From NCBI GenBank assembly GCA_965204535.1, contig OZ241996.1, positions 1,120,001-1,184,000 of the forward strand: a stretch of DNA of 64,000 bases, given 5' to 3'. Positions 1 to 64,000 of the stretch are shown one piece after another. The translations under genes and the position numbers were made by a program. The notes under the pieces are model-generated. The model ran no database searches, was not told the origin of the DNA, and saw nothing but the letters and a program-made list of their open reading frames with translations. How positions within the stretch are numbered: position 1 is the stretch's first letter; every line of letters starts with the position of its first letter. Source of the DNA: a bacterium. GTDB taxonomy: Bacteria > UBA8248.

Positions 1-155
1 TGCGGTGCTCACCCGCAAGCGGGATGGGCGGTCCTCCTTGTTTTCCATGTCCCCCGGTTGCCCTTTATGCCCCCTATCGTGTAAGCAGTTCTCTTTGTGT
101 CCCTTGGGCATAAGCTCTTGAGGGCGCGATATGGTTCCAAATAGGACATTCAAAG

Positions 156-1568
156 ATGCCGAAGCGAGTTGCGAAGTCCCGGAAGACGAAGTCCATGAAA
201 CCCTGGGGCGGAAGGTTCCGGGGCGGGACGGACGCGCGCGTAGAGGCTTTCACCGAGAGCGTCTCGTTCGACTACCGCCTGGCGCCCTACGACGTCCTCG
301 CGTCCATCGCCCACGCGGAGATGCTCGGAGCGCAGGGCATCATTGCGAAAAAAGACGCCCGCGCCGTCGTCAGGGGCCTTAAGGCCATCTTGCGAGAGGT
401 GGAGTCCGGTAAATTCGAGTTCCGGGCCGAACTCGAAGACGTGCACATGAACGTCGAGGCGGCGCTCACGGAGCGAATCGGCGCCGCCGGCGGCAGGCTG
501 CATACCGCGCGGAGCCGGAACGACCAGGTGGCCACCTCGCTCAGGCTGTGGCTCAGAGACCGGGTCGACGAGACGCAGGAAGCGCTTCTGGAGATGAGGC
601 GCGCTTTGCTCGCGCAGGCGGACGCGCACGTCGACACCGTGATGCCCGGCTACACGCACCTACAGCGCGCGCAGCCCGTATCGCTCGCGCATCATCTGCT
701 CGCGTATTCCCAGATGCTCAGGCGCGACGGGGAGCGATTCGCCGAAGTGCGCGCCCGGGTCAACGTATTGCCGCTGGGGGCGGGCGCGCTGGCGGGCACG
801 AGCCACCCCATCGACAGGAAAATGGTGGCGAAAAAGCTCGGGTTCGCCTCCGCCTCCGAGAACAGCATGGACGCGGTGAGCGACAGGGATTTTGCCCTGG
901 AATTCGCATCCGCCGCCGCCATCGCGATGATGCACTTGAGCCGCCTGGGGGAAGAGGTCATCCTCTGGGCGAGCGGGGAGTTCGGTTTCGTCGAGCTGGC
1001 GGATTCGTTCGCGACGGGAAGCTCCCTGATGCCGCAGAAGAAAAACCCCGACGTGGCCGAGATCGTCCGGGGAAAGAGCGGACGTGTTTTTGGAGATTTC
1101 ATGGCCCTGCTCACCCTGATGAAGGGGTTGCCGCTCACCTATAACCGGGACTTGCAGGAGGACAAGGAATCGGTGTTCGACGCCGCCGATACCCTGCTGG
1201 CCTCCCTGGAGGTCATGGCGCCCATGGTCGAATCCATGCAATTCAGGCCCGAGGCGATGGCCCAGGCTGCCGAGGGTGGGTACATGACGGCGACGGACCT
1301 GGCGGATGCCCTGGTGCGGCGGGGGGTTCCGTTCAGAGAAGCGCACGAGGCGGCGGGGCGCGCCGTGCGAATCGCCCTCGAAAAAGGGGTGGCGCTGGGT
1401 GAGTTGAGCGCTGAGGATTTGAAGCAGGTGGATTCCAGGCTCGACGCAAATGATTTGGCGGAAACGGATCTGGGGAAATCACTGCGTTCGAGGAGCAGCG
1501 CGGGAGGAACTTCCAAGAGAAGTGTGCGGGCCCAGATTCGGGCCGAGAAAAAACGATTGGGAATATAG
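156..1568 (+). CDS. argH: Argininosuccinate lyase
   Basis: WGGRF N-terminus, HTARSRNDQ, GYTHLQRAQP, signature GSSLMPQKKNPD. Confidence 0.97.
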   Translation: MPKRVAKSRKTKSMKPWGGRFRGGTDARVEAFTESVSFDYRLAPYDVLASIAHAEMLGAQGIIAKKDARAVVRGLKAILREVESGKFEFRAELEDVHMNVEAALTERIGAAGGRLHTARSRNDQVATSLRLWLRDRVDETQEALLEMRRALLAQADAHVDTVMPGYTHLQRAQPVSLAHHLLAYSQMLRRDGERFAEVRARVNVLPLGAGALAGTSHPIDRKMVAKKLGFASASENSMDAVSDRDFALEFASAAAIAMMHLSRLGEEVILWASGEFGFVELADSFATGSSLMPQKKNPDVAEIVRGKSGRVFGDFMALLTLMKGLPLTYNRDLQEDKESVFDAADTLLASLEVMAPMVESMQFRPEAMAQAAEGGYMTATDLADALVRRGVPFREAHEAAGRAVRIALEKGVALGELSAEDLKQVDSRLDANDLAETDLGKSLRSRSSAGGTSKRSVRAQIRAEKKRLGI

Positions 1569-1569
1569 G

Positions 1570-1689
1570 ATGATGAAGAGAATTTTACTGGCGGGCGCCC
1601 TAGTGGTCGCGATGGCCTGCATGGCTGCGGGTTGCGGCGTCAAGGGACCGCCGAAACCTCCCAAGAGTCCGGTCGCCAAGAGTTTGTAG
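1570..1689 (+). CDS. Small lipoprotein, LptM/YifL-like (39 aa)
   Basis: MMKRILLAGALVVAMACMAAG-CGVKGPP: signal peptide plus lipobox with CGxKGP motif; typical position next to argH/lysA/dapF. Confidence 0.8.
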   Translation: MMKRILLAGALVVAMACMAAGCGVKGPPKPPKSPVAKSL

Positions 1690-1729
1690 GAACTCAGGCT
1701 CAGCGGGACTCGGAAAGAGAGCTTTCAGA

Positions 1730-3007
1730 ATGCACCATTTTGATTACAAAGACGGCGAGTTGTGCGCCGAAGACGTATCCTTGACGCGGCTGGCGGAGGA
1801 GGTGGGAACGCCTTTTTACGTCTACAGCCACGAGACGCTGACGAGGCATTTCCGCGTTTTCAGCGAGGCGTTCGCATCCGTCCCGCACCTCATCTGCTTC
1901 GCCATGAAGAGCAACTCGAACCTGGCGATTCTCAGGCTCTTCGGCGCGATGGGCGGTGGGCTGGACATCGTTTCGGGCGGCGAGTTGTTCCGCGCGGTGA
2001 AGGCCGGGATGTCGTACGATCGCATCGTGTTCGCGGGCGTGGGCAAGTCGGACGAGGAGATCGCCTATGCGCTCGAAAAGGGCGTGTTGCTCTTCAACGT
2101 GGAGAGCGAGGAGGAGTTGGTGAACATCGGCGCGGTGGCGAGCCGGGTGGGCAAGCAGGCGCAGGTCGCGATCCGGGTGAACCCCGACGTCGACCCCCAG
2201 ACGCATCCCTACATCACCACCGGCCTCAAGAAGAGCAAGTTCGGCATCGACATCAACCGGGCACGAGAGCAGTACCGGACGGCGGCGAAGCTCGAGGGCG
2301 TCGAACCCACAGGCGTTCATTGCCATATCGGGAGCCAGATCACTTCGAGCAGCCCGTTCGCCGACTCGGTGGAAATCGTGGCGCGCCTGGTGGGCGAGTT
2401 ACGCGGTGACGGGCACGACATCGGCTATCTGAACCTGGGCGGCGGCTTGGGCATCACCTATCACGACGAGGCGCCGCCGCTGCCGAAAGACTATGCGGCG
2501 GCCATACTGCCGAAGCTCCGGGATCTGGGATGCACGCTCATTTTCGAGCCGGGCCGCGTCATCACGGGCAACGCAGGGATCCTCGTCACGCGCGTGCTGT
2601 ACGGGAAGGAAAATCCCGAGAAACGCTTCGTGATCATCGACGCCGGCATGAACGACCTCATCCGTCCCAGCCTCTATCAGGCCTTTCAGGACGTGTGGCC
2701 GGTGGAGGAGGCGGCGCGGGAGAGGCCGAGGCATATTACGGACTTGGTGGGCCCGGTATGCGAGAGCGGGGACTATCTGGCCAAGGACCGCGATTTGCCC
2801 GAGTTTTATCGCGACGATCTGGTGGCCGTCATGAGTTCGGGAGCGTACGGCTTCACCATGGCGTCGAACTACAACTCGCGCCCCAGGCCGCCCGAGATTC
2901 TTGTGCGCGGGGAGGAGTATCATATAATCAGGGAGCGCGAGACGTATGACGATCTCGTTCGCGGCGAGCACATTCCGGGGTTTATCGAAGAGAGGCGGAT
3001 TCCGTGA
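1730..3007 (+). CDS. lysA: Diaminopimelate decarboxylase
   Basis: FAMKSN PLP lysine, HCHIGSQ, GGGLG, EPGR, GPVCESGD, GAYG..MASNYN. Confidence 0.97.
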   Translation: MHHFDYKDGELCAEDVSLTRLAEEVGTPFYVYSHETLTRHFRVFSEAFASVPHLICFAMKSNSNLAILRLFGAMGGGLDIVSGGELFRAVKAGMSYDRIVFAGVGKSDEEIAYALEKGVLLFNVESEEELVNIGAVASRVGKQAQVAIRVNPDVDPQTHPYITTGLKKSKFGIDINRAREQYRTAAKLEGVEPTGVHCHIGSQITSSSPFADSVEIVARLVGELRGDGHDIGYLNLGGGLGITYHDEAPPLPKDYAAAILPKLRDLGCTLIFEPGRVITGNAGILVTRVLYGKENPEKRFVIIDAGMNDLIRPSLYQAFQDVWPVEEAARERPRHITDLVGPVCESGDYLAKDRDLPEFYRDDLVAVMSSGAYGFTMASNYNSRPRPPEILVRGEEYHIIRERETYDDLVRGEHIPGFIEERRIP

Positions 3008-3828
3008 GTAAAATCGCATTCACCAAGTTCAGCGGAAGCGGCAACGACTTCATATTCATCGACAACAGGAACCTGGAGCACCGGGCCGACGAGATGATCG
3101 GTTTCGTCCAGCGGGTTTGCCGCAGGGGCCAGTCCGTCGGCGCGGACGGGCTGATGTTCATCGAGCCGAGCGAGCGGGCCGATTTCAAGTGGCGGTTCTT
3201 CAACGCCGACGGCTCTGAGGGCGAGATGTGCGGGAACGGCGGTCGCTGCGCCGCGCGTTTTGCGCGAGAGCTGGGCATCGCCGCGGATTCGGTGTCGTTC
3301 GAGACCATCGCGGGCGTCATCGACGCGACGATGAACGGCTCATCCGTGAAGCTCAGGATGACCCAGCCCTTCGATTACCGCGCGGGCATGGAACTCGATA
3401 TCAACGGAAGGGAAGTGGTGGTCGATCACATGAATACCGGCGTCCCCCATGCGGTGGAGTTCACCGACGACGTGGAGACCGTCGACATCGTGGGCGACGG
3501 CCGGGCGATCCGCACGCACGACGCCTTTGCGCCGGCGGGCGCGAACGCGAACTTCGCCCGCGTGATCGGAGAGAATTCGGTGATCCTGAGAACCTATGAG
3601 CGGGGCGTGGAGAACGAAACCCTCGCCTGCGGCACGGGCGCGGTGGCGACGGCGATACTCGCCGCAGCGCGCGGGTTCGTATCCTCTCCCGTGGACGTCA
3701 ACGTGCGCAGCGGCGAAATCCTCAAAATCTATTTCGAGGGTGTCGGCGCGGATGTGCGTGATGTCTACATGGAAGGGGAAACCAGGCTCGTCTACCAGGG
3801 AGAGATGACGGAAGAGGCTCTGCTCTGA
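3004..3828 (+). CDS. dapF: Diaminopimelate epimerase
   Basis: GSGNDF, NADGSEGEMCGNGGRC, ERGVENETLACGTG; GTG start overlaps lysA stop. Confidence 0.96.
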   Translation: MSKIAFTKFSGSGNDFIFIDNRNLEHRADEMIGFVQRVCRRGQSVGADGLMFIEPSERADFKWRFFNADGSEGEMCGNGGRCAARFARELGIAADSVSFETIAGVIDATMNGSSVKLRMTQPFDYRAGMELDINGREVVVDHMNTGVPHAVEFTDDVETVDIVGDGRAIRTHDAFAPAGANANFARVIGENSVILRTYERGVENETLACGTGAVATAILAAARGFVSSPVDVNVRSGEILKIYFEGVGADVRDVYMEGETRLVYQGEMTEEALL

Positions 3829-3829
3829 A

Positions 3830-4027
3830 GGGAGTGTTGGAAATGACTCCCTCTTAAGGAGTTTGTAAAAAGCCGGAGAGGGAAAATTTGATTGTGTGTA
3901 GGGGTCGCATACATGCGACCCTGATTTTTTCACCAACTACAAAGGCCGCATATATGCGGCCCCTACAAAAAACGCTCCCTCCTCCGTCGCGTCAAACCCC
4001 CATTCGTCAGACTTTTCCAACAGCCCC
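3830..4027. repeat. MITE-like unit containing an inverted pair of GTAG-type REP palindromes
   Basis: gtaggggtcgcatacatgcgaccct (3898-3922) and inverted ggccgcatatatgcggcccctac (3944-3966); imperfect terminal IR gggagtgttggaaa / tttccaacagcccc. Confidence 0.75.
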
Positions 4028-4045
4028 TTTGAATCGGAGGCTGCG

Positions 4046-4228
4046 TTATCCTTCTCCCCCGGATGGAACCGCGTTCGGGAAACCATCCCGCCGGGGCGCT
4101 CTCAGGAGAACGCACACCATCCCCGATGCGATGAGGATGGCGCTTGCAAGAGCGAAATCGAGCAAATCGTAACCGGCCTAAATCTCATACATCAAAATCC
4201 ACATGGCGGCTCCAAGCGATGGGCCCGC
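4046..4228 (-). pseudogene. Possible remnant of the last two helices of an MFS-type transporter
   Basis: Manual translation AGPSLGAAMWILMYEI*AGYDLLDFALASAILIASGMVCVLLRAP... with an internal stop and no start. Confidence 0.3.
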
Positions 4229-4232
4229 AAGT

Positions 4233-4262
4233 CCGGGGCATGGTTTTCACGCCATGCCCCGG
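4233..4262 (-). terminator. Hairpin downstream of the ECF/Spy operon
   Basis: ccggggcatgg-ttttcacg-ccatgccccgg 11-bp stem. Confidence 0.6.
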
Positions 4263-4276
4263 GGCGTCGGGATGTT

Positions 4277-4906
4277 CTAGTAAGTCTGGGGTTGGTTCCC
4301 GGAAGCCGGGCCCTTGAACATCTGTTCATGGAATTTGGGGCCCCGGCCGTGACGATTCCGCGACCGGGCGATTTTCGAGAGCTGCTTCTGCTGGTCGTCG
4401 TTCAGGACGGATTTCCCCTCCTGAATCGCCTTGAGGCGCGCAATCCGCAAATCCACCCGCATTTTCGATATCTCGCGGATTTTCTTCTCCACGTCGGCGA
4501 GGTCGAGTTTCTCCGCATCGAGCGCGCGCCTGAGGTCGATTCTGAGGGCCTTCATATCGGCGCGTTCTTTCACCGCCTTCTTGGAAAACGCGTCCCGGAT
4601 GTCCTTGAGGCGTTTCATCTGATCGTCGGTGAGCTTGAGCTCTTCGTGGTTCCTCAGCGCGATGGAAACCAGCGGACGCGCCGAGAAGGGCCTCGGTCCG
4701 CGCATTCCGCGGCGTCCCCGGTGGCCGGGCCAGCCGAGATGCGCTTCTTTCATCATCTTCTCAAGGATTTGCGGCATTTCGATGACTTGCGGTATCGAAT
4801 GCGGGCCGTGCGGGCCCCCCTGGGCCTGGGCCGCGCCGACGAGGCCCAGGCTCAGTGCTGCGGCCAGGACGGCTGTCGAGAGGGTAAGGCGTTTTTGACG
4901 TTTCAT
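4277..4906 (-). CDS. Spy/CpxP/ZraP-family periplasmic chaperone or metal sensor
   Basis: Signal peptide (AAQA), LKLTDDQ and LNDDQ LTxxQ-like motifs, helical core. Confidence 0.8.
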   Translation of the reverse strand: MKRQKRLTLSTAVLAAALSLGLVGAAQAQGGPHGPHSIPQVIEMPQILEKMMKEAHLGWPGHRGRRGMRGPRPFSARPLVSIALRNHEELKLTDDQMKRLKDIRDAFSKKAVKERADMKALRIDLRRALDAEKLDLADVEKKIREISKMRVDLRIARLKAIQEGKSVLNDDQQKQLSKIARSRNRHGRGPKFHEQMFKGPASGNQPQTY

Positions 4907-4966
4907 AATCAAATTCCTCCGGTAAGGCGTTTCGTCTTATTTTGGCGGCGCTGCTTCTACTGCGTC

Positions 4967-5527
4967 TTACTGTTTCTTCGACTGACCGGCCGGGTCGCCT
5001 AGGCGGTGCTTTCTGTACTTCCTCCATCTCCTTTTGCGTCTTTCCTCGAATTTTTTCACCATGTCGTCGAAAGACGTTTTTTGCTCATCGTCCAGGAAAG
5101 AACGCACGTCTCTGCGAATTTCCTGCATGATGGAGCTGATCTGCGGTCTCATGCTGCGTCTGATGTCGCGTATCCGCGCATAGTGGCGCTCGAGCGCGCG
5201 ATCCACGTTTTCACGCTGCGCGGGGTTCAGGTTCAGGTCCCGCTCCAGCCGGCGCATGAAGCGTTTCTCGCCTCTGGAGCGGCGTCTTGCATTTCTGTTG
5301 CGTTCGGCGCGGACACCACGGGCCTTGGATATCGCCGGCACGGATTCTGCGGCCCGGAAGCCGGACTCGCGGCTGCGTGACTCGAAGGCGCGGGACATGA
5401 ATTCCTTGTGGAACTTGTATTCCGCGTACTTGTGCCCGCCGACGTAGCCGGTGCCCGCTCCTGCTGCGAACACCACCAGCAGCACGGCTGAGGCCTTCAT
5501 GAATTCTTTTGTGAACCAGGTTTTCAT
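4967..5527 (-). CDS. Membrane-anchored Spy/CpxP-like (heavy-metal resistance family) protein
   Basis: TM segment VFAAGAGTGY; LNLNPAQ and LDDEQ motifs; lies in ECF operon. Confidence 0.7.
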   Translation of the reverse strand: MKTWFTKEFMKASAVLLVVFAAGAGTGYVGGHKYAEYKFHKEFMSRAFESRSRESGFRAAESVPAISKARGVRAERNRNARRRSRGEKRFMRRLERDLNLNPAQRENVDRALERHYARIRDIRRSMRPQISSIMQEIRRDVRSFLDDEQKTSFDDMVKKFEERRKRRWRKYRKHRLGDPAGQSKKQ

Positions 5528-5546
5528 CGTCTCCGTCTCAAAATGC

Positions 5547-6005
5547 CTAACGCTCAGGCCCGGCGTGAACGGCGTATTGAAGCAGTTCCATGCCTGTTTG
5601 CGCTTCGAGTGCGTTGCTGATCAACATAGTGGGGTTCAGGGGATTTCTGTCGTAACTGACCACCAGATTCGGCTGTGGTCTCGAAACACTCATTTGCCTC
5701 TCGACGCCCCGGCTCCAGAAAAGGCTCGCAACGAGGAGCAGGACGCCCAGGGCCGCTACGGCGAACCTCGGCCCCGTCGCGGCCAGCGCCGCGGTGAAGG
5801 AGAAGGCACCGTTAGATTGCGCTTCATGGGCGGCGAGCTGGGGGCGCAGCTTCTCCCAGAGTTTCTCGTCCGGCTCCGGCGCATCCTCGTGTGCGGCCTC
5901 GAAGAGGGCCTTGAGTTCCTCGACCGTCTCGTCTTCGGGCCTGTGAGCGTCCCAGTCCTGAGCGCTTCGATCTCGGTTAAAAATGTTTTCCCACCAGCGC
6001 ATCAC
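5547..6005 (-). CDS. Putative single-pass anti-sigma factor
   Basis: Overlaps sigma-factor stop; cytoplasmic N-terminus, one TM (FAVAALGVLLLVASLFW). Confidence 0.65.
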   Translation of the reverse strand: MMRWWENIFNRDRSAQDWDAHRPEDETVEELKALFEAAHEDAPEPDEKLWEKLRPQLAAHEAQSNGAFSFTAALAATGPRFAVAALGVLLLVASLFWSRGVERQMSVSRPQPNLVVSYDRNPLNPTMLISNALEAQTGMELLQYAVHAGPER

Positions 6006-6625
6006 TTCGTCCCCTTTGTGCTCCGGGCCACGCGCTTGAGACCTGCGCGCGCGCGGTTGAGCCTGGAGCGCACCGTACCGGGCCGGATCTGGAGCACTTC
6101 GGCGATCTCATCGTAACTCATTTCTTCGAGTTCGCGCATCACCAGAATCCGGCGATGTTTCTCCGGCAGTTGCGCCAGAAGCTTTTGCAACTCCTCGCTC
6201 GCGCGCCTCTCCTGCATCTCACGCAACGCGTCCTGGGCATCCATGTCTTCGGGCGCGGGTTCGGCGGCGATTTGCTCTTCTTCGATCTCCAGCGGCGGCG
6301 GCCCGCCGCGCTTCAGGTAATCGCGGCAGTGATTGACCGCAATGCGGTAGACCCAGGTGGAAAACCTGGCGTCTCCCCGGAATTTCGGCAGGGCGAGATA
6401 CGCCTTCAGGAATATCTCCTGAACGACGTCGTCGGTGTCTTCCCTGCGTTCTCCGAGCATCCCCCACACGAGGCGCTGGATTTTTCCGGCGTTTTGGCGA
6501 ACGAGGGGCTCGAAAGCGTCCTTGTCGCCGTTCTGGCAGCGTTTGATCCAAGACGACTCATCGAGTTCTTCGCGGGGGGCTTCCAAAAGTCCCAATCCCC
6601 AAGCCGGTATCGCCAGAGTGAACAT
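6002..6625 (-). CDS. ECF RNA polymerase sigma-70 factor
   Basis: DDVVQEIFLKAY, FSTWVYRIAVN (region 2), SYDEIAEVLQIRPGTVRSRLNRAR (region 4). Confidence 0.93.
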   Translation of the reverse strand: MFTLAIPAWGLGLLEAPREELDESSWIKRCQNGDKDAFEPLVRQNAGKIQRLVWGMLGERREDTDDVVQEIFLKAYLALPKFRGDARFSTWVYRIAVNHCRDYLKRGGPPPLEIEEEQIAAEPAPEDMDAQDALREMQERRASEELQKLLAQLPEKHRRILVMRELEEMSYDEIAEVLQIRPGTVRSRLNRARAGLKRVARSTKGTK

Positions 6626-6796
6626 CCTCGTCGCCTTATCGTATCAAATATGCTGTCAGAATGCGGGCGTTTTTCATATTTCTTCTCCCTACACCCCTTA
6701 TGACGCCCCCAGGTTCCCACTTTCGGGTGGAACGCATATAATATACTTTACAATCAATGACTTGCTGATATTTCCAAATCAGGGAAGGGGAATCCC

Positions 6797-7594
6797 GTGT
6801 CGATACGAATCGTCGTGGCCGGAGCCGGCGGCAGGATGGGGGGCCGCATCATCCACCAGATCGCCTCATCGGACGATCTCACCCTCTCGGGCGCGCTCGA
6901 GCGCGAAGGGTTTGAAGAGTTAGGCAAAGATGCGGGCGCACACGCCGGCTGCGGGGATATGGGCGTCGCCCTCACCAGTGATTCATCCGCTTTGAGCGGC
7001 GACGTGCTGGTCTCCTTCGCGATCCCAGAAGCGAGCGTCGCCCACGTGCGCCTGGCGGCCGGGAAGGGGATGGCCGCCGTTGTCGGCACCACCGGCTTCT
7101 CAGACTCCCAGCGCGAGGAGATCGCAGGACTGGGCGACAGAATCGCCTGCGTTTTGGCGCCGAACATGAGCGTGGGGGTGAACGTCTCCTTCCGCCTGAT
7201 AGAAGAAGCGGCAAGGCTCCTCGGCGACGCCTACGACATCGAGGTCATCGAAACGCACCACAACCAGAAAATAGACGCCCCCTCGGGAACGGCGGTGCGC
7301 ATGGGCGAAATCCTGGCCCGTGTGACGAGCAAGCAATATCCCGAAGACGCGGTGTTTCACCGGGAAGGCCAGACCGGCGTGCGCCCCGAGGGCGTCATCG
7401 GCATGCAGACCCTGCGCGGCGGCGACGTGCCGGGCGAGCACACCGTCTATTTCTTCGGCATGGGCGAGCGGGTGGAGATCACCCACCGGGCCGGCAGCCG
7501 GGATAATTTCGCGGCGGGCGCCGTTCGCGCAGTCCGCTGGGTGGCAGATAAATCCCCCGGCATCTACGGCATGGCGGACGTGCTGGGGCTTTAA
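6797..7594 (+). CDS. dapB: 4-hydroxy-tetrahydrodipicolinate reductase
   Basis: GAGGRMG, GTTG, APNMSVGVN, ETHHNQKIDAPSGTA. Confidence 0.96.
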   Translation: MSIRIVVAGAGGRMGGRIIHQIASSDDLTLSGALEREGFEELGKDAGAHAGCGDMGVALTSDSSALSGDVLVSFAIPEASVAHVRLAAGKGMAAVVGTTGFSDSQREEIAGLGDRIACVLAPNMSVGVNVSFRLIEEAARLLGDAYDIEVIETHHNQKIDAPSGTAVRMGEILARVTSKQYPEDAVFHREGQTGVRPEGVIGMQTLRGGDVPGEHTVYFFGMGERVEITHRAGSRDNFAAGAVRAVRWVADKSPGIYGMADVLGL

Positions 7595-7637
7595 TACTTT
7601 TAGTCCGTGTGTTCACGGCATCGTGAGGAGATAACGG

Positions 7638-8159
7638 ATGGCTGGGGAAATCGAAGCGGCGGGCGTCGAATACATAAAGGTGGCGGACGGGAGGACGCTG
7701 GCGCAGGTCATCAGAAACAATTTTGACGATTACGCCGCATTCCCGCCCTATCTCGATTCAGAAGAAGAGCGCGCCCATCTGGCGGAGGCCTATTCCGGCG
7801 CCGACCCGGAAACCGAGCGGAGAACGAAGGCGCACATGACGCCGGATGAGAACCCGCTCCAGATCGTCATGCTGAACAGAAACCCCGGCGCCGTCGTGAA
7901 GCCGCATTATCATGAGGTGACGGAGCGCCCCGTGAACACGACGCGCCACCAGATCATGATCTGCCGCTCGGGCCGGATGCGGATCGGCGTCTACGCCAAA
8001 GAGGGCGACCATGCCGCCGACGTGGACTTGGCGCCCGGCGATCTGATCCTCATGTACGAGGGCCACCGCATCGAGTTCCTGGAAGCGGGTACGAAGGCCA
8101 TCGAGATCAAGGAGGGGCCCTTCCCGGAGACAGACGAAGCGGACAAGGTGGATTTTTGA
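7638..8159 (+). CDS. Cupin-fold protein
   Basis: PHYH...GDLILMYEGHRIEF..EIKEGP cupin motifs; strong RBS gaggag. Confidence 0.7.
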   Translation: MAGEIEAAGVEYIKVADGRTLAQVIRNNFDDYAAFPPYLDSEEERAHLAEAYSGADPETERRTKAHMTPDENPLQIVMLNRNPGAVVKPHYHEVTERPVNTTRHQIMICRSGRMRIGVYAKEGDHAADVDLAPGDLILMYEGHRIEFLEAGTKAIEIKEGPFPETDEADKVDF

Positions 8160-8192
8160 TTTTTTGAAGTGGTGAGGCCTGGCCCCAAGTCA

Positions 8193-8708
8193 GGGGATGT
8201 TGAAAACCCTTTGCCGTTAGGGCGGGAATTCACCGTAGGGGCGGACCGGTGTGTCCGCCCGTTTTTCGTTTCGGCGGGGCAGGGCGGCCACGGGGGGCCG
8301 CCCCTACGGGAACCTGCAAATCCAGATGGAGGCTGCTGTAGGGACAGGCCCCCGTGCCTGTCCGGGGTTCTCGTTCTGCAAAGGACAACCACAGGGGGTT
8401 GTCCCTACAGGTTGTAATTGACCACGGCCGTCATTCCGGCGAAAGCCGGAATCCATTTTTCGCCTTTTGTCTTTCGTCAGGGTTTTCCCGCGCATTGTCG
8501 GGGAAGGAAAAGCCGCCGTTCATTCATCCGCGTCCGCAAATGGATTCTGGCTTTCGCCGGAATGACGTGCAAAGGCGATACCCCCGGATTCCGGCATTTC
8601 CTCCCGTTTTGGTCGAAATGGATTTGTAGGGGCCGCATACATGCGGCCCATGGTTGGAAGGTGAAAAGGCAGGGTCGCATACATGTCGGACATATATGTC
8701 CGACCTAC
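8193..8708. repeat. Composite REP cluster (several GTAG-REP families plus cgtcattccggc-type palindromes)
   Basis: Inverted pairs gtaggggcggacc../..gcccctac, gtagggacagg../..gtccctac, cgtcattccggcgaaagccggaatcca / tggattctggctttcgccggaatgacg, gtaggggccgcatacatgcggccc; begins with ggggatgttgaaaa. Confidence 0.85.
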
Positions 8709-8732
8709 AGCGCCGTGAGACTTATCCCCGCC

Positions 8733-9701
8733 CTACGCGCCGGATTCTGCGACCCCGACCTGTTTGGCGAGCGTTTTCGCCGCCTCCTGGTAGGATTTCT
8801 GCAGTTCGGGGCTCGGCGCGACCGGGTTGTGGTAGCGGCCCAGGAAGCGGTTCTCTTTGCTCCATATCTCTCGGACCTGGAGAATGGAATCGACGGTTCC
8901 GTCGCTCTTGTCGTCCACGAACATGTAGTAGTAGCGGCTGTACTGGTTCGTGACGTTTCCGAAGAATTTCTCGTCCTTGTGGTAGATTTTCTGGAACGGC
9001 CCGGTCGGGGCCTGGAGCCTTAAGGTCCTTCCGCCGAATATCGAATCCGACACCTCGAGCGTATATTTCTTGCCGCCGATCGTCTGGTTGACCGAATAGA
9101 CGCTGCCCGAGAGCGTCGGTTTCCTGTCTCCCAGCGCGAATGCGCTCAGTTTCCCGTAGAGGCTGGTGTTCACGGATTTCGAAAAGTTGTTCGAGATGCC
9201 GTAGACCACGAGCAGTATCACCGCCGCGGCGAGGAAAACGAGGGTAGGGGAGCGTCTCGCCGGTTTTCTGTCTTCTTCCATGCCCCGGTTGGTGGCCACG
9301 TCCTCTCTCATCTCGGAGAGGTCCTTGTACATCTCCTCCGGCGTGAGCTCCAGAGGCTCGGGCAGCGGCTCTGGTTCGGGCGCCGCCTTCTTGGCCGGAG
9401 CGGCCGCCGCCGCGCCACCGCCTGCCGCTGCTGCTGCCGGGGCCGCCGCCCCGCCGCCCGCGAAGAAATCCGCGTTTATCTGGGTGTATTTGCTCCACTG
9501 GGAGGGCAGGTCGCTTTCTTCGAAAATGGCGTCCACCGGGCAGGCCGGCACGCACGCCGCGCAGTCGATGCACTCGACGGGGTCGATGTAGAGCATCGGG
9601 CTCGATCCGTCCGCCGCCTCATGGATGCAGTCGACCGGGCATACGTCGACGCATGCGGTGTCCTTGGTGTCGATGCATGGTTCCGCGATGACGTGGGTCA
9701 T
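8733..9701 (-). CDS. 7Fe (FdxA-type) ferredoxin fused to Ala/Pro linker, TM helix and C-terminal domain
   Basis: CIDTKDTACVDVCPVDCI and CIDCAACVPACP; AAAPAAAAAGGG linker; TLVFLAAAVILLVVYGI helix; RBS gaggag. Confidence 0.85.
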   Translation of the reverse strand: MTHVIAEPCIDTKDTACVDVCPVDCIHEAADGSSPMLYIDPVECIDCAACVPACPVDAIFEESDLPSQWSKYTQINADFFAGGGAAAPAAAAAGGGAAAAAPAKKAAPEPEPLPEPLELTPEEMYKDLSEMREDVATNRGMEEDRKPARRSPTLVFLAAAVILLVVYGISNNFSKSVNTSLYGKLSAFALGDRKPTLSGSVYSVNQTIGGKKYTLEVSDSIFGGRTLRLQAPTGPFQKIYHKDEKFFGNVTNQYSRYYYMFVDDKSDGTVDSILQVREIWSKENRFLGRYHNPVAPSPELQKSYQEAAKTLAKQVGVAESGA

Positions 9702-9892
9702 CGGAATGCGCTCCTCAAGCTAGAGTCCGGGCAAATGATTGCGCACCTTGACGGCGCGATTTTGAACGCAGGGATGTTAGCACTTTTTTTCGAGGAAACA
9801 CAATCCGCGGCAGGGATAAGATGAGGTTTTTGGGGAGGGGCGAAATATGGCGGGGAGGCGAAGATCACGCCCGTCCGTGGCTTGTTTTCCGC

Positions 9893-10004
9893 CGTCATTC
9901 CGGTGTCGGAGCTGACCAAAGAGGGGACTGTAGGGACAGGTCGCGACCTGTCCCTACGAGATGGTGCGGTTTTGTTCGTCATTCCGGCCTTCGCAGGAGT
10001 GACG
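9893..10004. repeat. REP cluster
   Basis: cgtcattccgg x2 flanking palindrome gtagggacaggtcgcgacctgtccctac. Confidence 0.8.
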
Positions 10005-10273
10005 GCCACAGACCTCACCGAGCTTTTCACAACCTCATTTCAGCAGGAATGTATCACCTTTCTCGATTCAGCCCATAGACCGGATTCAGCCGTATCCCCC
10101 ACCCACCCCCAATCCTTGCCGTTCCATCCCTTCCGTGCTAGGTTTCCGGCTCATGGAATGTGAATAACCGCGCAGCTTGCGATAAACTGCATCAGGGAAG
10201 CCATGCAACTGACTGAAACATAACTGCTAACGGATATTTTAATTGCTATCCCACATCACTCTTGAGGAATTTC

Positions 10274-11449
10274 ATGGCGTCAATCAATATCGAACGCGCG
10301 CACAGGCTCAAGCGCTTGCCTCCCTATCTCTTCGCCGAAATCGACCGGATGAAGGCAGAAGTCGCCGATTCGGGCATGGACATCATCAGTCTCGGCATCG
10401 GCGACCCGGATCTGCCGACCCCGACCCACATCATCGAAGAACTGGACGTGGCCTCGCGAAAGCTCACGAACCACCAGTATCCCTCCTATGAGGGCATGCC
10501 GTCCTACCGCAAGGCCGTGGCCGACTGGTACGGGTCGCGGTTCGGGGTCGCTCTCGACCCGGCTTCCGAGGTCATCTCCTTAATCGGCTCGAAAGAGGGC
10601 ATTGCGCATATTCCGCTTGCGTTCGTGGACCCGGGCGACCACGTGATCGTGCCGGATCCGGCCTATCCGGTCTATGAGATCGGCACCTATTTCGCGGACG
10701 GGCAGGTGCACTTCATGCCCCTCCTCAAGGAAAACGATTTTTTGCCCGATCTGGGCGCGATTCCCACGGACGTGGCGAAGAACACCAAGCTCATGTTTAT
10801 CAACTACCCGAACAACCCCACCGCGGCCTGCGCGGAAGTGGATTTCTACAACGCGCTCGTCGAGTTCGCCCGGGCGTATGACATCATCGTCTGCAGCGAC
10901 AACGCCTACTCCGAGATGGCTTTTGACGGTTACGAGCCCATCAGCTTCCTGAGCGCGGAGGGTGCGAAGGACGTGGGCGTCGAGTTCCATTCGTGCTCGA
11001 AGACCTACAACATGACCGGCTGGCGCATCGCCAGCGCCGTGGGGAACGCGGAGGTACTGGCGGGTCTCGGTGCCATCAAGACGAACGTGGACTCGGGCGT
11101 GTTCGGTGCGGTGCAGGAAGCGGGCATCAAGGCGATGAGCGCGGACCAGTCCTGCGTGGCCGAAATGCGCAAGATGTACCAAGGCAGGCGGGACGTCGTG
11201 ATGGAGGGTCTCAAGAAACTGGGCCTTCAGGCGAATACGCCCAAGGCCACGTTCTATGTCTGGGTACGGTGCCCCGAGGGCTTTACGTCGGCCGAGTTCA
11301 CGGCGCACGTTTTGAGAAACTGCGGCGTCGTCACCACGCCGGGGAACGGTTTCGGCCCCTCGGGCGAGGGGTATATTCGTTTCGCCCTGACGGTTCCGGA
11401 AGCCAGGCTCAAAGAAGCGCTCGAGAGAATCGAGAAGGCGGGCTTTTGA
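10274..11449 (+). CDS. dapL: LL-diaminopimelate aminotransferase (class I/II PLP)
   Basis: [36 protein letters not shown]; dap gene context. Confidence 0.85.
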
Positions 11450-11955
11450 GCAATAAAGCGCGCGCTTTCATCGGCGCGGGCGCGAACCTGGGTGAGCCGG
11501 CTCGCCAGATTCGGCAGGCGCAAGATGCGTTGCGAAAAAGCCCGGGTATAAAATTTCTCGGCGCCTCGTCCCTCTACCGCACGCAGCCGGTGAGTCCCGT
11601 CGAGCAGCCTCCCTTCATCAATGCCGTTTTTTCGCTCGAACCCGAAATCGGCCCCAGGGAATTGCTCGCTCTCCTTCTGGAAATCGAGCAAAACATGGGC
11701 CGCGGCAGGATTGAGCGGTGGGGACCCCGGGTGATCGACCTGGACCTGCTCTTCTTCGGTGAGGAAATCATCAAGGAGCAGGGGCTGGAAGTCCCCCATC
11801 CCAGGCTGCACGAGAGGCGCTTCGTCCTCGCTCCCTTGGCCGAAATCGCACCCGGCTTCGTTCACCCCGTCATCAAAAAATCCGTTTCCGAACTGCTGGC
11901 CGGTCTCTCAGCGGGAGATTTCTGGGTCGAGAAGTTTCAAGCGGAGTCTCCCTGA
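11446..11955 (+). CDS. folK: 2-amino-4-hydroxy-6-hydroxymethyldihydropteridine diphosphokinase
   Basis: [38 protein letters not shown]; TTG start overlapping dapL stop. Confidence 0.95.
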
Positions 11956-11974
11956 AGCCTGAGCCGTCCTGCCG

Positions 11975-12118
11975 AGGCAACCCCCCCTTGACAGGGGGGT
12001 ATAAAAAGGCGACGCCCACTGCCGGTAGAGGGGCTTTTGTTTTTTCTTGCCCCCCTGACAAGGGGGGGTAGGGGGGGTTGCCTTTATCCCCTGAAAAAGG
12101 GCCTTATTCAACAACCCC
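11975..12118. repeat. C/G-run palindromic repeat unit
   Basis: cccccccttgacagggggg and ccccctgacaaggggggg; ends ttattcaacaacccc; second copy at 23889-23980. Confidence 0.75.
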
Positions 12119-12200
12119 TTGTTTTTCCCTCTGATTTTTAAGAAGATAGCCTACCGCCACCCATTACGGCGCATTTCGCCCGTTTTCCCGGTGAATTCCG

Positions 12201-13055
12201 ATGAAAGTCGTCGATACGCCTCAAAAAATGCGTGAGCTGGCCGAAACTCTCAGGCGGGATGACGCCCCGCTCGGGCTGGTTCCCACGATGGGAGCGCTGC
12301 ACGAGGGGCACAAAAGCCTCATCGCCCGGGCGAGGGAGGAGTGCGGCGCGGTGGTCGTGAGCATTTTCGTGAATCCGGCCCAGTTCGGGGCCGGTGAGGA
12401 TTACGACACCTACCCGAGGACTTTCGAGGCGGATCTGGAGGCCTGCCGGGAGATGGGCGTGGCCGTCGTCTATGCGCCAAGGGCGAGTTCCATGTACCCC
12501 GGCGGATACGACACCTGGGTGGACGTGCCCGGTCTGGGCGCGCCCCTTTGCGGGAGCCACCGGCAGGGGCATTTCCGCGGCGTGGCCACGGTCGTGCTCA
12601 AGCTGCTCACGGCCTGCCTTCCGCACCGGGCCTATTTCGGCGAGAAGGATTACCAGCAACTCGTCCTGATCCGCCGGATGACGGAAGACCTCGACTTAGG
12701 CATTGAGATCATTCCCTGCCCGATAGTCCGAGAAGACGACGGGATGGCGCTCAGCAGCAGGAACGCCTACTTGTCGACGGATGAGCGGTCGCGCGCGCGC
12801 GCCATCAGCGGCGCCTTGTTCGACGCGAAAAAGAAGGTGGCGGCCGGGGAGAGACTTTCCGCCGCCATCGTTCGGGCTTGCGTGGATGAGTTGGAAAAGG
12901 TTGAGGCGAGGGTCGATTATGTGGAAATCGTGGAACCGGCGACGCTCGAAAGGGTAGAGAAGATAAACGGCGCCGCCCGGATGGCCGTGGCGGCCTATAT
13001 CGGCGAAACCAGACTGATCGACAACATCTTGCTGGAGCCTGACGATGAGGCGTAG
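12201..13055 (+). CDS. panC: Pantoate--beta-alanine ligase
   Basis: VPTMGALHEGH, SIFVNPAQF, FGEKDYQQ, ALSSRN, RLIDN. Confidence 0.97.
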   Translation: MKVVDTPQKMRELAETLRRDDAPLGLVPTMGALHEGHKSLIARAREECGAVVVSIFVNPAQFGAGEDYDTYPRTFEADLEACREMGVAVVYAPRASSMYPGGYDTWVDVPGLGAPLCGSHRQGHFRGVATVVLKLLTACLPHRAYFGEKDYQQLVLIRRMTEDLDLGIEIIPCPIVREDDGMALSSRNAYLSTDERSRARAISGALFDAKKKVAAGERLSAAIVRACVDELEKVEARVDYVEIVEPATLERVEKINGAARMAVAAYIGETRLIDNILLEPDDEA

Positions 13056-15708
13056 TCTCCTCATTATCGCGGCGCTCGTCCTGGCGGGGTCCGCCCTCGC
13101 GCCGGCATCCCTGGTTCGGGCGCAATTCAAGGAAACCCCGCAGTCTCATCTCGAATTCGCCCTGAACACCTACCGGGACGGGTTTTACGAGCCTGCGATT
13201 GACGCCTTCCGGGCCTACTTGAAAGCGGCGGGCAACAGCAAGGCGGCTTCGATCGTGCGTTATCTGCTCGCCGAGGCGCTGCGTCGTGAGGATCGACTGG
13301 GAGAAGCGGTCGCCGCGTATCAGACGTTCCTCAAACGTCATCCCCGCCACGAAAGGGCCGGCGAGGTTCAGTTCCGCATCGGCGTGCTCGCCGAGCGGAT
13401 CGGGGAGGAGAAAGAGGCGATCCGCGCCTATTCTTCCGTAAAGCTTGGGCGCTACCGGATAGAGGCCGTCTACCGGGTCGCCGCGCTCAGGCTGGCGGCG
13501 CGCGAGTGGCGGGGCGCGGTCGCCGCGCTCGATGAATTCATCAAGTCGGTACCCAAAGACCCACGGGCGGAAGATGCCCTATTCGAGCGGGCCATCGCCC
13601 TGGATCACATACCGCTGATCAAGGAGGCCGAGAAGGCCTACAGCCTGGTCGTGCGCCGTTTTCCCAAGAATCCGCGGGCGCACGCCTTCAGGCTGCGGCT
13701 GGCGAAATTACAGCTTGAGCTTAAGAAGTTCGGTTCGGCGGAGAAGACGTTTGATTCCTTGTTTCAGGGACGTCCCGGAGAAAAAAAACGCGCCGACCTG
13801 AGACTGGGGCAAGCCGCGAGTCTTTTTGCGCAGAAGAAGTACCCCGAGGCGGGCGCGGCATTCGAGGCCGTTCTGGGCATGAAACTCTCAGAATCACAGC
13901 GCAGGACGGCGGAGCGAGGCCTGGCGTCCTCATGGTGGCGCGCCGGTGAATACGCTAAAGCCGCGCCGGCCTATCAACGGTTGATTCGGGAGCCGGCCAG
14001 GGACGGGGCCTATCTCCTGTTTTTCCTGCAAAGCGTCGAAAAAGCGGGGCTTTGTGCGGAGGGGGGCAAAAAATATCTCGCCTTTGCGCTCGACGCTATC
14101 GCCAATGGCGCGCCGCTGCCTTCTTCTTCACGTTTCCGGATGGCGGATTGCCTGCTCGGCGCGGACTTGAAGAAAGAGGCGCTGGGCCAATACGGCGAAC
14201 TCATCCGTCGCGCGCCGAACACGCGCGAGGCGGTGTGGTCCGGATTGCGCCTGGCCGACCTGCTCGAAAAAGAGCCTGAGCGAAACACGCAAAAACTTCT
14301 TGAGCGGTATGGGCAGATATTGGCGTCGTTCGAGGAGCTCAGAAAATCGGAGAAAAAACTCGAGTCCGGGATCATGCGGGCCGCGTATCAAGGCGTTCTG
14401 CGGGCGGCGTTCATCCACAACGCGCGAAAGGATTGCGCCCGATCCGTCGCCCTGGTGAAAGTGGTTCCCGAAGCGTATGTCCCCCGGGCCTTACGCGCGG
14501 AGGTGGCCTTCCTGAGAGCCGAGTGCGCGTGGAAAGCCGCCAGGTTCGATGAGGCGGGCGGGTATTATCGTCAAGTCGTCCCCGGCGGGAGACGCCCCGA
14601 ACTCAGCATCCGGGCGCGGTATCGCCTGGGCGAGTTGGCCGAGAAGCGCGGCGACCATAAAGAGGCCTTGAAGCGTTTTCAGGGCGTTTTGCCGCATCTC
14701 CCTGAAAAATTAAAGCGCGAGGCGCGCTTGAAGATCGGCAACCTGTATCGCGCGCAGGGTGATTTGCGAAATGCTCAGAATTTTCTCCTCCCGCTTGCAG
14801 GCGATCAGGCGGTGAGCGCTCCGAGGAGGCGTTCGATCTGGTATTTCCTGGCGCGAAATGCCGTCAGCGCGCGGGACTGGAAGGGCGCGGATGCGGCCTT
14901 TTCGTCCTGGGACGCGCTCGCCCCGCCCGAGCCCGGCGAGGGGCTGAGGCTGTGGGCGCTTGTGTTGTTCGAGCGAAAAGACTGTGGCCGCGCCGTGAAG
15001 ATGTCCGCGCGGGCGCTGCAGCATGAGAGGACGAAGAGCGAGAAGTTGGCTTTGCACCGGCACCGGGCGTCGTGTTTTCTCAAAGAGGACAATTTGAGGG
15101 AATTCGCGGGGGCGCTGCGCCATATTCGCACCCTTGCCCCCCAGGATGCGGATGTGGCTCTGAGGCTGGGGGAAGCCTTCGAGAATCTGGGAGATAACGA
15201 CAAGGCCGCGAAAGCCTATACGGATTTTCTGGGCAAATTCCCTGGAAACGGCAAAGCGGGTATGGTGGCCTTGCGGCTTGGTACGATTGAGCTGCAGCGA
15301 AAACGGCCCGAGGCGGCGTTGGCTGCTTTTCGAATCGCCGCCAAATCGAATGACGGGAACATTTCCGGTCCCGCCCGGTTCCAAATCGCAGTGTGGTTCG
15401 AGGAAGAGGGGGAATGGAACAAGGCGCTCGATATCTTCGAGTCGTTGATGCGCTCGGGTCCGGGCCATCGGGAGTGGGTGCGCTCGGCGGCCTGGCGCGC
15501 GGCGGCGATTCGTGAATCGCGCCGGGAGTGGAAGAAGGCGATCGGCCATTACCGAAGCATTGCGGCGCTCGAGAACGGACGGGCTTCGGCGCGGATGGGA
15601 GAAGAAATCAAGAAGGCGAGATTAAGGATTCGCAGGCTTGAGTCTTACCTGGCTTCGGTCAAGGAGCGCGAATGGAAAATGAAGAATCAAAAGCCGATGC
15701 TTCGATGA
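13045..15708 (+). CDS. Exported tetratricopeptide-repeat protein (887 aa)
   Basis: Signal peptide; repeated TPR units ending in FP/HP/YP turns. Confidence 0.85.
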   Translation: MRRSLLIIAALVLAGSALAPASLVRAQFKETPQSHLEFALNTYRDGFYEPAIDAFRAYLKAAGNSKAASIVRYLLAEALRREDRLGEAVAAYQTFLKRHPRHERAGEVQFRIGVLAERIGEEKEAIRAYSSVKLGRYRIEAVYRVAALRLAAREWRGAVAALDEFIKSVPKDPRAEDALFERAIALDHIPLIKEAEKAYSLVVRRFPKNPRAHAFRLRLAKLQLELKKFGSAEKTFDSLFQGRPGEKKRADLRLGQAASLFAQKKYPEAGAAFEAVLGMKLSESQRRTAERGLASSWWRAGEYAKAAPAYQRLIREPARDGAYLLFFLQSVEKAGLCAEGGKKYLAFALDAIANGAPLPSSSRFRMADCLLGADLKKEALGQYGELIRRAPNTREAVWSGLRLADLLEKEPERNTQKLLERYGQILASFEELRKSEKKLESGIMRAAYQGVLRAAFIHNARKDCARSVALVKVVPEAYVPRALRAEVAFLRAECAWKAARFDEAGGYYRQVVPGGRRPELSIRARYRLGELAEKRGDHKEALKRFQGVLPHLPEKLKREARLKIGNLYRAQGDLRNAQNFLLPLAGDQAVSAPRRRSIWYFLARNAVSARDWKGADAAFSSWDALAPPEPGEGLRLWALVLFERKDCGRAVKMSARALQHERTKSEKLALHRHRASCFLKEDNLREFAGALRHIRTLAPQDADVALRLGEAFENLGDNDKAAKAYTDFLGKFPGNGKAGMVALRLGTIELQRKRPEAALAAFRIAAKSNDGNISGPARFQIAVWFEEEGEWNKALDIFESLMRSGPGHREWVRSAAWRAAAIRESRREWKKAIGHYRSIAALENGRASARMGEEIKKARLRIRRLESYLASVKEREWKMKNQKPMLR

Positions 15709-15715
15709 GGGATAA

Positions 15716-18700
15716 ATGATGCGATTCCCGGCGTATGATATGCGGCGCAAGCTTCTTCTCGGCCTGGCGGCGATATGCCTTGGTTGGCCGGGTGCGGAAA
15801 ATCATGCGTCGGCGCAGGGAAAAAGCGCCGCCGGTGGGGAGCAACTCACCATTTCCCTGCCTGAAGTCGTGGTGGAATCACCCAGCATCGAGCATCTCAT
15901 CGCTGCCCGCGTGCGGCCCGTGCCTCCCAAGCGACTGGGCGTTCGCCTTCCCCCCGTATTCATAAAACTTGAACCGCCATCGATTCGCCTGCCCGCCCGC
16001 CCGATACCGGTTGAGAAAAAACCGGACCAGGATTTGACGCTATACTTCGGGAGTTCGTCGGATGATTTTGTCAGCGAGAGTGAACATTTCAACACGGCGT
16101 ACGCCTATCTGCGCAAGGGCTCGCCCGTAGAGGCGCTCGTTCTTTTCGATGCTTTGGCGAATAAAACGAAGCTTCATTTCTGGCGCGCGGCGGCGCTCTA
16201 CTGGGCGGGAGAGACGCTTCTGGATTTAAGAAAACCTCAGGAGGCGAGGGTTAGAAGAGAGAGGTTGTCGAGCCTGCTGCTGGCCGACGGTCTGGACTAT
16301 GGGGCGGCCGCAAGATACGCCCTGGCGCAAGAGCGTTGCGAGGCGCGTGACTACGAGGGGTGTCTCGGTCTGCTGGAGGGGGGATCGTGGGAAAAAGGAA
16401 GCTTCGCCTATGAAGAGGCGATTTTCCTGAAAGGCTGGGCGCAGGCGAAAGCGGGCGCCGTCGATGAGGCGATCGAGACCTGGACGATGCTTGCGAACGT
16501 GAAGGGGCGGCTGACGTTTCAGTCCCGCGTGGCGCTCGGGCATATCCATCTCCAGAGAGGAGATCACGCCCGGGCGGAAAAACACTATGCGGCCGCCGAA
16601 GCGCTCGCCTCCGGCGAAGGCAAGCCTGACGAGGCGCTTCAGGGAGAAGCGCTGTACGGCATCGGGTGGACGCGGTTGTTCCTGGGCCGGGTCGAGGAGG
16701 CCAAGCGCGCTTTTTCTCTCTTCATGCGCGATCACCCGAAGCATCTACTCGAGGTTTTCGTACACGCGGGTTTGCTTTCCGCTGAAATCGAGTCGATCCG
16801 GAAATCCCGGAAAGGGTTGAAAGCGTTGAAAACCCGCCTTTCGGGATTTTCCCGCGCCAATCGCCGGAAAACGCTCGCCGGCGCTTTGCGCCTGCAACTG
16901 GCCTGGAAGTTGTTCCGGATTGGGGTGTATGAAGAAGCGTCCGTTCTGGCGGGCAAGGTAAGCGATGAGTTCCCGCTCGGCAGAATCTATCGCATCGCGA
17001 GAATCGTGGAAGGCCTCTCTCGATACCATCTCGGAAAAGTGAAGCGCGCCTACGGGATTCTGCGGCAGGGCGCGGATTACCCGCCGGTTTCCGCTCACCG
17101 GCTGGCGGAGCAGGATGCCGCCCGTTCTGCGGCGATGGGGACGGCTTTCGCCGCATTCAGGCTCCGGGATTTCAAGGGCGCTTTGAATGTGCTGAAGCAT
17201 TGGGCTTTCCTGCCGGAGAGGGGTTCCGCGGTTTCGCCGGATGGGCTGGCCATGTTGTGGTATGGGGAGGCGGCCTTCGAATTGGGCCGTCTCGATGAGG
17301 CGGCCCGCGCCTTCCGGGCGGTTCCCGAGCGGACGCCCGAGTATTACCGCGCCCTGGGAGGACTCGCGTGGGTCCAGTACCGTAAGATGAACTGGAAAGA
17401 AGCGGCGCTCGCCTTCGACCGCGTTTTCGAGCATAAGCCGGGGGGCGTCCTGGCGGCGGAAGCTCTCGCTCGTGCGGGAGAGGCCCGCTTCAACCTGAGA
17501 AACTACGACGGCGCCCTGCAATCTTTCGAAAGGATAGAGAAGAAATACAGAGGTAGCGACGTCGCCAAAGAGGCGTTGTACCAGAAGGCGAAACTGCTTT
17601 TCAGGCGCAGTCGTTTCGATGCGGCGGAGAAGAACCTTCATGTCTTTTTGAAGCGCTACCCCAAAAGCAAGGAGGTGGCCGAGGTACAATATATTCTGGC
17701 GCTGGTTCCCTTCCGCAAAGGCGATTACTCCCTGGCGCGGGAGAAACTTCTTGAGTTTCGCGAAACATATAGAGATTCCTCCCGGGCGGGCGAAGCGTAT
17801 TTGCGCCAAGCCGACGCATCATACAATGAAGGTCGCTACAGGGAGGCGAACCGGTTATATCGCCTCATGATGAACAAGTATCCTGCGCACCCGAAGTTCT
17901 CCGAAGCCGTCTATGGCCGTTTGCTCACGCACCTTCAACTCGGGGAGTATGCGAACTTCTTATCGGGCGCGCGTGCGTATGTTGAGCGGTATCCGGAGAG
18001 CAACCTGAGCATTTCCCTGGCTTTTCAAATCGGCGAGGTTTTGCTCACGCAGCGGAACACGGCAGGCGCTTTGAGGGCGTACAAGGATGTCTTCGCGCAA
18101 TACCCGCAAAACCAACTGGCTGCTCATGCCCTCTTGAGGATGGCGGGCATACATCGAAGCGAAAAAGATATCGACAAGGCCCTTGATTCATATGAGACTT
18201 TGCTGACCCGGTATCCGGCGGGCGGTTTCCGCGCCGATGGGCTGTTTGCCGTCGGGGAAACCCTGGCCGGCATCGGACGGTGCGCGGAGGCGAAGCAGAG
18301 GCTGACGGAATTCCTAGAGACGTATCCGGGCCATGACTATGAAATGCTGGCTCGATTCGCTCTGGGGCGCTGCCTGGTTCGGCTGGCCGAGGATCGCGCG
18401 GCGCTCTCTCACTTTGCGATGATCGTGAACAGTGAATTCGCGGGCGTGGATTTGCGCAGTCAATCCGCGCTCCTGGCGGCCGGGCTGTACAGGAAGCGAA
18501 GAAAATACGCCGATGCGCAGCGTGCGCTGGGCTTCGCCGTCGATTATGGAGCGCCGGAACTGGCGGCGGAGGCGTTCTTCGCGCACGCCCGGATATTCTC
18601 CGAGCGGAGAGAGCCGGGCGCGGCGGCAGAGTACTTGAAGTTGACCTATCGATACCCGGATCAGAAAATATGGGTGGCGCGGGCGTTGGGGCGGGCAGGT

Positions 18701-18850
18701 GAGTTGTATGAAAAAGCGGGGAAACGAAAGCTCGCCCTCCGGGTGTACCGGAAGCTGAGCAAAGTGGCGGAAGATACCGCATGGAAGCGGAAAGCTCGAA
18801 TCGCCATCAGGCGAATTACGAAACAAACCAGGAAGCGTGCGCGGCAGTGA
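15716..18850 (+). CDS. Exported tetratricopeptide-repeat protein (1044 aa)
   Basis: Signal peptide, Pro-rich linker, many YbgF/BamD-like TPR units. Confidence 0.85.
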   Translation: MMRFPAYDMRRKLLLGLAAICLGWPGAENHASAQGKSAAGGEQLTISLPEVVVESPSIEHLIAARVRPVPPKRLGVRLPPVFIKLEPPSIRLPARPIPVEKKPDQDLTLYFGSSSDDFVSESEHFNTAYAYLRKGSPVEALVLFDALANKTKLHFWRAAALYWAGETLLDLRKPQEARVRRERLSSLLLADGLDYGAAARYALAQERCEARDYEGCLGLLEGGSWEKGSFAYEEAIFLKGWAQAKAGAVDEAIETWTMLANVKGRLTFQSRVALGHIHLQRGDHARAEKHYAAAEALASGEGKPDEALQGEALYGIGWTRLFLGRVEEAKRAFSLFMRDHPKHLLEVFVHAGLLSAEIESIRKSRKGLKALKTRLSGFSRANRRKTLAGALRLQLAWKLFRIGVYEEASVLAGKVSDEFPLGRIYRIARIVEGLSRYHLGKVKRAYGILRQGADYPPVSAHRLAEQDAARSAAMGTAFAAFRLRDFKGALNVLKHWAFLPERGSAVSPDGLAMLWYGEAAFELGRLDEAARAFRAVPERTPEYYRALGGLAWVQYRKMNWKEAALAFDRVFEHKPGGVLAAEALARAGEARFNLRNYDGALQSFERIEKKYRGSDVAKEALYQKAKLLFRRSRFDAAEKNLHVFLKRYPKSKEVAEVQYILALVPFRKGDYSLAREKLLEFRETYRDSSRAGEAYLRQADASYNEGRYREANRLYRLMMNKYPAHPKFSEAVYGRLLTHLQLGEYANFLSGARAYVERYPESNLSISLAFQIGEVLLTQRNTAGALRAYKDVFAQYPQNQLAAHALLRMAGIHRSEKDIDKALDSYETLLTRYPAGGFRADGLFAVGETLAGIGRCAEAKQRLTEFLETYPGHDYEMLARFALGRCLVRLAEDRAALSHFAMIVNSEFAGVDLRSQSALLAAGLYRKRRKYADAQRALGFAVDYGAPELAAEAFFAHARIFSERREPGAAAEYLKLTYRYPDQKIWVARALGRAGELYEKAGKRKLALRVYRKLSKVAEDTAWKRKARIAIRRITKQTRKRARQ

Positions 18851-18887
18851 TAATCGAAGGCTCACACTAACTCAAAGGTGGGTATTG

Positions 18888-19487
18888 ATGTTTGAATTTT
18901 TGGCCAGAGGCGGGGTGTTGATGATTCCGTTGGGTGTTTGCTCCATCTTGGCCTTGGCCATTGTCCTGGAGCGGACCCTGAATCTACGCACCAGGAAAAT
19001 CATTCAACTCGATATATTGCAGCAGGTCCGGGATCTGGTTGCGGAGAACCAGGTGTCCGACGCCATAACCCTTTGCCGGCGCTATCCTTCGGTCATGGGC
19101 AGGATACTGCTCGTTACGATAGCGAATCACGACAGAAATCGGGAAGAACTCCGCTCCGTCGTGGAGGATGCGGGCAGACAGGAAGTTACTACGCTCGACA
19201 AAAATCTGGGCGCCTTGGGAACGATCGCCGCCATATCGCCGCTCATCGGGCTGACGGGTACGGTTTTCGGCATGATTCGCACCTTCGCCATCATCAGCGA
19301 GAAGGGAATCGCTCACCCTAGCCAACTCGCGGGCGGCATCTACGAAGCGCTCATCACGACGGCGACCGGACTCGTCATCGCCATACCCACGCTCATTTTC
19401 TACAACTATTTCACCAACAAGGCGGACCGCCTCATCCTGGAAATCGAAAAGCATTCCTACCGGGTCGTCGAGACGCTGAAGAGGTGA
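18888..19487 (+). CDS. exbB: MotA/TolQ/ExbB proton channel protein
   Basis: LGTIAAISPLIGLTGTVFGMI, AGGIYEALITTATGLVIAIP. Confidence 0.93.
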   Translation: MFEFLARGGVLMIPLGVCSILALAIVLERTLNLRTRKIIQLDILQQVRDLVAENQVSDAITLCRRYPSVMGRILLVTIANHDRNREELRSVVEDAGRQEVTTLDKNLGALGTIAAISPLIGLTGTVFGMIRTFAIISEKGIAHPSQLAGGIYEALITTATGLVIAIPTLIFYNYFTNKADRLILEIEKHSYRVVETLKR

Positions 19488-19494
19488 GCGAGCG

Positions 19495-19920
19495 ATGAAA
19501 TTTCGTGATATCAGGCGCGTGCGGGCCGAACCCGGCATGACGGCCATGATCGACATCATCTTCCTGCTGCTCCTGTTCTTTGTCCTGAGTTCTTCATTCG
19601 TTCTCCAGCCGGGCGTCAAAGTGGAATTGCCGCGAACTGTCACGCAGGAACACCCCGTCCGCAAGGATTTGATACTCATCATTTCGCGTGATGAAAGGGT
19701 GTTTTTGAATAACGATCAGGTCCCCCTGAAATCGCTCTGGGGTCGGTTGATAGAAGAGTTGAAGGTGCAGCCGGAGGGCCTGATCATCATTCGGGCGGAC
19801 AAGGGCGTACCGCACGGGATGGTCGTGCAGGTGATGGATATCGCCAAGCAGGCGGGCGCTCTGCGCATGTCGATTGCGACGGCGCCGACGAAACGGGTAC
19901 AGAAAAAGACGACGAAATAG
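19495..19920 (+). CDS. exbD: ExbD/TolR biopolymer transport protein
   Basis: MTAMIDIIFLLLLFF, IRADKGVPHG. Confidence 0.93.
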   Translation: MKFRDIRRVRAEPGMTAMIDIIFLLLLFFVLSSSFVLQPGVKVELPRTVTQEHPVRKDLILIISRDERVFLNNDQVPLKSLWGRLIEELKVQPEGLIIIRADKGVPHGMVVQVMDIAKQAGALRMSIATAPTKRVQKKTTK

Positions 19921-19945
19921 CCCGAGGGAGGCCGGCTCAAAGACC

Positions 19946-20791
19946 ATGAGCTTTTCACTTATCCTGACGATTCTGGTTTCCATCGCCATTCATATGGGAT
20001 TGATTCTGCTCGGCCCTGCCGTAACGCTCGGCCCGATATTCGCCGGACAAACCGAAAGAATGGAAGTCGACCTCGTGCGCCGCGAGGTTCCCATCCCCGA
20101 AGCGCTGCTGCCGAAGGTGCTGCCCGAAGTTCCCCTGCCGGAACCGCTTGATTTGAGCCGTATGCTTCAAAAGCGCCCCTTGGGCGATCGGGACCTGAAC
20201 CTGGACGTTAAGACGAAGCTCGTAGCGCCCGATCCGGGGGAGTTGCCCGAGAGCGAGCCGCTCCCCGACGCCCCGGTTTTGGAAATGCCGAAACCGGTGC
20301 TTGCGCCCGGCGAGATACCCTCGATGGGCGCTTTGCAGGCGGGCGGGGCACTGGACGAAATCGTTTTGCCGGTAGATGAAAAGGCAAAGGCGGGGGAATC
20401 AAGGGGGTTGAAGCGCAGAAAAAAGGTGGCGCTGCCGGGTTCCGAAGCGGACCGGAAAATGCTGGAGCAATTATCGCGCCTGAATTTCTCCCGCTCCGCC
20501 AGGGAGAAGAGGCGGACGAACATCGCGGGGCCGGCGGCGAGGCGGAGAATCCTGTTTCAGCCCAAGCCCCCGAAACTCGAGAGGCTCGAGAGCACGACGG
20601 AGATCGTGCTGAAGTTCTGGGTGTTGCCCGACGGCACCGTCGGCCGCGTCATTCCGACCAGAAAGGCGAGCGCCTACCTCGAGGGACTGGCTTCGAACCA
20701 CCTGAAGCGCTGGCGTTTCAGTCCGCTTCCACCGGGCGCCGAGGACAAGGAGCAATGGGGCGAGATCGCCTTCCGTTTCCTTTTACGTTGA
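19946..20791 (+). CDS. TonB-like energy transducer
   Basis: TM with SIAIH motif, Pro-rich linker, C-terminal VLPDGTV..WRFSP domain. Confidence 0.85.
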   Translation: MSFSLILTILVSIAIHMGLILLGPAVTLGPIFAGQTERMEVDLVRREVPIPEALLPKVLPEVPLPEPLDLSRMLQKRPLGDRDLNLDVKTKLVAPDPGELPESEPLPDAPVLEMPKPVLAPGEIPSMGALQAGGALDEIVLPVDEKAKAGESRGLKRRKKVALPGSEADRKMLEQLSRLNFSRSAREKRRTNIAGPAARRRILFQPKPPKLERLESTTEIVLKFWVLPDGTVGRVIPTRKASAYLEGLASNHLKRWRFSPLPPGAEDKEQWGEIAFRFLLR

Positions 20792-20801
20792 GGAGTGTGT
20801 C

Positions 20802-21260
20802 TTGGAATACGAAGCTACAGGCTTGTTTTATGAGGAATTCGAAGAGGGCAGGGCGTGGAAGACCGCCGCGCGCACGATAGGCGAGTCCGACGTCAACGCC
20901 TTCTCCGCCCTGACGGGCGATTACACTTACCTGCACACCGATGCGGAGGCGGCGGCCAGGACGCCTTTCGGAGAAAGGGTGGGCCACGGATTGCTCGGGC
21001 TTTCCTTTCTCATGGGTCTGGTGACGAGGCTCGGCATCGTCGAGGGGACGGTCGAGGCGTTCCTGGGCGTGGACTGGCGCTTTCGCGGTCCGATCCGCTT
21101 CGACGATACGATCTCGGGCGAGGTCGTCGTGAAATCGAGGCGCATCTCGAGCAAGGGGCAGGGGATTGTGACGCTCGCCCTGACGCTCCTGAACCAGCGC
21201 GGTGAGTGCATCCACGAGGGCGACGTCACTATCATGGTGGAGCGAAAGGAAAAAGGATAA
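20802..21260 (+). CDS. MaoC-like hotdog dehydratase
   Basis: FSALTGDYTYLHTD, FGERVGHG. Confidence 0.88.
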   Translation: MEYEATGLFYEEFEEGRAWKTAARTIGESDVNAFSALTGDYTYLHTDAEAAARTPFGERVGHGLLGLSFLMGLVTRLGIVEGTVEAFLGVDWRFRGPIRFDDTISGEVVVKSRRISSKGQGIVTLALTLLNQRGECIHEGDVTIMVERKEKG

Positions 21261-21436
21261 GTTCCGTTGTCTTTTTTATCAACTAGATAGACTGGTTATC
21301 CGAATGTACCTCTGGAAGTCAGGCGACACGTAATTCTCCGCAGGTCACCGGAGGAGAAAGGTCATATTTTCGGGCCGTTCGCAATTGTTCCCGTCTCGAT
21401 TCGCCATCGCTTTGTCCGATCAGGGAGGAGACGCCG

Positions 21437-22465
21437 ATGCGAGCCGTGGTTCTGCATGAATGGGGAGGTCCCCTGACGCTCGAAACGGTGCCCGACCCGG
21501 CGCCGGGCCACGGGGAGGTCGTGCTGCGCGTGCACGCCTGTGCGCCGGATCAGTTCGACGTGACCATCCGCGCGGGCCGAATCGGCGGCAAGCTGCCCCT
21601 CATCATGGGGCACGAGATCGCGGGCGAGGTGGCCGCACTCGGGCCGGGCGTCGAGGGATGGGCCGAGGGCGATCGCGCGGTCGTCCACGCCTATCTCACC
21701 TGCGGGCGGTGCCGCTTTTGCCGGTTCGGCCGGGTGACGCTGTGCGAGAATTTCGGGGGCTACTTCGGCGTGCACCAGGACGGCGGCTACGCCGAATACG
21801 TGCGGGTCCCGGCGGGGAACCTGTGCGCCATTCCCGATGGCGTGGGCTACGCCGAGGCCACGACCATCGTGAGCCCGGTGGCGACCCCGCTCAAGGCGAT
21901 CAAGACGCGCGCGGGCGTGAGACCCGGGGACGACGTGCTCATCGTCGGCGCCTGCGGCGGGGTGGGTATTCACGCCGTGCAGATCGCAAAAGCCTTCGGC
22001 GCGCGCGTGATCGCGGTGGACGTCGACGACGCCAAGCTCGCCCGGGCGCGGGAACTGGGCGCGGACCACTCGGTGAACGGCCTGAAGGAGGACTTCGCCG
22101 AGGTCGTGAGTGAGGTCACCGGCGGGGAGGGAGCGGACGCCGTGCTGGAGTTCGTCGGCACGGAGCAGACGCTGCCAAAGAGCTTCGCTTCGCTCGCGCG
22201 GACGGGCGTGTTGGTCGTCGTGGGTTTTCAGCCGGGCGCGGTTTTCGCGAGCGACCCCACCCGCTTCGTGAACGATGAGATCACGGTAACGGGTTCTCGC
22301 TACGTGAATCACGCGGAGTTGGCCGAGGCCGCCGACTGGGTCGGGTCGGGCCGGGTGAAGCCTGTCGTATCGAAGACGTACCCCCTGGCCGAGGTGGAGC
22401 GAGCGCTGGCCGACCTCTCGGAAAACAAGGTGGTCGGCCGCGCGCCGGTTCTGATCGATTCGTGA
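21437..22465 (+). CDS. Zn-dependent alcohol dehydrogenase (MDR)
   Basis: GHEIAG, CGRCRFC..C structural Zn site, GACGGVG. Confidence 0.9.
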   Translation: MRAVVLHEWGGPLTLETVPDPAPGHGEVVLRVHACAPDQFDVTIRAGRIGGKLPLIMGHEIAGEVAALGPGVEGWAEGDRAVVHAYLTCGRCRFCRFGRVTLCENFGGYFGVHQDGGYAEYVRVPAGNLCAIPDGVGYAEATTIVSPVATPLKAIKTRAGVRPGDDVLIVGACGGVGIHAVQIAKAFGARVIAVDVDDAKLARARELGADHSVNGLKEDFAEVVSEVTGGEGADAVLEFVGTEQTLPKSFASLARTGVLVVVGFQPGAVFASDPTRFVNDEITVTGSRYVNHAELAEAADWVGSGRVKPVVSKTYPLAEVERALADLSENKVVGRAPVLIDS

Positions 22466-22484
22466 GGTCAAACGCGAGCGAGGA

Positions 22485-22836
22485 GGGGATGTTGAAAAAG
22501 CTCCTTCGCCCTGAGCAGTGGCCCCGTTCGCCTCACCCTGAGTAGCGGCGAAGCCGCGTATCGAAGGGGCCTGTCCGAAACCCCCCATGCCTGTCCACAT
22601 TCGATTTTGACTGTCATTCCGGCGGTGGGATTCCGTCCGGCCGAAGGGGTGTAGGAGTCGCATACATGCGGCCCTGCTTTTTCGCCGTCAATACATGGGT
22701 CGCATGTATGTCGGACATATATGTCCCACATACACGGGATATTTCGGAATTCTCTGGATTCCGGCATTCGCCGGAATGACGGCGTTGGTTTTGCCAAGCC
22801 GTAGGGTGTAGGGGTCGTTCGCGAACGACCCCTACG
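22485..22836. repeat. Composite REP cluster between convergent genes
   Basis: ggggatgttgaaaaa start; gtaggagtcgcatacatgcggccc; tggattccggcattcgccggaatgacg; gtaggggtcgttcgcgaacgacccctac; shares units with 8193-8708. Confidence 0.85.
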
Positions 22837-22923
22837 AAAGCAAGACCTAAAAAACGCCATCTACAGCCGGAATGATGGGCGAAAGGGCATTGCCAAGGGA
22901 TTGGTGCCGCTCCTTCACACTGA

Positions 22924-23766
22924 TTACCCGACCGCCGGCGTCCAGTCGTAGATCCGCTGCAGGGCGCCTCCCATGAGAGTGGCGCGCTCCTCATCGCTCA
23001 GTCGGTCCGTGAGGCGGAACGGCGCCACGGCCTGCTCGTAAGTCAGCAGGTTGACCGCGCGCGTCCAGTCGGTGCCCCACAGGCAGCGGTCGAAACCGAA
23101 TGCGTCGAAGACTGTGAATAGCGGGTCCCAGATGTCGTCGTAGGGGTAGGGCTCGTGAGACAGCGTGCAGGCGCCGGTGACCTTCACTGCGACGTTTTCG
23201 TGATCCGCAAGCGCGAGGAGCTTAGGCAAGTCGGCGAAGGGCGCAGGTGGCACCGGCGGATAGAAGGGCTGCTCCAGACCTAAGTGATCGACCACCAGCA
23301 TCGCGCTCGGGTGCTCGCGCGCATACCGCGCGAAATGCTCCAGCAAGCCCCAGCCCATGAGGTTGACCGGCATGGAGGCGCGGGCGGCGGCGGCGAGAAC
23401 GCTGTCGATTCCCGGATGCTCGGGGTCGAGGCCGGGGCCGGGGTTCAGCATGATCCGCACTCCCACCGTCCCCTCCAGCGCGGCCCACTCGGAGATCGTC
23501 TCCGCCACGGCGGGGTCGGTCGGGTCGACCGGCTTGATCAGGGCGAACCGGCCCGGATGTGCGGCATGGACTTCCAGCGCATAGGAGGCGTCGTAGCGGT
23601 AGAGCGCGAACGGCGAGATGAGCACGGCGGCGTCGACGCCGACCGCATCCATGGCCGCGGCCATGGCCTCACCGGTGACCTCGGGCGGTCCCGGCAGAGT
23701 ACCGGCCCACGGCCGCCCTGGATGATCTTTCTCATAGGCGTGGACCTGAGCGTCTATCGTCAGCAT
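22924..23766 (-). CDS. Amidohydrolase_2 family lactonase-like protein
   Basis: IDAQVH, VVDHLG, WGTDW. Confidence 0.85.
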   Translation of the reverse strand: MLTIDAQVHAYEKDHPGRPWAGTLPGPPEVTGEAMAAAMDAVGVDAAVLISPFALYRYDASYALEVHAAHPGRFALIKPVDPTDPAVAETISEWAALEGTVGVRIMLNPGPGLDPEHPGIDSVLAAAARASMPVNLMGWGLLEHFARYAREHPSAMLVVDHLGLEQPFYPPVPPAPFADLPKLLALADHENVAVKVTGACTLSHEPYPYDDIWDPLFTVFDAFGFDRCLWGTDWTRAVNLLTYEQAVAPFRLTDRLSDEERATLMGGALQRIYDWTPAVG

Positions 23767-23888
23767 GGCTTACGTCTCCGGGTTGGCGGGCAAGGGCGCC
23801 ATGATTCCGTTGCGCTACGCTACCACATCGGCCATTTTCGCCGCTATGCCCTGTGAGCGCCTCACACCCCGCCGGGGCATCGCCTCTA

Positions 23889-23980
23889 CCCCCCTGACAA
23901 GGGGGGACCCAGGGGGGTGCTTTTTCAGTCGAGAGGGGTGTCCTTTCTGCCCCCTAAAAAGGGGGCTTTTTCAACAATCC
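23889..23980. repeat. C/G-run palindromic repeat unit (copy 2)
   Basis: cccccctgacaagggggg ... gctttttcaacaatcc, similar to 12051-12118. Confidence 0.7.
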
Positions 23981-24032
23981 CGAGGAGCGAGTGTTTGCGC
24001 CTTTCCCGACCGAGGAGAGAGGAAATGTGCGC

Positions 24033-24275
24033 CTATCCCCCCACGATAGGCGGGAACACGCAAAGTTCCGACCCTGCGGGTATCACGACGGATTTCTTGG
24101 CGTGCCGCCCGTCGAGCAGGACGATATAGGCTTCTTCATAAGGTATCTCGAAGCGGTCGAGCACGTCGTATATGCTGGCGCCCTCGGGCAGCGTGATTTC
24201 GGCGGTGCCCTCCGCATCCTGTTCGGCTGGCATCTTCTCCGCGAAATCGGCGAACAGTTTGATACGGATCTTCAT
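24033..24275 (-). CDS. MoaD/ThiS-family ubiquitin-like sulfur carrier
   Basis: MKIRIKLFADF...VFPPIVGG C-terminal di-Gly. Confidence 0.9.
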   Translation of the reverse strand: MKIRIKLFADFAEKMPAEQDAEGTAEITLPEGASIYDVLDRFEIPYEEAYIVLLDGRHAKKSVVIPAGSELCVFPPIVGG

Positions 24276-24344
24276 AGACAGCCTCTCGATTCTTTCTTCC
24301 CGGGGCTGCACTGCGCCTCGCGCATCATCTGTGAATGTGGATCT

Positions 24345-25583
24345 TCAAGATCCGCTCCCCGTCAATTCCCTCGCGCGAGCGAAGGCCGCCTCGATCACCT
24401 GTTTGAGGGGAACCCCGCTCTCCTCCGCCAGGCGCCTGCAGTCCTCGTATTCGGGCGCGAGATTCGTGAGGGCGCCCTCGAAGGTTCCCTTCTTGACGCG
24501 CACCCGGCCCCAGGGGAGGTCAACCTCCATCCATTCGCGCTCGGCGACCGCGCGACCCGTCGTGCGGCGGCGAACGCCTAGGGTCGACGTTTCGCGGAAC
24601 AGGAAGCGGGTCAAGGCGTCTTGTTTCGCCAGGGAACTTAAAAGCGTGAGCAGTTGTCCGGGCCTTCCCTTCTTGCCCGTCACGGGTATGGAGAATGCAT
24701 CGAGCGCGCCCGCCTTAAGCGCCCCTTCGATGACGTGCGGGAACAGTTCGGGGCTCATGTCGTCGATGTTGGCTTCGAGCACGGCGATGGTGGCGGGCGG
24801 CCTGTCGCCTACGGCGCCCGCCTCGCTTTCTCCCAGAAAGGCGCGAACGACGTTGGGGGTGTTTGGCTGGTCCTTGTCCCCCGCACCGTAGCCCACCCGC
24901 GCTATCGTCATCTCGGGCATGGGGCCGAAAAATTCCGCGCTCTCGGTGAGCAGCAAGGCCCCCGTGGGGGTCAGGGTCTCGCCTTCGAGGTCGCTCTGCG
25001 CCACGGGCGCGCCTTCGAGCAGCTTGGCGGTCGCGGGTGCGGGAACCGGCATCCGTCCGTGCGCGCATTGGACGAACCCGCTCCCCACCGGCAGGGGAGA
25101 GGCCGCCACCCGCTCGACGCCCAGCATGTGGAGACCCAGAAAATAGCCCGTGACGTCGATGATGGAATCAATCGCGCCGACCTCATGGAAATGAACCGCG
25201 TCGACCTCGACTCCGTGAATGCCCGCCTCCACGACGCCCAGGCGGTAAAACGCCGAGATGGCGCGGTTTTTGGGAGCCTCTGGTATCGGCGCATTTTCGA
25301 GGATTTCCCGAATCTGGCTGTAGGAGCGGCCATGGTGATCCGCGCCGTGGGAGTCGTCTCCTTCATGGTGATGATGGTGTGCTTCATGGGTGATGTTTAC
25401 CCTGAATTTTTGGGATGTAACGCCTTGTTTCAAAACGCTATCAGTGGAAAGGAAATAGCCGCCGATTTCCAGCTTCGCGAGTTCCTCTTCCAGGGCCGCG
25501 AAGTCCAGCCCCAAGTCTATCAGGGCACCCACGAGCATATCCCCGGCGGCGCCCGCGAAGCAGTCGAAGTAGATCGTCTTCAT
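24345..25583 (-). CDS. larC: Nickel pincer cofactor nickel insertase
   Basis: YFDCFAGAAGDM, His-rich tract, HFHEVGAIDSIID, TPTG, EANIDD, PEYEDC. Confidence 0.93.
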   Translation of the reverse strand: MKTIYFDCFAGAAGDMLVGALIDLGLDFAALEEELAKLEIGGYFLSTDSVLKQGVTSQKFRVNITHEAHHHHHEGDDSHGADHHGRSYSQIREILENAPIPEAPKNRAISAFYRLGVVEAGIHGVEVDAVHFHEVGAIDSIIDVTGYFLGLHMLGVERVAASPLPVGSGFVQCAHGRMPVPAPATAKLLEGAPVAQSDLEGETLTPTGALLLTESAEFFGPMPEMTIARVGYGAGDKDQPNTPNVVRAFLGESEAGAVGDRPPATIAVLEANIDDMSPELFPHVIEGALKAGALDAFSIPVTGKKGRPGQLLTLLSSLAKQDALTRFLFRETSTLGVRRRTTGRAVAEREWMEVDLPWGRVRVKKGTFEGALTNLAPEYEDCRRLAEESGVPLKQVIEAAFARARELTGSGS

Positions 25584-26338
25584 GAGCCGGCCGTTTGTCT
25601 GTTGATGAGGTGCGCCTGACAGGCCGCGCCGAATCCGTTGTCGATGTTCACCACGCTCAAGCCCGAAGCGCATGAGTTCAGCATGGCGAACAGCGCCGTA
25701 AGCCCGCCCAGGTTCGCGCCGTAGCCCACCGAGGTGGGCACCGCGATGACCGGGCATGACACCAGCCCTGCGACCACAGACGGCAGGGCGCCCTCCATCC
25801 CCGCCACGGCGATGACGGTGTTCGCCTCGCGCAAGGTCTCGACTTCCGCCAGGAGGCGGTGCAGGCCCGCCACGCCCACGTCGTAGACGCGCGTCACCTC
25901 CGAGCCCAGCACCCGCGCGGTCACCGCCGCCTCCTCGGCGACGGGCATGTCGGAGGTGCCCGCACAAACGACCGCGATGGAACCGACAAGAGCGGGCGGA
26001 TTTTCGCAAGGGATTTCGACGATGCGTGCGGTTTCATGGTGATTCGCGCGTGGGGAGAGTTCGAGCAGGGCTTCGGCCTGCTCCGCGCCCGCATGCGTGA
26101 CCATGACGGTCTGATCCTTCGCCATCAGGCTCCTGGCGATTTCGACGACCTGTTCCCTGGTTTTGCCCGCGCCGAAGATGACTTCGGGAAAGCCGTTCCT
26201 CAAGGCGCGGTGATGATCCACCCGCGTGTGGCCCAAGTCCTCGAAAGGCAGGTCGCGAAGACGCGCGGCGGCCTCATCGGGCGCGAGGCGGCCTCCTTTC
26301 ACCTGCTCCAGCAGATCACGGATGAGTTCTGGGTTCAC
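25580..26338 (-). CDS. larB: NaAD carboxylase/hydrolase
   Basis: PEVIFGAGKT, AGTSD..VAEEA, DVGVAGLHR, AGMEGAL, PTSVGYG, VVNIDNGFGAA. Confidence 0.95.
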   Translation of the reverse strand: MNPELIRDLLEQVKGGRLAPDEAAARLRDLPFEDLGHTRVDHHRALRNGFPEVIFGAGKTREQVVEIARSLMAKDQTVMVTHAGAEQAEALLELSPRANHHETARIVEIPCENPPALVGSIAVVCAGTSDMPVAEEAAVTARVLGSEVTRVYDVGVAGLHRLLAEVETLREANTVIAVAGMEGALPSVVAGLVSCPVIAVPTSVGYGANLGGLTALFAMLNSCASGLSVVNIDNGFGAACQAHLINRQTAGS

Positions 26339-27183
26339 GAGAGGATGAGCAGATCGGAGTCGCGCTCGGTTTTAAGCACTTCGTTCATGCTCCCCGAGCG
26401 GAATCCTTCGAGATCGATGGTCACGTAGATGAAGCCGGCCTCTTTCATCCGGGCGATCACTTGCTGTGCGATTTCATCGTCCACCAGCCGCGCGATGTCG
26501 GTATTCGGCACCTCGATTCTGGCGACGTCGCCGTGGTGGCGCACCCGCAACTGCCGGAAGCCCAGCTCCCGCAAGCCGCTTTCCGCCTTTTCGACCTGGG
26601 CGATCTTCTCGGGCGTGATGCGGTCGCCGTAAGGGAAGCGGCTCGAGAGGCACGCCTGCGCCGGCTTATCCCAGGTGGGGAGGCCGAAGGATTGGGAAAG
26701 GGTTCGGATGTCCTCTTTCGTCATCCCGACTTCCATGAGCGGACTTCGCACGCCCAGTTCCCGCGCCGCCTGCATGCCGGGGCGGTGATCGCCCACGTCG
26801 TCGGCGTTCGAGCCGTCGACGATCACGGCCATCTTCTCTTCGGCAGCCACGCGGCTCAAGACGGAATAGAGCTCGTTCTTGCAGAAATAACAGCGATTCG
26901 GCGGGTTGTTCCCGAATGATTCATCCGCTATCTCGTCGGTGTCGACGATGAGGTGGCGAATCCCGATTTGAGCTGCGAGTGCGCGCGATTCTTCGAGTTC
27001 GGATGCGGCCAGGGTGACGGAGCGGCCCGTGACGGCGAGCGTGCCTGAGCCCAGGACGTCATAAGCCGCTTTGGCCAGAAAGGTGCTGTCCACCCCCGCC
27101 GAGAACGCGACCAGAACACTTCCCATCTCTTCGAGGGTTCGTTCGAGTCTTTTGAGTTTCACGTCGGGCTTCGCATCGCTCAA
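26335..27183 (-). CDS. larE: ATP-dependent sulfur transferase
   Basis: PP-loop AFSAGVDS, RCYFCK, ACLSSRFPYG, GFRSGS. Confidence 0.94.
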   Translation of the reverse strand: MSDAKPDVKLKRLERTLEEMGSVLVAFSAGVDSTFLAKAAYDVLGSGTLAVTGRSVTLAASELEESRALAAQIGIRHLIVDTDEIADESFGNNPPNRCYFCKNELYSVLSRVAAEEKMAVIVDGSNADDVGDHRPGMQAARELGVRSPLMEVGMTKEDIRTLSQSFGLPTWDKPAQACLSSRFPYGDRITPEKIAQVEKAESGLRELGFRQLRVRHHGDVARIEVPNTDIARLVDDEIAQQVIARMKEAGFIYVTIDLEGFRSGSMNEVLKTERDSDLLILS

Positions 27184-27412
27184 GATGAGTCTCCGTTCGA
27201 CGGCTTGTTCCGCATATTCTAGCCCGTCCCGCTCTCTGAGGGCAACGCATCGACATTCAGGGCGCTATGGCGTATGACGACCTCCGGTTACCGGGCGGGC
27301 GGATGCCGCGAGCGCCCCTGATCGCCGGGGTGTGGCCAAATCGCACTGAATAGTCTATATGTTCGCCGTTCGGGGAGTTCAGGACGAGGACGATAAAAAG
27401 AGGGGTGAGGTC

Positions 27413-28501
27413 TTGGACGTGGAAGAGTTGTTGAGAAAGGGCGTCTCGTCGCTCAAGGCGTATGTGCCGGGGCGCTCCATCGAGGAGGTGGCCGCCGAGT
27501 ACGGGCTGAGCGAGGTCGTCAAGCTCGCCAGCAACGAGAATGCGCTCGGCCCCACGCCAAGCGCAGTGGATGCGATTCGCGGCGCGCTCGACGGCCTGCA
27601 CCGCTATCCCGACGGCGGGGCGAAGGCGCTGGCGGGGCACCTGGCGCAGAAACTGGGCGTCTCCCCGGCCTGCGTGTTCATGGGAAACGGGGGCGACGAC
27701 GTTCTCTCCGTATTGAGCAGGACGTTTCTGAACGAAGGCGACGAGGTGGTCATCCCCCAGCCCACCTTCAGCCCATATGCGCACGTGAGCCGGGTGATGG
27801 GCGCGCAGGTCATTTTCTCGCCCCTGCGCGACATGCGAATCGATTTGGACGACGTTCTCGCCAGGGTTTCAGGGCGCACGAAAATCATATTCCTCTGCTC
27901 ACCGAACAACCCCACGGGCGGGATTTTGACCGAAGGCGAGCTCGTCGCCTTTCTCGAAAAACTGCCCGAAGGCCTCTTGGTGCTCCTGGATGAGGCCTAT
28001 GGCGATTTCGCGGACGATCCTTCGTATCCCGACAGTGTCTCCATGATCGAGCGCTTCCCACTCGTCGTCCTGCGCTCGTTCTCGAAAATCTACGGTCTGG
28101 CGGGACTGCGTGTGGGATTCGCCGTGAGCCGGGAGGGTGTCGTCGAGTACATGAACCGCGTTCGCGAACCATTCAACGTGAATCAGCTCGCGCAGGCGGC
28201 GGCCCTGGCCGCGCTGGAAGACGACGGCTACAAGGAACGCGCCGTCACGCTGGTGCGCGAGGGCAAGGAGGCGCTCTATGTGGTGTTCGGCGAGATGGGG
28301 CTCGAATACGTCGAAAGCCAAGCCAATTTCATCTTCGTGCGCGTGGGCGAGGGCGACGCGGTGACCGGCGCTCTGATGCGCGAGGGCGTCATCGTTCGCC
28401 CCGGCAGCGCTTTCGGGCATCCCGAATGGATTCGCGTCTCCGTCGGACTCCCCGGGGAGAATGAGCGCTTTCTCTCGAAGCTCAAGGATTTTCTTGCCTG
28501 A
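27413..28501 (+). CDS. hisC: Histidinol-phosphate aminotransferase
   Basis: YVPG, KLASNEN, SPNNPTG, DEAY, RSFSKIYGLAGLRVG; start TTG 27413 or GTG 27419. Confidence 0.93.
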   Translation: MDVEELLRKGVSSLKAYVPGRSIEEVAAEYGLSEVVKLASNENALGPTPSAVDAIRGALDGLHRYPDGGAKALAGHLAQKLGVSPACVFMGNGGDDVLSVLSRTFLNEGDEVVIPQPTFSPYAHVSRVMGAQVIFSPLRDMRIDLDDVLARVSGRTKIIFLCSPNNPTGGILTEGELVAFLEKLPEGLLVLLDEAYGDFADDPSYPDSVSMIERFPLVVLRSFSKIYGLAGLRVGFAVSREGVVEYMNRVREPFNVNQLAQAAALAALEDDGYKERAVTLVREGKEALYVVFGEMGLEYVESQANFIFVRVGEGDAVTGALMREGVIVRPGSAFGHPEWIRVSVGLPGENERFLSKLKDFLA

Positions 28502-28687
28502 AGCCGTTTCAAGCGGCGGAATCAGGAAAAGAGTATACGCACGTTCTCCGGGTCGGGGCTGATTGCAGGAGACGCATGTGGGGTTGTTGAAAAGCCACAT
28601 CGCAGGATAAATCGCGACAGAAGAAAAAGAAATCTTGCCGAGAACAGGTCGCGCTACTAGACCTTCCCGGAGCGTATCTGAAAATAG

Positions 28688-28733
28688 GAACCCCCCGACG
28701 CCGGAGATTTTCACCTCCGGCGTCGGGGGGTTC
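28688..28733 (-). terminator. Long hairpin downstream of hup
   Basis: gaaccccccgacgccggag-attttcac-ctccggcgtcggggggttc 19-bp stem. Confidence 0.75.
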
Positions 28734-28779
28734 GCTCTATCGGATGATTCTTGTCCGAAGCGTCCTCAAAAGTCGGCGT

Positions 28780-29055
28780 TTATTTGTTCACAGCGTCTTT
28801 GAGGCTCTTGCCTGCGGAGAACTTGGGCGCCTTGCTCGCCTTGATCGAGATTGTCTCGCCCGTTTGCGGGTTGCGTCCCGTGCGCGCAGACCGCCGGGAA
28901 ACGGAAAAAGTCCCGAATCCGACAAGGGAAACGCGATTCCCTTTTTTCAGGGCTTGCGTCACGGAATCAAGCAAGGATTTCAGCGCCCGGTCCGCCGCAG
29001 CTTTTGATATGCCGGCATCCCCGGCGATTTTTTCTACCAGATCGGATCTCTGCAT
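28780..29055 (-). CDS. hup: DNA-binding protein HU
   Basis: [29 protein letters not shown]. Confidence 0.96.
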
Positions 29056-29330
29056 GGGGGTTCTCCCACTTTCAATGACGGGCCTTAACAAAAAATTGGT
29101 AGTCCAAAAGTTTTTCTAAAGAGACGTAGCAATCTATCGTAGCCGCGCAGAGAGGTCAATAGAGAACATGGCGAAGAGCGGGATTTTTTATCAAGAGGCG
29201 AGAGTTTATGTGTATAAGTATTTTTATATCAATTGCTTAGAAAGTCAAAAAAACTTTGCCGAAACTTGAAAGCAGGGAGCGCTCGCGTTTTCGTTGTTTC
29301 GTGCAATTTTCGCTCGATGGATGCTTCGAA

Positions 29331-31052
29331 CTAGCGGAGCGACAGGCCGGTGCGGCGGGGCATTTTGCGAAGCCGTTCGTAGCGAGCAACGCGCGGCTGG
29401 TCGAGCAGGGGCTTGGGTTCGTTCTCGAGGTTTTGCTGGTGAACGTCGTCCGCGAAACCCTCGATGCCGACCCTGGGCAGCGCTTTTCCAATGAAGCGTT
29501 CGATGTTCTTGACGGGCGTGATTTCACCGGGCGACATGAGCGTCATGGCGTAGCCGATGCGGCCGGCGCGCGCCGTTCGTCCTGCGCGATGCACGTAGTC
29601 CTCGGGGTATTCGGGCACGTCGTAATTGATGACGTGGGAGATGCCCGTCACGTCGATGCCGCGCGAAACGATGTCCGTCGCCACAAGAATGCGGTGCTTG
29701 CCCTGGCGAAAGCCCGCCAGCGCGCGCTCCCGCTGGCGCTGGCTTCTGTCGGAGTGAATCTTGGCGACGGCAATTTTCTCGTTCTCCAGGAAATTGCACA
29801 GCACATCGGCCCCGGCCTTGGTTCTCGTGAAGATGAGAACGCTGGTGGGGTTGTACTTGTCGATGATGCCCAGTACGCCGCGGGGTTTGTTCGCCATGCT
29901 GATGGGGTAGACGCCGTGGTGGATGCCCTCCGCCGGCGTCGAGGGCGGCGAGATGTTGATTTGCACCGGGTCGCTCACCGCGCGATTCGCCAGATCCTGA
30001 ATTTTCTCGGGCATGGTGGCGGAGAAGAGCATGGTTTGCCGCTTTTTGGGGAGGCGCTTGAGGATTTCGGTGATCTCCTCGGCGAAGCCCATGTCCAGCA
30101 TGCGGTCGGCCTCGTCGATGATGAGTATCTCCAGTTTCCTGAAATGAACGGATTTGCGCTTCAGGTGATCGAGCAGTCTGCCGGGTGTGGCGACGACGAC
30201 GTCCACGTTCGCCTGAAAGGCCTGGAACTGCGGCTCGTAGTCCACCCCGCCGTAGATGACGGCGCACGAGGTTTCGAGGTGTTTTCCCAGCCGGTGGAAT
30301 TGCTCCGAAACCTGGATGGCCAACTCCCGCGTGGGCGTCAGGACGAGGCATCGGGTGCCCGAGCCGCCTTGGAGGCGTTCGAGCGTCGGCAGGGCGAACG
30401 AGGCCGTTTTCCCCGTACCCGTCTGGGCGCAGCCGATGATGTCGCGGCCCTCGCGCGCGATGGGAATCGCCTCCCGCTGGATGGGGGTGGGAGTGTCGAA
30501 CCTGAGGCCGTGAATCCCGCGGAGCAGTTCCGCCCCGAAGCCGAGCTCCCGGAAGCCTTCGGGCGCGTCGCCTGGGTCGAAATCGCCCACGCCGATGTCG
30601 GCGGGGTCTTTTTGGTAGGTGATGCCGTTATAAGAGGGATTCGCGGCTTTCTGGGATTTTTGCGGTGCGGTTTTCGCTCCGGCTGTTGCGGGTTTTTTCT
30701 TGCGGCGCCTTCTTGTCCTTTTGTTTTTGGATGTTTTGTCGTCGTTTTCCGGTTTTTTCGATTCTATGGTCGCTGCGTTTTGCTTATGCAAGTCATCTCC
30801 ATTATTTTGTTTTCTCCGGGGGCGTCGGCGACGACGGCGCTTGTTCCCGGGATTCGTCCTTTCCTGGTCGGTTTTTCCTTGAGGGGATTCACCGTTGAGG
30901 GGTGTCGAGGCGGAAAACGTGTCTCTCCGCCCGGCATTGTCTGCGGATGATATGGAAGCTGTTTCCTGAACCTCGGGACTTGACTGGCTATCAGGGGCTT
31001 CTGCTTTGCTTTTGGAGCGAATGATGCTCGCTAAACGTTTGATTATTCTCAC
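29331..31052 (-). CDS. DEAD-box RNA helicase with long basic N-terminal extension
   Basis: PTPIQ, AQTGTGKT, PTRELA, DEAD, SAT, HRAGRTARAG. Confidence 0.93.
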   Translation of the reverse strand: MRIIKRLASIIRSKSKAEAPDSQSSPEVQETASISSADNAGRRDTFSASTPLNGESPQGKTDQERTNPGNKRRRRRRPRRKQNNGDDLHKQNAATIESKKPENDDKTSKNKRTRRRRKKKPATAGAKTAPQKSQKAANPSYNGITYQKDPADIGVGDFDPGDAPEGFRELGFGAELLRGIHGLRFDTPTPIQREAIPIAREGRDIIGCAQTGTGKTASFALPTLERLQGGSGTRCLVLTPTRELAIQVSEQFHRLGKHLETSCAVIYGGVDYEPQFQAFQANVDVVVATPGRLLDHLKRKSVHFRKLEILIIDEADRMLDMGFAEEITEILKRLPKKRQTMLFSATMPEKIQDLANRAVSDPVQINISPPSTPAEGIHHGVYPISMANKPRGVLGIIDKYNPTSVLIFTRTKAGADVLCNFLENEKIAVAKIHSDRSQRQRERALAGFRQGKHRILVATDIVSRGIDVTGISHVINYDVPEYPEDYVHRAGRTARAGRIGYAMTLMSPGEITPVKNIERFIGKALPRVGIEGFADDVHQQNLENEPKPLLDQPRVARYERLRKMPRRTGLSLR

Positions 31053-31130
31053 GGTGAGCTTTTATAGGGAAGATGCTCGCGTCTGTCAAGCGCAGTATGC
31101 GAGGACTTGCAGTTGGAGGGGAGCCTGTTC

Positions 31131-32132
31131 ATGACGCAAAAAGGGGTCGTATTGTGGCATCAGGAGACCATCGACGCGCGCGACGTGCCGCGCTTCGCCC
31201 GGTGGTGCGAGGATTCGGGAATCGATTCGCTCTGGTTTCCCGAAACCTGGGTGCGCGACGGCGGTATCCTCATCGCCATGGCGGCGCAGGCGGTGGACAG
31301 CATCAATCTGGGGGCCGCGGTGTTCAACATCTACGGCAGAACGCCCGGCCTCATGGCACAGACGGCGGCGGAACTCGACGTGCTGAGCAACGGCCGCTTC
31401 CACTTGGGAATCGGCTCGAGCGGACAAGCGGTGATCGAGAACTGGCACGGGATGCCCTTCGGCAGTCCGCTCAAGCGCTCGCGTGAGATGGTCGCAGCCC
31501 TGCGTCAGGCGTTTCGCGGCGAGCGCGTGGAATTGGATGGTGAAATCTACCGGCTGAGCGGCTTCAAGCTGCGCCGCAAGCCGGTGCAGGAGCGCCTGCC
31601 CATCTACCTGGGGTCGAACGGCCCGAACTACACGAGGCTGACCGGAGAGATCGCAGACGGCTGGATTCCTTTCTGTATCCCGTTTTCGAGAACAAGGGAT
31701 GCCCTTAAATTCCTCGAAGAAGGCGCCGAATCGGCGGGCAGGGCGGTCTCGGAGATCGATGTGGCGCCCTTCGTCTACACGGTGCCGTTTGACGATCTCG
31801 AGCGAGCGCGTGCCCTCGTGAAGCCCGAACTCGGGTTTTACATCGGCGCGATGGGCGATTACTACCAGGCGCAACTCACGCGCTGGGGCTACGGGGAGGA
31901 TGCTCAAAAAATCCGGGCGGCTTGGAGGAAGGGCGGCCGGAAAGCAGTGGGAGAGGCGCTCTCGGATGAACTGGTGGATGACCTCGCCATCTGCGGTCCC
32001 AAATCCCGATGCAACGAAATGCTGGCCGCTTTGAGGGAGATGGGCGTCACGCAGCCGCTTTTCCGGATACCCGACGAGACGCCCGAAGAGGACGTGAAGC
32101 GCGCGCTCGGGGTTTTGGGAGAACTCGACTGA
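31131..32132 (+). CDS. LLM-class flavin/F420-dependent oxidoreductase
   Basis: SLWFPETW, LSNGRFHLGIG, GEIADGW. Confidence 0.88.
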   Translation: MTQKGVVLWHQETIDARDVPRFARWCEDSGIDSLWFPETWVRDGGILIAMAAQAVDSINLGAAVFNIYGRTPGLMAQTAAELDVLSNGRFHLGIGSSGQAVIENWHGMPFGSPLKRSREMVAALRQAFRGERVELDGEIYRLSGFKLRRKPVQERLPIYLGSNGPNYTRLTGEIADGWIPFCIPFSRTRDALKFLEEGAESAGRAVSEIDVAPFVYTVPFDDLERARALVKPELGFYIGAMGDYYQAQLTRWGYGEDAQKIRAAWRKGGRKAVGEALSDELVDDLAICGPKSRCNEMLAALREMGVTQPLFRIPDETPEEDVKRALGVLGELD

Positions 32133-32136
32133 ATAT

Positions 32137-32661
32137 CTAAGCGGGGTATCGTCCCCAGCCTGCGATGTGGCCCCTCAGATAGCAGATTTGCCCGATGTGC
32201 GAGAGGTGGTCACCGAGAAATCTTCCCAGTACCAGACCGAGCTTGATGGGCTTCTTGGTGTAGAAATCGATTTCTTCCCTGTCCAGGTCCGCCGCGCTCA
32301 ACCCCGAGAGGCAGGGGAGCGTTTTGCCGCGCACCGCTTCGAAATAGCCCATCAGGGTGTCCTTGCTGGCTCTAAGGGCCAGTACCTGTTCGAGCGTGAA
32401 GCCCACACCTGTGCATTCGGCGTCGGGCTCCATGCCGAACCGCTCGTGCCATTTCCCCTCTATCCAGAGCTCCGGGGTTCCGCCGAGGAACGAAAACGTC
32501 CTGTCCTCGAAGCGCGTCATGTGCCAGATGAGCCATCCCATGGGATTGTCGTTCGGACCGGGCTGAAGCATGAGGTCCTCGTCGGTGACGTCTTCCATGA
32601 CTTCTCTGAGCCTCATGCCGTAGGCTTCGAGGCGCTCCCTGATGATTGTCGGCGCATCCAT
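32137..32661 (-). CDS. DinB/YfiT-family metalloprotein
   Basis: NPMGWLIWHM...H..SHIGQICYLRG. Confidence 0.85.
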   Translation of the reverse strand: MDAPTIIRERLEAYGMRLREVMEDVTDEDLMLQPGPNDNPMGWLIWHMTRFEDRTFSFLGGTPELWIEGKWHERFGMEPDAECTGVGFTLEQVLALRASKDTLMGYFEAVRGKTLPCLSGLSAADLDREEIDFYTKKPIKLGLVLGRFLGDHLSHIGQICYLRGHIAGWGRYPA

Positions 32662-32728
32662 GCCGGGCCTCCTCCGTTCGTTGCGGAAACGAAAAACGCG
32701 GGAATTATATACTTTAGTGCCTTAATGG

Positions 32729-33004
32729 TTATTCCCCTAATTTAGCATTGAATTTCTCTTCGAGTTTGTTGTCTATGACTTCTTCCAATCGTTTGAAGAA
32801 TAAATCCATAGTCCCTTTATTTTTTTCACTTGTTCCACGAAGTGCACGATCCACGAACAATGCGCTTTGCATTTCTAAAATCAATTTTGCCAAATAATCA
32901 GTTCTTTCATTTATACATTTTTCTAATTGAAGATATGCTTGTTGTATTTCAGACATGTCATCCTCCAGCTTCTTAATCCGTGCTTCTAGTTTTCCATCCA
33001 TCAT
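32729..33004 (-). CDS. Hypothetical coiled-coil passenger protein
   Basis: RBS aaggag; 91 aa; ends just inside left TIR. Confidence 0.6.
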   Translation of the reverse strand: MMDGKLEARIKKLEDDMSEIQQAYLQLEKCINERTDYLAKLILEMQSALFVDRALRGTSEKNKGTMDLFFKRLEEVIDNKLEEKFNAKLGE

Positions 33005-33057
33005 TATTTATACTCCTTTTCAGTTAATGAAAATTCTACAAATTCTGAAAATAATAC

Positions 33058-33086
33058 TTGACAACTCCGGCACCATCTAGTATAAT
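33058..33086 (+). promoter_or_regulatory. Consensus sigma70 promoter of the transposase
   Basis: TTGACA-N17-TATAAT, then AGGAG RBS. Confidence 0.85.
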
Positions 33087-33113
33087 TGTGTCATTGAATA
33101 GGAGAAAGAATCA

Positions 33114-34052
33114 ATGGCACAGAAAGCACCAGGCAAGGCATTCAGAGAAGGCATGAGCATCATGGATGCAATGAAGATGTTTCCCGATGATGCAACCGCC
33201 GAAAAGTGGTTCATCGAGAAACGATGGCCTGTTGGCGTATGTTGTCCTGAATGTGGCTCCTTGAATGTTCTCACTGGCGCAAAGCACAAGACAATGCCTT
33301 TCAGGTGTCGTGAAAAGGAATGCGGCAAAAGGTTCAGCGTTCGCACTGGAACAATCATGGAATCTTCAAATCTCGGATATCAATTATGGGCTATGGCTCT
33401 TTACTTCTGCCTCACCAATCTCAAGGGCGTATCCAGCATGAAGTTACACCGAGACCTTGGGATTACCCAAAAATCCGCTTGGCACTTGACTCATAGAATC
33501 CGAAAGGCACTTGAATCAAATAGTGGATTTTTTGATAGTCCAGTAGAAATCGATGAGACTTATATTGGCGGTTTGGAAAGGAACAAGCATAAGGACAAGA
33601 AACAAAATGCCGGACGCGGCGCAGTAGGCAAATCCGCCGTAGTTGGTATCAAGGAGCGGAAATCCAACAAGGTTAAGGCCAAGGTGGTAGAAGATACAAA
33701 GAAAGAAACCTTGCAGGATTTCGTGAATGAAAACGTGGAAGGTGAAGCCGAAAAATACACTGATGAAAATCGTTCATACAGGGGATTGAATAACCACAAG
33801 AAGGTGAACCATAGCATGGGAAAGTGGGTGGACGAGATGGCTCATACAAACGGCATTGAATCCTTCTGGTCAATGTTCAAGCGAGGCTTTCATGGGACCT
33901 ATCACAAAATGAGCCATAAGCATTTACAACGATATGTCGATGAATTCTCTGGAAGGCACAATATCCGTAGTCTTGATACAATCAAGCAGATGGAGGCTAT
34001 GGTAAATGGCATGGACGGGAAGCGACTCAAGTATAAGGATTTGGTGGCTTAA
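33114..34052 (+). CDS. IS1595-family (ISXO2-like) transposase
   Basis: Zn ribbon CPEC..CREKEC, HTH, VEIDETYIGG, YTDE, HTNGIESFWSMFKR. Confidence 0.95.
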   Translation: MAQKAPGKAFREGMSIMDAMKMFPDDATAEKWFIEKRWPVGVCCPECGSLNVLTGAKHKTMPFRCREKECGKRFSVRTGTIMESSNLGYQLWAMALYFCLTNLKGVSSMKLHRDLGITQKSAWHLTHRIRKALESNSGFFDSPVEIDETYIGGLERNKHKDKKQNAGRGAVGKSAVVGIKERKSNKVKAKVVEDTKKETLQDFVNENVEGEAEKYTDENRSYRGLNNHKKVNHSMGKWVDEMAHTNGIESFWSMFKRGFHGTYHKMSHKHLQRYVDEFSGRHNIRSLDTIKQMEAMVNGMDGKRLKYKDLVA

Positions 34053-34053
34053 A

Positions 34054-34230
34054 ATGTCGAAGAAAAAGACGAAACAAAAATTGCCGGTAGTTGAAATCGT
34101 GAAATCGACGTATCAGCCTTCCAAGGCCGAACAAGAAAAAGAATTTGACTTGCCGAAAATGACGCTAGATGAAGCGGCGGAACGATTGTTGCGTCCAGTG
34201 CAAATACGTCATACGGACAAGCCGAAATAA
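34054..34230 (+). CDS. Small 58-aa ORF coupled to the transposase
   Basis: ATG 1 nt after transposase stop; MSKKK...YQPSKAEQE... Confidence 0.6.
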   Translation: MSKKKTKQKLPVVEIVKSTYQPSKAEQEKEFDLPKMTLDEAAERLLRPVQIRHTDKPK

Positions 34231-34255
34231 ACTCATTTCTCGTATAAATAGGTAT

Positions 34256-34477
34256 ATGAATACACACACTCTACCAAGAAACAAAAAAGAATTAACAGAA
34301 TTGATGGAAAGAACCGGAGAAGTGATTCCTAGAGATTGTTTTCCTGATGAAGAATCTTACGCAAAGTTTCGCCGAGGATTAGTTGCACTTGGCGAACTTG
34401 ATTATCATGGTCTGACTGATGAATATAAGGAAATGTGCCAGAGGGAGTTCGAAGGCCAGCTTGATGATCTAAAGTAA
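34256..34477 (+). CDS. Hypothetical passenger protein (73 aa)
   Basis: RBS aggt; overlaps convergent ORF 34329-34604. Confidence 0.45.
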   Translation: MNTHTLPRNKKELTELMERTGEVIPRDCFPDEESYAKFRRGLVALGELDYHGLTDEYKEMCQREFEGQLDDLK

Positions 34478-34604
34478 TAAGAAAATCATTTATGGTTGGT
34501 TCAAACCGAGGAAGGGAAACAATAGTGGCGGCAAGTGCTCCAATGAATTTTTCTACTGCTTCTTGACTAAATTGGTTCTTGTTTGTCTCTTCATTATTCA
34601 TCAT
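34329..34604 (-). CDS. Hypothetical passenger ORF (possibly truncated)
   Basis: Start overlaps TM2 gene stop (ATGA coupling), but 3' half overlaps an opposite-strand ORF. Confidence 0.35.
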   Translation of the reverse strand: MMNNEETNKNQFSQEAVEKFIGALAATIVSLPRFEPTINDFLITLDHQAGLRTPSGTFPYIHQSDHDNQVRQVQLILGETLRKILHQENNL

Positions 34605-35038
34605 TTTTCGCTCCTGAAAAGTGATTCAATAGTTTCAATCTCAATACCTTCGTTATATTTGTCTACTTGATTCGGAATAGTGAACAAGTCGATGAACCAC
34701 CAGATGGCGTAAACAAACAATCCTAAAAAACCAATTGCCGCTAGAAACATTCCCTCGGACAATTCTTCGCCATATGAAACCTGGGAAGCCGGATCAATGC
34801 TCATGATAAGACCTATGAAAAGAAACCAAACGGCAATGGATGGCGCAATTACGTATAAAATTCCTGCCCAAATTCTACCGAGATAGAACTTGTGAATTCC
34901 AAGGAAACTTAAAAAGAACCATAGAACATAGGTCAGGCCAACGGATTTTTTCCTTCGTTCGACTTCACTTTGCAAAATATGAAATTCCCTATCATCAAGT
35001 TCCTTTTTCATGGCTATTAGATTTTGGGGACGATTCAT
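34601..35038 (-). CDS. TM2-domain membrane protein
   Basis: KKSVGLTYVLWFFLSFLGIHKFYLG...WWFIDLFTIP. Confidence 0.88.
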   Translation of the reverse strand: MNRPQNLIAMKKELDDREFHILQSEVERRKKSVGLTYVLWFFLSFLGIHKFYLGRIWAGILYVIAPSIAVWFLFIGLIMSIDPASQVSYGEELSEGMFLAAIGFLGLFVYAIWWFIDLFTIPNQVDKYNEGIEIETIESLFRSEK

Positions 35039-35604
35039 GATGATGTTTCCTTTACGGGAGATTCTTTTCTAAACCAAATCCGGCTTTCTCTGGTGAAAGC
35101 AAATACTATGGCGATGCATTCAAGAAACAATCGAGCAGTTTGAGATATTTCCAAAAAGTTCAAGGAAACAAGTCCTGATGTAATTTCTGATATTTGAAGT
35201 GTAAAAGAAAGAATGGAAAATCCAGAAATAATGACGATGATCCATTTAGCGATATTGCTTCTCTTCCGTGAAGCGAGCAGACACAATATTGCTATGCTTC
35301 CATACACAAAAAGCAAAATTCCTAATTGAAGAAAAATGGATATTTCTACTTCAGGACGCATTTCGGGATAACGAACATATATTTGCAATTCTATGAATAG
35401 TGAAAGTAGATACGCGGCCTCGAAATTTTTGATTGACTGAGGTCTTTTATCCTGTTCTTCTTCCAATCTTTCTTGTTCTTCTTTCAATATTTGTTTTTGT
35501 TGTTTTTCTTCCTTCCATCCATCTTTTAATTTTCGATTGCGTTCTCGCGCTTCCCGTTCTTGACGTTTCCACCAAGGTTCTTGTTCTTCTGGTTTTTTGG
35601 ACAT
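35035..35604 (-). CDS. Membrane protein with charged N-terminus and about 4 TM helices
   Basis: ATG 35604 with agagg RBS; coupled to TM2 gene. Confidence 0.65.
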   Translation of the reverse strand: MSKKPEEQEPWWKRQEREARERNRKLKDGWKEEKQQKQILKEEQERLEEEQDKRPQSIKNFEAAYLLSLFIELQIYVRYPEMRPEVEISIFLQLGILLFVYGSIAILCLLASRKRSNIAKWIIVIISGFSILSFTLQISEITSGLVSLNFLEISQTARLFLECIAIVFAFTRESRIWFRKESPVKETSS

Positions 35605-35628
35605 GATTGCCTCTATGACAATAACATT

Positions 35629-35790
35629 CCCGGCTTTCCAACAAGGCCGGGCCTTGGCTACCATCACAGAGAGAAAGTGAAGTCTCGCCTATTTACCTTT
35701 TGTTCGGGGAGCTACCCCAAACTAGGTACGAAGGCTTTTGTATTCAGCGAGTGACCCGACGTGCGGTCGGAATCCCTCTATGATGGTAGC
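35629..35790 (-). ncRNA. Candidate structured RNA, copy A (C4/CI-antisense-like architecture)
   Basis: 15-bp stem 35776-35790/35657-35671 with G-U only on the minus strand; core GUCGGGUCACUCGCUGAAUACAAAA homologous to 62421-62445; upstream TTGACT-N18-TACCAT. Confidence 0.7.
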
Positions 35791-35798
35791 TGGAAAAG

Positions 35799-35828
35799 AT
35801 GGTATGTGAGGTCGAATGTTAAAGTCAA
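35799..35828 (-). promoter_or_regulatory. Sigma70-like promoter for RNA copy A and the passenger operon
   Basis: TTGACT (35828-35823), 18 nt, TACCAT (35804-35799). Confidence 0.6.
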
Positions 35829-35937
35829 GATGCTATCAAACGGGGAGAAGTGAAAATGCGTATAAATAAATATAGGACTCTGGAAGATTAGGAAAGAAAT
35901 TGAAGAATATTTTTAGGCACTATTGTATATAATTCCC

Positions 35938-35963
35938 AAAACGCCCCTCGAAAACGGGGGCGC
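35938..35963 (-). terminator. Intrinsic terminator of the selenoprotein gene; transposon inserted in its U-tract
   Basis: Stem cgcccc/ggggcg followed by T-run on the minus strand. Confidence 0.65.
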
Positions 35964-35982
35964 ATTTCAAAGACGAATTTCG

Positions 35983-36675
35983 CTAGATAGCCGTGTCGGC
36001 GCGAGCGGTGAAGATGGTGTGCTCCATCCTGGGCATCCCCTCGAACTTGGGATCCTCGTTCACCATCCCGGCCAGATATTCATCCACGTGCTCCGCATTC
36101 GACCACGTGCATTTGTAGGCCACTTTCCCATCTTTGCCGATGAGCCAGATGGTGTTCGGCAGGTCCCCGAGCATGGCGTGCACCTTCTGGTCCATTTCGT
36201 CGACGAGGATGTTGGTTTCCATGTTCTTTATTTCGGCCAGCTTCTGGGCGTAGCTTCGCTTGTGCTCGTAGGATTCGTGGTTTCTGATCTCGGGGAATCC
36301 GCGCTCGCCCGCGTGGGGTTCCCTCACGTAGAGATTGAAGACGGCCACGTCGCGATCCGCATATTTCTCCTGCAACTCTTCGTAAAACGGCACCTGCCGC
36401 CTGTACGGCGGTCACGTGATGGCGCCCGTGGTGATCACCACGTATTTCTTGCCCAGATAATCCGCCATGCGATGGACGTTCCCGTGAATGTCCTTGAGTT
36501 CGAAGTCGGGGAAGGGGGCGCCGGGAGGAAGAACGTCCGGGAATTTCTCATAAAAACTTTTGACCCGTTTGCTCGTGACGAGTTTGATGGTCTTCCACAG
36601 GTTCAGATACTGCCAGGACCAAAAACCCGCCAGCGGCCCCCAGGGTTTGGGGACGGAATCGTTAGCCGGCCTCAT
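35983..36675 (-). CDS. Iodothyronine deiodinase-like thioredoxin-fold selenoprotein (Sec at TGA 36414-36412)
   Basis: Two track ORFs are in frame across a single TGA: TTGAIT-U-PPY (cf. deiodinase GSCTUPPF) and downstream YVREPH (cf. YIEEAH); RBS gaggag. Confidence 0.85.
36381..36407 (-). promoter_or_regulatory. Bacterial SECIS-like hairpin
   Basis: CGUA-C-AGGCGGC-[AGGU]-GCCGUUU-UACG; apical loop begins 17 nt after UGA with G in second position. Confidence 0.7.
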
Positions 36676-36872
36676 ATGAAATGACTCCTCTGCGATGTAC
36701 GCTTGATTGTATGATGGTGTGTAAGCCCGCTATTTGTTTACCCAATCGCAGAGTGAAACACAACCGCCAAGAAGTGGGAACGGAAAAAGGTTCCTGGGGG
36801 GTGAATTTTGCGAATTTTTTTCACATTGTTTTTCAAAATATTTTGTCATTTATCTAAAGTAAATTGTAGGGA

Positions 36873-36972
36873 TTAAAAATCGAACGACAGCTGCGGCTCT
36901 TTTTCCCCCGAAGCGCCTTTTGGGGGATGTTTCGAAGAATCTTTCTCTTTGCTTTGGGTGCGCGGCGGTTTT
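36873..36972 (-). pseudogene. Orphan duplicate 3' end of the gene at 38156-38989
   Basis: 97-bp gap-free match to 38162-38258 (about 83% by manual count); encodes KGASGEKEPQLSFDF*. Confidence 0.8.
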
Positions 36973-37175
36973 GTCGGGGTTTCTTTGCGCTGGCATCTCT
37001 CGGCGGTGTCGCGCAGGGTACGCAGAATAGATGTGTGGGAGCCATACGGACTGGTTATTCGTGAGGCCGACGCTGCAAGGTGCACAGTAGACCGACTTTG
37101 AACAGGCCAGGAGACAGAACTCTTGGTCGCTCAGAGTGCGCCTTGGCCGTTTCATCATGGTCCTGTTGCAGCCAA

Positions 37176-38102
37176 TTACGTGGATACCTCCAGAAACCGC
37201 TTTATAGCTTGTATGATACGTTCCGGTGCGTCCTCTTGAAGGAAATGACTCGCCTCCTCCAACTCATGCGTCGTTGCATGGGGATAAAGCTGTTGCCACA
37301 TGCGCAACACCGCAGGGGGAAGCACCGGGTCCTGCATACCCCAAACCAAGAGCACCGGGATATGCTGGAACTGTGTCAAGCCGTTCTCGATTTGTTGCAT
37401 CTCCGCGTAGGATTCGTCACTTGCCGTGACGGGAATATCGCGTGACCAGCACAGAAGCGCACGCCTGGATTCTGGTGTGCGGAACGGGGCTAGGTAGGCA
37501 TTCAGGACGGTCTCCGTGAGGTGGTTCGAATGGGCGGTCGTTCCCATCAACGCGGGTTTCACATAGCCATTCTTGCCCATAATAAAGGCTTCCCCACGGG
37601 GTGAGCGGATGAGTTCTATCAGCCGTGGCAACGGTCCCCCCGGCCACCGCGCGAACGCCCACGTATTCATCAGGATTAGCCGTTTCAAGCGGCTGGGATG
37701 TCGGATAGCGAAGCCCAGACCGACCGGCCCTCCCCAATCATGGACGACCAAGGTGATGTCGCGTAGTTCCAACCTCAAGATGAGCGTTTCGAGATTGTCA
37801 ATATGATGCCGGAGCCGATACGGATATGGGATTTCAGGCACGCCGGACTTGCCCATGCCCATGTGGTCGGGAACAATGCACCGGGCGTATTTGGAGAGGG
37901 ATGGGAGAAAGCGCCGATAGAGATAACCCCAAGTCGGGTCGCCGTGCAACAGGACCAGTGGGTCTCCTTCACCCACATCCACATAGTGCATTTGAAAGGA
38001 GTCCAGTTCCACATAGTGGGGCTCAAAAGGAAACGTCCCGTCAAAGTTCGCCTCTCTGAGACCAAGCACACGTCTGTTCCTTCCAATTCTCTTCCTGCTC
38101 AT
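37176..38102 (-). CDS. Haloalkane dehalogenase/OleB-like alpha/beta hydrolase
   Basis: LHGDPTW, VVHDWGG nucleophile elbow, WGMQD, ASHFLQED. Confidence 0.85.
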   Translation of the reverse strand: MSRKRIGRNRRVLGLREANFDGTFPFEPHYVELDSFQMHYVDVGEGDPLVLLHGDPTWGYLYRRFLPSLSKYARCIVPDHMGMGKSGVPEIPYPYRLRHHIDNLETLILRLELRDITLVVHDWGGPVGLGFAIRHPSRLKRLILMNTWAFARWPGGPLPRLIELIRSPRGEAFIMGKNGYVKPALMGTTAHSNHLTETVLNAYLAPFRTPESRRALLCWSRDIPVTASDESYAEMQQIENGLTQFQHIPVLLVWGMQDPVLPPAVLRMWQQLYPHATTHELEEASHFLQEDAPERIIQAIKRFLEVST

Positions 38103-38155
38103 ACAATAGGGCAGGTTGTTGACATCATGCTCCCCGAATAGAAACTTTCTAATTG

Positions 38156-38989
38156 CTACTTAAAATCGAACGACAGTTGCGGTTCTTTCTCGCCGGAAGC
38201 GCCTTTTTGGGGATGATTCGAAGAAATGTCTTCTTCTCCTCGGGTGCGCGGCGGTTTTTGGGGTGACTTCGCTTCTTCAGGCCTCGCATGGGTGGGGAGT
38301 TCAGATTCCCCCGGCGGGGGCCATCTCGGCTTTCTCGTTTCAGGCCGGGACGCAGCGTTCGGCCTCCCCGGCTCCTGAGAGTCGTTTCTCGACTTGAGGT
38401 CTGCGGCCGCCATTTCAAATGCCCTCGTCAAATTTTCAGGTTTTTGCCAGACGGCTTCTTGCGAGGATGCCCGGCCCCCGCCCTTCATGCGCATGAGTTT
38501 GGCTTTCAAATCCTCGATGCGCGCGTAAAAGCCGGGGCTGTGGGGCGTGGAGGGGATTCTGAGAAATTTCCGGTCGATGTGGTGCATGAGTTCGTGAATG
38601 AGTGTATCCAGAAACGTCTTGCCCGCGACGATCTGTTTGCGGATAGACGTGAGATTTGCGATTTCGATCATCGCGTTTCGGCAGTGGTAGACGCCGTAGA
38701 GCTTGTAGGCGAGTTTTCCTTCATACATTTCGTGGGGCTGCCGCTCGTTGATCACGCGCAGGCGCGCCCGCGGGATTTTGAGGCTTCGGCAGATGTTGTC
38801 GAGCAGTTTCTGGCCCAGCGCTTCGCGCTCGCTCGCGCTCGTGGATTCGATGAGCTTTCTGGTGAGTTCACGCTCCTCGTCTGCCGGTCGGTATTCGAGC
38901 GCCGGGAATTTGTTGGAGCGCGTGAAATCCGGTGTATTGCGGCGCCTGCCCATGAGAGATGGTTTCCGAGACGAGTCCGGGCGGAACAA
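38156..38989 (-). CDS. SprT/Wss1-like HExxH zinc metalloprotease with disordered tail ending QLSFDFK
   Basis: TLIHELMHH...PHSPGFYARI; start uncertain (TTG 38989 or ATG 38953). Confidence 0.7.
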   Translation of the reverse strand: MFRPDSSRKPSLMGRRRNTPDFTRSNKFPALEYRPADEERELTRKLIESTSASEREALGQKLLDNICRSLKIPRARLRVINERQPHEMYEGKLAYKLYGVYHCRNAMIEIANLTSIRKQIVAGKTFLDTLIHELMHHIDRKFLRIPSTPHSPGFYARIEDLKAKLMRMKGGGRASSQEAVWQKPENLTRAFEMAAADLKSRNDSQEPGRPNAASRPETRKPRWPPPGESELPTHARPEEAKSPQKPPRTRGEEDISSNHPQKGASGEKEPQLSFDFK

Positions 38990-39066
38990 GTCGCAGATAT
39001 GCGATAAGCCAACGAGTCAGGATTATACGCGAATCAGACCCCCGTGGCGAGAGGGCTGATTCGGGC

Positions 39067-40104
39067 CTAGTCGTTCTCCAGAATCTCCTCGATCGTCACA
39101 ATCCGCCTCTCGGCGTTGCTCTTGAGAATTGCCCGCATGATGGCGAGCGCGCGAACACCGTGGCGCCCTGTGACTTCGGGGTCCCTGTCCTCTCGAATGG
39201 CGTCGACGAGGTCGTCGAACTGCTCGCGGTTGGCGAGGAGCCTTCCCTCCACGAGGTCGTGGTCGAGTTCCACGATTGTGGTTTCGAGCCCGCCCATCGG
39301 GTCGATGGGGCGCTTGAGGTTCGGGTTTTCCGTCGTGGAAAGACTCAGGTTCGCTTCGGTGCCCTGAATGTCGTAGGCGAAGTGGAACGGGGCCAGATAG
39401 CTGCTGGAAATAACGCCCATCAGCCCGCTCTTGAAGCGCAGGATGGCCGCGGCGGCGTCTTCCTGGGGGTTGGGGCCGCCCACCTTGGCGCATGAGCCGC
39501 TCACCTCGTCCACGTCGCCGAAGAGGTATTCCATCATGTCCGCAAGATGGATGGTATAGCTGTAGAGCGGTCCTCCCGGGTTCTCCGTGGCGTCCCACCG
39601 CATGCTCTTGGGACCGGCGGTGAAGCCGTGGTTGTTCGAAAAAGTGGCGACCGTGTAGTTCACCAGCCCCAAATCCCCGCTCTCCACGATTTCCTTTGCC
39701 TTGCGGAACATCGGCCAGCGCCGGAAGTTCTGCCCCATGTGGAGTTTGACGCCGAAGTCCCTGCAAGCCTGTTCGATGGATTTCGCGTCGGAAACGCTGA
39801 GCGCCATGGGCTTTTCCAGATGAATGTGCTTGCCCGCTCGGGCGGCGGCCATGGCGATTTCCTTGTGCACGGAGTTCGCGGTGGCGATGACGACGGCTTC
39901 AGTCTCAGAGTCGGCCATCACCTCGTCAATAGAAGTAAAATTCTTTCCGCCGTATTTGCCCACAAACTCCTCGCGGGAAGAGGGCGTGCGGGCGAAGCCG
40001 CCTGTGACTTCCACCTTGCCGGAAGCGAGGGCGGCGTCTGCGAGCACGGCACCCCACCAGCCGAGCCCGATGAAGGCCATGCCGATTTTTGGAGAATCAT
40101 TCAT
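39067..40104 (-). CDS. Gfo/Idh/MocA oxidoreductase
   Basis: IGLGWWG, GKHIHLEKPMA. Confidence 0.9.
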   Translation of the reverse strand: MNDSPKIGMAFIGLGWWGAVLADAALASGKVEVTGGFARTPSSREEFVGKYGGKNFTSIDEVMADSETEAVVIATANSVHKEIAMAAARAGKHIHLEKPMALSVSDAKSIEQACRDFGVKLHMGQNFRRWPMFRKAKEIVESGDLGLVNYTVATFSNNHGFTAGPKSMRWDATENPGGPLYSYTIHLADMMEYLFGDVDEVSGSCAKVGGPNPQEDAAAAILRFKSGLMGVISSSYLAPFHFAYDIQGTEANLSLSTTENPNLKRPIDPMGGLETTIVELDHDLVEGRLLANREQFDDLVDAIREDRDPEVTGRHGVRALAIMRAILKSNAERRIVTIEEILEND

Positions 40105-40175
40105 CTATGGTTTCCTCGTATAAAGAAAAATGCGCGTTACACCCAAGCGAATGGAGAGCGGGTAGCTGATTTCTT

Positions 40176-40943
40176 CTAGCGGCCCTGCCATTCGGGTTTT
40201 CTCTTCTCCATGAAGGCCGCGAGGCCCTCCTGTGTGTCGCGGGAGGTCTGGAGGCGGTAGCTGATGAGTTTGGCATTAGCGATGCCCTCGCGCACGTCGG
40301 GCGTTCTGAGCCCCTTGAGCACCGCTTCTTTCGTGTGCTGCACAGCCAGCGGCGCATTCTCGTTGATGAGGGTGGCCATGGCGCGGGCCTCGTCCATCAG
40401 CTTGTCCTGGGGCACAACCTTGTTCACCATGCCCCAGCGTTCGGCTTCATCCGCGGTAATATTCCTGCCGGTCAGCATGAATTCCATGGCGATGCCGGGC
40501 GGGATGGTCTTGGGCAGGCGCTGGTGGCCGCCGAGGCTCATCGCGCCGTATTTGGGCTGCGGGTAGCCGAAAACCGCGTTTTCGGAAGCAATCCGGATGT
40601 CACACGAGAGCGCCATCGAGCATCCCCCGCCATAGGCGTAGCCGTTCACCGCGGCGATGATGGGCTTGTAAATCTCGTATTCGCCGTACCACATTGTGGG
40701 CGAGTCGTGCTCATTGTACTGGCCCTCGCTCTCGACGACCGAAGTGAGGTCATGGCCGGCACAGAACGCGCGGTCCCCTGCGCCGGTGATGATGGCCGTC
40801 CATACGTTGTTGTCTTTCATGAATTTCTGACTGACGTCGTACAAATCGTCCACCATTTCTTCGGTGTAAGAGTTGAGTTTCTCGGGCCGGTTCAGGGTGA
40901 TGATGGCGGTTCTGCCTTCCACTTCATAATTGATGCGGCTCAT
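40176..40943 (-). CDS. Enoyl-CoA hydratase/isomerase family protein
   Basis: LNRPEKLN, AFCAGHDL, KPIIAAVNGYAYGGG. Confidence 0.92.
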   Translation of the reverse strand: MSRINYEVEGRTAIITLNRPEKLNSYTEEMVDDLYDVSQKFMKDNNVWTAIITGAGDRAFCAGHDLTSVVESEGQYNEHDSPTMWYGEYEIYKPIIAAVNGYAYGGGCSMALSCDIRIASENAVFGYPQPKYGAMSLGGHQRLPKTIPPGIAMEFMLTGRNITADEAERWGMVNKVVPQDKLMDEARAMATLINENAPLAVQHTKEAVLKGLRTPDVREGIANAKLISYRLQTSRDTQEGLAAFMEKRKPEWQGR

Positions 40944-41190
40944 AGGACTTCTCCATATTGGTTTGACGAATCCGCTCGTTGCGTGTCCTTTGGGCCGAAA
41001 GTAGCGAGGCGACGGGGTTAAGTCAACGTCGGAGTGGAATCCTGCTCTTTCGACATACCTCCGAGTCTGCGTTTTCTTGACAGGTCAGGGCGCGGGTGCT
41101 AGCGTCGCCGCGAATTTCATATTCAGAATCATCTTTTGCGGGCTCGATATTTTCAGACCGAAATCTTTGTTTTTCGAGGAGGAAGACGCA

Positions 41191-42429
41191 ATGACGGACT
41201 ACCCCACGTGGGCGCGCGGGTCGATGATGGTCGACTGGGAGCACCGGATTGACATGGACCGCATGCGCCGAGAGCGCGTCGAGAAAACCCAGGCGGCGAT
41301 GAAGGAAAAGGGCATCGACGCCCTCATCCTCTGGAAGGACGAGAACGTGCGCTATCTAACGAGCGCGCGCGTCATCATGATTCAGTACCGCTCCTCCACC
41401 ACCTACGGGGTGCTGCTCAGACAGGAGGGAAACCCGACGCTGCTCGCCTCGAGCGGCGAGGCGCACCGCATCGAGGAGTGCATGCCCTGGATAGACGATT
41501 ACGTGCCCATCGGCATCCTGGAAGAGCCGGGCCTTGTGGAGCACACGGTGGGCACCGACATCAAGAAGCGCTTCGACGACTGGGGAGTTTCGAACGGAAC
41601 CATCGGTCTCGACGGGCACACGTTCACACAGCGGGCGATGATCGAAAAGTATTTCCCGGAAGCCACGTTCGTGGACGGCGAGCAGTTCATGTACATGAGC
41701 CGGGTGCAGAAGACGCCGGACGAGATAGCCTGCCTCCATCAGGCTTGCGCCATCGCCGACGCCGTTACCATCACGGCCTTGAACCACGCTGAGCCGGGCG
41801 TGCGTGAGTTCGACGTGGCGGCCGAGGCCATGAAGACGCTCTTCACCCACGGCGGGGAGTTCGGGCATCTGGCGTCTCCGTTCGTCGCTTCTGGCGAGCA
41901 CATGGCGCCGCCGACGCGCTTTCCCACCGATAAAATCATCAGGAACGCGGACATCGTCTTCATCGATATCGGAGCCTGCTGGAACGGGTATTTCGGCGAC
42001 TGCGGGCGCGCGAAGGTGGCCGGCGGCCCGCCCCATCCCATGCAGAAGAAGGTGTATACAACCGTCTACAAGTCGCTCAAGGCGGGGATCGAAAAGATGC
42101 GCCCAGGCTACACGAACGACGACTCGGCGGCGGAATTCCTGGAAGTCGCGCGCTCGGCAGGCTTGGAGGACAACTTTATCAAGCTGTTCATCGGACACGG
42201 CTGCGGCATTTCGCCCAACGAACCGCCATACGTGGGCGAGGTGATGCCCGGGGCCGAGAGCGTGGAGTTCGTGCCGGGGATGACGTTCGCCATCGAGCCG
42301 CTCATTTTCGTGCCGGGTATTCCCGGCGGGGCCGGCGTGCGGATTGAAGATCATATCCTCATCACCGAGGATGAACCCGTCTACATGACGCGCGCTCCCT
42401 ATTGCGAGGAATTGATCATTCAGGATTGA
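41191..42429 (+). CDS. M24-family (Xaa-Pro peptidase/creatinase fold) hydrolase
   Basis: Metal ligands FIDIG, GDCGR, GHGCG, AIEP, RIED. Confidence 0.88.
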   Translation: MTDYPTWARGSMMVDWEHRIDMDRMRRERVEKTQAAMKEKGIDALILWKDENVRYLTSARVIMIQYRSSTTYGVLLRQEGNPTLLASSGEAHRIEECMPWIDDYVPIGILEEPGLVEHTVGTDIKKRFDDWGVSNGTIGLDGHTFTQRAMIEKYFPEATFVDGEQFMYMSRVQKTPDEIACLHQACAIADAVTITALNHAEPGVREFDVAAEAMKTLFTHGGEFGHLASPFVASGEHMAPPTRFPTDKIIRNADIVFIDIGACWNGYFGDCGRAKVAGGPPHPMQKKVYTTVYKSLKAGIEKMRPGYTNDDSAAEFLEVARSAGLEDNFIKLFIGHGCGISPNEPPYVGEVMPGAESVEFVPGMTFAIEPLIFVPGIPGGAGVRIEDHILITEDEPVYMTRAPYCEELIIQD

Positions 42430-42449
42430 GCAGGCGTTGACTTGAATCG

Positions 42450-42482
42450 GCGCCCCTGGCCTGAGGTCCGGGGGCGCTTTTT
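42450..42482 (+). terminator. Intrinsic terminator
   Basis: gcgcccc..ggggcgc plus ttttt. Confidence 0.65.
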
Positions 42483-42509
42483 CATTTTGTTGGTTGTGAG
42501 GCGAGGCAT

Positions 42510-43370
42510 GTGTTGACAGAGATTCCCCTGGCCATCGCGGCGTCGGCTTTTTTTGCGCTGACCTTCATCTTCTCGCGCCTGGCGACGCGGGAGGCGACGC
42601 CCGTGTTCGGCGGGTTCGTGGCTTCGGCCACGGTGACGCTCCTTTATCTGCCCTGGATAGCGGCGAGCGTACCGCTGAGCGCTTTCGCCAACCCGCACCT
42701 GCTCTGGTTCGTGGGGCTCGGCGTCATCACGCCCAGCATATCGAGGACGTTTCAGTTCGCGGGCGTCCAGCGCATCGGGGCGGCGCCTTCGGGCATCCTG
42801 CGCGGCCTGGGTCCTCTTTTCTCGAGCACACTGGCCGTCTTGCTGCTGGGCGAGCAACTCACGCCGATCCTCGCCCTGGGAACCGCCCTCATCGTCTGCG
42901 GCATCGTCGTCTTGTCGATCAGGAAAGACGAGATGCGCTCTTGGGCGCTCACCGGAATCGCCTACGCCATCGGCGCCACGCTCATATGGGTCATGCGCGA
43001 CCTCATCATCCGCTACTCCTCGCCGGATGTGCCCTACAAGACGCTGGCGATTTTCGTGATGGCGGGGACGTCGAGCATCGTCATGGCGTTGGTTCTTGCG
43101 AATTCCAAAAGCGGGCGCGAGGACTTCACCGGAAAGGGCCTCTTTTATTTCGTCCTCGTGGGACTCGCCAGTTTCTCGGCTCTGACATCGCTTTTCTTCG
43201 CCCTCGAGGAGGGACGTATCGTCGTTGTGACGCCGATCACCTCGGCGCAACCTTTGTTCGTGCTGCTCTTCTCGCGCTTCTTACCGCAAGGCATGGAGCC
43301 GCTGACGCCGCTCATGGTGCTGGGCGCGGCATTTATCGTCGCGGGAGGCGCGCTGATCAGCCTGGCGTGA
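42510..43370 (+). CDS. DMT/EamA-family transporter
   Basis: About 10 TM, duplicated EamA halves (LLGEQLT). Confidence 0.85.
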   Translation: MLTEIPLAIAASAFFALTFIFSRLATREATPVFGGFVASATVTLLYLPWIAASVPLSAFANPHLLWFVGLGVITPSISRTFQFAGVQRIGAAPSGILRGLGPLFSSTLAVLLLGEQLTPILALGTALIVCGIVVLSIRKDEMRSWALTGIAYAIGATLIWVMRDLIIRYSSPDVPYKTLAIFVMAGTSSIVMALVLANSKSGREDFTGKGLFYFVLVGLASFSALTSLFFALEEGRIVVVTPITSAQPLFVLLFSRFLPQGMEPLTPLMVLGAAFIVAGGALISLA

Positions 43371-44429
43371 TCAGTCGGCGAGTCTGTCGTTCAGGTCGAG
43401 ATCTCCGGCCAACTCCCTGAGCTGGGCGAGCACGGGCGCTGCGATGGGCACGCCGTCTCGGCGCATCTGTTCTTTTCTTCGCGCGAGATTCTCGCCCGGA
43501 ATCCGGATGGGGCTCTTGCCCTCCATGGGGGTGGAATTTCTGATCTCGCGGATTCTCATGTCCATCTCCGCCTTGAAATCATCCAGATCGCGGAAGATGT
43601 CTGGCCGCATGGCGAAAAACACCTGGCCGGTGTTCGTGGGTGTCTTGAAGTCCTTGTTGAAATCGATAACGTCAGATCCAAAGGCCGCTCCGTTCAGAAC
43701 GCCTGCGAGCGCGCCGATCATCATGTTCAGACCATATCCCTTGTGGCCCCCGATGGGCAGCAGAAAACCCTCCTCGGCGCGCGAGGCGTCGGTGAGGGGT
43801 TTTCCGTCTTTGCTCATCATCCAGCCCTCGGGCATCGGCTTTCCCTCCTGGGCGTAGACCTTCACCTTCCCGTAAGATGTCTCGGTGGTGGCCATGTCGA
43901 GGACGAAGGGGGGTTCCTCACCCGCCGGGATGGCGTAGGCGATGGGGTTGGTGCTCAGGAGCATGTCGACGCCGCCCCAGGGGGGCATGTGGTTGGCGTT
44001 GGCGACGGCCATGTACATGCCGATCATGTCGTGCGCGAGGGGCAAGGCGGCGTAGACGCCCGCGGCACCCGCGTGGTTCCCGTGCTGTATGCCGATCCAC
44101 GCAAGCCCGTTTTCTCGCGCCTTCTCGATGGCGAGTTCGGCGGCGAACGTCACGACCACCTGGCCGAAACCGTTATCCCCGTCGATGAGAGCGCTTACGG
44201 GGGTTTCGCGCTCGGCGCGGATGTCGGGCCTTAGGTTGTAGCCGCCTTCTCGGATTCTCCGGCAATAGGGAGGGAGCCGGAAGATGCCGTGTCCGTGCAT
44301 CCCGTGCAGGTCGGCTTCGATCATGCGGACGGCGCAGATACGGGCATGATCGTCCAAGACGTCGTACGCCACCAGGACGGCGTGAATGAAATTCTCCAGG
44401 CGTTCTACGGGGTAGCGTAGTTCGGACAT
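43371..44429 (-). CDS. Ldh_2-family oxidoreductase (ComC/AllD-like)
   Basis: ADLHGMHGHG, DGDNGFG, STNPIA, LDMAT, GGHKGYGL. Confidence 0.92.
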   Translation of the reverse strand: MSELRYPVERLENFIHAVLVAYDVLDDHARICAVRMIEADLHGMHGHGIFRLPPYCRRIREGGYNLRPDIRAERETPVSALIDGDNGFGQVVVTFAAELAIEKARENGLAWIGIQHGNHAGAAGVYAALPLAHDMIGMYMAVANANHMPPWGGVDMLLSTNPIAYAIPAGEEPPFVLDMATTETSYGKVKVYAQEGKPMPEGWMMSKDGKPLTDASRAEEGFLLPIGGHKGYGLNMMIGALAGVLNGAAFGSDVIDFNKDFKTPTNTGQVFFAMRPDIFRDLDDFKAEMDMRIREIRNSTPMEGKSPIRIPGENLARRKEQMRRDGVPIAAPVLAQLRELAGDLDLNDRLAD

Positions 44430-44669
44430 CGGGTCTCCTTGTTCGAATGGCGGTTTCCGTACTCACGGGGCGCGCCTGCGCGGCGTATGCGCACAGTTCC
44501 AACTGTAAAGATTCCTTAAAAATCGGGTTTTCTCACTTTGGTGAGATTTCTATGATATATTCCCAAGAGCCGTCATGGAAGGCGAATTCGCATCCATGGC
44601 ACAGTTCAAAACGATTCGCCTGTTCTGGAGAACACACCCGACTCCAGCCGCCACCCGAAAGGGGACGAG

Positions 44670-45674
44670 ATGAATTACATCAAAAAGCCCGAATGGTCGA
44701 TGTCCGAACGCGAGGCGACGCCCGAATCCGTTTTTTTGAACCGCCGCAAGTTTTTGGCGGGCGGCGCGGGTCTGATGCTGAGCCAGATGGTGACCCCTCC
44801 CTACTGGCCCGAACGGGACGGGCCGCTCACCCTGGCCCAGGCGAAGAAGGGGGTCGCACATCCTAAGGATCAGACAGTGGGCCTGTACCCGGCGCGCCGG
44901 AATCCTAAGTTCACGCTGGACCGGCCGCTCACGGAAGAAAAAGTGGCGGCCGAGTACAACAATTTCTACGAATTCGGCGGCAACAAGGCGATCTCCTGGT
45001 TGGCCAAGCGCATGGAGACGCGCCCGTGGCAGGTGGAGGTGAAAGGCCACGTCAAAAAGCCCAAAACCTACGATATCGACGAGTTGATCAAGGGCATGAC
45101 GCTCGAGGAGCGGCTGTATCGTTTCCGCTGCGTGGAAGCGTGGGCGATGGCCGTTCCGTGGACGGGTTTCAGGATTTCCGAACTCATCAAGAAAGTAGAG
45201 CCCACGAGCAAGGCGAAATACGTCAAATTCACCACCTTCCTGAACCGCAAGGTGGCGTTGGGGCAGCTCCAGGTCTGGTACCCTTGGCCTTACGTGGAAG
45301 GCCTCACCATGAAGGAGGCCATGAACGAACTGGCTATTATGGGCACGGGCATTTACGGTCATCCCATGCCGCAGCAGCATGGCGCGCCCCTGCGCCTGGT
45401 GGTTCCGTGGAAATATGGATTCAAGAGCATCAAGTCCATCGTTTCCATTGAATTTACGGAAAAGAGGCCCCGCACGTTCTGGGAGAAGGCGGGGCCCAGT
45501 GAATACGGCTTCTGGGCCAATATCAACCCGAAGTTCAACCATCCTAGGTGGTCGCAGGCGTCGGAGCGCATGCTGGGAACGAACGAGAGAAGGCCGACGC
45601 TTCTCTTCAACGGCTATGCGAAATGGGTGGGGGACATGTACCCGGACATGAACGACCGGAAATATTTCATGTAG
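44670..45674 (+). CDS. msrP: Protein-methionine-sulfoxide reductase catalytic subunit
   Basis: Tat motif NRRKFL, YNNFYEF, RFRCVEAW, PWKYGFKSIKSI, HPRWSQA. Confidence 0.94.
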   Translation: MNYIKKPEWSMSEREATPESVFLNRRKFLAGGAGLMLSQMVTPPYWPERDGPLTLAQAKKGVAHPKDQTVGLYPARRNPKFTLDRPLTEEKVAAEYNNFYEFGGNKAISWLAKRMETRPWQVEVKGHVKKPKTYDIDELIKGMTLEERLYRFRCVEAWAMAVPWTGFRISELIKKVEPTSKAKYVKFTTFLNRKVALGQLQVWYPWPYVEGLTMKEAMNELAIMGTGIYGHPMPQQHGAPLRLVVPWKYGFKSIKSIVSIEFTEKRPRTFWEKAGPSEYGFWANINPKFNHPRWSQASERMLGTNERRPTLLFNGYAKWVGDMYPDMNDRKYFM

Positions 45675-45693
45675 GCGCAGATTTCAGAGAAAA

Positions 45694-45736
45694 ACCATCT
45701 TCCGGCCTTATAAGTTGCCGGGGGATGGTCTTTTTG
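45694..45736. terminator. Bidirectional terminator
   Basis: accatcttccggc..gccgggggatggt flanked by A- and T-runs between convergent genes. Confidence 0.7.
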
Positions 45737-45748
45737 TGCGATAGAAGG

Positions 45749-46924
45749 TTACGCTTTCAAGGCCTGATCCAGATCCTCGATCAAATCGTCCGCGTCCTCG
45801 ATCCCCACGGAAAGCCGGATCAGGGTGTCGCTGATGCCAAGTGCTTCTCTGCTCTCCTCGGTGAGAGAAGCGTGCGTCATGATGGCGGGATGCTCCACCA
45901 GGGATTCCGTCCCCCCTAGGCTCTCCGCCAGGGTGAACAGCCTCACGTTTTCCAGGAATCTGCGCGCCTCTGGCAGGCCGCCTCTTAAGTAGAACGCCAG
46001 CATGCCCCCGAAGCCGCTCATCTGCCTTTTTGCCAGATCGTGCTGGGGGTGAGATTCCAGCCCCGGATATATGACTTTCTCCACTCCGGGGTGCCCCTCA
46101 AAATGCCTGGCGATTTTCATGGCGTTTTGCTGGTGTTTTTCCATCCGCACGGGGAGGGTGTCGATGCCCCGCATGGTCATGTAACAGTCGAATGGAGCGG
46201 GAGTCGCTCCGAGCGCGTTCTGGTAATGCCTGATGCGCTCATGGAGCGCCTGGCTTTTCGTCACCAGCGCGCCGCCGACCACGTCGCTGTGCCCGCCGAT
46301 GTATTTCGTCGTGCTGTGAACGGCGATGTCCGCGCCCAGGGCGAGCGGTCTCTGGAAGTAGGGGCTCATGAAGGTGTTGTCCACGGCGACGATGGCCCCG
46401 TCTTTCCCGTACGTGGAGGCGATGCTCCGGATGTCGGCCATCTTTAAGAGCGGGTTCGTGGGGCTCTCTATCCAGATGAGCCGCGTGTTCTCCCGGATTT
46501 TACCGGCCAGGGACTCCTCATCCGCCATATCCACGTAGTCGCACGCGATGCCGAATTTCTCGAACCCCCGGAAATCCTTGCCCGTGATAAGGCGGAAGGT
46601 TCCGCCATACACGTCGTCCGAGCAAAGCATGTGATCGCCGTGGGAGAGCAGGGCGAAAAGTACCGTGGTGGTGGCGCCCAGACCCGAGGAGAACGCCAGC
46701 CCGTGGCACTCGGCATCCGCGTTATCGGGGCGTTCGAGGCCTGCAATGTTCATCTCCAAGGCCTCTCGCGTCGGGTTGCCCGAGCGCGAGTATTCAAAAT
46801 CGCCGACGGGGTCGCCGGGCGTATGCTGCTTGAACGTGCTGCTCAGGCAGATGTCGGGCTTCACGGCGCCGGTGAGTTCGTTGGGTTCTTTTCCGTGGTG
46901 AATTGCTCTGGTGGATATTTTCAT
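45749..46924 (-). CDS. Cystathionine gamma-lyase/synthase
   Basis: YSRSGNPTR, ESPTNP, VDNTF, HSTTKYIGGHSD, AESLGG. Confidence 0.92.
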   Translation of the reverse strand: MKISTRAIHHGKEPNELTGAVKPDICLSSTFKQHTPGDPVGDFEYSRSGNPTREALEMNIAGLERPDNADAECHGLAFSSGLGATTTVLFALLSHGDHMLCSDDVYGGTFRLITGKDFRGFEKFGIACDYVDMADEESLAGKIRENTRLIWIESPTNPLLKMADIRSIASTYGKDGAIVAVDNTFMSPYFQRPLALGADIAVHSTTKYIGGHSDVVGGALVTKSQALHERIRHYQNALGATPAPFDCYMTMRGIDTLPVRMEKHQQNAMKIARHFEGHPGVEKVIYPGLESHPQHDLAKRQMSGFGGMLAFYLRGGLPEARRFLENVRLFTLAESLGGTESLVEHPAIMTHASLTEESREALGISDTLIRLSVGIEDADDLIEDLDQALKA

Positions 46925-46970
46925 GTTGCTCCAAGAAAGCGGGGGTTGGTTACTGTTTCCGTATCGACCT

Positions 46971-47978
46971 CTATGACGCGCTCTTTGGTGCCGCCGCCTG
47001 CTCAATTTCCGCTTCATCCAGGAATGCGTTGGCGACCATCCATTCGTCGGAGAATATCTTGCTGAGATAGAACATGCCCGAATCCGGCATGAGGGTGACG
47101 ATTCTTTCGGGTTTTTCGAGGGATTCCGCGTACCGCACGGCGCCTGCGACCGCGCCGCCGGCCGAGCCGCCCACCAGGATGCCTTCTTCCCTCGCCAGCC
47201 TCCTCGCCATCAGGAGGCACTCAGCGTCGGTGACGCGGACGACTTCGTCGATGTTATCGAAACTGAGCGTCGCGGGCTTGAAGCTCTCTCCGATTCCTTC
47301 GGTCTTGTAGGAGCCCGCCTCGGGGTCCGTTTCCCCGTAGAAAAGGCCGTAGAGAATCGAGCCGATGGGGTCCACGCCGACGATTTTGATGTCGGGGTTT
47401 TTTTCTTTCAGGAATCTGCCCGTGCCCGAGATGGTGCCGCCGGTGCCCAGACCCGTGACGAACGCGTCGAAATCGCCTCCCGTCTGACGCCATATCTCGG
47501 GCCCCGTCATGCGGTAGTGGGATTCGGGGTTATTCGGGTTGTTGTACTGGTTCGCCAGTATGCAGTTGGGTGTCTCCTCCACGATCCTGCGCGCAACGCT
47601 GTAGTGGCTCTCGGGGTCGTCGAGCGCGACCGTAGGCGTGACGATGACTTTCGCCCCGTATGCGCGGAGCCGGTCGACTTTCTCCTGGCTCATCTTGTCG
47701 GGCATCACGAAAACACAATTGTAGCCCTTGATTGCGGCCACGATGGCGAGTCCCGCGCCGGTGTTCCCGGAAGTGGCCTCGACAATCATTCCACCCGGCT
47801 TGAGTTCGCCCTTTTTTTCCGCGTCTTCGACGATCAACGGTGCGATGCGATCTTTCACCGAGAGACCGGGATTCATGTATTCGACCTTGACGAAAAGTTC
47901 GGATTCCAGTTCTGAGCTGACCGAATTGAGTCTTACGATCGGCGTGTCGCCGATGGCCTCCAGAATGTTGTTCTTCAC
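46971..47978 (-). CDS. Cystathionine beta-synthase (no CBS regulatory domain)
   Basis: NPGLSVKDR, TSGNTG, MPDKMSQEK, GTGGT, YLSKIFSDEW. Confidence 0.88.
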   Translation of the reverse strand: MKNNILEAIGDTPIVRLNSVSSELESELFVKVEYMNPGLSVKDRIAPLIVEDAEKKGELKPGGMIVEATSGNTGAGLAIVAAIKGYNCVFVMPDKMSQEKVDRLRAYGAKVIVTPTVALDDPESHYSVARRIVEETPNCILANQYNNPNNPESHYRMTGPEIWRQTGGDFDAFVTGLGTGGTISGTGRFLKEKNPDIKIVGVDPIGSILYGLFYGETDPEAGSYKTEGIGESFKPATLSFDNIDEVVRVTDAECLLMARRLAREEGILVGGSAGGAVAGAVRYAESLEKPERIVTLMPDSGMFYLSKIFSDEWMVANAFLDEAEIEQAAAPKSAS

Positions 47979-48056
47979 TTGCTTATGCCCTCGAAAACGG
48001 CTTGAAAATTTGAAAGCATCATACTGCGAGACGATTATGCGGCATCCGCGCGGCGT

Positions 48057-49295
48057 CTACAAATCATCGAGAATCTCGACGGCCTGAAACAATTTTCCCT
48101 CCATGAACTCGAGGCTCGCCCCACCGCCCGTGCTTACGTGGCTCACTCGCTCGCTCAGCCCGGCCATCTCAATGGCCGCCGCGCTGTCGCCGCCGCCGAT
48201 GACGGTCGTGGCGCCGTTTTTCGTCGCCTCCGCGAGGGCATGCGCGACGGTGAAAGTGCCCTTATCGAACGGCTTGACCTCGAAGACGCCCATCGGGCCG
48301 TTCCAGACGATGGTTTTCGCCCCTGAAATCATCTCCGAGAATCGCTGCGCGGTTTCCGGGCCGATGTCGAGGCCCATGAGCCCCTCTGGAATCACGCCTT
48401 GGAATACTTCGAAGGATGCTCCCTCTTCGATGGCGCGCGCGGCGACGACGTCCGTGGGCAAAACGAGTTTCTCGCCCCCTAGGGATTGGAGTTGCCCGGC
48501 AACCTCGATCCTGTCTTCCTCCACGAGGCTCGCGCCCGTCTCCTGCCCGTTCGCCCGCATGAACGTATAGACCATGGCCCCGCCGATGAGCACCCGGTCG
48601 CATTTGCCCAATAAAGTTTCGATGACCATCATCTTGTCGGAGACTTTCTTTCCTCCGATGATGGCGAGGAAGGGTTTTTCCGGCGCATTCAGCGCCTCCC
48701 CCAGGTACTGAAGCTCCTTTTCCAGCAGGAATCCCGCAACGCGGGGCTTTCCGGCCATCATCTGCGGCACGGTGAGCATACTCGCATTATCGCGGTGGCA
48801 GGTGCCGAAGGCGTCGTTTACATAAACGTCGGCCAATGAAGCCAGCCCCTGTGCGAAGGCGTCTTTTTCCCGTCTTAGGGCCGTATCTTCAGAGGCCCCC
48901 TTATCCTTGATCTGCTCGGCCTTGTGGAAGCGGAGGTTTTCGAGAAGGCAGCATTCCCCGTCTTTTAGCGCTTCGACGGCGCTCTCGGCAGCGTGTCCCA
49001 CGCAGTCTTTCGCGAAGACGACGCTCTTGCCGAGTAATTCCCCGAGACGCTCGGCGATGGGCGCAAGGGTCCACCTGGCGTTGGCCTTGGGGCCTTCTCC
49101 CGTCGGGCGCCCAAGATGGCTCATGAGGACGAGGCGGCCACCGCCAGCCAATATGTGGTTTATCGTGGGGAGCGCCATGCGGATCCTGCGATCATCGGCG
49201 ATGCGGCCGTTCACGTCCTGGGGGACGTTGAAGTCCACACGCATCAGCACGCGCTTACCACGCACGTCGATGTCCGAGATGCTTTTCTTCGTCAT
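48057..49295 (-). CDS. pgk: Phosphoglycerate kinase
   Basis: RVDFNVP, SHLGRP, LLENLRF, NDAFG, WNGPMG, GGGD, STGGGA. Confidence 0.97.
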   Translation of the reverse strand: MTKKSISDIDVRGKRVLMRVDFNVPQDVNGRIADDRRIRMALPTINHILAGGGRLVLMSHLGRPTGEGPKANARWTLAPIAERLGELLGKSVVFAKDCVGHAAESAVEALKDGECCLLENLRFHKAEQIKDKGASEDTALRREKDAFAQGLASLADVYVNDAFGTCHRDNASMLTVPQMMAGKPRVAGFLLEKELQYLGEALNAPEKPFLAIIGGKKVSDKMMVIETLLGKCDRVLIGGAMVYTFMRANGQETGASLVEEDRIEVAGQLQSLGGEKLVLPTDVVAARAIEEGASFEVFQGVIPEGLMGLDIGPETAQRFSEMISGAKTIVWNGPMGVFEVKPFDKGTFTVAHALAEATKNGATTVIGGGDSAAAIEMAGLSERVSHVSTGGGASLEFMEGKLFQAVEILDDL

Positions 49296-49475
49296 GGCTT
49301 GCCGCCTTTGTGAAAGTGAACGCCGCCTGGAATGCCGCCGAAGGACAAGTCGTGTATAAGAAAAATCGTCATGAAAATCCAGCGCCCGGCCGAAGGTCTT
49401 CGAGGTTTGCGTTTCAGTTTCGCTCGGCGCTAACGCAGATACGAGTATGAACGGGTTGCAAGGAAAGGGGAAGAG

Positions 49476-50270
49476 ATGATCACCATAGATTTAAGCGGAA
49501 AAATCGCCCTGGTGACGGGTTCGAGCCAGGGCATCGGGCAGGCGTGCGCCATGGTTTTGGCGCGCGCGGGGGCATCGGTCGCCCTCGCGGCCCGGAACGA
49601 GGAGAATTTGAAGCAGACCGCTTCCGACATTACCTCTGCCGGAGGACGCGCGGAGGTGATGGCGGGCGACCTCACCGCTGCCGGCCAGACGGAGCAGGTG
49701 GTGGAAGAGACTTGCGCCCGGTTCGGGGGAATCGATTTTCTCATCAGCGCCGCAGGCGTCAGCAGGCGGACAGACCCCATCGTAACGACGGATGAGGACA
49801 TCGACCTCGCCATCGACCTCAAACTCCGCGCCGCCATCCGCTTGACGAAAGCCGCGATTCCGCAGATGAGGAAGCGGGGCGGGGGCGTGATCGTCTATTT
49901 CTCGGGGCTGAGTCACGTCCATACCTCCGTGTACCACGGCTCGGGCTGCATCCCGAACGCGGGTCTCGCCGCCTACAAGCATCAACTCGCCCGGAGGCTC
50001 GCACCCGAGAACATCCGGGTGAACCTCATCAATCCGGGCACGACGGACACCCCGAGGTACGTCCGGCAGACGACGAAAATCGCGGAACTCACGAATCGAA
50101 CTTATGAGGAAGTGGATGCCGAAAGGCGCGCCGAACTGCCCATGGGCCGTCTCACGCGGGCCGAGGATTGCGCAGGCGCGACCTTGTTTCTGGTTTCCGA
50201 CCTGGCCTCGAACATCACGGGCGAGTCCATCAACGTGGACGGCGGTCGGTGCGACGTTGTGCGGCCCTAG
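49476..50270 (+). CDS. Atypical SDR oxidoreductase
   Basis: TGSSQGIG, INPG, VDGG; lacks YxxxK. Confidence 0.85.
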   Translation: MITIDLSGKIALVTGSSQGIGQACAMVLARAGASVALAARNEENLKQTASDITSAGGRAEVMAGDLTAAGQTEQVVEETCARFGGIDFLISAAGVSRRTDPIVTTDEDIDLAIDLKLRAAIRLTKAAIPQMRKRGGGVIVYFSGLSHVHTSVYHGSGCIPNAGLAAYKHQLARRLAPENIRVNLINPGTTDTPRYVRQTTKIAELTNRTYEEVDAERRAELPMGRLTRAEDCAGATLFLVSDLASNITGESINVDGGRCDVVRP

Positions 50271-51031
50271 AGGGCGTTGCTGCCGCCGTCGAGATATATT
50301 GTCTGCCCGGTCATGTAGTCGCTCTGGGGGCCGCAAAGGTAGACGACGAGGGGCCGTATTTCTTCGATTTCGCCGTAGCGCTTCATGGGAACGTAGCGCA
50401 GGAATTCCTCGCTTTGCGCGGGATCGGCGATTCGATCGACCGTCATCGGGGTGGGGAAGCGGCCCGGCGCGATGTTGTTCACCTGAATGTTCTTCTCCGC
50501 AAGCTCGACGGCGAGCGCCTCGGTGAATCCCCGGACGCCAGATTTCGACGCCGCATAGGCCACCTGATTTGGGCGACCCCGACTGCCTGCGCCCGAGCCG
50601 AGGTTGACGATTTTTCCTTCTCCCACCTCGAGCATGAAGCGCACCGCCGCGCGGCAGCAATAGAACATGCCGCTCAGGTTCAAATCGATGGTCTCGTGCC
50701 AGATTTCGTTCGTCATCTCGAGAATCGGGCTGGGGAGCGACACCCCCGCATTGTTGATGAGAATGTGCGGGCCTCCGAGTTCTTTGTTGACCTGCTCGAA
50801 CAGGGCGTTCACCCGCGCCGGATCCGTGACGTCGCAGACGGCGGGTCTGGCTCTGATGCCGAATTTCTCGCATTCTTTCGCAGTATCAGCCATCGGCTCA
50901 GGCCGTCTGCCGATGAGGACGAGGTCCGCACCAGCCTCCGCCAGTGCGATGGCCATCGTTGCGCCGAGCCCCTGGCCGCCGCCCGTGATGCAGGCTACCT
51001 TGCCACTTAAATCTACGCCGGGTGAGGTCAT
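50267..51031 (-). CDS. Classical SDR oxidoreductase
   Basis: TGGGQGLG, NNAG, YAASK. Confidence 0.9.
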   Translation of the reverse strand: MTSPGVDLSGKVACITGGGQGLGATMAIALAEAGADLVLIGRRPEPMADTAKECEKFGIRARPAVCDVTDPARVNALFEQVNKELGGPHILINNAGVSLPSPILEMTNEIWHETIDLNLSGMFYCCRAAVRFMLEVGEGKIVNLGSGAGSRGRPNQVAYAASKSGVRGFTEALAVELAEKNIQVNNIAPGRFPTPMTVDRIADPAQSEEFLRYVPMKRYGEIEEIRPLVVYLCGPQSDYMTGQTIYLDGGSNAL

Positions 51032-51218
51032 ATCTGCTCCGCTTTTCAGTCCGCCCGGCGAAAGGCCCCGCGCCGCGATTGCGCGCGCAAAGTCACTGCG
51101 GGGCTTTACCGCCGTGCGGTAGTGGGGTACATAAACCTTGGTTCCGCAATCATTTCGACGGACATTCTCTTCCACATTTTGGCGAAGAGTCAAAGTGAAC
51201 ATCTTAAGTGAGGATGCG

Positions 51219-52460
51219 ATGAGTCTCGCGCAGGCGCCTGCGGCAATCAGCAGCGAAAACATAGAGTTGGTCGGTTATCACGACTTGGAAGACAGGCCCG
51301 CCTTCAAAACGGCGATTCAGGAAGTGGACGGTCGGTTTTACCTCTACCTCTCGCAATTCTGGGTGAGCGGCTGGAGCATTCTCGACGTAACTGATCCCGA
51401 AAACCCCGAACTCCTCAAGTTTATTGAGGGTCCCGACAACACTTGGACGCTCCAGGTCCAGGTGGCGGATGGTTTGCTCATCACCTCCCTGGAGAGAATC
51501 CCTCCCGGCTGGGGGCCGCGGCCCGAGGATCCGCCCGAAGTCGAGGGCGTCTACATCTGGGACGTGAAAAAAGATCCGGCCAATCCGCAACTCATTTCGC
51601 ATTGGCAAACGGGAGCGGACGGCACGCACCGGAATTTTTATAACGGCGGTCGCTACGCCCACCTCTCCGCCTACGCGCCCGGCTATGACGGGAATATCTA
51701 CCGCATTCTGGATCTGGCCGATCCCCGGAACCCGAAAGAAGCGGGCCGCTTCTGGCTCCCCGAGCAGGAGAGTGCTGAGACCGATATGTCGGACGACTGG
51801 AGCGAGGGGATGCGCGTGTTCCAGCACGGGCCGGCCCATGCGGAAAACGGACGGGCGTATCTGCCTTATGCCCGCGGCGGGTTCGTCATCGCGAATATCG
51901 AGGATGTATCCAGCCCCAAACTCATCAGCCGTTTCAACGTCTACCCGCCGCTGGGCAGCGCGATCGCCGTGCACACGGCGTATCCCTATCTCAACCGGGG
52001 ATTCGCCATCATCAACAGCGAAGCCCTCAAGGAGAATTGCGACGAGCCGCTCAACTATACGGCGATCATCGACATCGAAGACGAGGCGAACCCGAGGCTC
52101 ATGTCGCTCTTCCCGGTGCCCGAGCCGCCGCCCGGTTATTCACACAAGAGTTTTTGTGAGCGCGGCGGACGCTTCGGCCCGCACAACCAGCACCACCCCC
52201 AGGGGATCGATTGTTTAGAGCAAAGAGAAGACCGCATTTATCTGACGTATTTCAACGCAGGCCTCAGGGTTTATGACATCTCCGAGCCCATCCACCCGCG
52301 CGAGATCGCGCACTACATCCCCGCCGACCCGACGAAACGTCTTGGCATGCTGCCCAGAACGCTCGTCACCCAGAGCGAGGATGTAATTGTCGACAGGCGC
52401 GGAATCATTTATGTGACGGACAAGAACCATGGACTTCATATATTGCGCTGCACCGTTTAG
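51219..52460 (+). CDS. LVIVD-repeat beta-propeller protein
   Basis: Repeats SILDVTDP, ILDLADP, IIDIED, VYDISEP; GRFGPHN. Confidence 0.8.
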   Translation: MSLAQAPAAISSENIELVGYHDLEDRPAFKTAIQEVDGRFYLYLSQFWVSGWSILDVTDPENPELLKFIEGPDNTWTLQVQVADGLLITSLERIPPGWGPRPEDPPEVEGVYIWDVKKDPANPQLISHWQTGADGTHRNFYNGGRYAHLSAYAPGYDGNIYRILDLADPRNPKEAGRFWLPEQESAETDMSDDWSEGMRVFQHGPAHAENGRAYLPYARGGFVIANIEDVSSPKLISRFNVYPPLGSAIAVHTAYPYLNRGFAIINSEALKENCDEPLNYTAIIDIEDEANPRLMSLFPVPEPPPGYSHKSFCERGGRFGPHNQHHPQGIDCLEQREDRIYLTYFNAGLRVYDISEPIHPREIAHYIPADPTKRLGMLPRTLVTQSEDVIVDRRGIIYVTDKNHGLHILRCTV

Positions 52461-52480
52461 GCGAAAAGGAGAAAAATTCT

Positions 52481-53170
52481 ATGCCTACCATCGTTGACCT
52501 TTCACGAGAGATCTACCACCGCACACCCGCGTATCCGGGCCAGCCGCCCATCCTGTATGCCGAGTGGAAAAACCACGAAGAGGCCTTCAAGGACTCGGGA
52601 AACGTCTGGGGGAACGCCCTGAACTTCGTCACCATGCCCGAGCACGGCACCACGCATCTCGACGCGCCGCGCCATTTCCACCAGGACGCGCAGCCGATGA
52701 ACGAATACCCGCTCGAGAACTGCATCGTTCGCGGCATCTGCATCGATCTGCAGCATATTGAACCCAGGGCGGAAATCAGTTCGGCGGATATCGACGCAGC
52801 GGTGAAAAAAACGGGTCTCTCGGTTCCCCAGGGCGGTACCATCCTCCTGTGCACAGGCCATCATGCCCGCACTTTCCCGACGAAGGCGTATGGGTTGGAT
52901 AATCCTGGCGTCAACGTGGAGGCCACCGAATGGCTGGCGGATCAGGGGATCGTCCATTTCGGGATTGATTCCATGCGTCCCGGCCCCGAGGGCGACGTCA
53001 ATGCTTTGGTCCACAAAACCTGCTGGGAGAGGGGGATTACCCACCTCGAAAGCCTATGCAACCTCGAAGCGCTGCTGGGCAAGGGCGAGTTCCAGTTCAT
53101 CTCCCTTCCGCTCAAGTTCCGCGAGGGAACGGGAAGCCCCGTTCGCGCGGTGGCGGTTCTCGACGATTAG
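52481..53170 (+). CDS. Cyclase/kynurenine formamidase-family metal hydrolase
   Basis: HGTTHLDAPRH, GIDS, LESL, GSPVRAVA. Confidence 0.9.
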   Translation: MPTIVDLSREIYHRTPAYPGQPPILYAEWKNHEEAFKDSGNVWGNALNFVTMPEHGTTHLDAPRHFHQDAQPMNEYPLENCIVRGICIDLQHIEPRAEISSADIDAAVKKTGLSVPQGGTILLCTGHHARTFPTKAYGLDNPGVNVEATEWLADQGIVHFGIDSMRPGPEGDVNALVHKTCWERGITHLESLCNLEALLGKGEFQFISLPLKFREGTGSPVRAVAVLDD

Positions 53171-53179
53171 TTCTTGATT

Positions 53180-53218
53180 CGGGGTCCTCGCCGTATGGGG
53201 GCGAGGACCCCGTCTTTT
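53180..53218 (+). terminator. Intrinsic terminator
   Basis: cggggtcctcgcc..ggcgaggaccccg plus tctttt. Confidence 0.8.
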
Positions 53219-53305
53219 CGATGAATGGCCAAAATATGATAGGCTAGGCGTCTATCTTCGACATCCGCCCCGGGGAGGGGAGTTTTCAAGCCCTCCACAG
53301 AGCCT

Positions 53306-54040
53306 ATGCCAGAGTCTCCCAAGCCCCGATCGGAGTATGCGCTCGAACTGGGACGACGTATCGCGCGCGCGCGTGAGCGCAGGGGGCTGAACCGCAACCA
53401 GTTGGCGCGCGCCGCGGGCGTCACGTGGGCGAATCTCACACGATATGAACAGGGCCAGAACGAACCGAGCGCAAGCAAACTGTTTGAAATCGCAAAAGTG
53501 CTCGATGTGTCCGGCGATTGGTTGCTGGGCCGAACCGGCGCGCCGGAAATTCCAGGCGTCGGGCCTTTGGATGTCTCCTTGAGTATGAGTGATAACTTGC
53601 GGACGCCGGGCAAGGTGAGCGATGCGGAGTTTCGCGCCGTGCCTTTGGTGTCGGGTTCCATCGCTGCGGGAAGCGCCAGAATCGTGGATGAGCAAATCGA
53701 GGAATACGCTCTTATCCACGTTTCTCAAATTGCAGGGCGTGGGGATTTGGTATCCGTCCGAGTAGACCGCCAAATGGGCCGCAGTATGATTCCCACGATA
53801 CAGCCGGGTGCGGTGGTCGTCATCGATCGCCGTGACAAGGCGATCGCTCCCAATGGCATTTACGCCGTTCGGGATGAATCCGGCGGGTGTACGCTCAAGC
53901 GGTTGCAGTGGACCCCACCACGTCTATGGCTGGTGCCCGAGAATCGTGAAGACGTCGTCACGCATATTGATTTGGACGGGGAAGAGCCCGCCGATAGAAT
54001 CGTGGGCCGCGTCGTCTGGGCCTACCAGCCGCTCGCCTGA
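53306..54040 (+). CDS. XRE HTH plus S24 peptidase (CI/LexA-like) repressor
   Basis: HTH_3 N-terminus; IAAG cleavage site; GRSMIP (Ser) and TLKRL (Lys) dyad. Confidence 0.88.
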   Translation: MPESPKPRSEYALELGRRIARARERRGLNRNQLARAAGVTWANLTRYEQGQNEPSASKLFEIAKVLDVSGDWLLGRTGAPEIPGVGPLDVSLSMSDNLRTPGKVSDAEFRAVPLVSGSIAAGSARIVDEQIEEYALIHVSQIAGRGDLVSVRVDRQMGRSMIPTIQPGAVVVIDRRDKAIAPNGIYAVRDESGGCTLKRLQWTPPRLWLVPENREDVVTHIDLDGEEPADRIVGRVVWAYQPLA

Positions 54041-54065
54041 GAGGGCTTTTTCAAAAACCCCTAAA

Positions 54066-55058
54066 CTAGGAGTCCATCAACTCCCTGCATTTTTCCGTGA
54101 GAGCGGGGATGACTTTTTTGTAGTCGCCCACGATGCCGTAGCGCGCGCGCTGGAAGATGGGCGCTTCGGCGTCCGTGTTGATGGCCACGATGTTCTTGCT
54201 CGGCCCTGCCCCGACCATGTGCTGCATGGCGCCTGATATGCCGACGGCGATATAGAGATTGGGGCTCACGATCTTGCCCGTCTGGCCCACCTGCATGGGC
54301 GTCGGCACCCAGCCGGCGTCGACGGCGGCGCGGCTCGCGCCCACGGCCGCTTTGAGAACCTGGGCGAGATCCTGGAGGTATTCGAAATTCTCTGGCCCGC
54401 CCAAACCGCGTCCGCCGCTCACGACGATTTCCGCATCTTCCAGGCGGACGCCCTCTGCTTCCACCTTTTTCGCCTCCACGAAATTCATTCGAATCTCATC
54501 TGCATCCACGGAAACGCCGATTTCCATGAACTCGCCCTCGCGGCCCTCTTCGATGTCGGCCAGCGGCAGGGCTTTCGCGCGCGTGGACGCGATAGAGAGG
54601 GAATCCGTTTTCGAACGTACGTGGCTGATGGCGCTGCCCCCGTGCACCGGACGGATGGCGGCGAGCTTCCCCTCCTCAATCGAGAGGTCCGTGCAGTCGT
54701 GCGCGTAGCTGGCCCCGTGCCGGAAGGCGAGCCGGGGTGCCACATCCCGCCCCATGGAGGTATTGGCGACCAGCAAGATATTCGGGCTCTCTTCTCCGAT
54801 GACGGCGTCGATTACTTTGAGATACGCCGCATTGGTGTAGCCTTCGAGAATATCCGATTCGGCCGCCAGCACCTTGTCGGCCCCAAGGGCGATGATTCCT
54901 TTCGCCAGTTCATACGTGCCCGCTCCGCCGAGAAGGAGGGCGACCAGGGAGCCTCCTTTTTCATCGGCGAGTTTTCGGCCGATACCGCAAAGCTCACTGC
55001 TTACGAGCGCCAACTTGTCCCCTGCGCGCTCGGCTAAAACGAGAACGTTGTTCGACAT
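54066..55058 (-). CDS. etfA: Electron transfer flavoprotein alpha subunit
   Basis: [29 protein letters not shown]. Confidence 0.96.
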
Positions 55059-55076
55059 GATGTTGTTCTTTCTCCC

Positions 55077-55877
55077 CTAAATGATTTTATCTTCACGAAG
55101 GCGTAGGGCCAGAGCGCCGGCTGCTTCTTCGAGTGATTCGCCTTCGATGAATTCGCAGTTCCCGTCAAAAACGGGCTTGTAGAATTTGGTGACTTCAAAA
55201 GTGGCCGCCCCTTTTCCGACAGAGGCGGGGTCGATTCCGATGTCCGTCGCGCCCCAGACGGGGATCTGCTTGCGCGACGCCATGAGAATGCCTTTGACCG
55301 AGGGCAGGCGGGGCGTGTTGATCTCGTTGCTGGCGGTGAGCAGGCACGGAGTCGATACTTCCACGACCTCCACGCCGTCCTCCAGGGCGCGTTCGCACCG
55401 GATCCCTGAGTCCGTTTTCTCCACTTTCTGGAGCTGGCTCACGCTGGGAAGTTCGAGCGCTTCAGCGAGGGCGAGGGCAGTGGTTCCATAGCTCCAGTCG
55501 CTGCTCAACCTGCCGCAAAAGATGACGTCAAAACCGTCGATCTTTTGAATCGCGCCCGCCAGAATCCGCGCGATGGCGAAGGCGTCGGAACCCTCGAAAG
55601 CATCGTCTTGGAGCAAAATGGCTTCATCGCATCCCATGGCCAGGCATTTTTTCAGACCGTCTCTGGCTTTTTCGTCGCCCATCGTCATGACGGTGACTTT
55701 TCCGCCATGCTCTTCCTTGAGGTTGATGGCCGCTTCGACGGCGTTTTCACAAAAGCCGTTGATGACGGGCGATACGTTTGCGGGCGGGATGACGTCCATC
55801 TTCTCCTCATCGACCTTGAAATCGCGGGGAGGAATGTCGGGGTCTTGAACTTGCTTGATGCAGGCGATGATATCCAA
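55077..55877 (-). CDS. etfB: Electron transfer flavoprotein beta subunit
   Basis: CIKQVQD, LAMGCD, NTPRLPS. Confidence 0.94.
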   Translation of the reverse strand: MDIIACIKQVQDPDIPPRDFKVDEEKMDVIPPANVSPVINGFCENAVEAAINLKEEHGGKVTVMTMGDEKARDGLKKCLAMGCDEAILLQDDAFEGSDAFAIARILAGAIQKIDGFDVIFCGRLSSDWSYGTTALALAEALELPSVSQLQKVEKTDSGIRCERALEDGVEVVEVSTPCLLTASNEINTPRLPSVKGILMASRKQIPVWGATDIGIDPASVGKGAATFEVTKFYKPVFDGNCEFIEGESLEEAAGALALRLREDKII

Positions 55878-56185
55878 AGGGTTGATTCTCCTTGTTGATG
55901 CCGGTTCGAATCCGTCATGGTTGTTTGAGGTGCTCGGATGTGTTGTGAATCAACAAAACGAGACGCCTAAAAATAATGAGATGGAGTCGATGCGTCAACC
56001 GAGAAAGGCGTTTTTCCCGATTTTGCCCGCCTCCCCGGCACGCGCTCCCAAAGCGGTTCGTCCTTTCATGTTTGACAGGCAAAAAAATCCGCGCGATAAG
56101 ATGAAAACGCTCCGGTATGAGGGCGAAACATTCCGACAGACGATTTTTCAGCGCGTTTCGGGTTTTGGATTAGAGGATCCCTTCC

Positions 56186-57277
56186 ATGTCAGAAGCAAGC
56201 GAAGCCCAGGTTCTAGAGGCTCTGAAGAAAGTGCGAGACCCAGAGGTCGGAAAAGACTTGGTGAGTCTCAACATGATCAAGGATGTCCAGATTTGTGGAG
56301 ATGCGGTCGCCTTTACACTGCAGTTGACCACACCTGCGCATCCGCGCAAGGAAGAGTTCGAGCAGGAGTGCAAGCTGGCGGTCGGCTCTTTGGAGAACGT
56401 GAATTCGGTGAACGTCCGGGTGACGAGCCACGTCACCGCGCGGCCATCGATGGCTGGCAAAATGGACGTCGTTGGTGTGAAGAACATCATCGCCATAGCG
56501 AGCGGGAAGGGCGGCGTGGGTAAATCGACCGTGGCGGTGAACGTTGCGCTCGCCCTGAGCCGGGAAGGCGCGAAGGTGGGGGTGCTCGACGCGGACATTT
56601 ACGGGCCGAGCCAGCCCCTGATGCTCGGAATCCCCGCAGCGCGGCCCATCGCCGAGGAGGGGAACAAGATACGGCCTCTGGAAGCTCATGGGCTAAGGGT
56701 CATGTCGATGGGGTTTCTGGTCGATGAGGACAGCCCCGTCATCTGGCGCGGTCCCATGGTCATGCGGGCACTCGTGCAGTTTTTGAGCGAGACGATATGG
56801 GGAGAACTCGACTATCTCGTCCTGGACCTGCCCCCCGGCACCGGCGACGCGCAACTGACCATCGTCCAGCAGGTTTCTCTGGCGGGCGCCGTCATCGTCA
56901 GCACGCCGCAGGACATCGCTCTTCTCGATGCGCGCAAGGGTCTGCAGATGTTCCGGAAAACCGACGTGCCCATTCTCGGGATCATCGAAAACATGAGCTA
57001 CTACGTGTGCCCCGAATGCGGGTATCGCGAGAACATCTTCGACACCGGCGGCGGGGAGAAGGCCTCCCAGCGCTACGAAGTCCCGTTCCTGGGCGCCATT
57101 CCACTCGACATCAAGGTGAGGCTGGGGGGAGACTTCGGCGTGCCCGTCGTAGCGGGAGAGCCGGATCATCCGACGGCCAAGGCATTCCGCGAGGCGGCCA
57201 GAAAAGTGGCCGAGCAGGTGGCCATCGCCAACGCCTCGGGACCCATATCGGTGCCGGAACTCAAGATCATCGGATAG
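56186..57277 (+). CDS. mrp: Mrp/ApbC/NBP35 Fe-S carrier ATPase
   Basis: ASGKGGVGKST, DADIYGPS, WRGPM, DLPPGTGD, ENMS..CPEC. Confidence 0.95.
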   Translation: MSEASEAQVLEALKKVRDPEVGKDLVSLNMIKDVQICGDAVAFTLQLTTPAHPRKEEFEQECKLAVGSLENVNSVNVRVTSHVTARPSMAGKMDVVGVKNIIAIASGKGGVGKSTVAVNVALALSREGAKVGVLDADIYGPSQPLMLGIPAARPIAEEGNKIRPLEAHGLRVMSMGFLVDEDSPVIWRGPMVMRALVQFLSETIWGELDYLVLDLPPGTGDAQLTIVQQVSLAGAVIVSTPQDIALLDARKGLQMFRKTDVPILGIIENMSYYVCPECGYRENIFDTGGGEKASQRYEVPFLGAIPLDIKVRLGGDFGVPVVAGEPDHPTAKAFREAARKVAEQVAIANASGPISVPELKIIG

Positions 57278-57444
57278 AAGAGTCCGCGAAAGTGTGCGTC
57301 TTCATGCTGAAAGGTTAGGTTCGCAAATCTGACTTGGATCAACAGATTATCTTTAAGTCCACCGGTCGTTTCGTTCGTTTGTGTAGCTTTTCTCCGGCGA
57401 GCCGAGCACGCGATTTTTCATAAGCTCATAAGAGGATTAACGTC

Positions 57445-58392
57445 ATGGCGAAAGTAGTTTTGATCGATCCGCTTTATTCGACGCCGGCGTGGAACGTGGC
57501 TTCCGACTGGCTGGGAGCGGAGCACGAGGTCGTCGCTCCGGCCGAATACACGCCGGAGGCCATCGAGCCGCTGCTGCCGGATTCGGAAGGCATTCTCACC
57601 GTGTTCCGGCCCGTTTCGCCCGAGATGATGGACATGGCGCCAAACCTCAAGGTGGTGGCCAAACCGGGTGCTGGCGTGGACAACATCGACGTCGATGCGG
57701 CGAACGAGCGCGGCGTCATGGTCTGCAACGTCGAGGGCGTCCGGGGGCGCTCCGTGGCGGAACACGCCTTTTTCATGGCGCTGTATCTCGCGCGTCACGC
57801 CTGGATGCGCGATGAGCAGGAAACCTGGGAGCACGTGCCTGCGGTGCAACTGGGCGGCAAATCGCTCGGCATCGTGGGGCTCGGGGATATCGGCAGGAGA
57901 GCAGCGCGCATCGGCCATGGTTTCGGCATGGAGTTGCTCATCAACACGCGGACGGAGGATCCCTCCTACGTGCCTGAGGCGAAGCTCGAGTTCACCTCTT
58001 TCGATGCGCTTTTGCCGCGTGCCGATTTCCTGATCTTGTGCATGCCCCTGGCGCCCGAGATGCGGGGCATCATGAACAGGGCGAATCTCTTGAAAATGAA
58101 GCCGGACGCCATCCTCATCAACGTTTCGAGAGGCCCCGCCGTGGTGAGCGACGATCTTCTGGAGGTGATGCGCGGCGGCCATCTCGCGGGCGCGGGGCTC
58201 GACGTCACCGATCCCGAGCCCCTGCCGAAAGACCATGGCTTGTGGGGGATCGAGAACGTCATCATCAGCCCGCACCACGCTTCCCGGACGCCCGAGACGC
58301 AGGTCGCCGCGATGGATCGCACGGCGGAGAACATGCGTCTGGCCTTAGGCGGCCAAAGACCCGTAAACATCGTGAATCCAGGGGTCATGTAA
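57445..58392 (+). CDS. D-isomer-specific 2-hydroxyacid dehydrogenase
   Basis: GAGVDNID, GLGDIG, INVSRG, LDVTDPEP, SPHHA. Confidence 0.92.
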   Translation: MAKVVLIDPLYSTPAWNVASDWLGAEHEVVAPAEYTPEAIEPLLPDSEGILTVFRPVSPEMMDMAPNLKVVAKPGAGVDNIDVDAANERGVMVCNVEGVRGRSVAEHAFFMALYLARHAWMRDEQETWEHVPAVQLGGKSLGIVGLGDIGRRAARIGHGFGMELLINTRTEDPSYVPEAKLEFTSFDALLPRADFLILCMPLAPEMRGIMNRANLLKMKPDAILINVSRGPAVVSDDLLEVMRGGHLAGAGLDVTDPEPLPKDHGLWGIENVIISPHHASRTPETQVAAMDRTAENMRLALGGQRPVNIVNPGVM

Positions 58393-58444
58393 GCGATTCC
58401 CCAAGCCGGACAGGCCGACGCAGGCCGGCCGGGTCGGAGTGTGA

Positions 58445-59302
58445 ATGCCGTTTGAATTGGTTGCCCTGAGCCCGGCCGTCTTCTTCGCCCTCTCGAGCAT
58501 CATGACCAAAAGAGGGTTGGACGGCAGCACGCCGCACACGGGCAGCCTGGTCGTCCTGATCATGCAGCTTGTCTTCTTCTCCTCCTGCCTGGTGGCGGTG
58601 GATTTCTCCCGGATATCGGTTTCGGTCCACTGGATCGCTTTTCTGGCGGCGGGGATTTCCTCGCCCGCGCTGTCGTTGGTGTTCCTGTTTCGTTCGATCC
58701 AGAGGATCGGCGTCGCCTCGACAAGCCCGGTCTCCAACACCCACCCCATATTCGGGGCGTTCTGGGCGTTTCTGGTGCTGGGGGAACGCCCGCCCGCCGT
58801 CTTGTGGCTGGGTATCCTCGTTGTCGTGGCGGGTGTTTTCTGCATGACGAGTGGAGGAGGTCCGCTCGCCAGAGGCCGCGTGCTGCTGTTGCCGGTCACC
58901 GCGGCGGCTTTCATGGGGCTCGCCCACACGTTCAGGAAAATGGGGCTGGGAGGCGTGGAATCCCTTGTTTTCGGGGGGTTTCTGCAATCCGTCTCGGCAT
59001 GCGCCCTGGGTCCTTTGATCCTGAAGGCGGGCACCGGGTGGAGGCCGTTCGTGTTCAACAGGCCCTCGCTCGGCAACTTCATCCTGGCGGGTCTCGCGAT
59101 GGCGGCCGCCCAGTTGTGTCTCATGGCCGCACTGAGCATAGGGGAGGTGTCGCGCGTGACGCCCATGGTGGCGACGGTGCCGCTTTTCATGCTCGTGCTC
59201 GCACCCCTGATACTCGGGGAGCGCGAGAGGATCACCCCGCGTATCGTCCTGGGCGTGCTGATCACGGTGGCGGGGGTGATTCTGGTGACTTCGCTGCGCT
59301 AG
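58445..59302 (+). CDS. DMT/EamA-family transporter
   Basis: About 10 TM; LVLGER and LGERE motifs. Confidence 0.85.
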   Translation: MPFELVALSPAVFFALSSIMTKRGLDGSTPHTGSLVVLIMQLVFFSSCLVAVDFSRISVSVHWIAFLAAGISSPALSLVFLFRSIQRIGVASTSPVSNTHPIFGAFWAFLVLGERPPAVLWLGILVVVAGVFCMTSGGGPLARGRVLLLPVTAAAFMGLAHTFRKMGLGGVESLVFGGFLQSVSACALGPLILKAGTGWRPFVFNRPSLGNFILAGLAMAAAQLCLMAALSIGEVSRVTPMVATVPLFMLVLAPLILGERERITPRIVLGVLITVAGVILVTSLR

Positions 59303-59702
59303 GCGCGATCCGGCTCGATTTCGACGTAACACCTTATCTTTCAAATATATAAATTTTCAGGAATTTACCGAAAAACCCCGCTAATTTATCGATATTTTCA
59401 GGAATTCCCCCGCCGCCGGAGGCGGCGACTCACCCCGCGACCATAGCCGATACCCGGGAGCGCGCATGACGGCAAATGCGGGGAAATGCGCGCCGGCGCG
59501 GGCGGGGCTTCCCCGACGGGCGGGGAATGATGGGTGAGACTGGAGAGCAGGGGCGGACCCGCGCGTCCGCGCCCGCGTTTTGTTTTCACCGTCGTTCCGG
59601 CGAATGACGGTGGAGACCGGGAGATTGGCCGAAGCCGGGGGGGGGGGTGGAGATGCAGCGGCGTTCTCGAAAACGGCGAGGCGGATTTTCGGGGAGAGGC
59701 GC

Positions 59703-60677
59703 TCAGGCGGCGATTTCGAGATAGGGCGATTCCCCCGGGACGGGGGAGCGGAGTTTTTCCAGAACGTGAGGATTCCGCCGGACGATCTCGAACAGCATTC
59801 CGAGGCTGAGGTGGTTGCAGAAATCATCGTCCCATTCCAACCGGTTCTCGCAGTTCTCCCTTGTCAACCGGAAGCGGGACCAGGAGAGTTTCCCGTCGGG
59901 GTCCTCTTCCATCCCCACGATGAGTTCGTCTCCGTAGAACCATATCCACATTTCCAAATCGCCGATGCGGACGGGTTCGACTTCGGGCCGCCCGCCCTTG
60001 AACCTGCCGAATGCGCCCACGCGGGCGAATGAGGGAACGTCGTCGCCGGTAACGCCGAGCTTATGGAGAATCTCCATCCCCAGTTCGAATGAAATCTCGG
60101 GGTCGTCGTTGTTGTGGGTGGAAAATTGTCCCACCACATCTTTCTCGCCCAGGTCGATCTTCAGCAGGGCGTATGGCTTCTCTCTCTTGAGAAACAACCA
60201 GAACTTGAATTCGCCGGCTTCGGTTTGTTCCCAGTATCTTTCTGCGTCCTCGCGCTTTCCGACGCAGATTTCGAGAGTTTTTCCGATGGCCATGAGCTTC
60301 TTGAGGGAGAGCACCTCTTCGAGCCGGAATTCCCCGCTGAGGGGGATGGTTCCGGGGGCGGCTTCTGCTTCGGCGCGCCTCTCGCGGGCGTCGGTCAACT
60401 CCTTTCTGAAGAGGTTTCCATTCTTGCAGGCCTCATCGAAGGAATGGCGGCAGCTCTTGAGGAGTTTCCCGGCCCTGCGCCTCACGGCCTCGTCCTCATG
60501 CCCGGAGCACTTGAGAGCTTGCCGGATGGACCTGAGTGCGGTGCGCACGGTTCGCTCGCCGGTCTCTCCCTTCTCTTGCAGGTAGGCGTCAATCCCGTTC
60601 TTGAGTTTTTCGAGGGGAAAATCCTCGCCTGCTTCTTTTTTCAGGCGGTTCCACTGCATCAGGCATTCGGCGTTCAT
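59703..60677 (-). CDS. Hypothetical protein with PcfJ-like domain
   Basis: LMAIGKTLEICVG..Y..PYALLKI..GQFSTHNN resembles the PcfJ L..EG..M.HCV..Q..G..N pattern. Confidence 0.55.
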   Translation of the reverse strand: MNAECLMQWNRLKKEAGEDFPLEKLKNGIDAYLQEKGETGERTVRTALRSIRQALKCSGHEDEAVRRRAGKLLKSCRHSFDEACKNGNLFRKELTDARERRAEAEAAPGTIPLSGEFRLEEVLSLKKLMAIGKTLEICVGKREDAERYWEQTEAGEFKFWLFLKREKPYALLKIDLGEKDVVGQFSTHNNDDPEISFELGMEILHKLGVTGDDVPSFARVGAFGRFKGGRPEVEPVRIGDLEMWIWFYGDELIVGMEEDPDGKLSWSRFRLTRENCENRLEWDDDFCNHLSLGMLFEIVRRNPHVLEKLRSPVPGESPYLEIAA

Positions 60678-60695
60678 GTTTTTCCCTTCATTTAT

Positions 60696-60721
60696 GGGAC
60701 TTATATACGATGGTGCCTAAA
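60696..60721 (+). mobile_element. Third copy of the IS1595 terminal inverted repeat (end of a second element or remnant)
   Basis: gggacttatatacgatggtgcctaaa, 23/26 identical to reverse complement of 35912-35937; GC drops immediately after. Confidence 0.8.
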
Positions 60722-60784
60722 TTACTTATTGGATGTTGACGATTTAGCTATGCTCACAATCTCGTCTGATTGTTTCCCGTTCCA

Positions 60785-61120
60785 TCATTTCAACCTTTCC
60801 CAAAAGTTGTAACCGGGAGGATCATCAAGACGGCGCAAATGGATTACTTTTGCGACAGTTTCTTCTTCATCGTAAGTCCTAGGGTCTAATTCAGGGTCAT
60901 AGTCGGGATCATTTTTATCCCAATACAAGTGTGAAAGGTCTGTATCATCTTTGGGGAGATAACCTTCTACTCGATATGCTATGAGGAGTCCATAACGTAA
61001 CCATGCCAGGTTAAACATCTCCTCAAGATCAAGCCCTGCGGAAATCCAATCCTTTTCGATAAAACGAACCCATTCCATCGCTTTTTCGTGAATGTTGTGC
61101 TTTGTCACTTCATTCATCAT
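60785..61120 (-). CDS. Hypothetical AT-rich protein
   Basis: 111 aa; ATGA overlap with XRE gene stop. Confidence 0.55.
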   Translation of the reverse strand: MMNEVTKHNIHEKAMEWVRFIEKDWISAGLDLEEMFNLAWLRYGLLIAYRVEGYLPKDDTDLSHLYWDKNDPDYDPELDPRTYDEEETVAKVIHLRRLDDPPGYNFWERLK

Positions 61121-62094
61121 GAGCGATTCTCCTGCTCGTCCGCCTCATCGCCAGGGTCGGTTTCGCCGCTCAACATTTTTCCGAGTTTGATGGCGGCGGC
61201 CATCATCTCCTCACAGGCGGCCCATTCATCGTCTGTGATCTGCGCCTCAAGCCAATTCATGCGCTCTCGGGCGATTTCTTCGCCTTCGCCGCGCAGGCGC
61301 TTGGGGATTTGGCTGAGGCGCGCGTGCCCGTGGGAGAGGACCCACTCGGCGCGCCGTGAGCCGCCGGTGATGCGCTCGCGGAGTACAGGGAAAAGATAGC
61401 CCCTGCAGCTTATGTCGGGGTCGAACTCGACGTCTTCGGGGTCGAGCGCGCCGTTGTCGGCTTCCAGATTTTCGGCCAGTCGCTTCAGGAAATTGGAGAA
61501 GGGGTTCCCGTTTTCCCGATAATCCTCCCAGCGTGGGTCGTCCCACTCGAGGTTTCCGGGGTGGCGGAACAGGTCGCGCCTCCCGATGGATTCCTCCTCC
61601 TCCTCGTATGCCCACCCGGAGTCTGCGAGATGCTCGGGCAGGGCGCGGTTGAATTCTTCGAGGACGGCTCTGGCTTCCTCGACCCGGCGGCGGCGTTCGG
61701 CGAGGCTCGCTTCGGCGAGGAGGGTGAATAGCATGGGGGCCTCCTCGATGAGCCTGTGCACCTCCACCCCGTAGTGTTCCTCCACCATGTCGTAGGCGAG
61801 GGCGGTTTCGCTGTCCAAGTGAACCCTGGGGCCTGAGCCGCCGGAATCGAAGTTGATCCGGGATATTTCGTCCCGCACCGCTTCTGATTCGGGGCCAAGC
61901 GCCAGAATCCGGGGATTCCCCAGCTTCAGGGCACCAGCGAGCAACCGGGCGGTGGATTCTCGCGCTTCGCCTCCGTTTGCGCTCTCGAGACGGCCGATGG
62001 TCTTCTTTTCGATCTTCGCCTTATCGGCCAGTTCCTGCTGGCTCCATCCCTGCGCCTTGCGCAGTCTTTTCAGTGTTTCGGGGTGTATCTTCAT
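61117..62094 (-). CDS. XRE-family HTH protein with large C-terminal domain
   Basis: LKRLRKAQGWSQQELADKAKIEKKTIGRLE; RBS gagg. Confidence 0.8.
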   Translation of the reverse strand: MKIHPETLKRLRKAQGWSQQELADKAKIEKKTIGRLESANGGEARESTARLLAGALKLGNPRILALGPESEAVRDEISRINFDSGGSGPRVHLDSETALAYDMVEEHYGVEVHRLIEEAPMLFTLLAEASLAERRRRVEEARAVLEEFNRALPEHLADSGWAYEEEEESIGRRDLFRHPGNLEWDDPRWEDYRENGNPFSNFLKRLAENLEADNGALDPEDVEFDPDISCRGYLFPVLRERITGGSRRAEWVLSHGHARLSQIPKRLRGEGEEIARERMNWLEAQITDDEWAACEEMMAAAIKLGKMLSGETDPGDEADEQENRS

Positions 62095-62164
62095 CGTATG
62101 AACCTCATGCGGAAAAGTTTGTTGTCTCCGTATCCTGGAGCCATAATACACTTATTATATGAGA

Positions 62165-62200
62165 TATTAAATAGAAATTATAATAAATATCTATTTAATA
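62165..62200. promoter_or_regulatory. Putative operator (11-bp inverted repeat)
   Basis: tattaaataga-N14-tctatttaata upstream of the XRE gene. Confidence 0.5.
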
Positions 62201-62356
62201 ATGGCGTATATATGGAATTTTGGAGACGAAATATCTCTTTTATGGGATATTTAGGGGCTGAGGTGGTGAGGGGGTGTTGGAGCTCCCGCTTTGCTCTCCG
62301 GCGTGTCCGTTCGAGTCAAGACATCATCTCTCCCCGTTTTAACGAATTGGTTTCGC

Positions 62357-62385
62357 TTGACAAATTTCAACATCACAATCAAGAT
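62357..62385 (+). promoter_or_regulatory. Sigma70-like promoter for RNA copy B
   Basis: TTGACA-N17-CAAGAT; predicted +1 coincides with stem start at about 62393. Confidence 0.55.
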
Positions 62386-62392
62386 ATTTCTC

Positions 62393-62525
62393 GCCACATA
62401 ACCTAGGGCTTGATCTGCTGGTCGGGTCGCCCGCGGAATACAACACCGCTTCCTTGCGGGAATACGCGGGAACCTACCCAAGAGTCTATAGGTTATGTGG
62501 CAATCGGCCCGATTGTAAGGGTCGA
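62393..62525 (+). ncRNA. Candidate structured RNA, copy B (homolog of 35629-35790)
   Basis: Perfect 13-bp stem 62393-62405/62489-62501; CCCGCG-GAAUACAACA-CCGC..GCGG-GAAUA-CGCGGG; alternative stem 62420-62429/62505-62514. Confidence 0.7.
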
Positions 62526-62767
62526 AACGTGTTTCCTCCGCCAGGAGAACTTGTCTGGATTACATCAAGATCGACTTCCCGAAAGCAATACCCATTTGGT
62601 GGGCATTTGCCTGGCGTTTGGTAGCGTTTAAGGGTTTTGGTTCTTGTCTGGATTCTTGAATGGATTTTTTGCCGACATTGCTCGATTCGTCTTATAGATA
62701 AGCGTATCCCCAGGGGAGGAAGACCCGGGGAAACACCATAGAATCTAAGCCCGTTCTTGGAGCCAGA

Positions 62768-63394
62768 ATGGATAAAAACCCAATAAAGGACCATCCAGAG
62801 GCAATAGATCAAAATAGCTCAATCCATATTTTGAGGCGGCTGGTACAAGTCATGGCAAGAACGACAGAAAAATCACTAATTGCTCATGGAGGTCCTGGAA
62901 CTGGAAAAACCCGCACAGTTGCTGAAACTTTAAGAGAAGAAGGTCTTGTTCAGGACAAAGACTGGTTTGTGATAGAGGGCAGAGTCACGCCTTTCATGCT
63001 TTATCAAATTCTGTTCCAGCACTGAAAGGGAGATATTTTGGTTTTTAAGGAAACCGACTCAATCTGGAACAATCGCAAGGCTGTTTGGATGTTGAAATAC
63101 GCCTTGGATGATTATGATGATGGTCTTCTGCGCTCAAATTATGACAAGTGTATCGTTAGATGGGATTCAGCCAGAACTCGCGATGTTTTCTTGATGACGC
63201 AAGAGGATAAGGAAAAATATAACGAGATAGTCGATGAAAAAATAAGGGAATCTTCAAATGACAGAAGGACAGTGAAACTCCCCTCAGAGTTTATTTTTAG
63301 AGGAAAGGCTATTTTTATTTCAAATCTTGAGCGGAGAAAATTTCCTCCCGAGATTTTAGAAATATCTTCTAAAATTGGTTTAACTCCTGACTGA
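62768..63394 (+). pseudogene. Phage-type AAA-like ATPase interrupted by in-frame TGA (63023-63025)
   Basis: Walker A GGPGTGKT; second ORF is in frame (LFQH*KGDILVFKETD; F.FRGKAIFISNL); Walker B appears degenerate. Confidence 0.65.
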
Positions 63395-63537
63395 GAAACG
63401 AGTTTGTCTTTGGAAATAATTCGCTCTTCTCACCAGGGCTGAGCACTATTGCTTTTTCGGGGTGCTCCACATGGTGCGAAAGCACAATAACAAGCGGTAA
63501 AGACCCATTTTTCAACCACATCACGGGGGAATGTTGA

Positions 63538-64000
63538 ATGTTTTATGAAACCTATGGTGAGTTCGAAGTGCCACGAAAGCAAAGTACGAAAGGAAAAGTA
63601 TTCAATGACTCAACAAAAGTGCTAAATGATTTTTGGGATATGGTAGACCAAAAAATCCGAGGTCTTTCAACAGCTCGCGGCTGTTATATTTTCGCCATCA
63701 AGGCGGGGAAGGGCATCAAACCCTGGTATGTCGGCCAAACTAAGAAAACTTTCAGAGATGAATGTTTCCAACCCCAGAAAAAAGCTCACTACAATAACGT
63801 GATCAATGATACTGCGAGAGGCACTCCTGTTATGATTCTCGTCGCACGTCATACATCTGAAAATAAAACAAAACTATCAAAAACCCTTCCACCGAAAGAA
63901 GCGGATTTCGTCGAACAACTGCTGATTAGCCAGGCCCTTTCGGCGAATCCTAATCTAGTGAACACAAAGAACACAAGATATATCAAAGATATAAAGATTC
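63538..64000 (+). CDS. GIY-YIG-superfamily nuclease (truncated by window end; absent from ORF track)
   Basis: Manual translation MFYETYGEF...RGCYIFAIKAGKGIKPWYVGQT...FVEQLLI...NPNLVN; open to window end. Confidence 0.72.
   Translation, partial: MFYETYGEFEVPRKQSTKGKVFNDSTKVLNDFWDMVDQKIRGLSTARGCYIFAIKAGKGIKPWYVGQTKKTFRDECFQPQKKAHYNNVINDTARGTPVMILVARHTSENKTKLSKTLPPKEADFVEQLLISQALSANPNLVNTKNTRYIKDIKI

Follow-up and report, generated by a model that had tools for sequence, protein, structure and literature searches.

A compact sRNA-Xcc1-type RNA of IS1595 elements and chromosomal loci that probably represses the gene behind it by a C4/CI-style antisense mechanism

Two stretches of the 64,000-nucleotide segment of bacterial DNA analyzed here (hereafter, the window), copy A (35790->35629, minus strand) and copy B (62393->62525, plus strand), both located where the initial annotation had placed them, are true copies of one folded RNA family. 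Judged by its sequence, this family is a diverged, compact, self-masked sRNA-Xcc1-type RNA, and, with a probability that we put at about 0.62, it acts as an antisense repressor of the gene behind it, in the manner of the C4 and CI RNAs of phages P1 and P4. All pairing and folding energies given below are predicted values, and copies that are related cannot count as independent observations.

The surroundings of copy A form a complete IS1595 element, with the following features:

32700..32725, plus strand: left terminal inverted repeat of the element (repeat search)
33114..34052, plus strand: IS1595 DDE transposase, 312 aa (PF12762, E 7e-39; PF12760)
34601..35038, minus strand: second cargo gene, TM2-domain membrane protein (PF05154, E 9.5e-11)
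35035..35604, minus strand: first cargo gene behind A, 189 aa, hydrophobic in its C-terminal half, predicted target
35610..35626, minus strand: putative second target of the antisense segment of A, over the Shine-Dalgarno sequence (predicted duplex)
35629..35651, minus strand: 3' hairpin of A, including the 3' strand of P1 (folding)
35646..35760, minus strand: predicted mature core of A (model R1, 51.1 bits)
35657..35676, minus strand: variable antisense segment (anti-leader) of A (folding, pairing)
35773..35790, minus strand: 5' leader of A, pairs with the anti-leader (-32.2 kcal/mol)
35799..35828, minus strand: predicted sigma70-type promoter of A (sequence inspection; family-wide spacing)
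35912..35937, minus strand: right terminal inverted repeat of the element (repeat search)

The locus has the hallmarks of an IS1595 transporter element, namely, a DDE_Tnp_IS1595 transposase, paired repeats, a flanking duplication and passenger genes. The duplication is an identical 7 bp at 32693-32699 and 35938-35944; in this genome, four other elements have one of 8 bp. The RNA, on the opposite strand from the transposase gene, points at the 3' end of that gene. A Pfam search assigned the first cargo gene to no family, and the start of the second cargo gene overlaps its stop. The features around copy B are these:

60696..60719, plus strand: orphan IS1595-type terminal repeat that faces B from 1.7 kb upstream (profile score 22.8 of 26.5)
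62357..62385, plus strand: predicted sigma70-type promoter of B (sequence inspection)
62393..62411, plus strand: 5' leader of B (folding)
62421..62513, plus strand: predicted mature core of B (model R1, 90.9 bits)
62480..62501, plus strand: antisense segment of B, which also pairs with the leader of a third copy
62504..62525, plus strand: 3' hairpin of B (folding)

The initial annotation had put both copies beside an IS1595-type terminal repeat. This holds with a qualification. In A, 147 nt separate the RNA from the right repeat of its element, further out; around B, a search for paired repeats and a transposase found only the single strong repeat at 60696, 1.7 kb away, and a terminal-repeat profile search detected no partner for it within 9 kb.

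Both copies fold more stably than any of 200 shuffled versions (A, -75.8 kcal/mol, z -7.03; B, -65.5 kcal/mol, z -5.65), and their 25-nt cores agree in 21 of 25 positions, the identity originally reported. Of the two exclusive folds that had been proposed, fold 1 is the minimum free energy structure of both A and B, and fold 2, comprising the outer stem P1, P2, an internal loop and P3, is upheld by stem covariation: among 38 aligned cores, which are related to one another and 24 of which were collected with a pattern in which part of P1 is fixed, 95.8% of the cells are paired and 11 of the 18 pairs show two-sided changes, a value matched by 0 of 500 shuffles. The core of A consists of P1, P2, the GAAUACAA/RAAUA internal loop, a long P3 and the antisense loop; folded by itself, it forms P1, and the core of B alone folds as P1+P2+P3 (-34.4 kcal/mol). 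Across the family, the bases of the GAAUACAA/RAAUA loop are nearly invariant, and the antisense loop is 25-43 nt long and modelled as open. In the predicted folds of full transcripts, P1 is absent (0/65), its strands being sequestered in rival hairpins (H1 in 40/65, the 3' hairpin in 61/65); with the leader blocked, P1 appears in 9/65. As originally noted, the leader is complementary to a 3' segment, but the duplex spans about 18-19 bp by folding rather than 13-15 nt. As to the promoter, 38 of the 65 distinct leaders are preceded, 33-37 nt from their start, by a TTGA(C/T)-like box.

The proposed division into a conserved scaffold and a variable specificity segment is supported. In 85 of 116 copies, the leader duplex reaches -26 kcal/mol or better. 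After 33 of the 116 were left out (31 with a weak leader duplex or a short flank, plus mis-anchored ones) and identical leaders were merged, 65 distinct leaders remained, in 31 address clusters; in this set, which was selected for a strong duplex, leaders pair with their own loops at a mean of -24.1 kcal/mol and with foreign loops at -9.3 +/- 4.6.

A second cognate site downstream, over the ribosome-binding site, appears to be clear only in a subset of copies, A included. In A, the antisense segment forms a 16-bp duplex with 35610-35626 (-18.3 kcal/mol, top 5% compared with foreign segments); the site is a copy of the leader, and pairing with the antisense segment is predicted to be kept because all differences from the leader are C>U or A>G. 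Across the family, the loop ranks in the top 5% against its own next 100 nt in 16/65 copies, compared with 5/65 for the leader against the same region, and against its own start region in 8/35, compared with 2-3/39 for control regions. The ribosome-site tests, which cover the 31-39 copies with a called ORF, vary with the control. Compared with random genome sites, the loop prefers its own ribosome-binding site in 11/31 copies at p<=0.1 (cluster-level p=0.002, 16 clusters). With foreign loops as the control, the clusters give no significant difference (p=0.18), and with shuffled loops, the preference holds in 11/31 copies and is reversed in 4 (p=0.036 by copy and 0.19 by cluster). A cognate downstream site seems clear in A and in about a quarter to a third of the copies, with cluster p from 0.002 to 0.19 depending on the control, but is absent close behind B, where no specific target was found in the next 300 nt (rank 0.80). 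One copy carries a cognate site downstream in addition to two upstream, three in all. When the leader is blocked, the predicted cost of opening the ribosome-binding site rises by more than 1 kcal/mol in 21 of 31 copies and falls in 5; in A, the cost increases from 5.4 to 13.5 kcal/mol. The leader gave no signal as an anti-Shine-Dalgarno sequence across the family. Among 39 phage/sRNA-Xcc1-type relatives (L181, from genome G245, excluded), the loop is in the top 10% against its own upstream region in 21/39 (controls, 3/39) and against its own downstream region in 19/38 (controls, 3/38).

The claim that this RNA has no known relative is not supported. It is a diverged relative of RF02221, the sRNA-Xcc1 family of Rfam, as indicated by the shared core and by reciprocal matches: other family members score 29-47 bits on RF02221 (L147, 46.7 bits, and 39.8 on R1), the phage loci L193, L202 and L218 exceed the cut-off of RF02221 while scoring 34-43 bits on R1, and R1 gives 22 matches at E<=0.016 among 29 RF02221 loci. 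A and B themselves give no match to RF02221 (gathering cut-off, 53 bits), and RF02221 yielded 0 matches in this genome at E<=1 among the 150 of 488 candidates that were scored. An Rfam search of the window gave 0 matches at the gathering cut-off and, at E<=10, weak unrelated matches at A and none at B, the C4, c4-2 and isrK models remaining unmatched. An HDV-like ribozyme, considered on account of the crossing helices, was dropped (first helix of 15-19 bp, catalytic core absent by eye), as was a retron (no reverse transcriptase in the 67 ORFs of the window and 67 neighboring ORFs).

The family and sRNA-Xcc1 have in common an outer stem with a GGG/CCC core, an inner stem, the AAUACAA-n-ACC / GGAAUA internal loop, a variable 3' region and carriage by mobile DNA. 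They differ in that sRNA-Xcc1, at about 87 nt, has a third-arm hairpin whereas the family has a longer, open loop; in that the leader match is a continuous 15-19 bp at the start site in the family but is split into sites up to 100 nt upstream in classic sRNA-Xcc1; and in that the family, unlike sRNA-Xcc1, apparently targets exported proteins. sRNA-Xcc1 is described as a discrete 88-nt RNA identified by Northern blot and RACE (PMC2996969) and, in the papers covered, as a trans-acting sRNA tied to virulence, with no mention of a C4-like repressor role. Literature searches, judged by title or the opening of the abstract, turned up no account of this RNA in IS1595 elements or of sRNA-Xcc1 as C4-like; outside this coverage, the main paper on sRNA-Xcc1 (Chen et al. 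2011) and the PMC5737381 supplement on c4-2 may each bear on novelty.

The family has 17 copies in this genome and occurs in 20 of 22 genomes of the genus as well as in Acidobacteriota and Alphaproteobacteria. The strict two-part pattern matched 0 viral and 4 metagenome loci, and the core-only pattern matched 33 viral loci, 24 of them confirmed by R1. The expected enrichment in IS1595 elements was found in this genome, where 4 of 5 transposase loci carry the RNA inside their repeats, but not the expected specificity: outside this genome, 19 of 77 copies are near IS1595 and 58 are without any sign of it within 4.5 kb. The association is strong but not exclusive, the carriers being both IS1595 elements and tyrosine-integrase elements. 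The usual unit runs from a promoter-like site through leader, core, antisense loop and 3' hairpin to a ribosome-binding site and the gene of an exported or membrane protein. By a rough heuristic, 25 of 39 downstream genes encode a hydrophobic N-terminus, compared with 566 of 3439 long ORFs; start codons were assigned by a simple script, and in 26 of 65 copies there was no clear ribosome-site-led ORF within 170 nt. The downstream genes share no common pathway.

This layout agrees with the proposed likeness to C4 and CI: the variable loop pairs with its own leader and, in a subset including A, with a second site over the ribosome-binding site, a seqA/seqB/seqC arrangement. In P4, the CI antisense RNA is flanked by the cognate sites seqA and seqC (PMC4825925), and the C4 RNA of P1/P7 is reported to control ant (PMC8201110). 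As in P4 CI and P1 C4, the family RNA has a cognate site upstream on the transcript that it would control and, in that subset, apparently another downstream, and specificity shifts by paired changes. However, the scaffold differs from that of C4 (RF01695) and CI, and the family is found in transposon cargo and chromosomal loci rather than in a phage immunity operon. Control of an antirepressor or kil operon, a C4/CI trait, is absent here, where the cargo is membrane or exported, and is indicated only in two distant relatives: L147 (Bro-N+ANT) and L211 (AntA) precede antirepressors above the Pfam cut-off in the downstream-gene domain scan, from which the L168 ORF was left out.

We propose that newly made transcripts have their leader paired to the antisense loop and their P1 strands held in small hairpins, so that the ribosome-binding site would be comparatively open and the cargo made. 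Trimming at both ends, which the model needs because P1 is absent from full-transcript folds, would release an RNA of ~90-115 nt with P1 closed and a loop of ~33 nt exposed. Later transcripts that share its address could then be bound by this RNA, either at their leader or at their ribosome-binding site. Once the leader of a transcript is occupied, the loop of that transcript is predicted to fold onto the ribosome-binding site, thereby stopping translation. After entry into a naive cell, cargo would be expected to appear in a burst and then settle to a damped, address-specific level, with IS1595 cargo elements as one main vehicle of such units. C4 and CI RNAs are processed by RNase P. A CC(A)-type tail after the stem is a feature of sRNA-Xcc1, and CCA is present in 21 of 39 members of the phage set but in only 5 of 65 family copies, so that the reading of the family RNA as an RNase P substrate is weak.

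The same pairings might have the opposite sign or actor, with the short 5' leader or the core activating the cargo in trans. The precedent is IsrK of Salmonella (Gifsy-1, RF01394), described as a structural homolog of P4 seqA that activates orf45-anrP translation in trans (PMC4825925). IsrK and, on the proposed model, the family share a dual small/messenger RNA logic with trans action on their own read-through transcript; IsrK activates via an upstream ORF and has its own terminator, whereas in the family no U-tract terminator follows the leader. Activation would fit the G000:C2:2470187 group, where a loop-like rather than leader-like stretch lies over the downstream start, the solo loop-like sites at G000:C1:979674 and C2:854318, and the 5 of 31 sites that open more easily with the leader blocked; yet 21 of 31 close, and the leader lacks a family-wide signal against its own downstream region (5/65), and we regard activation as unlikely. 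Much the same low probability applies to a switch acting only in cis, in which a ligand, a protein or temperature acts on the internal loop to flip the folds, the variable helix being purely structural. The near-invariant GAAUACAA/RAAUA bases, the location of the RNA in 5' leaders and the capture of the P1 strands in rival hairpins are all compatible with such a switch. It is hard to reconcile with leaderless copies that keep the exact loop of another locus, leaders of degenerate copies that still fit a neighbor, downstream genes without a common pathway, and the discrete 88-nt sRNA-Xcc1 RNA (PMC2996969).

The roles in transposition control or as a guide that had been suggested at the outset are not supported, given that the RNA precedes cargo genes and the loop matches no element end. 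An element-specific immunity or attenuator RNA for the IS1595 transposase or its copy number, which the 4 of 5 occupied transposase loci might suggest, is improbable: the RNA heads cargo genes, A reads towards the transposase 3' end on the other strand, transposase starts lack a cognate site in a genome-wide loop search, and most copies have no IS1595 nearby. We give hardly any credence to a guide RNA whose variable loop would address a transposase or nuclease to DNA, notwithstanding the resemblance of a fixed scaffold with a 25-43 nt loop to guide architectures. Across the genome, matches of at least 14 pairs for the 17 loops are leaders, the opposite strand of the copies themselves or a few cognate RNA-like sites, or else occur at the shuffle rate (0-6), and none falls at element ends or insertion flanks; no constant partner protein accompanies the RNA; and the second targets tolerate G-U pairs, which points to RNA-RNA pairing. 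The family RNA reveals no new RNA-guided or catalytic system.

Returning to antisense repression, several observations suggest that it extends in trans. Just past the window end, ahead of a lipoprotein gene, there is a third, degenerate copy (G000:C1:1184287), the leader of which pairs at -31.2 kcal/mol with the segment of B compared with -18.7 with its own; the pair recurs in G005. More generally, in two address groups, partner copies with a broken P1 have leaders that pair better with the loop of the intact neighbor than with their own (G000, -30.8 vs -22.3 kcal/mol; G005, -30.8 vs -19.2; G008, -24.7 vs -9.8; G022, -25.8 vs -9.0). Some gene-less intact copies, such as B, likely control degenerate partner copies in trans. 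Furthermore, three leaderless copies carry the same loop as G000:C2:2470187.

More tentatively, and with rather less than an even chance in our estimate, a phage immunity-type switch might have been recruited to build a genome-wide network in which address codes control surface proteins. If so, one scaffold would support many orthogonal loop/leader codes, in units spread by IS1595 elements; gene-less intact ‘master’ copies like B would govern degenerate ‘slave’ copies; integrase elements, through the leaderless copies that they carry, would broadcast the code of a genus-conserved locus; and incoming DNA could switch host loci. sRNA-Xcc1 would then be a second C4-like class of repressors, unrecognized as such, and would provide orthogonal riboregulators in the form of a natural library. 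The present analysis gives a testable mechanism to sRNA-Xcc1, an Rfam family that is widely annotated yet has no cognate target in the literature that we found, and suggests that, for the control of passenger genes, cargo transposons of the DDE type can bring along antisense switches of the kind known from phages. The natural leader/loop pairs on a single 90-nt scaffold offer a set for deriving specificity rules and for orthogonal gene control.

The initial annotation placed two copies of one structured RNA in the window, and re-reading of the sequence confirmed both positions as well as the identity of 21 of 25 nucleotides between the cores:

35790 to 35629, minus strand: RNA copy A
62393 to 62525, plus strand: RNA copy B

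For both copies, folding predicted the first of the two proposed structures, namely, a leader duplex of ~18-19 bp, a small hairpin that sequesters the 5' strand of the conserved stem, an inner arm, and a 3' hairpin. None of 200 shuffled sequences equaled the folding energy of copy A (-75.8 kcal/mol, z -7.03) or of copy B (-65.5 kcal/mol, z -5.65).

Iterated searches identified 17 copies of this RNA in the genome under study (G000), all confirmed with R1, a covariance model built from 38 cores. R1 matches were detected in 20 of the 22 genomes of the genus, G000 included, in 21 of 36 other genomes of the family, and in none of 15 distant control genomes. An exact pattern retrieved 30 loci from genome collections, labeled as Nitrospinota, Vicinamibacterales, Terriglobia, Alphaproteobacteria or just “bacterium”, and the RNA is present in 7 of 141 genomes of the phylum of one other genome, G061. 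In the core, the outer stem P1 (8 bp) stacks on P2 (6 bp); a conserved internal loop and a variable P3 follow, and an antisense loop of 25-43 nt lies on the 3' side. The covariation of the stem holds in a 38-row alignment, where 95.8% of the cells are paired and 11 of 18 pairs changed on both sides (none of 500 shuffles matched the observed pairing, and slid alignments paired at 30-48%); independence is overstated in this test because the rows are mutually related and 24 of them were picked via a search pattern in which part of P1 is fixed.

An Rfam search returned no match for either copy, and neither did a search of G000 with RF02221, the Rfam model of sRNA-Xcc1. More distant family members match RF02221 below the cut-off, with up to 47 of 53 bits; reciprocally, R1 yields 22 matches among 29 RF02221 loci, and three phage loci exceed the RF02221 cut-off and match R1 as well. 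By score, the RNA of copies A and B falls outside RF02221, and by sequence it falls outside C4, the antisense immunity RNA of phage P1; it represents a compact, diverged subfamily of sRNA-Xcc1-type RNAs. Northern blotting and RACE showed sRNA-Xcc1 to be 88 nt long (PMC2996969). It has been reported from integron cassettes, where it precedes symE (10.1101/2025.06.18.660453), from Xylella islands (PMC12189769) and from APSE phages (10.1101/2020.03.17.996009); the passages cited name no cognate target for it. A literature search, whose reach ended short of the main sRNA-Xcc1 paper (Chen et al. 2011) and one supplement, retrieved no description of this RNA in IS1595 elements.

In 85 of 116 copies, loop and leader pair at -26 kcal/mol or below, and the loop/leader energy is -24.1 for own against -9.3 for foreign pairs. 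For 16 of 65 loops, pairing with the next 100 nt of the same locus ranks in the top 5%. In copy A, the differences between the downstream site and the leader preserve pairing as G-U:

35610 to 35626: predicted target site of copy A, covering the Shine-Dalgarno sequence of the cargo gene (189 aa) behind the RNA

In silico blocking of the leader makes the loop of copy A pair with this site and raises the cost of opening it from 5.4 to 13.5 kcal/mol; across copies, this cost increases by more than 1 in 21 of 31 and decreases in 5. Ribosome-site pairing is significant over clusters when compared with random ribosome sites (p=0.002) and lacks significance when compared with foreign loops (p=0.18). 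Against shuffled loops, 11 copies are up and 4 down (p=0.036 per copy, 0.19 over clusters), with 13.9 against 7.2 for copy A. Ribosome-site masking is not universal among the copies. Among relatives from phages and Alphaproteobacteria, pairing of the loop with the upstream region of its own locus ranks in the top 10% in 21 of 39 cases (controls, 3/39), and pairing with the downstream region does so in 19 of 38 (controls, 3/38). Antirepressor genes above the Pfam cut-off lie behind two relatives and weak Rha matches behind two more; most of the 28 ORFs scanned belong to other families or to none.

The analysis shows the architecture, covariation, cognate pairings and genomic context of this RNA, which most likely works like C4 and CI, the corresponding RNA of phage P4. 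Transcription would start at the predicted promoters, and in the full-length transcript the loop is predicted to be held by the leader (mean probability of the leader-paired state, 0.92). In folding, P1 forms in the trimmed core only; it would close once processing had removed the flanks, and a short RNA would accumulate. Occupation of the leader is predicted to mask the ribosome site, and the processed RNA would repress in trans. Processing, performed by RNase P in the case of C4 and CI RNAs, is the weakest step because P1 needs both flanks off and the CCA after the stem is mostly missing here (5 of 65 copies vs 21 of 39 phage-type relatives). The arrangement of cognate sites flanking this RNA resembles that of P1 a1b1/a'b'/a2b2. 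The C4 targets a1 and b1 are listed in the supplement of PMC2864571, and P4 seqA/CI/seqC, as described in PMC4825925, likewise comprises an antisense RNA with cognate sites on both sides. A guide-like role, also suggested initially, found no support, the genome matches of the loops missing the element ends.

The contribution of G000 is a putative within-genome network with many addresses (cognate leader/loop sequence pairs), master and partner copies, and leaderless copies. Three kinds of locus hint that the RNA acts in trans. Three copies lack a leader, carry a -10-like box immediately before P1, and share the loop of the copy at C2:2470187, a locus present in many members of the genus; they lie in a repeated element:

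G000:C2:379401, 2392992 and 1585664 (loci L011, L012 and L013): tyrosine integrase, HTH_17 gene, leaderless RNA, lipoprotein gene

G002 and G016 also contain leaderless copies with this loop; G002 has eight RNA matches of the leaderless-type short length, five of which were checked. Directly behind copy B there is no gene, and the 300 nt that follow hold no specific target, but another copy lies nearby:

G000:C1:1184287-1184412 (L005:6286-6426): third copy, just beyond the window end, 1.9 kb downstream of copy B

In this third copy, the leader is that of copy B, P1 is broken and the loop is foreign; the copy precedes a gene for a 422-aa lipoprotein of no Pfam family. Its leader pairs at -31.2 with the loop of copy B vs -18.7 with its own; it is likely a trans target of copy B. 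Decay after duplication could explain single partner copies of this kind, but it hardly accounts for leaders that stay matched to a neighbor in several genomes: the same pair is found in G005, two such partner copies in G003, and G008 and G022 show this pattern for a second address group. Three cognate sites belong to the copy at C2:1231538: one where an upstream promoter starts, one in its own leader, and one ~190 nt downstream, before a lipoprotein gene.

Copy B and the third copy are separated by a 1.5-kb low-GC insertion (window 62678 to ~64170), which L039 and L040 lack. It contains a split P-loop ATPase-like gene (62768-63394) and a 179-aa ORF, and has a 7-bp repeat at both junctions. 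Solo stem-flanked stretches with the loop sequence of genus-conserved copies occur at G000:C1:979674 and C2:854318; one of them precedes a 337-aa ORF (minus strand), and the other follows a lipoprotein gene. At L009:6340-6375 and its orthologs, a loop-like stretch covers the Shine-Dalgarno sequence and start codon (ATG) of a conserved ORF of 6 codons, situated behind the genus-conserved RNA copy.

Both copies had been placed beside an IS1595 terminal repeat. Copy A indeed lies within a complete element, flanked by a 7-bp duplication, whereas copy B has a single strong repeat, at 60696, with no partner within 9 kb:

33114-34052: IS1595 transposase of the element of copy A
32700-32725 and 35912-35937: terminal repeats of this element

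Of five IS1595 transposase loci detected in G000 by tblastn, four hold the RNA between their repeats; two further copies lie in transposase-less repeat pairs and one in a degenerate pair. Altogether, 9 of the 17 copies are within 4.5 kb of a strong repeat, compared to 5.3% of random positions, an enrichment that is partly circular because the repeat profile was trained on these same elements. The link is not exclusive: in other genomes, a transposase or strong repeat is near 19 of 77 copies with full flanks. At 13 further loci from distant genomes, a transposase is present in six cases, three of them inside repeat pairs with 8-bp duplications. Three copies of the RNA reside in tyrosine-integrase elements, and many are solitary. 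By these counts, IS1595 is a main vehicle of the RNA, and other homes exist too. The gene behind the RNA usually encodes an exported or membrane protein (hydrophobic N-terminus in 25 of 39 called ORFs vs 566 of 3439 long ORFs).

The only IS1595 element of G000 without the RNA (L017:5622-8650) bears EcoRI-type methylase and GmrSD/HNH genes. Among the 33 strong IS1595-type repeat sites of this genome, 16, mostly unpaired, are more than 4.5 kb from every RNA copy and are remnants of former elements. Five near-identical, short membrane-peptide ORFs in tandem adjoin an IS1595 element at L008:3546-5872. At L154 and L158, RNA copies lie beside transposase-like ORFs without an IS1595 match, which we take to be IS1-like; the cargo of L158 is a TM2 protein, like that of the element of copy A.

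A multi-copy lipoprotein family is present at 16 places in G000. The ~500 nt upstream of its genes are highly conserved and contain strong inverted repeats; this region is possibly another mobile unit or a leader RNA. At 35983-36675 of the window (minus strand), an AhpC/TSA-like gene is split by a TGA into two in-line ORFs of 87 aa (weak Pfam match) and 136 aa, a configuration compatible with possible selenocysteine read-through.

Follow-up and report, generated by a model that had tools for sequence, protein, structure and literature searches.

Two apparent small genes in a UBA8248 bacterium are very likely one deiodinase-like selenoprotein gene

In the window, the 64,000-nucleotide stretch of bacterial DNA that was analyzed here, two apparent small genes are very likely one conserved gene in which an in-frame UGA encodes selenocysteine (Sec). 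Because the genome has the Sec machinery, the TGA is conserved in the family, outside relatives carry Cys at the same site and the SECIS hairpin is under selection, codon 88 is almost certainly read as Sec, through SelB bound to the hairpin 16 nt downstream. This result corrects a gene that public calls have cut in two and provides a subfamily that is well supported and has an exceptionally clear SECIS signal. The traits specific to the clade are that it is predicted to be soluble, has no resolving Cys, is multicopy and is core to one uncultured phylum.

Reading frame and conservation of the in-frame UGA

The features discussed here are collected in Table 1. The frame lies on the minus strand, opens with an ATG at 36675 and closes with a TAG at 35985-35983, and its lone in-frame TGA is codon 88; under the standard code it is split into two ORFs of 87 and 136 residues. 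The earlier note had joined these ORFs across a single TGA into a 230-residue protein with the motifs GAIT-U-PPY and YVREPH; the frame was confirmed, and both motifs are present in its translation. In public gene calls of relatives, only the downstream piece appears: all 60 protein matches are 127-137 residues long and cover just 44-59% of the 230-residue query. All 29 related loci of the genome collection have the same length, with the terminal stop at codon 228-232, and all have TGA at codon 88. The opposite strand also has an open frame of 253 codons (35923-36684), which was taken as a shadow frame.

When 102 matches were collapsed to 73 distinct genes, the TGA at codon 88 was found in 72 of them (including the window gene and its two paralogs), at 37-100% identity; the remaining one, a distant gene with 28% identity, has neither Cys nor TGA at the catalytic site. 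A search of the phylum gave at least 106 matches that span 190 residues or more; by hand count, each of these has a single TGA, and one additionally has a TAG. The earlier note had named Trp or Arg at this site in homologs as the result that would speak against Sec. Among the 118 outside domain sequences with the E-x-H motif within the best 150 library matches, the site is occupied by Cys in 108, Ser in 4, Gly in 2, and Asn, Thr, Ala and Arg in one each, and by Trp in none, so that a single Arg is all that was seen of either residue. Many family genes terminate in TGA and, since TGA serves them as a working stop, it is not a Trp codon in this lineage.

Table 1. Positions of the deiodinase-like gene, its signals and conserved residues, a neighboring gene and two paralogs
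Feature	Position	Strand	Evidence or remark
Deiodinase-like thioredoxin-fold CDS, 230 residues, UGA read through	35983..36675	-	Frame and family conservation
In-frame UGA, codon 88, inferred selenocysteine	36412..36414	-	Conservation; alignment with Dio3 Sec170
Bacterial SECIS hairpin; 4-nt loop AGGU at 36395-36392	36385..36402	-	Folding, synonymous constraint, covariation
Y116-x-x-E119-x-H121 (Dio3 Tyr197, Glu200, His202)	36313..36330	-	Alignment; Y 71/71, E 70/71, H 71/71
H133 (Dio3 His219), end of loop D	36277..36279	-	Alignment; 71/71 genes
N-terminal three-helix segment, residues 14-47, after conserved PPGPxxGxWS-type motif	36535..36636	-	Model, alignment, charge
GAGGAG ribosome-binding-like site, 9 nt ahead of ATG	36685..36690	-	Sequence
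Terminator-like GC hairpin and short T run directly 3' of stop	35938..35966	-	Folding
Haloalkane-dehalogenase-like gene	37176-38102		Upstream of selenoprotein gene; PRK03592 209 bits, below cut-off (241)
Paralog L039	G000:C2:1144997-1145608		About 40% identical; TGA and SECIS
Paralog L040	G000:C2:105729-106343		About 40% identical; TGA and SECIS

SECIS element

In the hairpin downstream of the UGA (AGGCGGC-AGGU-GCCGUUU), the stem has 7 bp, the 4-nt loop lies 16 nt from the UGA and has G at position 2, and the folding energy is -8.1 kcal/mol. The bacterial SECIS consensus, as worded in the text of a 2026 review, comprises a loop of 3-9 nt, a stem of 4-16 bp, a G in the first two loop positions, a distance of 16-37 nt from the UGA and an energy of -7.5 kcal/mol or lower (PMC13188914). 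The agreement with this consensus that had been claimed before holds for each of these values, as tested with our own script and not with bSECISearch. Stability, considered as proof of a SECIS, had to be rejected, because the hairpin showed no significant excess over shuffles (z = +0.35, -0.62 and -0.28) and the consensus, loosely applied, is matched by the majority of random TGAs: some hairpin was found at 3217 of 5000 random genomic TGA triplets, and at 365 of them with -7.5 kcal/mol or lower.

It is the conservation of the hairpin across the family that makes it more than chance. With the distance fixed at 16 nt and the energy at -5 kcal/mol or lower, a hairpin is present in 66 of the 72 family genes and at 62 of 5000 random TGAs, a comparison in which the distance was taken from this very gene and the 72 genes are kin; six family genes fail the strict hairpin rule. 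Among 71 full-length genes aligned by codon, the tree requires 1, 2 and 4 changes at the four-fold degenerate sites of codons 93, 95 and 96, all within the hairpin; these are the lowest counts of 32 such sites (median 15, next lowest 7). Covariation was measured in 27 of the 72 genes, hand-picked for spread and excluding the paralog group with a 5-nt loop. The six-pair stem was 88% paired with 19 two-sided changes, a result that none of 500 shuffles reached; the outermost pair was broken in 14 of the 27 genes, and shifting the stem partners by +1 left a covariation score of 0.228 versus 0.280. On the basis of the frozen synonymous sites and the compensatory pair changes, the SECIS hairpin is under selection. 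It may be the SECIS, and not the protein, that keeps R93-Q94 invariant. In the paralog group of L039, the register is shifted, and a 5-nt loop tops a stem of 7 G-C pairs (-13.9 kcal/mol).

Two other hairpins of the same genome (G000) should be mentioned. A thioredoxin-like UxxC gene (locus L127, G000:C2:1862440, minus strand) has a hairpin with the same C-AGGU-G core as the deiodinase-like genes, at the same distance from its UGA. In addition, a repeated G-rich hairpin element starting with TGA, probably a small repeat family, gave about eight false SECIS matches (for example, at C1:986910, C1:532651 and C2:240187).

Sec machinery and predicted selenoproteome of the genome

The genes selA, selB and selD and the tRNA-Sec (selC), for which a check had been proposed in the earlier note, were all found in the genome, each above its curated cut-off. 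The selD gene itself contains one TGA, and selA is present in 49 of the 51 genomes of the phylum. A scan of the genome by coding potential and hairpin gave 256 raw selenoprotein candidates, which were then narrowed by a motif filter. Among 20 other TGA read-through genes that were picked by eye (loci L115-L134), 19 match redox families, namely CMD/AhpD-like (7), DsbA-like (3) and GrdB-like (2) proteins as well as Rdx, thioredoxin, UGSC, OsmC, rhodanese, DUF3179 and a glutaredoxin-DinB fusion; further CxxU AhpD-like copies were found by the motif filter. The formate dehydrogenase (FDH) alpha match in this genome has no TGA. The deiodinase-like gene is likely one of more than 20 selenoprotein genes in the genome.

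The alternative that the UGA is a true stop, leaving two small genes or a pseudogene, or encodes Trp under another genetic code could draw on the public calls, which give the downstream piece only, and on a hairpin no more stable than its shuffles, but it is largely refuted and highly improbable, given an in-frame TGA that persists at the same codon in all 72 genes down to 37% identity and would cut the thioredoxin fold at the catalytic residue, the use of TGA as terminal stop by many family genes, the Cys of relatives, the synonymously frozen hairpin codons and the Sec machinery.

Distribution of the family

Of the 51 genomes of the phylum, 48 contain a strong match (best E-value 6e-43 or lower), and 2-4 copies per genome are common; the three genomes without one are G008, G013 and G011, the last of which is 67% complete. 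The genome studied here has three copies, each with a TGA and a hairpin. In a FastTree analysis, 25 Sec genes fell in one clade with weak support (0.80); Sec genes of other phyla are missing from this tree because such genes are split in the protein library. Named relatives carry the submitter labels Nitrospinota, Nitrospinaceae or Ca. Tectomicrobia, and genomes with these labels presumably fall in the UBA8248 lineage of GTDB. This lineage has recently been named Spongiamicota and is described as most abundant in sponge metagenomes in passages of three papers (PMC11920076, PMC10839748, PMC9531527). Contigs of sponge-metagenome RNA libraries contain close relatives (about 92-95% identical); three of these contigs, X1 (36015-36703), X7 and X8, span the UGA site, although such contigs cannot show transcription, its strand or its level. 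A metagenome scan returned 3 loci and nothing new. In genome G012 (L088:5003-6199), two distant deiodinase-like ORFs are adjacent, one with one TGA and the other with a signal-peptide-like start and neither Cys nor TGA at the catalytic position.

Fold and active site

Three Pfam models match the protein above their cut-offs: AhpC-TSA (45.6 bits), T4_deiodinase (PF00837; 40.7 bits, cut-off 27) and Redoxin (40.6 bits); the two paralogs reach 65.5 and 52.1 bits with PF00837. When the single sequence was used to search solved structures, TlpA-like proteins came first and Dio3 third. A profile of 49 family members ranked Dio3 (4tr3, E-value 6e-16) and Dio2 (9h48, 1.4e-14) ahead of ResA (3.8e-13). 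The model predicted from 49 sequences (pLDDT 92.7, pTM 0.90) has three N-terminal helices, a beta-hairpin and a thioredoxin core, in which the Sec starts the helix of residues 89-104 and a loop-helix-strand insertion (residues 117-158) stands where Dio has its D-insertion. With this Dio match, the conservation and the machinery, the earlier proposal of a hidden gene that is deiodinase-like, a selenoprotein and equipped with a SECIS is supported in all three respects.

Numbering of Dio3 was counted along the printed alignment, in which residue 57 of the 4tr3 chain is Sec170. Residues T87, Y116, E119, H121 and H133 correspond to Dio3 Thr169, Tyr197, Glu200, His202 and His219 and are kept in 70-71 of 71 genes. 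Together with Ser167, these Dio residues form the network of protons and hydrogen bonds described in the text of two papers (PMC12025243, PMC11592359). Five of its six members are thus kept, and the equivalent of Ser167 is Ala in 69 of 71 genes. The Sec is followed by Pro-Pro, and the position three residues after it (91) is Tyr in 52, Phe in 14, another residue in 5 and Cys in none of the 71 genes. Neither CxxC nor UxxC occurs in this clade, which argues against an ordinary disulfide reductase. The equivalent of Cys168 is Ile, Val or Leu, that of Cys239 is absent, no conserved resolving Cys was found among the 71 genes, and 38 of them have no Cys at all apart from the Sec site.

Peroxiredoxins have a Thr three residues before the catalytic residue and a catalytic Arg after the cis-Pro loop. 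A search for peroxiredoxin or TlpA motifs found A85 at -3 from the Sec, Tyr or Phe at +3 and no Arg after the P173-N174 loop. Around the substrate site of Dio, Phe258 is replaced by Pro and Glu259 by Asn (68 of 71 genes), the next residue is variable and not Arg, and an invariant Y-K-x-x-W follows the Glu259-Arg260 site. The invariant Trp191 stands at about the position of Arg275, by extrapolation four residues past the printed alignment; Trp207, Asp211 and, by the same extrapolation, Arg275 are not kept. Most outside relatives share the Pro (104 of 115), the Asn (105) and the Trp (99), so that this clade belongs to a broad bacterial subgroup whose pocket is unlike the animal one. Outside relatives are also fused to thioredoxin, EF-hand or hydrolase domains.

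Membrane association, which had been suggested from a Trp-rich amphipathic N-terminus, was not borne out in the form of an anchor: none of the 71 genes reaches a Kyte-Doolittle value of 1.6 over 19 residues, the maximum in this gene being 0.41. The N-terminus is basic and amphipathic (median net charge of +6 over the first 50 residues in 71 genes) and is modeled as three short helices, which may bind the membrane peripherally.

Genomic context

No conserved neighbor pointing to a substrate was found, as clustering over 72 loci gave lineage synteny only, and no regulator was found as conserved neighbor. The haloalkane-dehalogenase-like gene upstream was considered as a functional partner and rejected. 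It occurs in only 1 of 69 other loci and is flanked by a 97-nt duplication, and two relatives have unrelated cargo at the site, all of which marks it as a recent insertion. The insertion hotspot spans 36876-38258, and the duplicated segment is the 3' end of the gene at 38156-38989; in loci L011 and L021, the same hotspot holds a different gene pair, one gene of which has a P-loop motif. The gene at 38156-38989 (minus strand) encodes a 277-residue protein with an HELMH motif and no match in Pfam or NCBIfam, and lies upstream in 26 of 69 loci.

Similarly, a DinB/mycothiol-transferase-like gene was rejected as an operon partner, for which the case is weak at best. It adjoins in 20 of 29 orthologous loci, all of them close kin, and in other genera it lies elsewhere or was not found. 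A terminator-like hairpin stands between the two genes, and in this genome a 3.2-kb insertion also separates them. The insertion (32700-35937), which none of 69 related loci has, lies at the hairpin that follows the selenoprotein gene. It has a low GC content (34-45%), imperfect 26-nt inverted ends and a 7-bp duplication, and its genes are an IS1595-family transposase, a TM2-domain gene and hypothetical ones. The terminator-like hairpin suggests that the selenoprotein gene is transcribed as a one-gene unit; a comparable hairpin was seen in 8 of 11 orthologous loci that were folded, and the hairpin of this gene was not among the calls of a terminator scan. Upstream of the gene, no promoter was called by a scan. 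The selenoprotein gene stands tail to tail with selA-selB in three genomes from a single other family of the phylum (G003, loci L037/L072; G001, L071; G002, L089), and the copy in G002 is interrupted by an apparent insertion sequence.

Possible functions

Our tentative best guess for the function, drawn from sequence, is a thiol-recycled reductive dehalogenase acting on a small haloaromatic compound; a general reductase is nearly as likely, and sequence cannot separate the two. The putative dehalogenase would be a soluble single-selenium enzyme that strips bromine or iodine from a small aromatic compound. By analogy with animal deiodinases, the selenolate would take the halogen as X+, and the Thr87-Tyr116-Glu119-His121-His133 network would hand a proton to the ring carbon and so complete the reduction; that such Dio-type chemistry operates here has somewhat less than an even chance. 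Since there is no conserved second Cys, the oxidized selenium would have to be reduced by an outside thiol, either a small molecule or a partner protein, unless the enzyme acts in a single turnover, as proposed for Dio2, which is described as close to single-turnover in the text of PMC11592359. The substrate is likely neither a thyronine nor a halotyrosine, because the residues binding the amino-acid end are replaced, and the three paralogs of the genome, about 40% identical, might cover different substrates.

In favor of a dehalogenase, the family profile places Dio3 and Dio2 above ResA, and five of the six network residues are kept. The T4_deiodinase match above its cut-off, the modeled insertion at the place of the Dio D-insertion, the lack of CxxC or UxxC and the occurrence of close relatives in sponge-metagenome contigs speak for it as well. 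The Pro-Pro after Sec and the Pro at the Phe258 site are seen in Dio2/3 and Dio1, respectively, so that both changes occur in active deiodinases. A bacterial precedent is Bmp8, a different protein that is described as performing cysteine-based reductive debromination (PMC5577590). On the other hand, the single-sequence search prefers TlpA-like proteins to Dio3, AhpC-TSA scores above T4_deiodinase, Ser167 is Ala, Trp207, Asp211 and the Glu259-Arg260 pair are not kept, and no dehalogenation gene was found as a conserved neighbor. The family also belongs to the core of the phylum, even where record titles hint at an origin in open water or groundwater, and the gene sits among many generic thiol-redox selenoproteins of its genome. 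The broader proposal of a phylum-wide set of soluble, multi-paralog and always selenium-based reductive dehalogenases, with which these marine and sponge-associated bacteria would remove bromine or iodine from aromatic compounds of the host or the environment, appears unlikely.

A general thiol-dependent reductase is only slightly less plausible. Its single Sec, regenerated by a small thiol, would reduce an oxidant other than a carbon-halogen bond, namely a hydroperoxide, sulfenic acid, mixed disulfide, hypohalite or N-haloamine, and deiodination would be a later, animal-specific use of the fold. AhpC-TSA and Redoxin match the protein no less strongly than the deiodinase model does, and the presence in 48 of 51 genomes, often in 2-4 copies, is what would be expected of a housekeeping redox gene. 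The redox families matched by 19 of the 20 hand-picked read-through genes, the domain fusions of outside relatives and the missing Dio substrate-site residues point the same way, and a redox role was suggested in the text of PMC1088965. However, this clade is without a second active-site Cys, and it keeps a Tyr-Glu-His-His network to which the TlpA/ResA matches do not align. The peroxiredoxin Thr at -3 and the Arg after the cis-Pro loop are also missing.

It is considerably less probable that the protein is a stoichiometric scavenger or sensor. In that case, the selenolate would react a single time, capturing an electrophile or metal(loid), and the basic N-terminal helices would serve to bind a partner, nucleic acid or the surface of a membrane. 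The genes with no Cys besides the Sec site (38 of 71), the positive charge of the first 50 residues and the near single-turnover behavior described for Dio2 (PMC11592359) would suit such a role, but the full proton-relay network from Thr87 to His133 is conserved, which suits catalysis, and no regulator is a conserved neighbor.

Being small, predicted to be soluble, free of an anchor and provided with both Sec and Cys relatives, the clade is convenient for an assay of bacterial deiodinase-like function. If the protein is a dehalogenase, marine halogen cycling would be linked to the origin of thyroid-hormone metabolism; if the whole family is, a bacterial enzyme of the deiodinase fold would for the first time have a substrate, and the chemistry that gave rise to thyroid-hormone deiodinases would have a living model. 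As a general reductase, the protein would add to the numerous redox selenoproteins of a selenium-rich genome.

Comparison with known systems

With TlpA/ResA and AhpC/TSA proteins, the clade shares the fold class, the N-terminal module and the Pro of the cis-Pro loop, and TlpA-like proteins are its best single-sequence matches in the PDB. In contrast with them, it has neither CxxC nor an export or anchor segment nor the peroxiredoxin Thr and Arg, and it has the Dio-type His-Glu-His insertion. The best NCBIfam match is the 'deiodinase family protein' NF038285 (E-value 1.1e-20, residues 54-189), of which the gene is not a member (74.5 bits versus a cut-off of 250, for a model of 347 positions).

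The likeness to Dio1-3 (4tr3 for Dio3, 9h48 for Dio2) extends to the thioredoxin fold, the N-terminal beta-hairpin, the D-insertion, the Sec and the equivalents of Thr169, Tyr197, Glu200, His202 and His219. The Pro-Pro after Sec is shared with Dio2/3, the lack of a Cys two residues before Sec with Dio2, and the Pro at the Phe258 site with Dio1. Unlike Dio, the bacterial clade has no transmembrane helix and no equivalent of Cys239, Trp207 or Asp211, has Ala for Ser167, has Asn and a variable residue for Glu259-Arg260 and the invariant Trp191 near the (extrapolated) Arg275 position, and the SECIS of this gene is bacterial and lies inside the coding sequence. The vertebrate enzymes require a homodimer for activity. 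The Glu-Arg pair is described as binding the amino-acid end of the substrate in Dio1-3 (PMC11592359). Without this thyronine-binding pair, a transmembrane helix and a conserved resolving Cys, the protein is most likely not a thyroid-hormone deiodinase, and the iodo- and bromo-tyrosines that had been put forward for assay are doubtful substrates, since the pair is common to all three animal enzymes.

Deiodinase-like proteins with Sec or Cys and a bacterial SECIS were reported in 2005 by Zhang, Fomenko and Gladyshev, who, in the text of that paper, expected a different, possibly general redox role (PMC1088965). Passages of a 2022 and a 2026 review list the family with the motif UxxC and no known function (PMC9312934, PMC13188914), and the latter calls the bacterial proteins largely uncharacterized (PMC13188914). 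Literature searches, covering mostly open-access papers by their listings, showed neither an assay of a bacterial member nor a description of this clade, which supplementary selenoprotein tables could list. The 2005 family is defined by PF00837, a bacterial SECIS and a catalytic Sec or Cys. This gene shows these features, together with an in-frame UGA at the catalytic position and Cys-containing homologs; the UxxC of the catalogue, which we read as descriptive and not defining, is absent. The gene is a new member of an enzyme class known since 2005. Compared with the catalogued members, as judged by their descriptions, its clade differs from the UxxC representative in having U-P-P-Y/F without a resolving Cys, and it has an N-terminal PPGPxxGxWS module of its own and multiple copies across one phylum.
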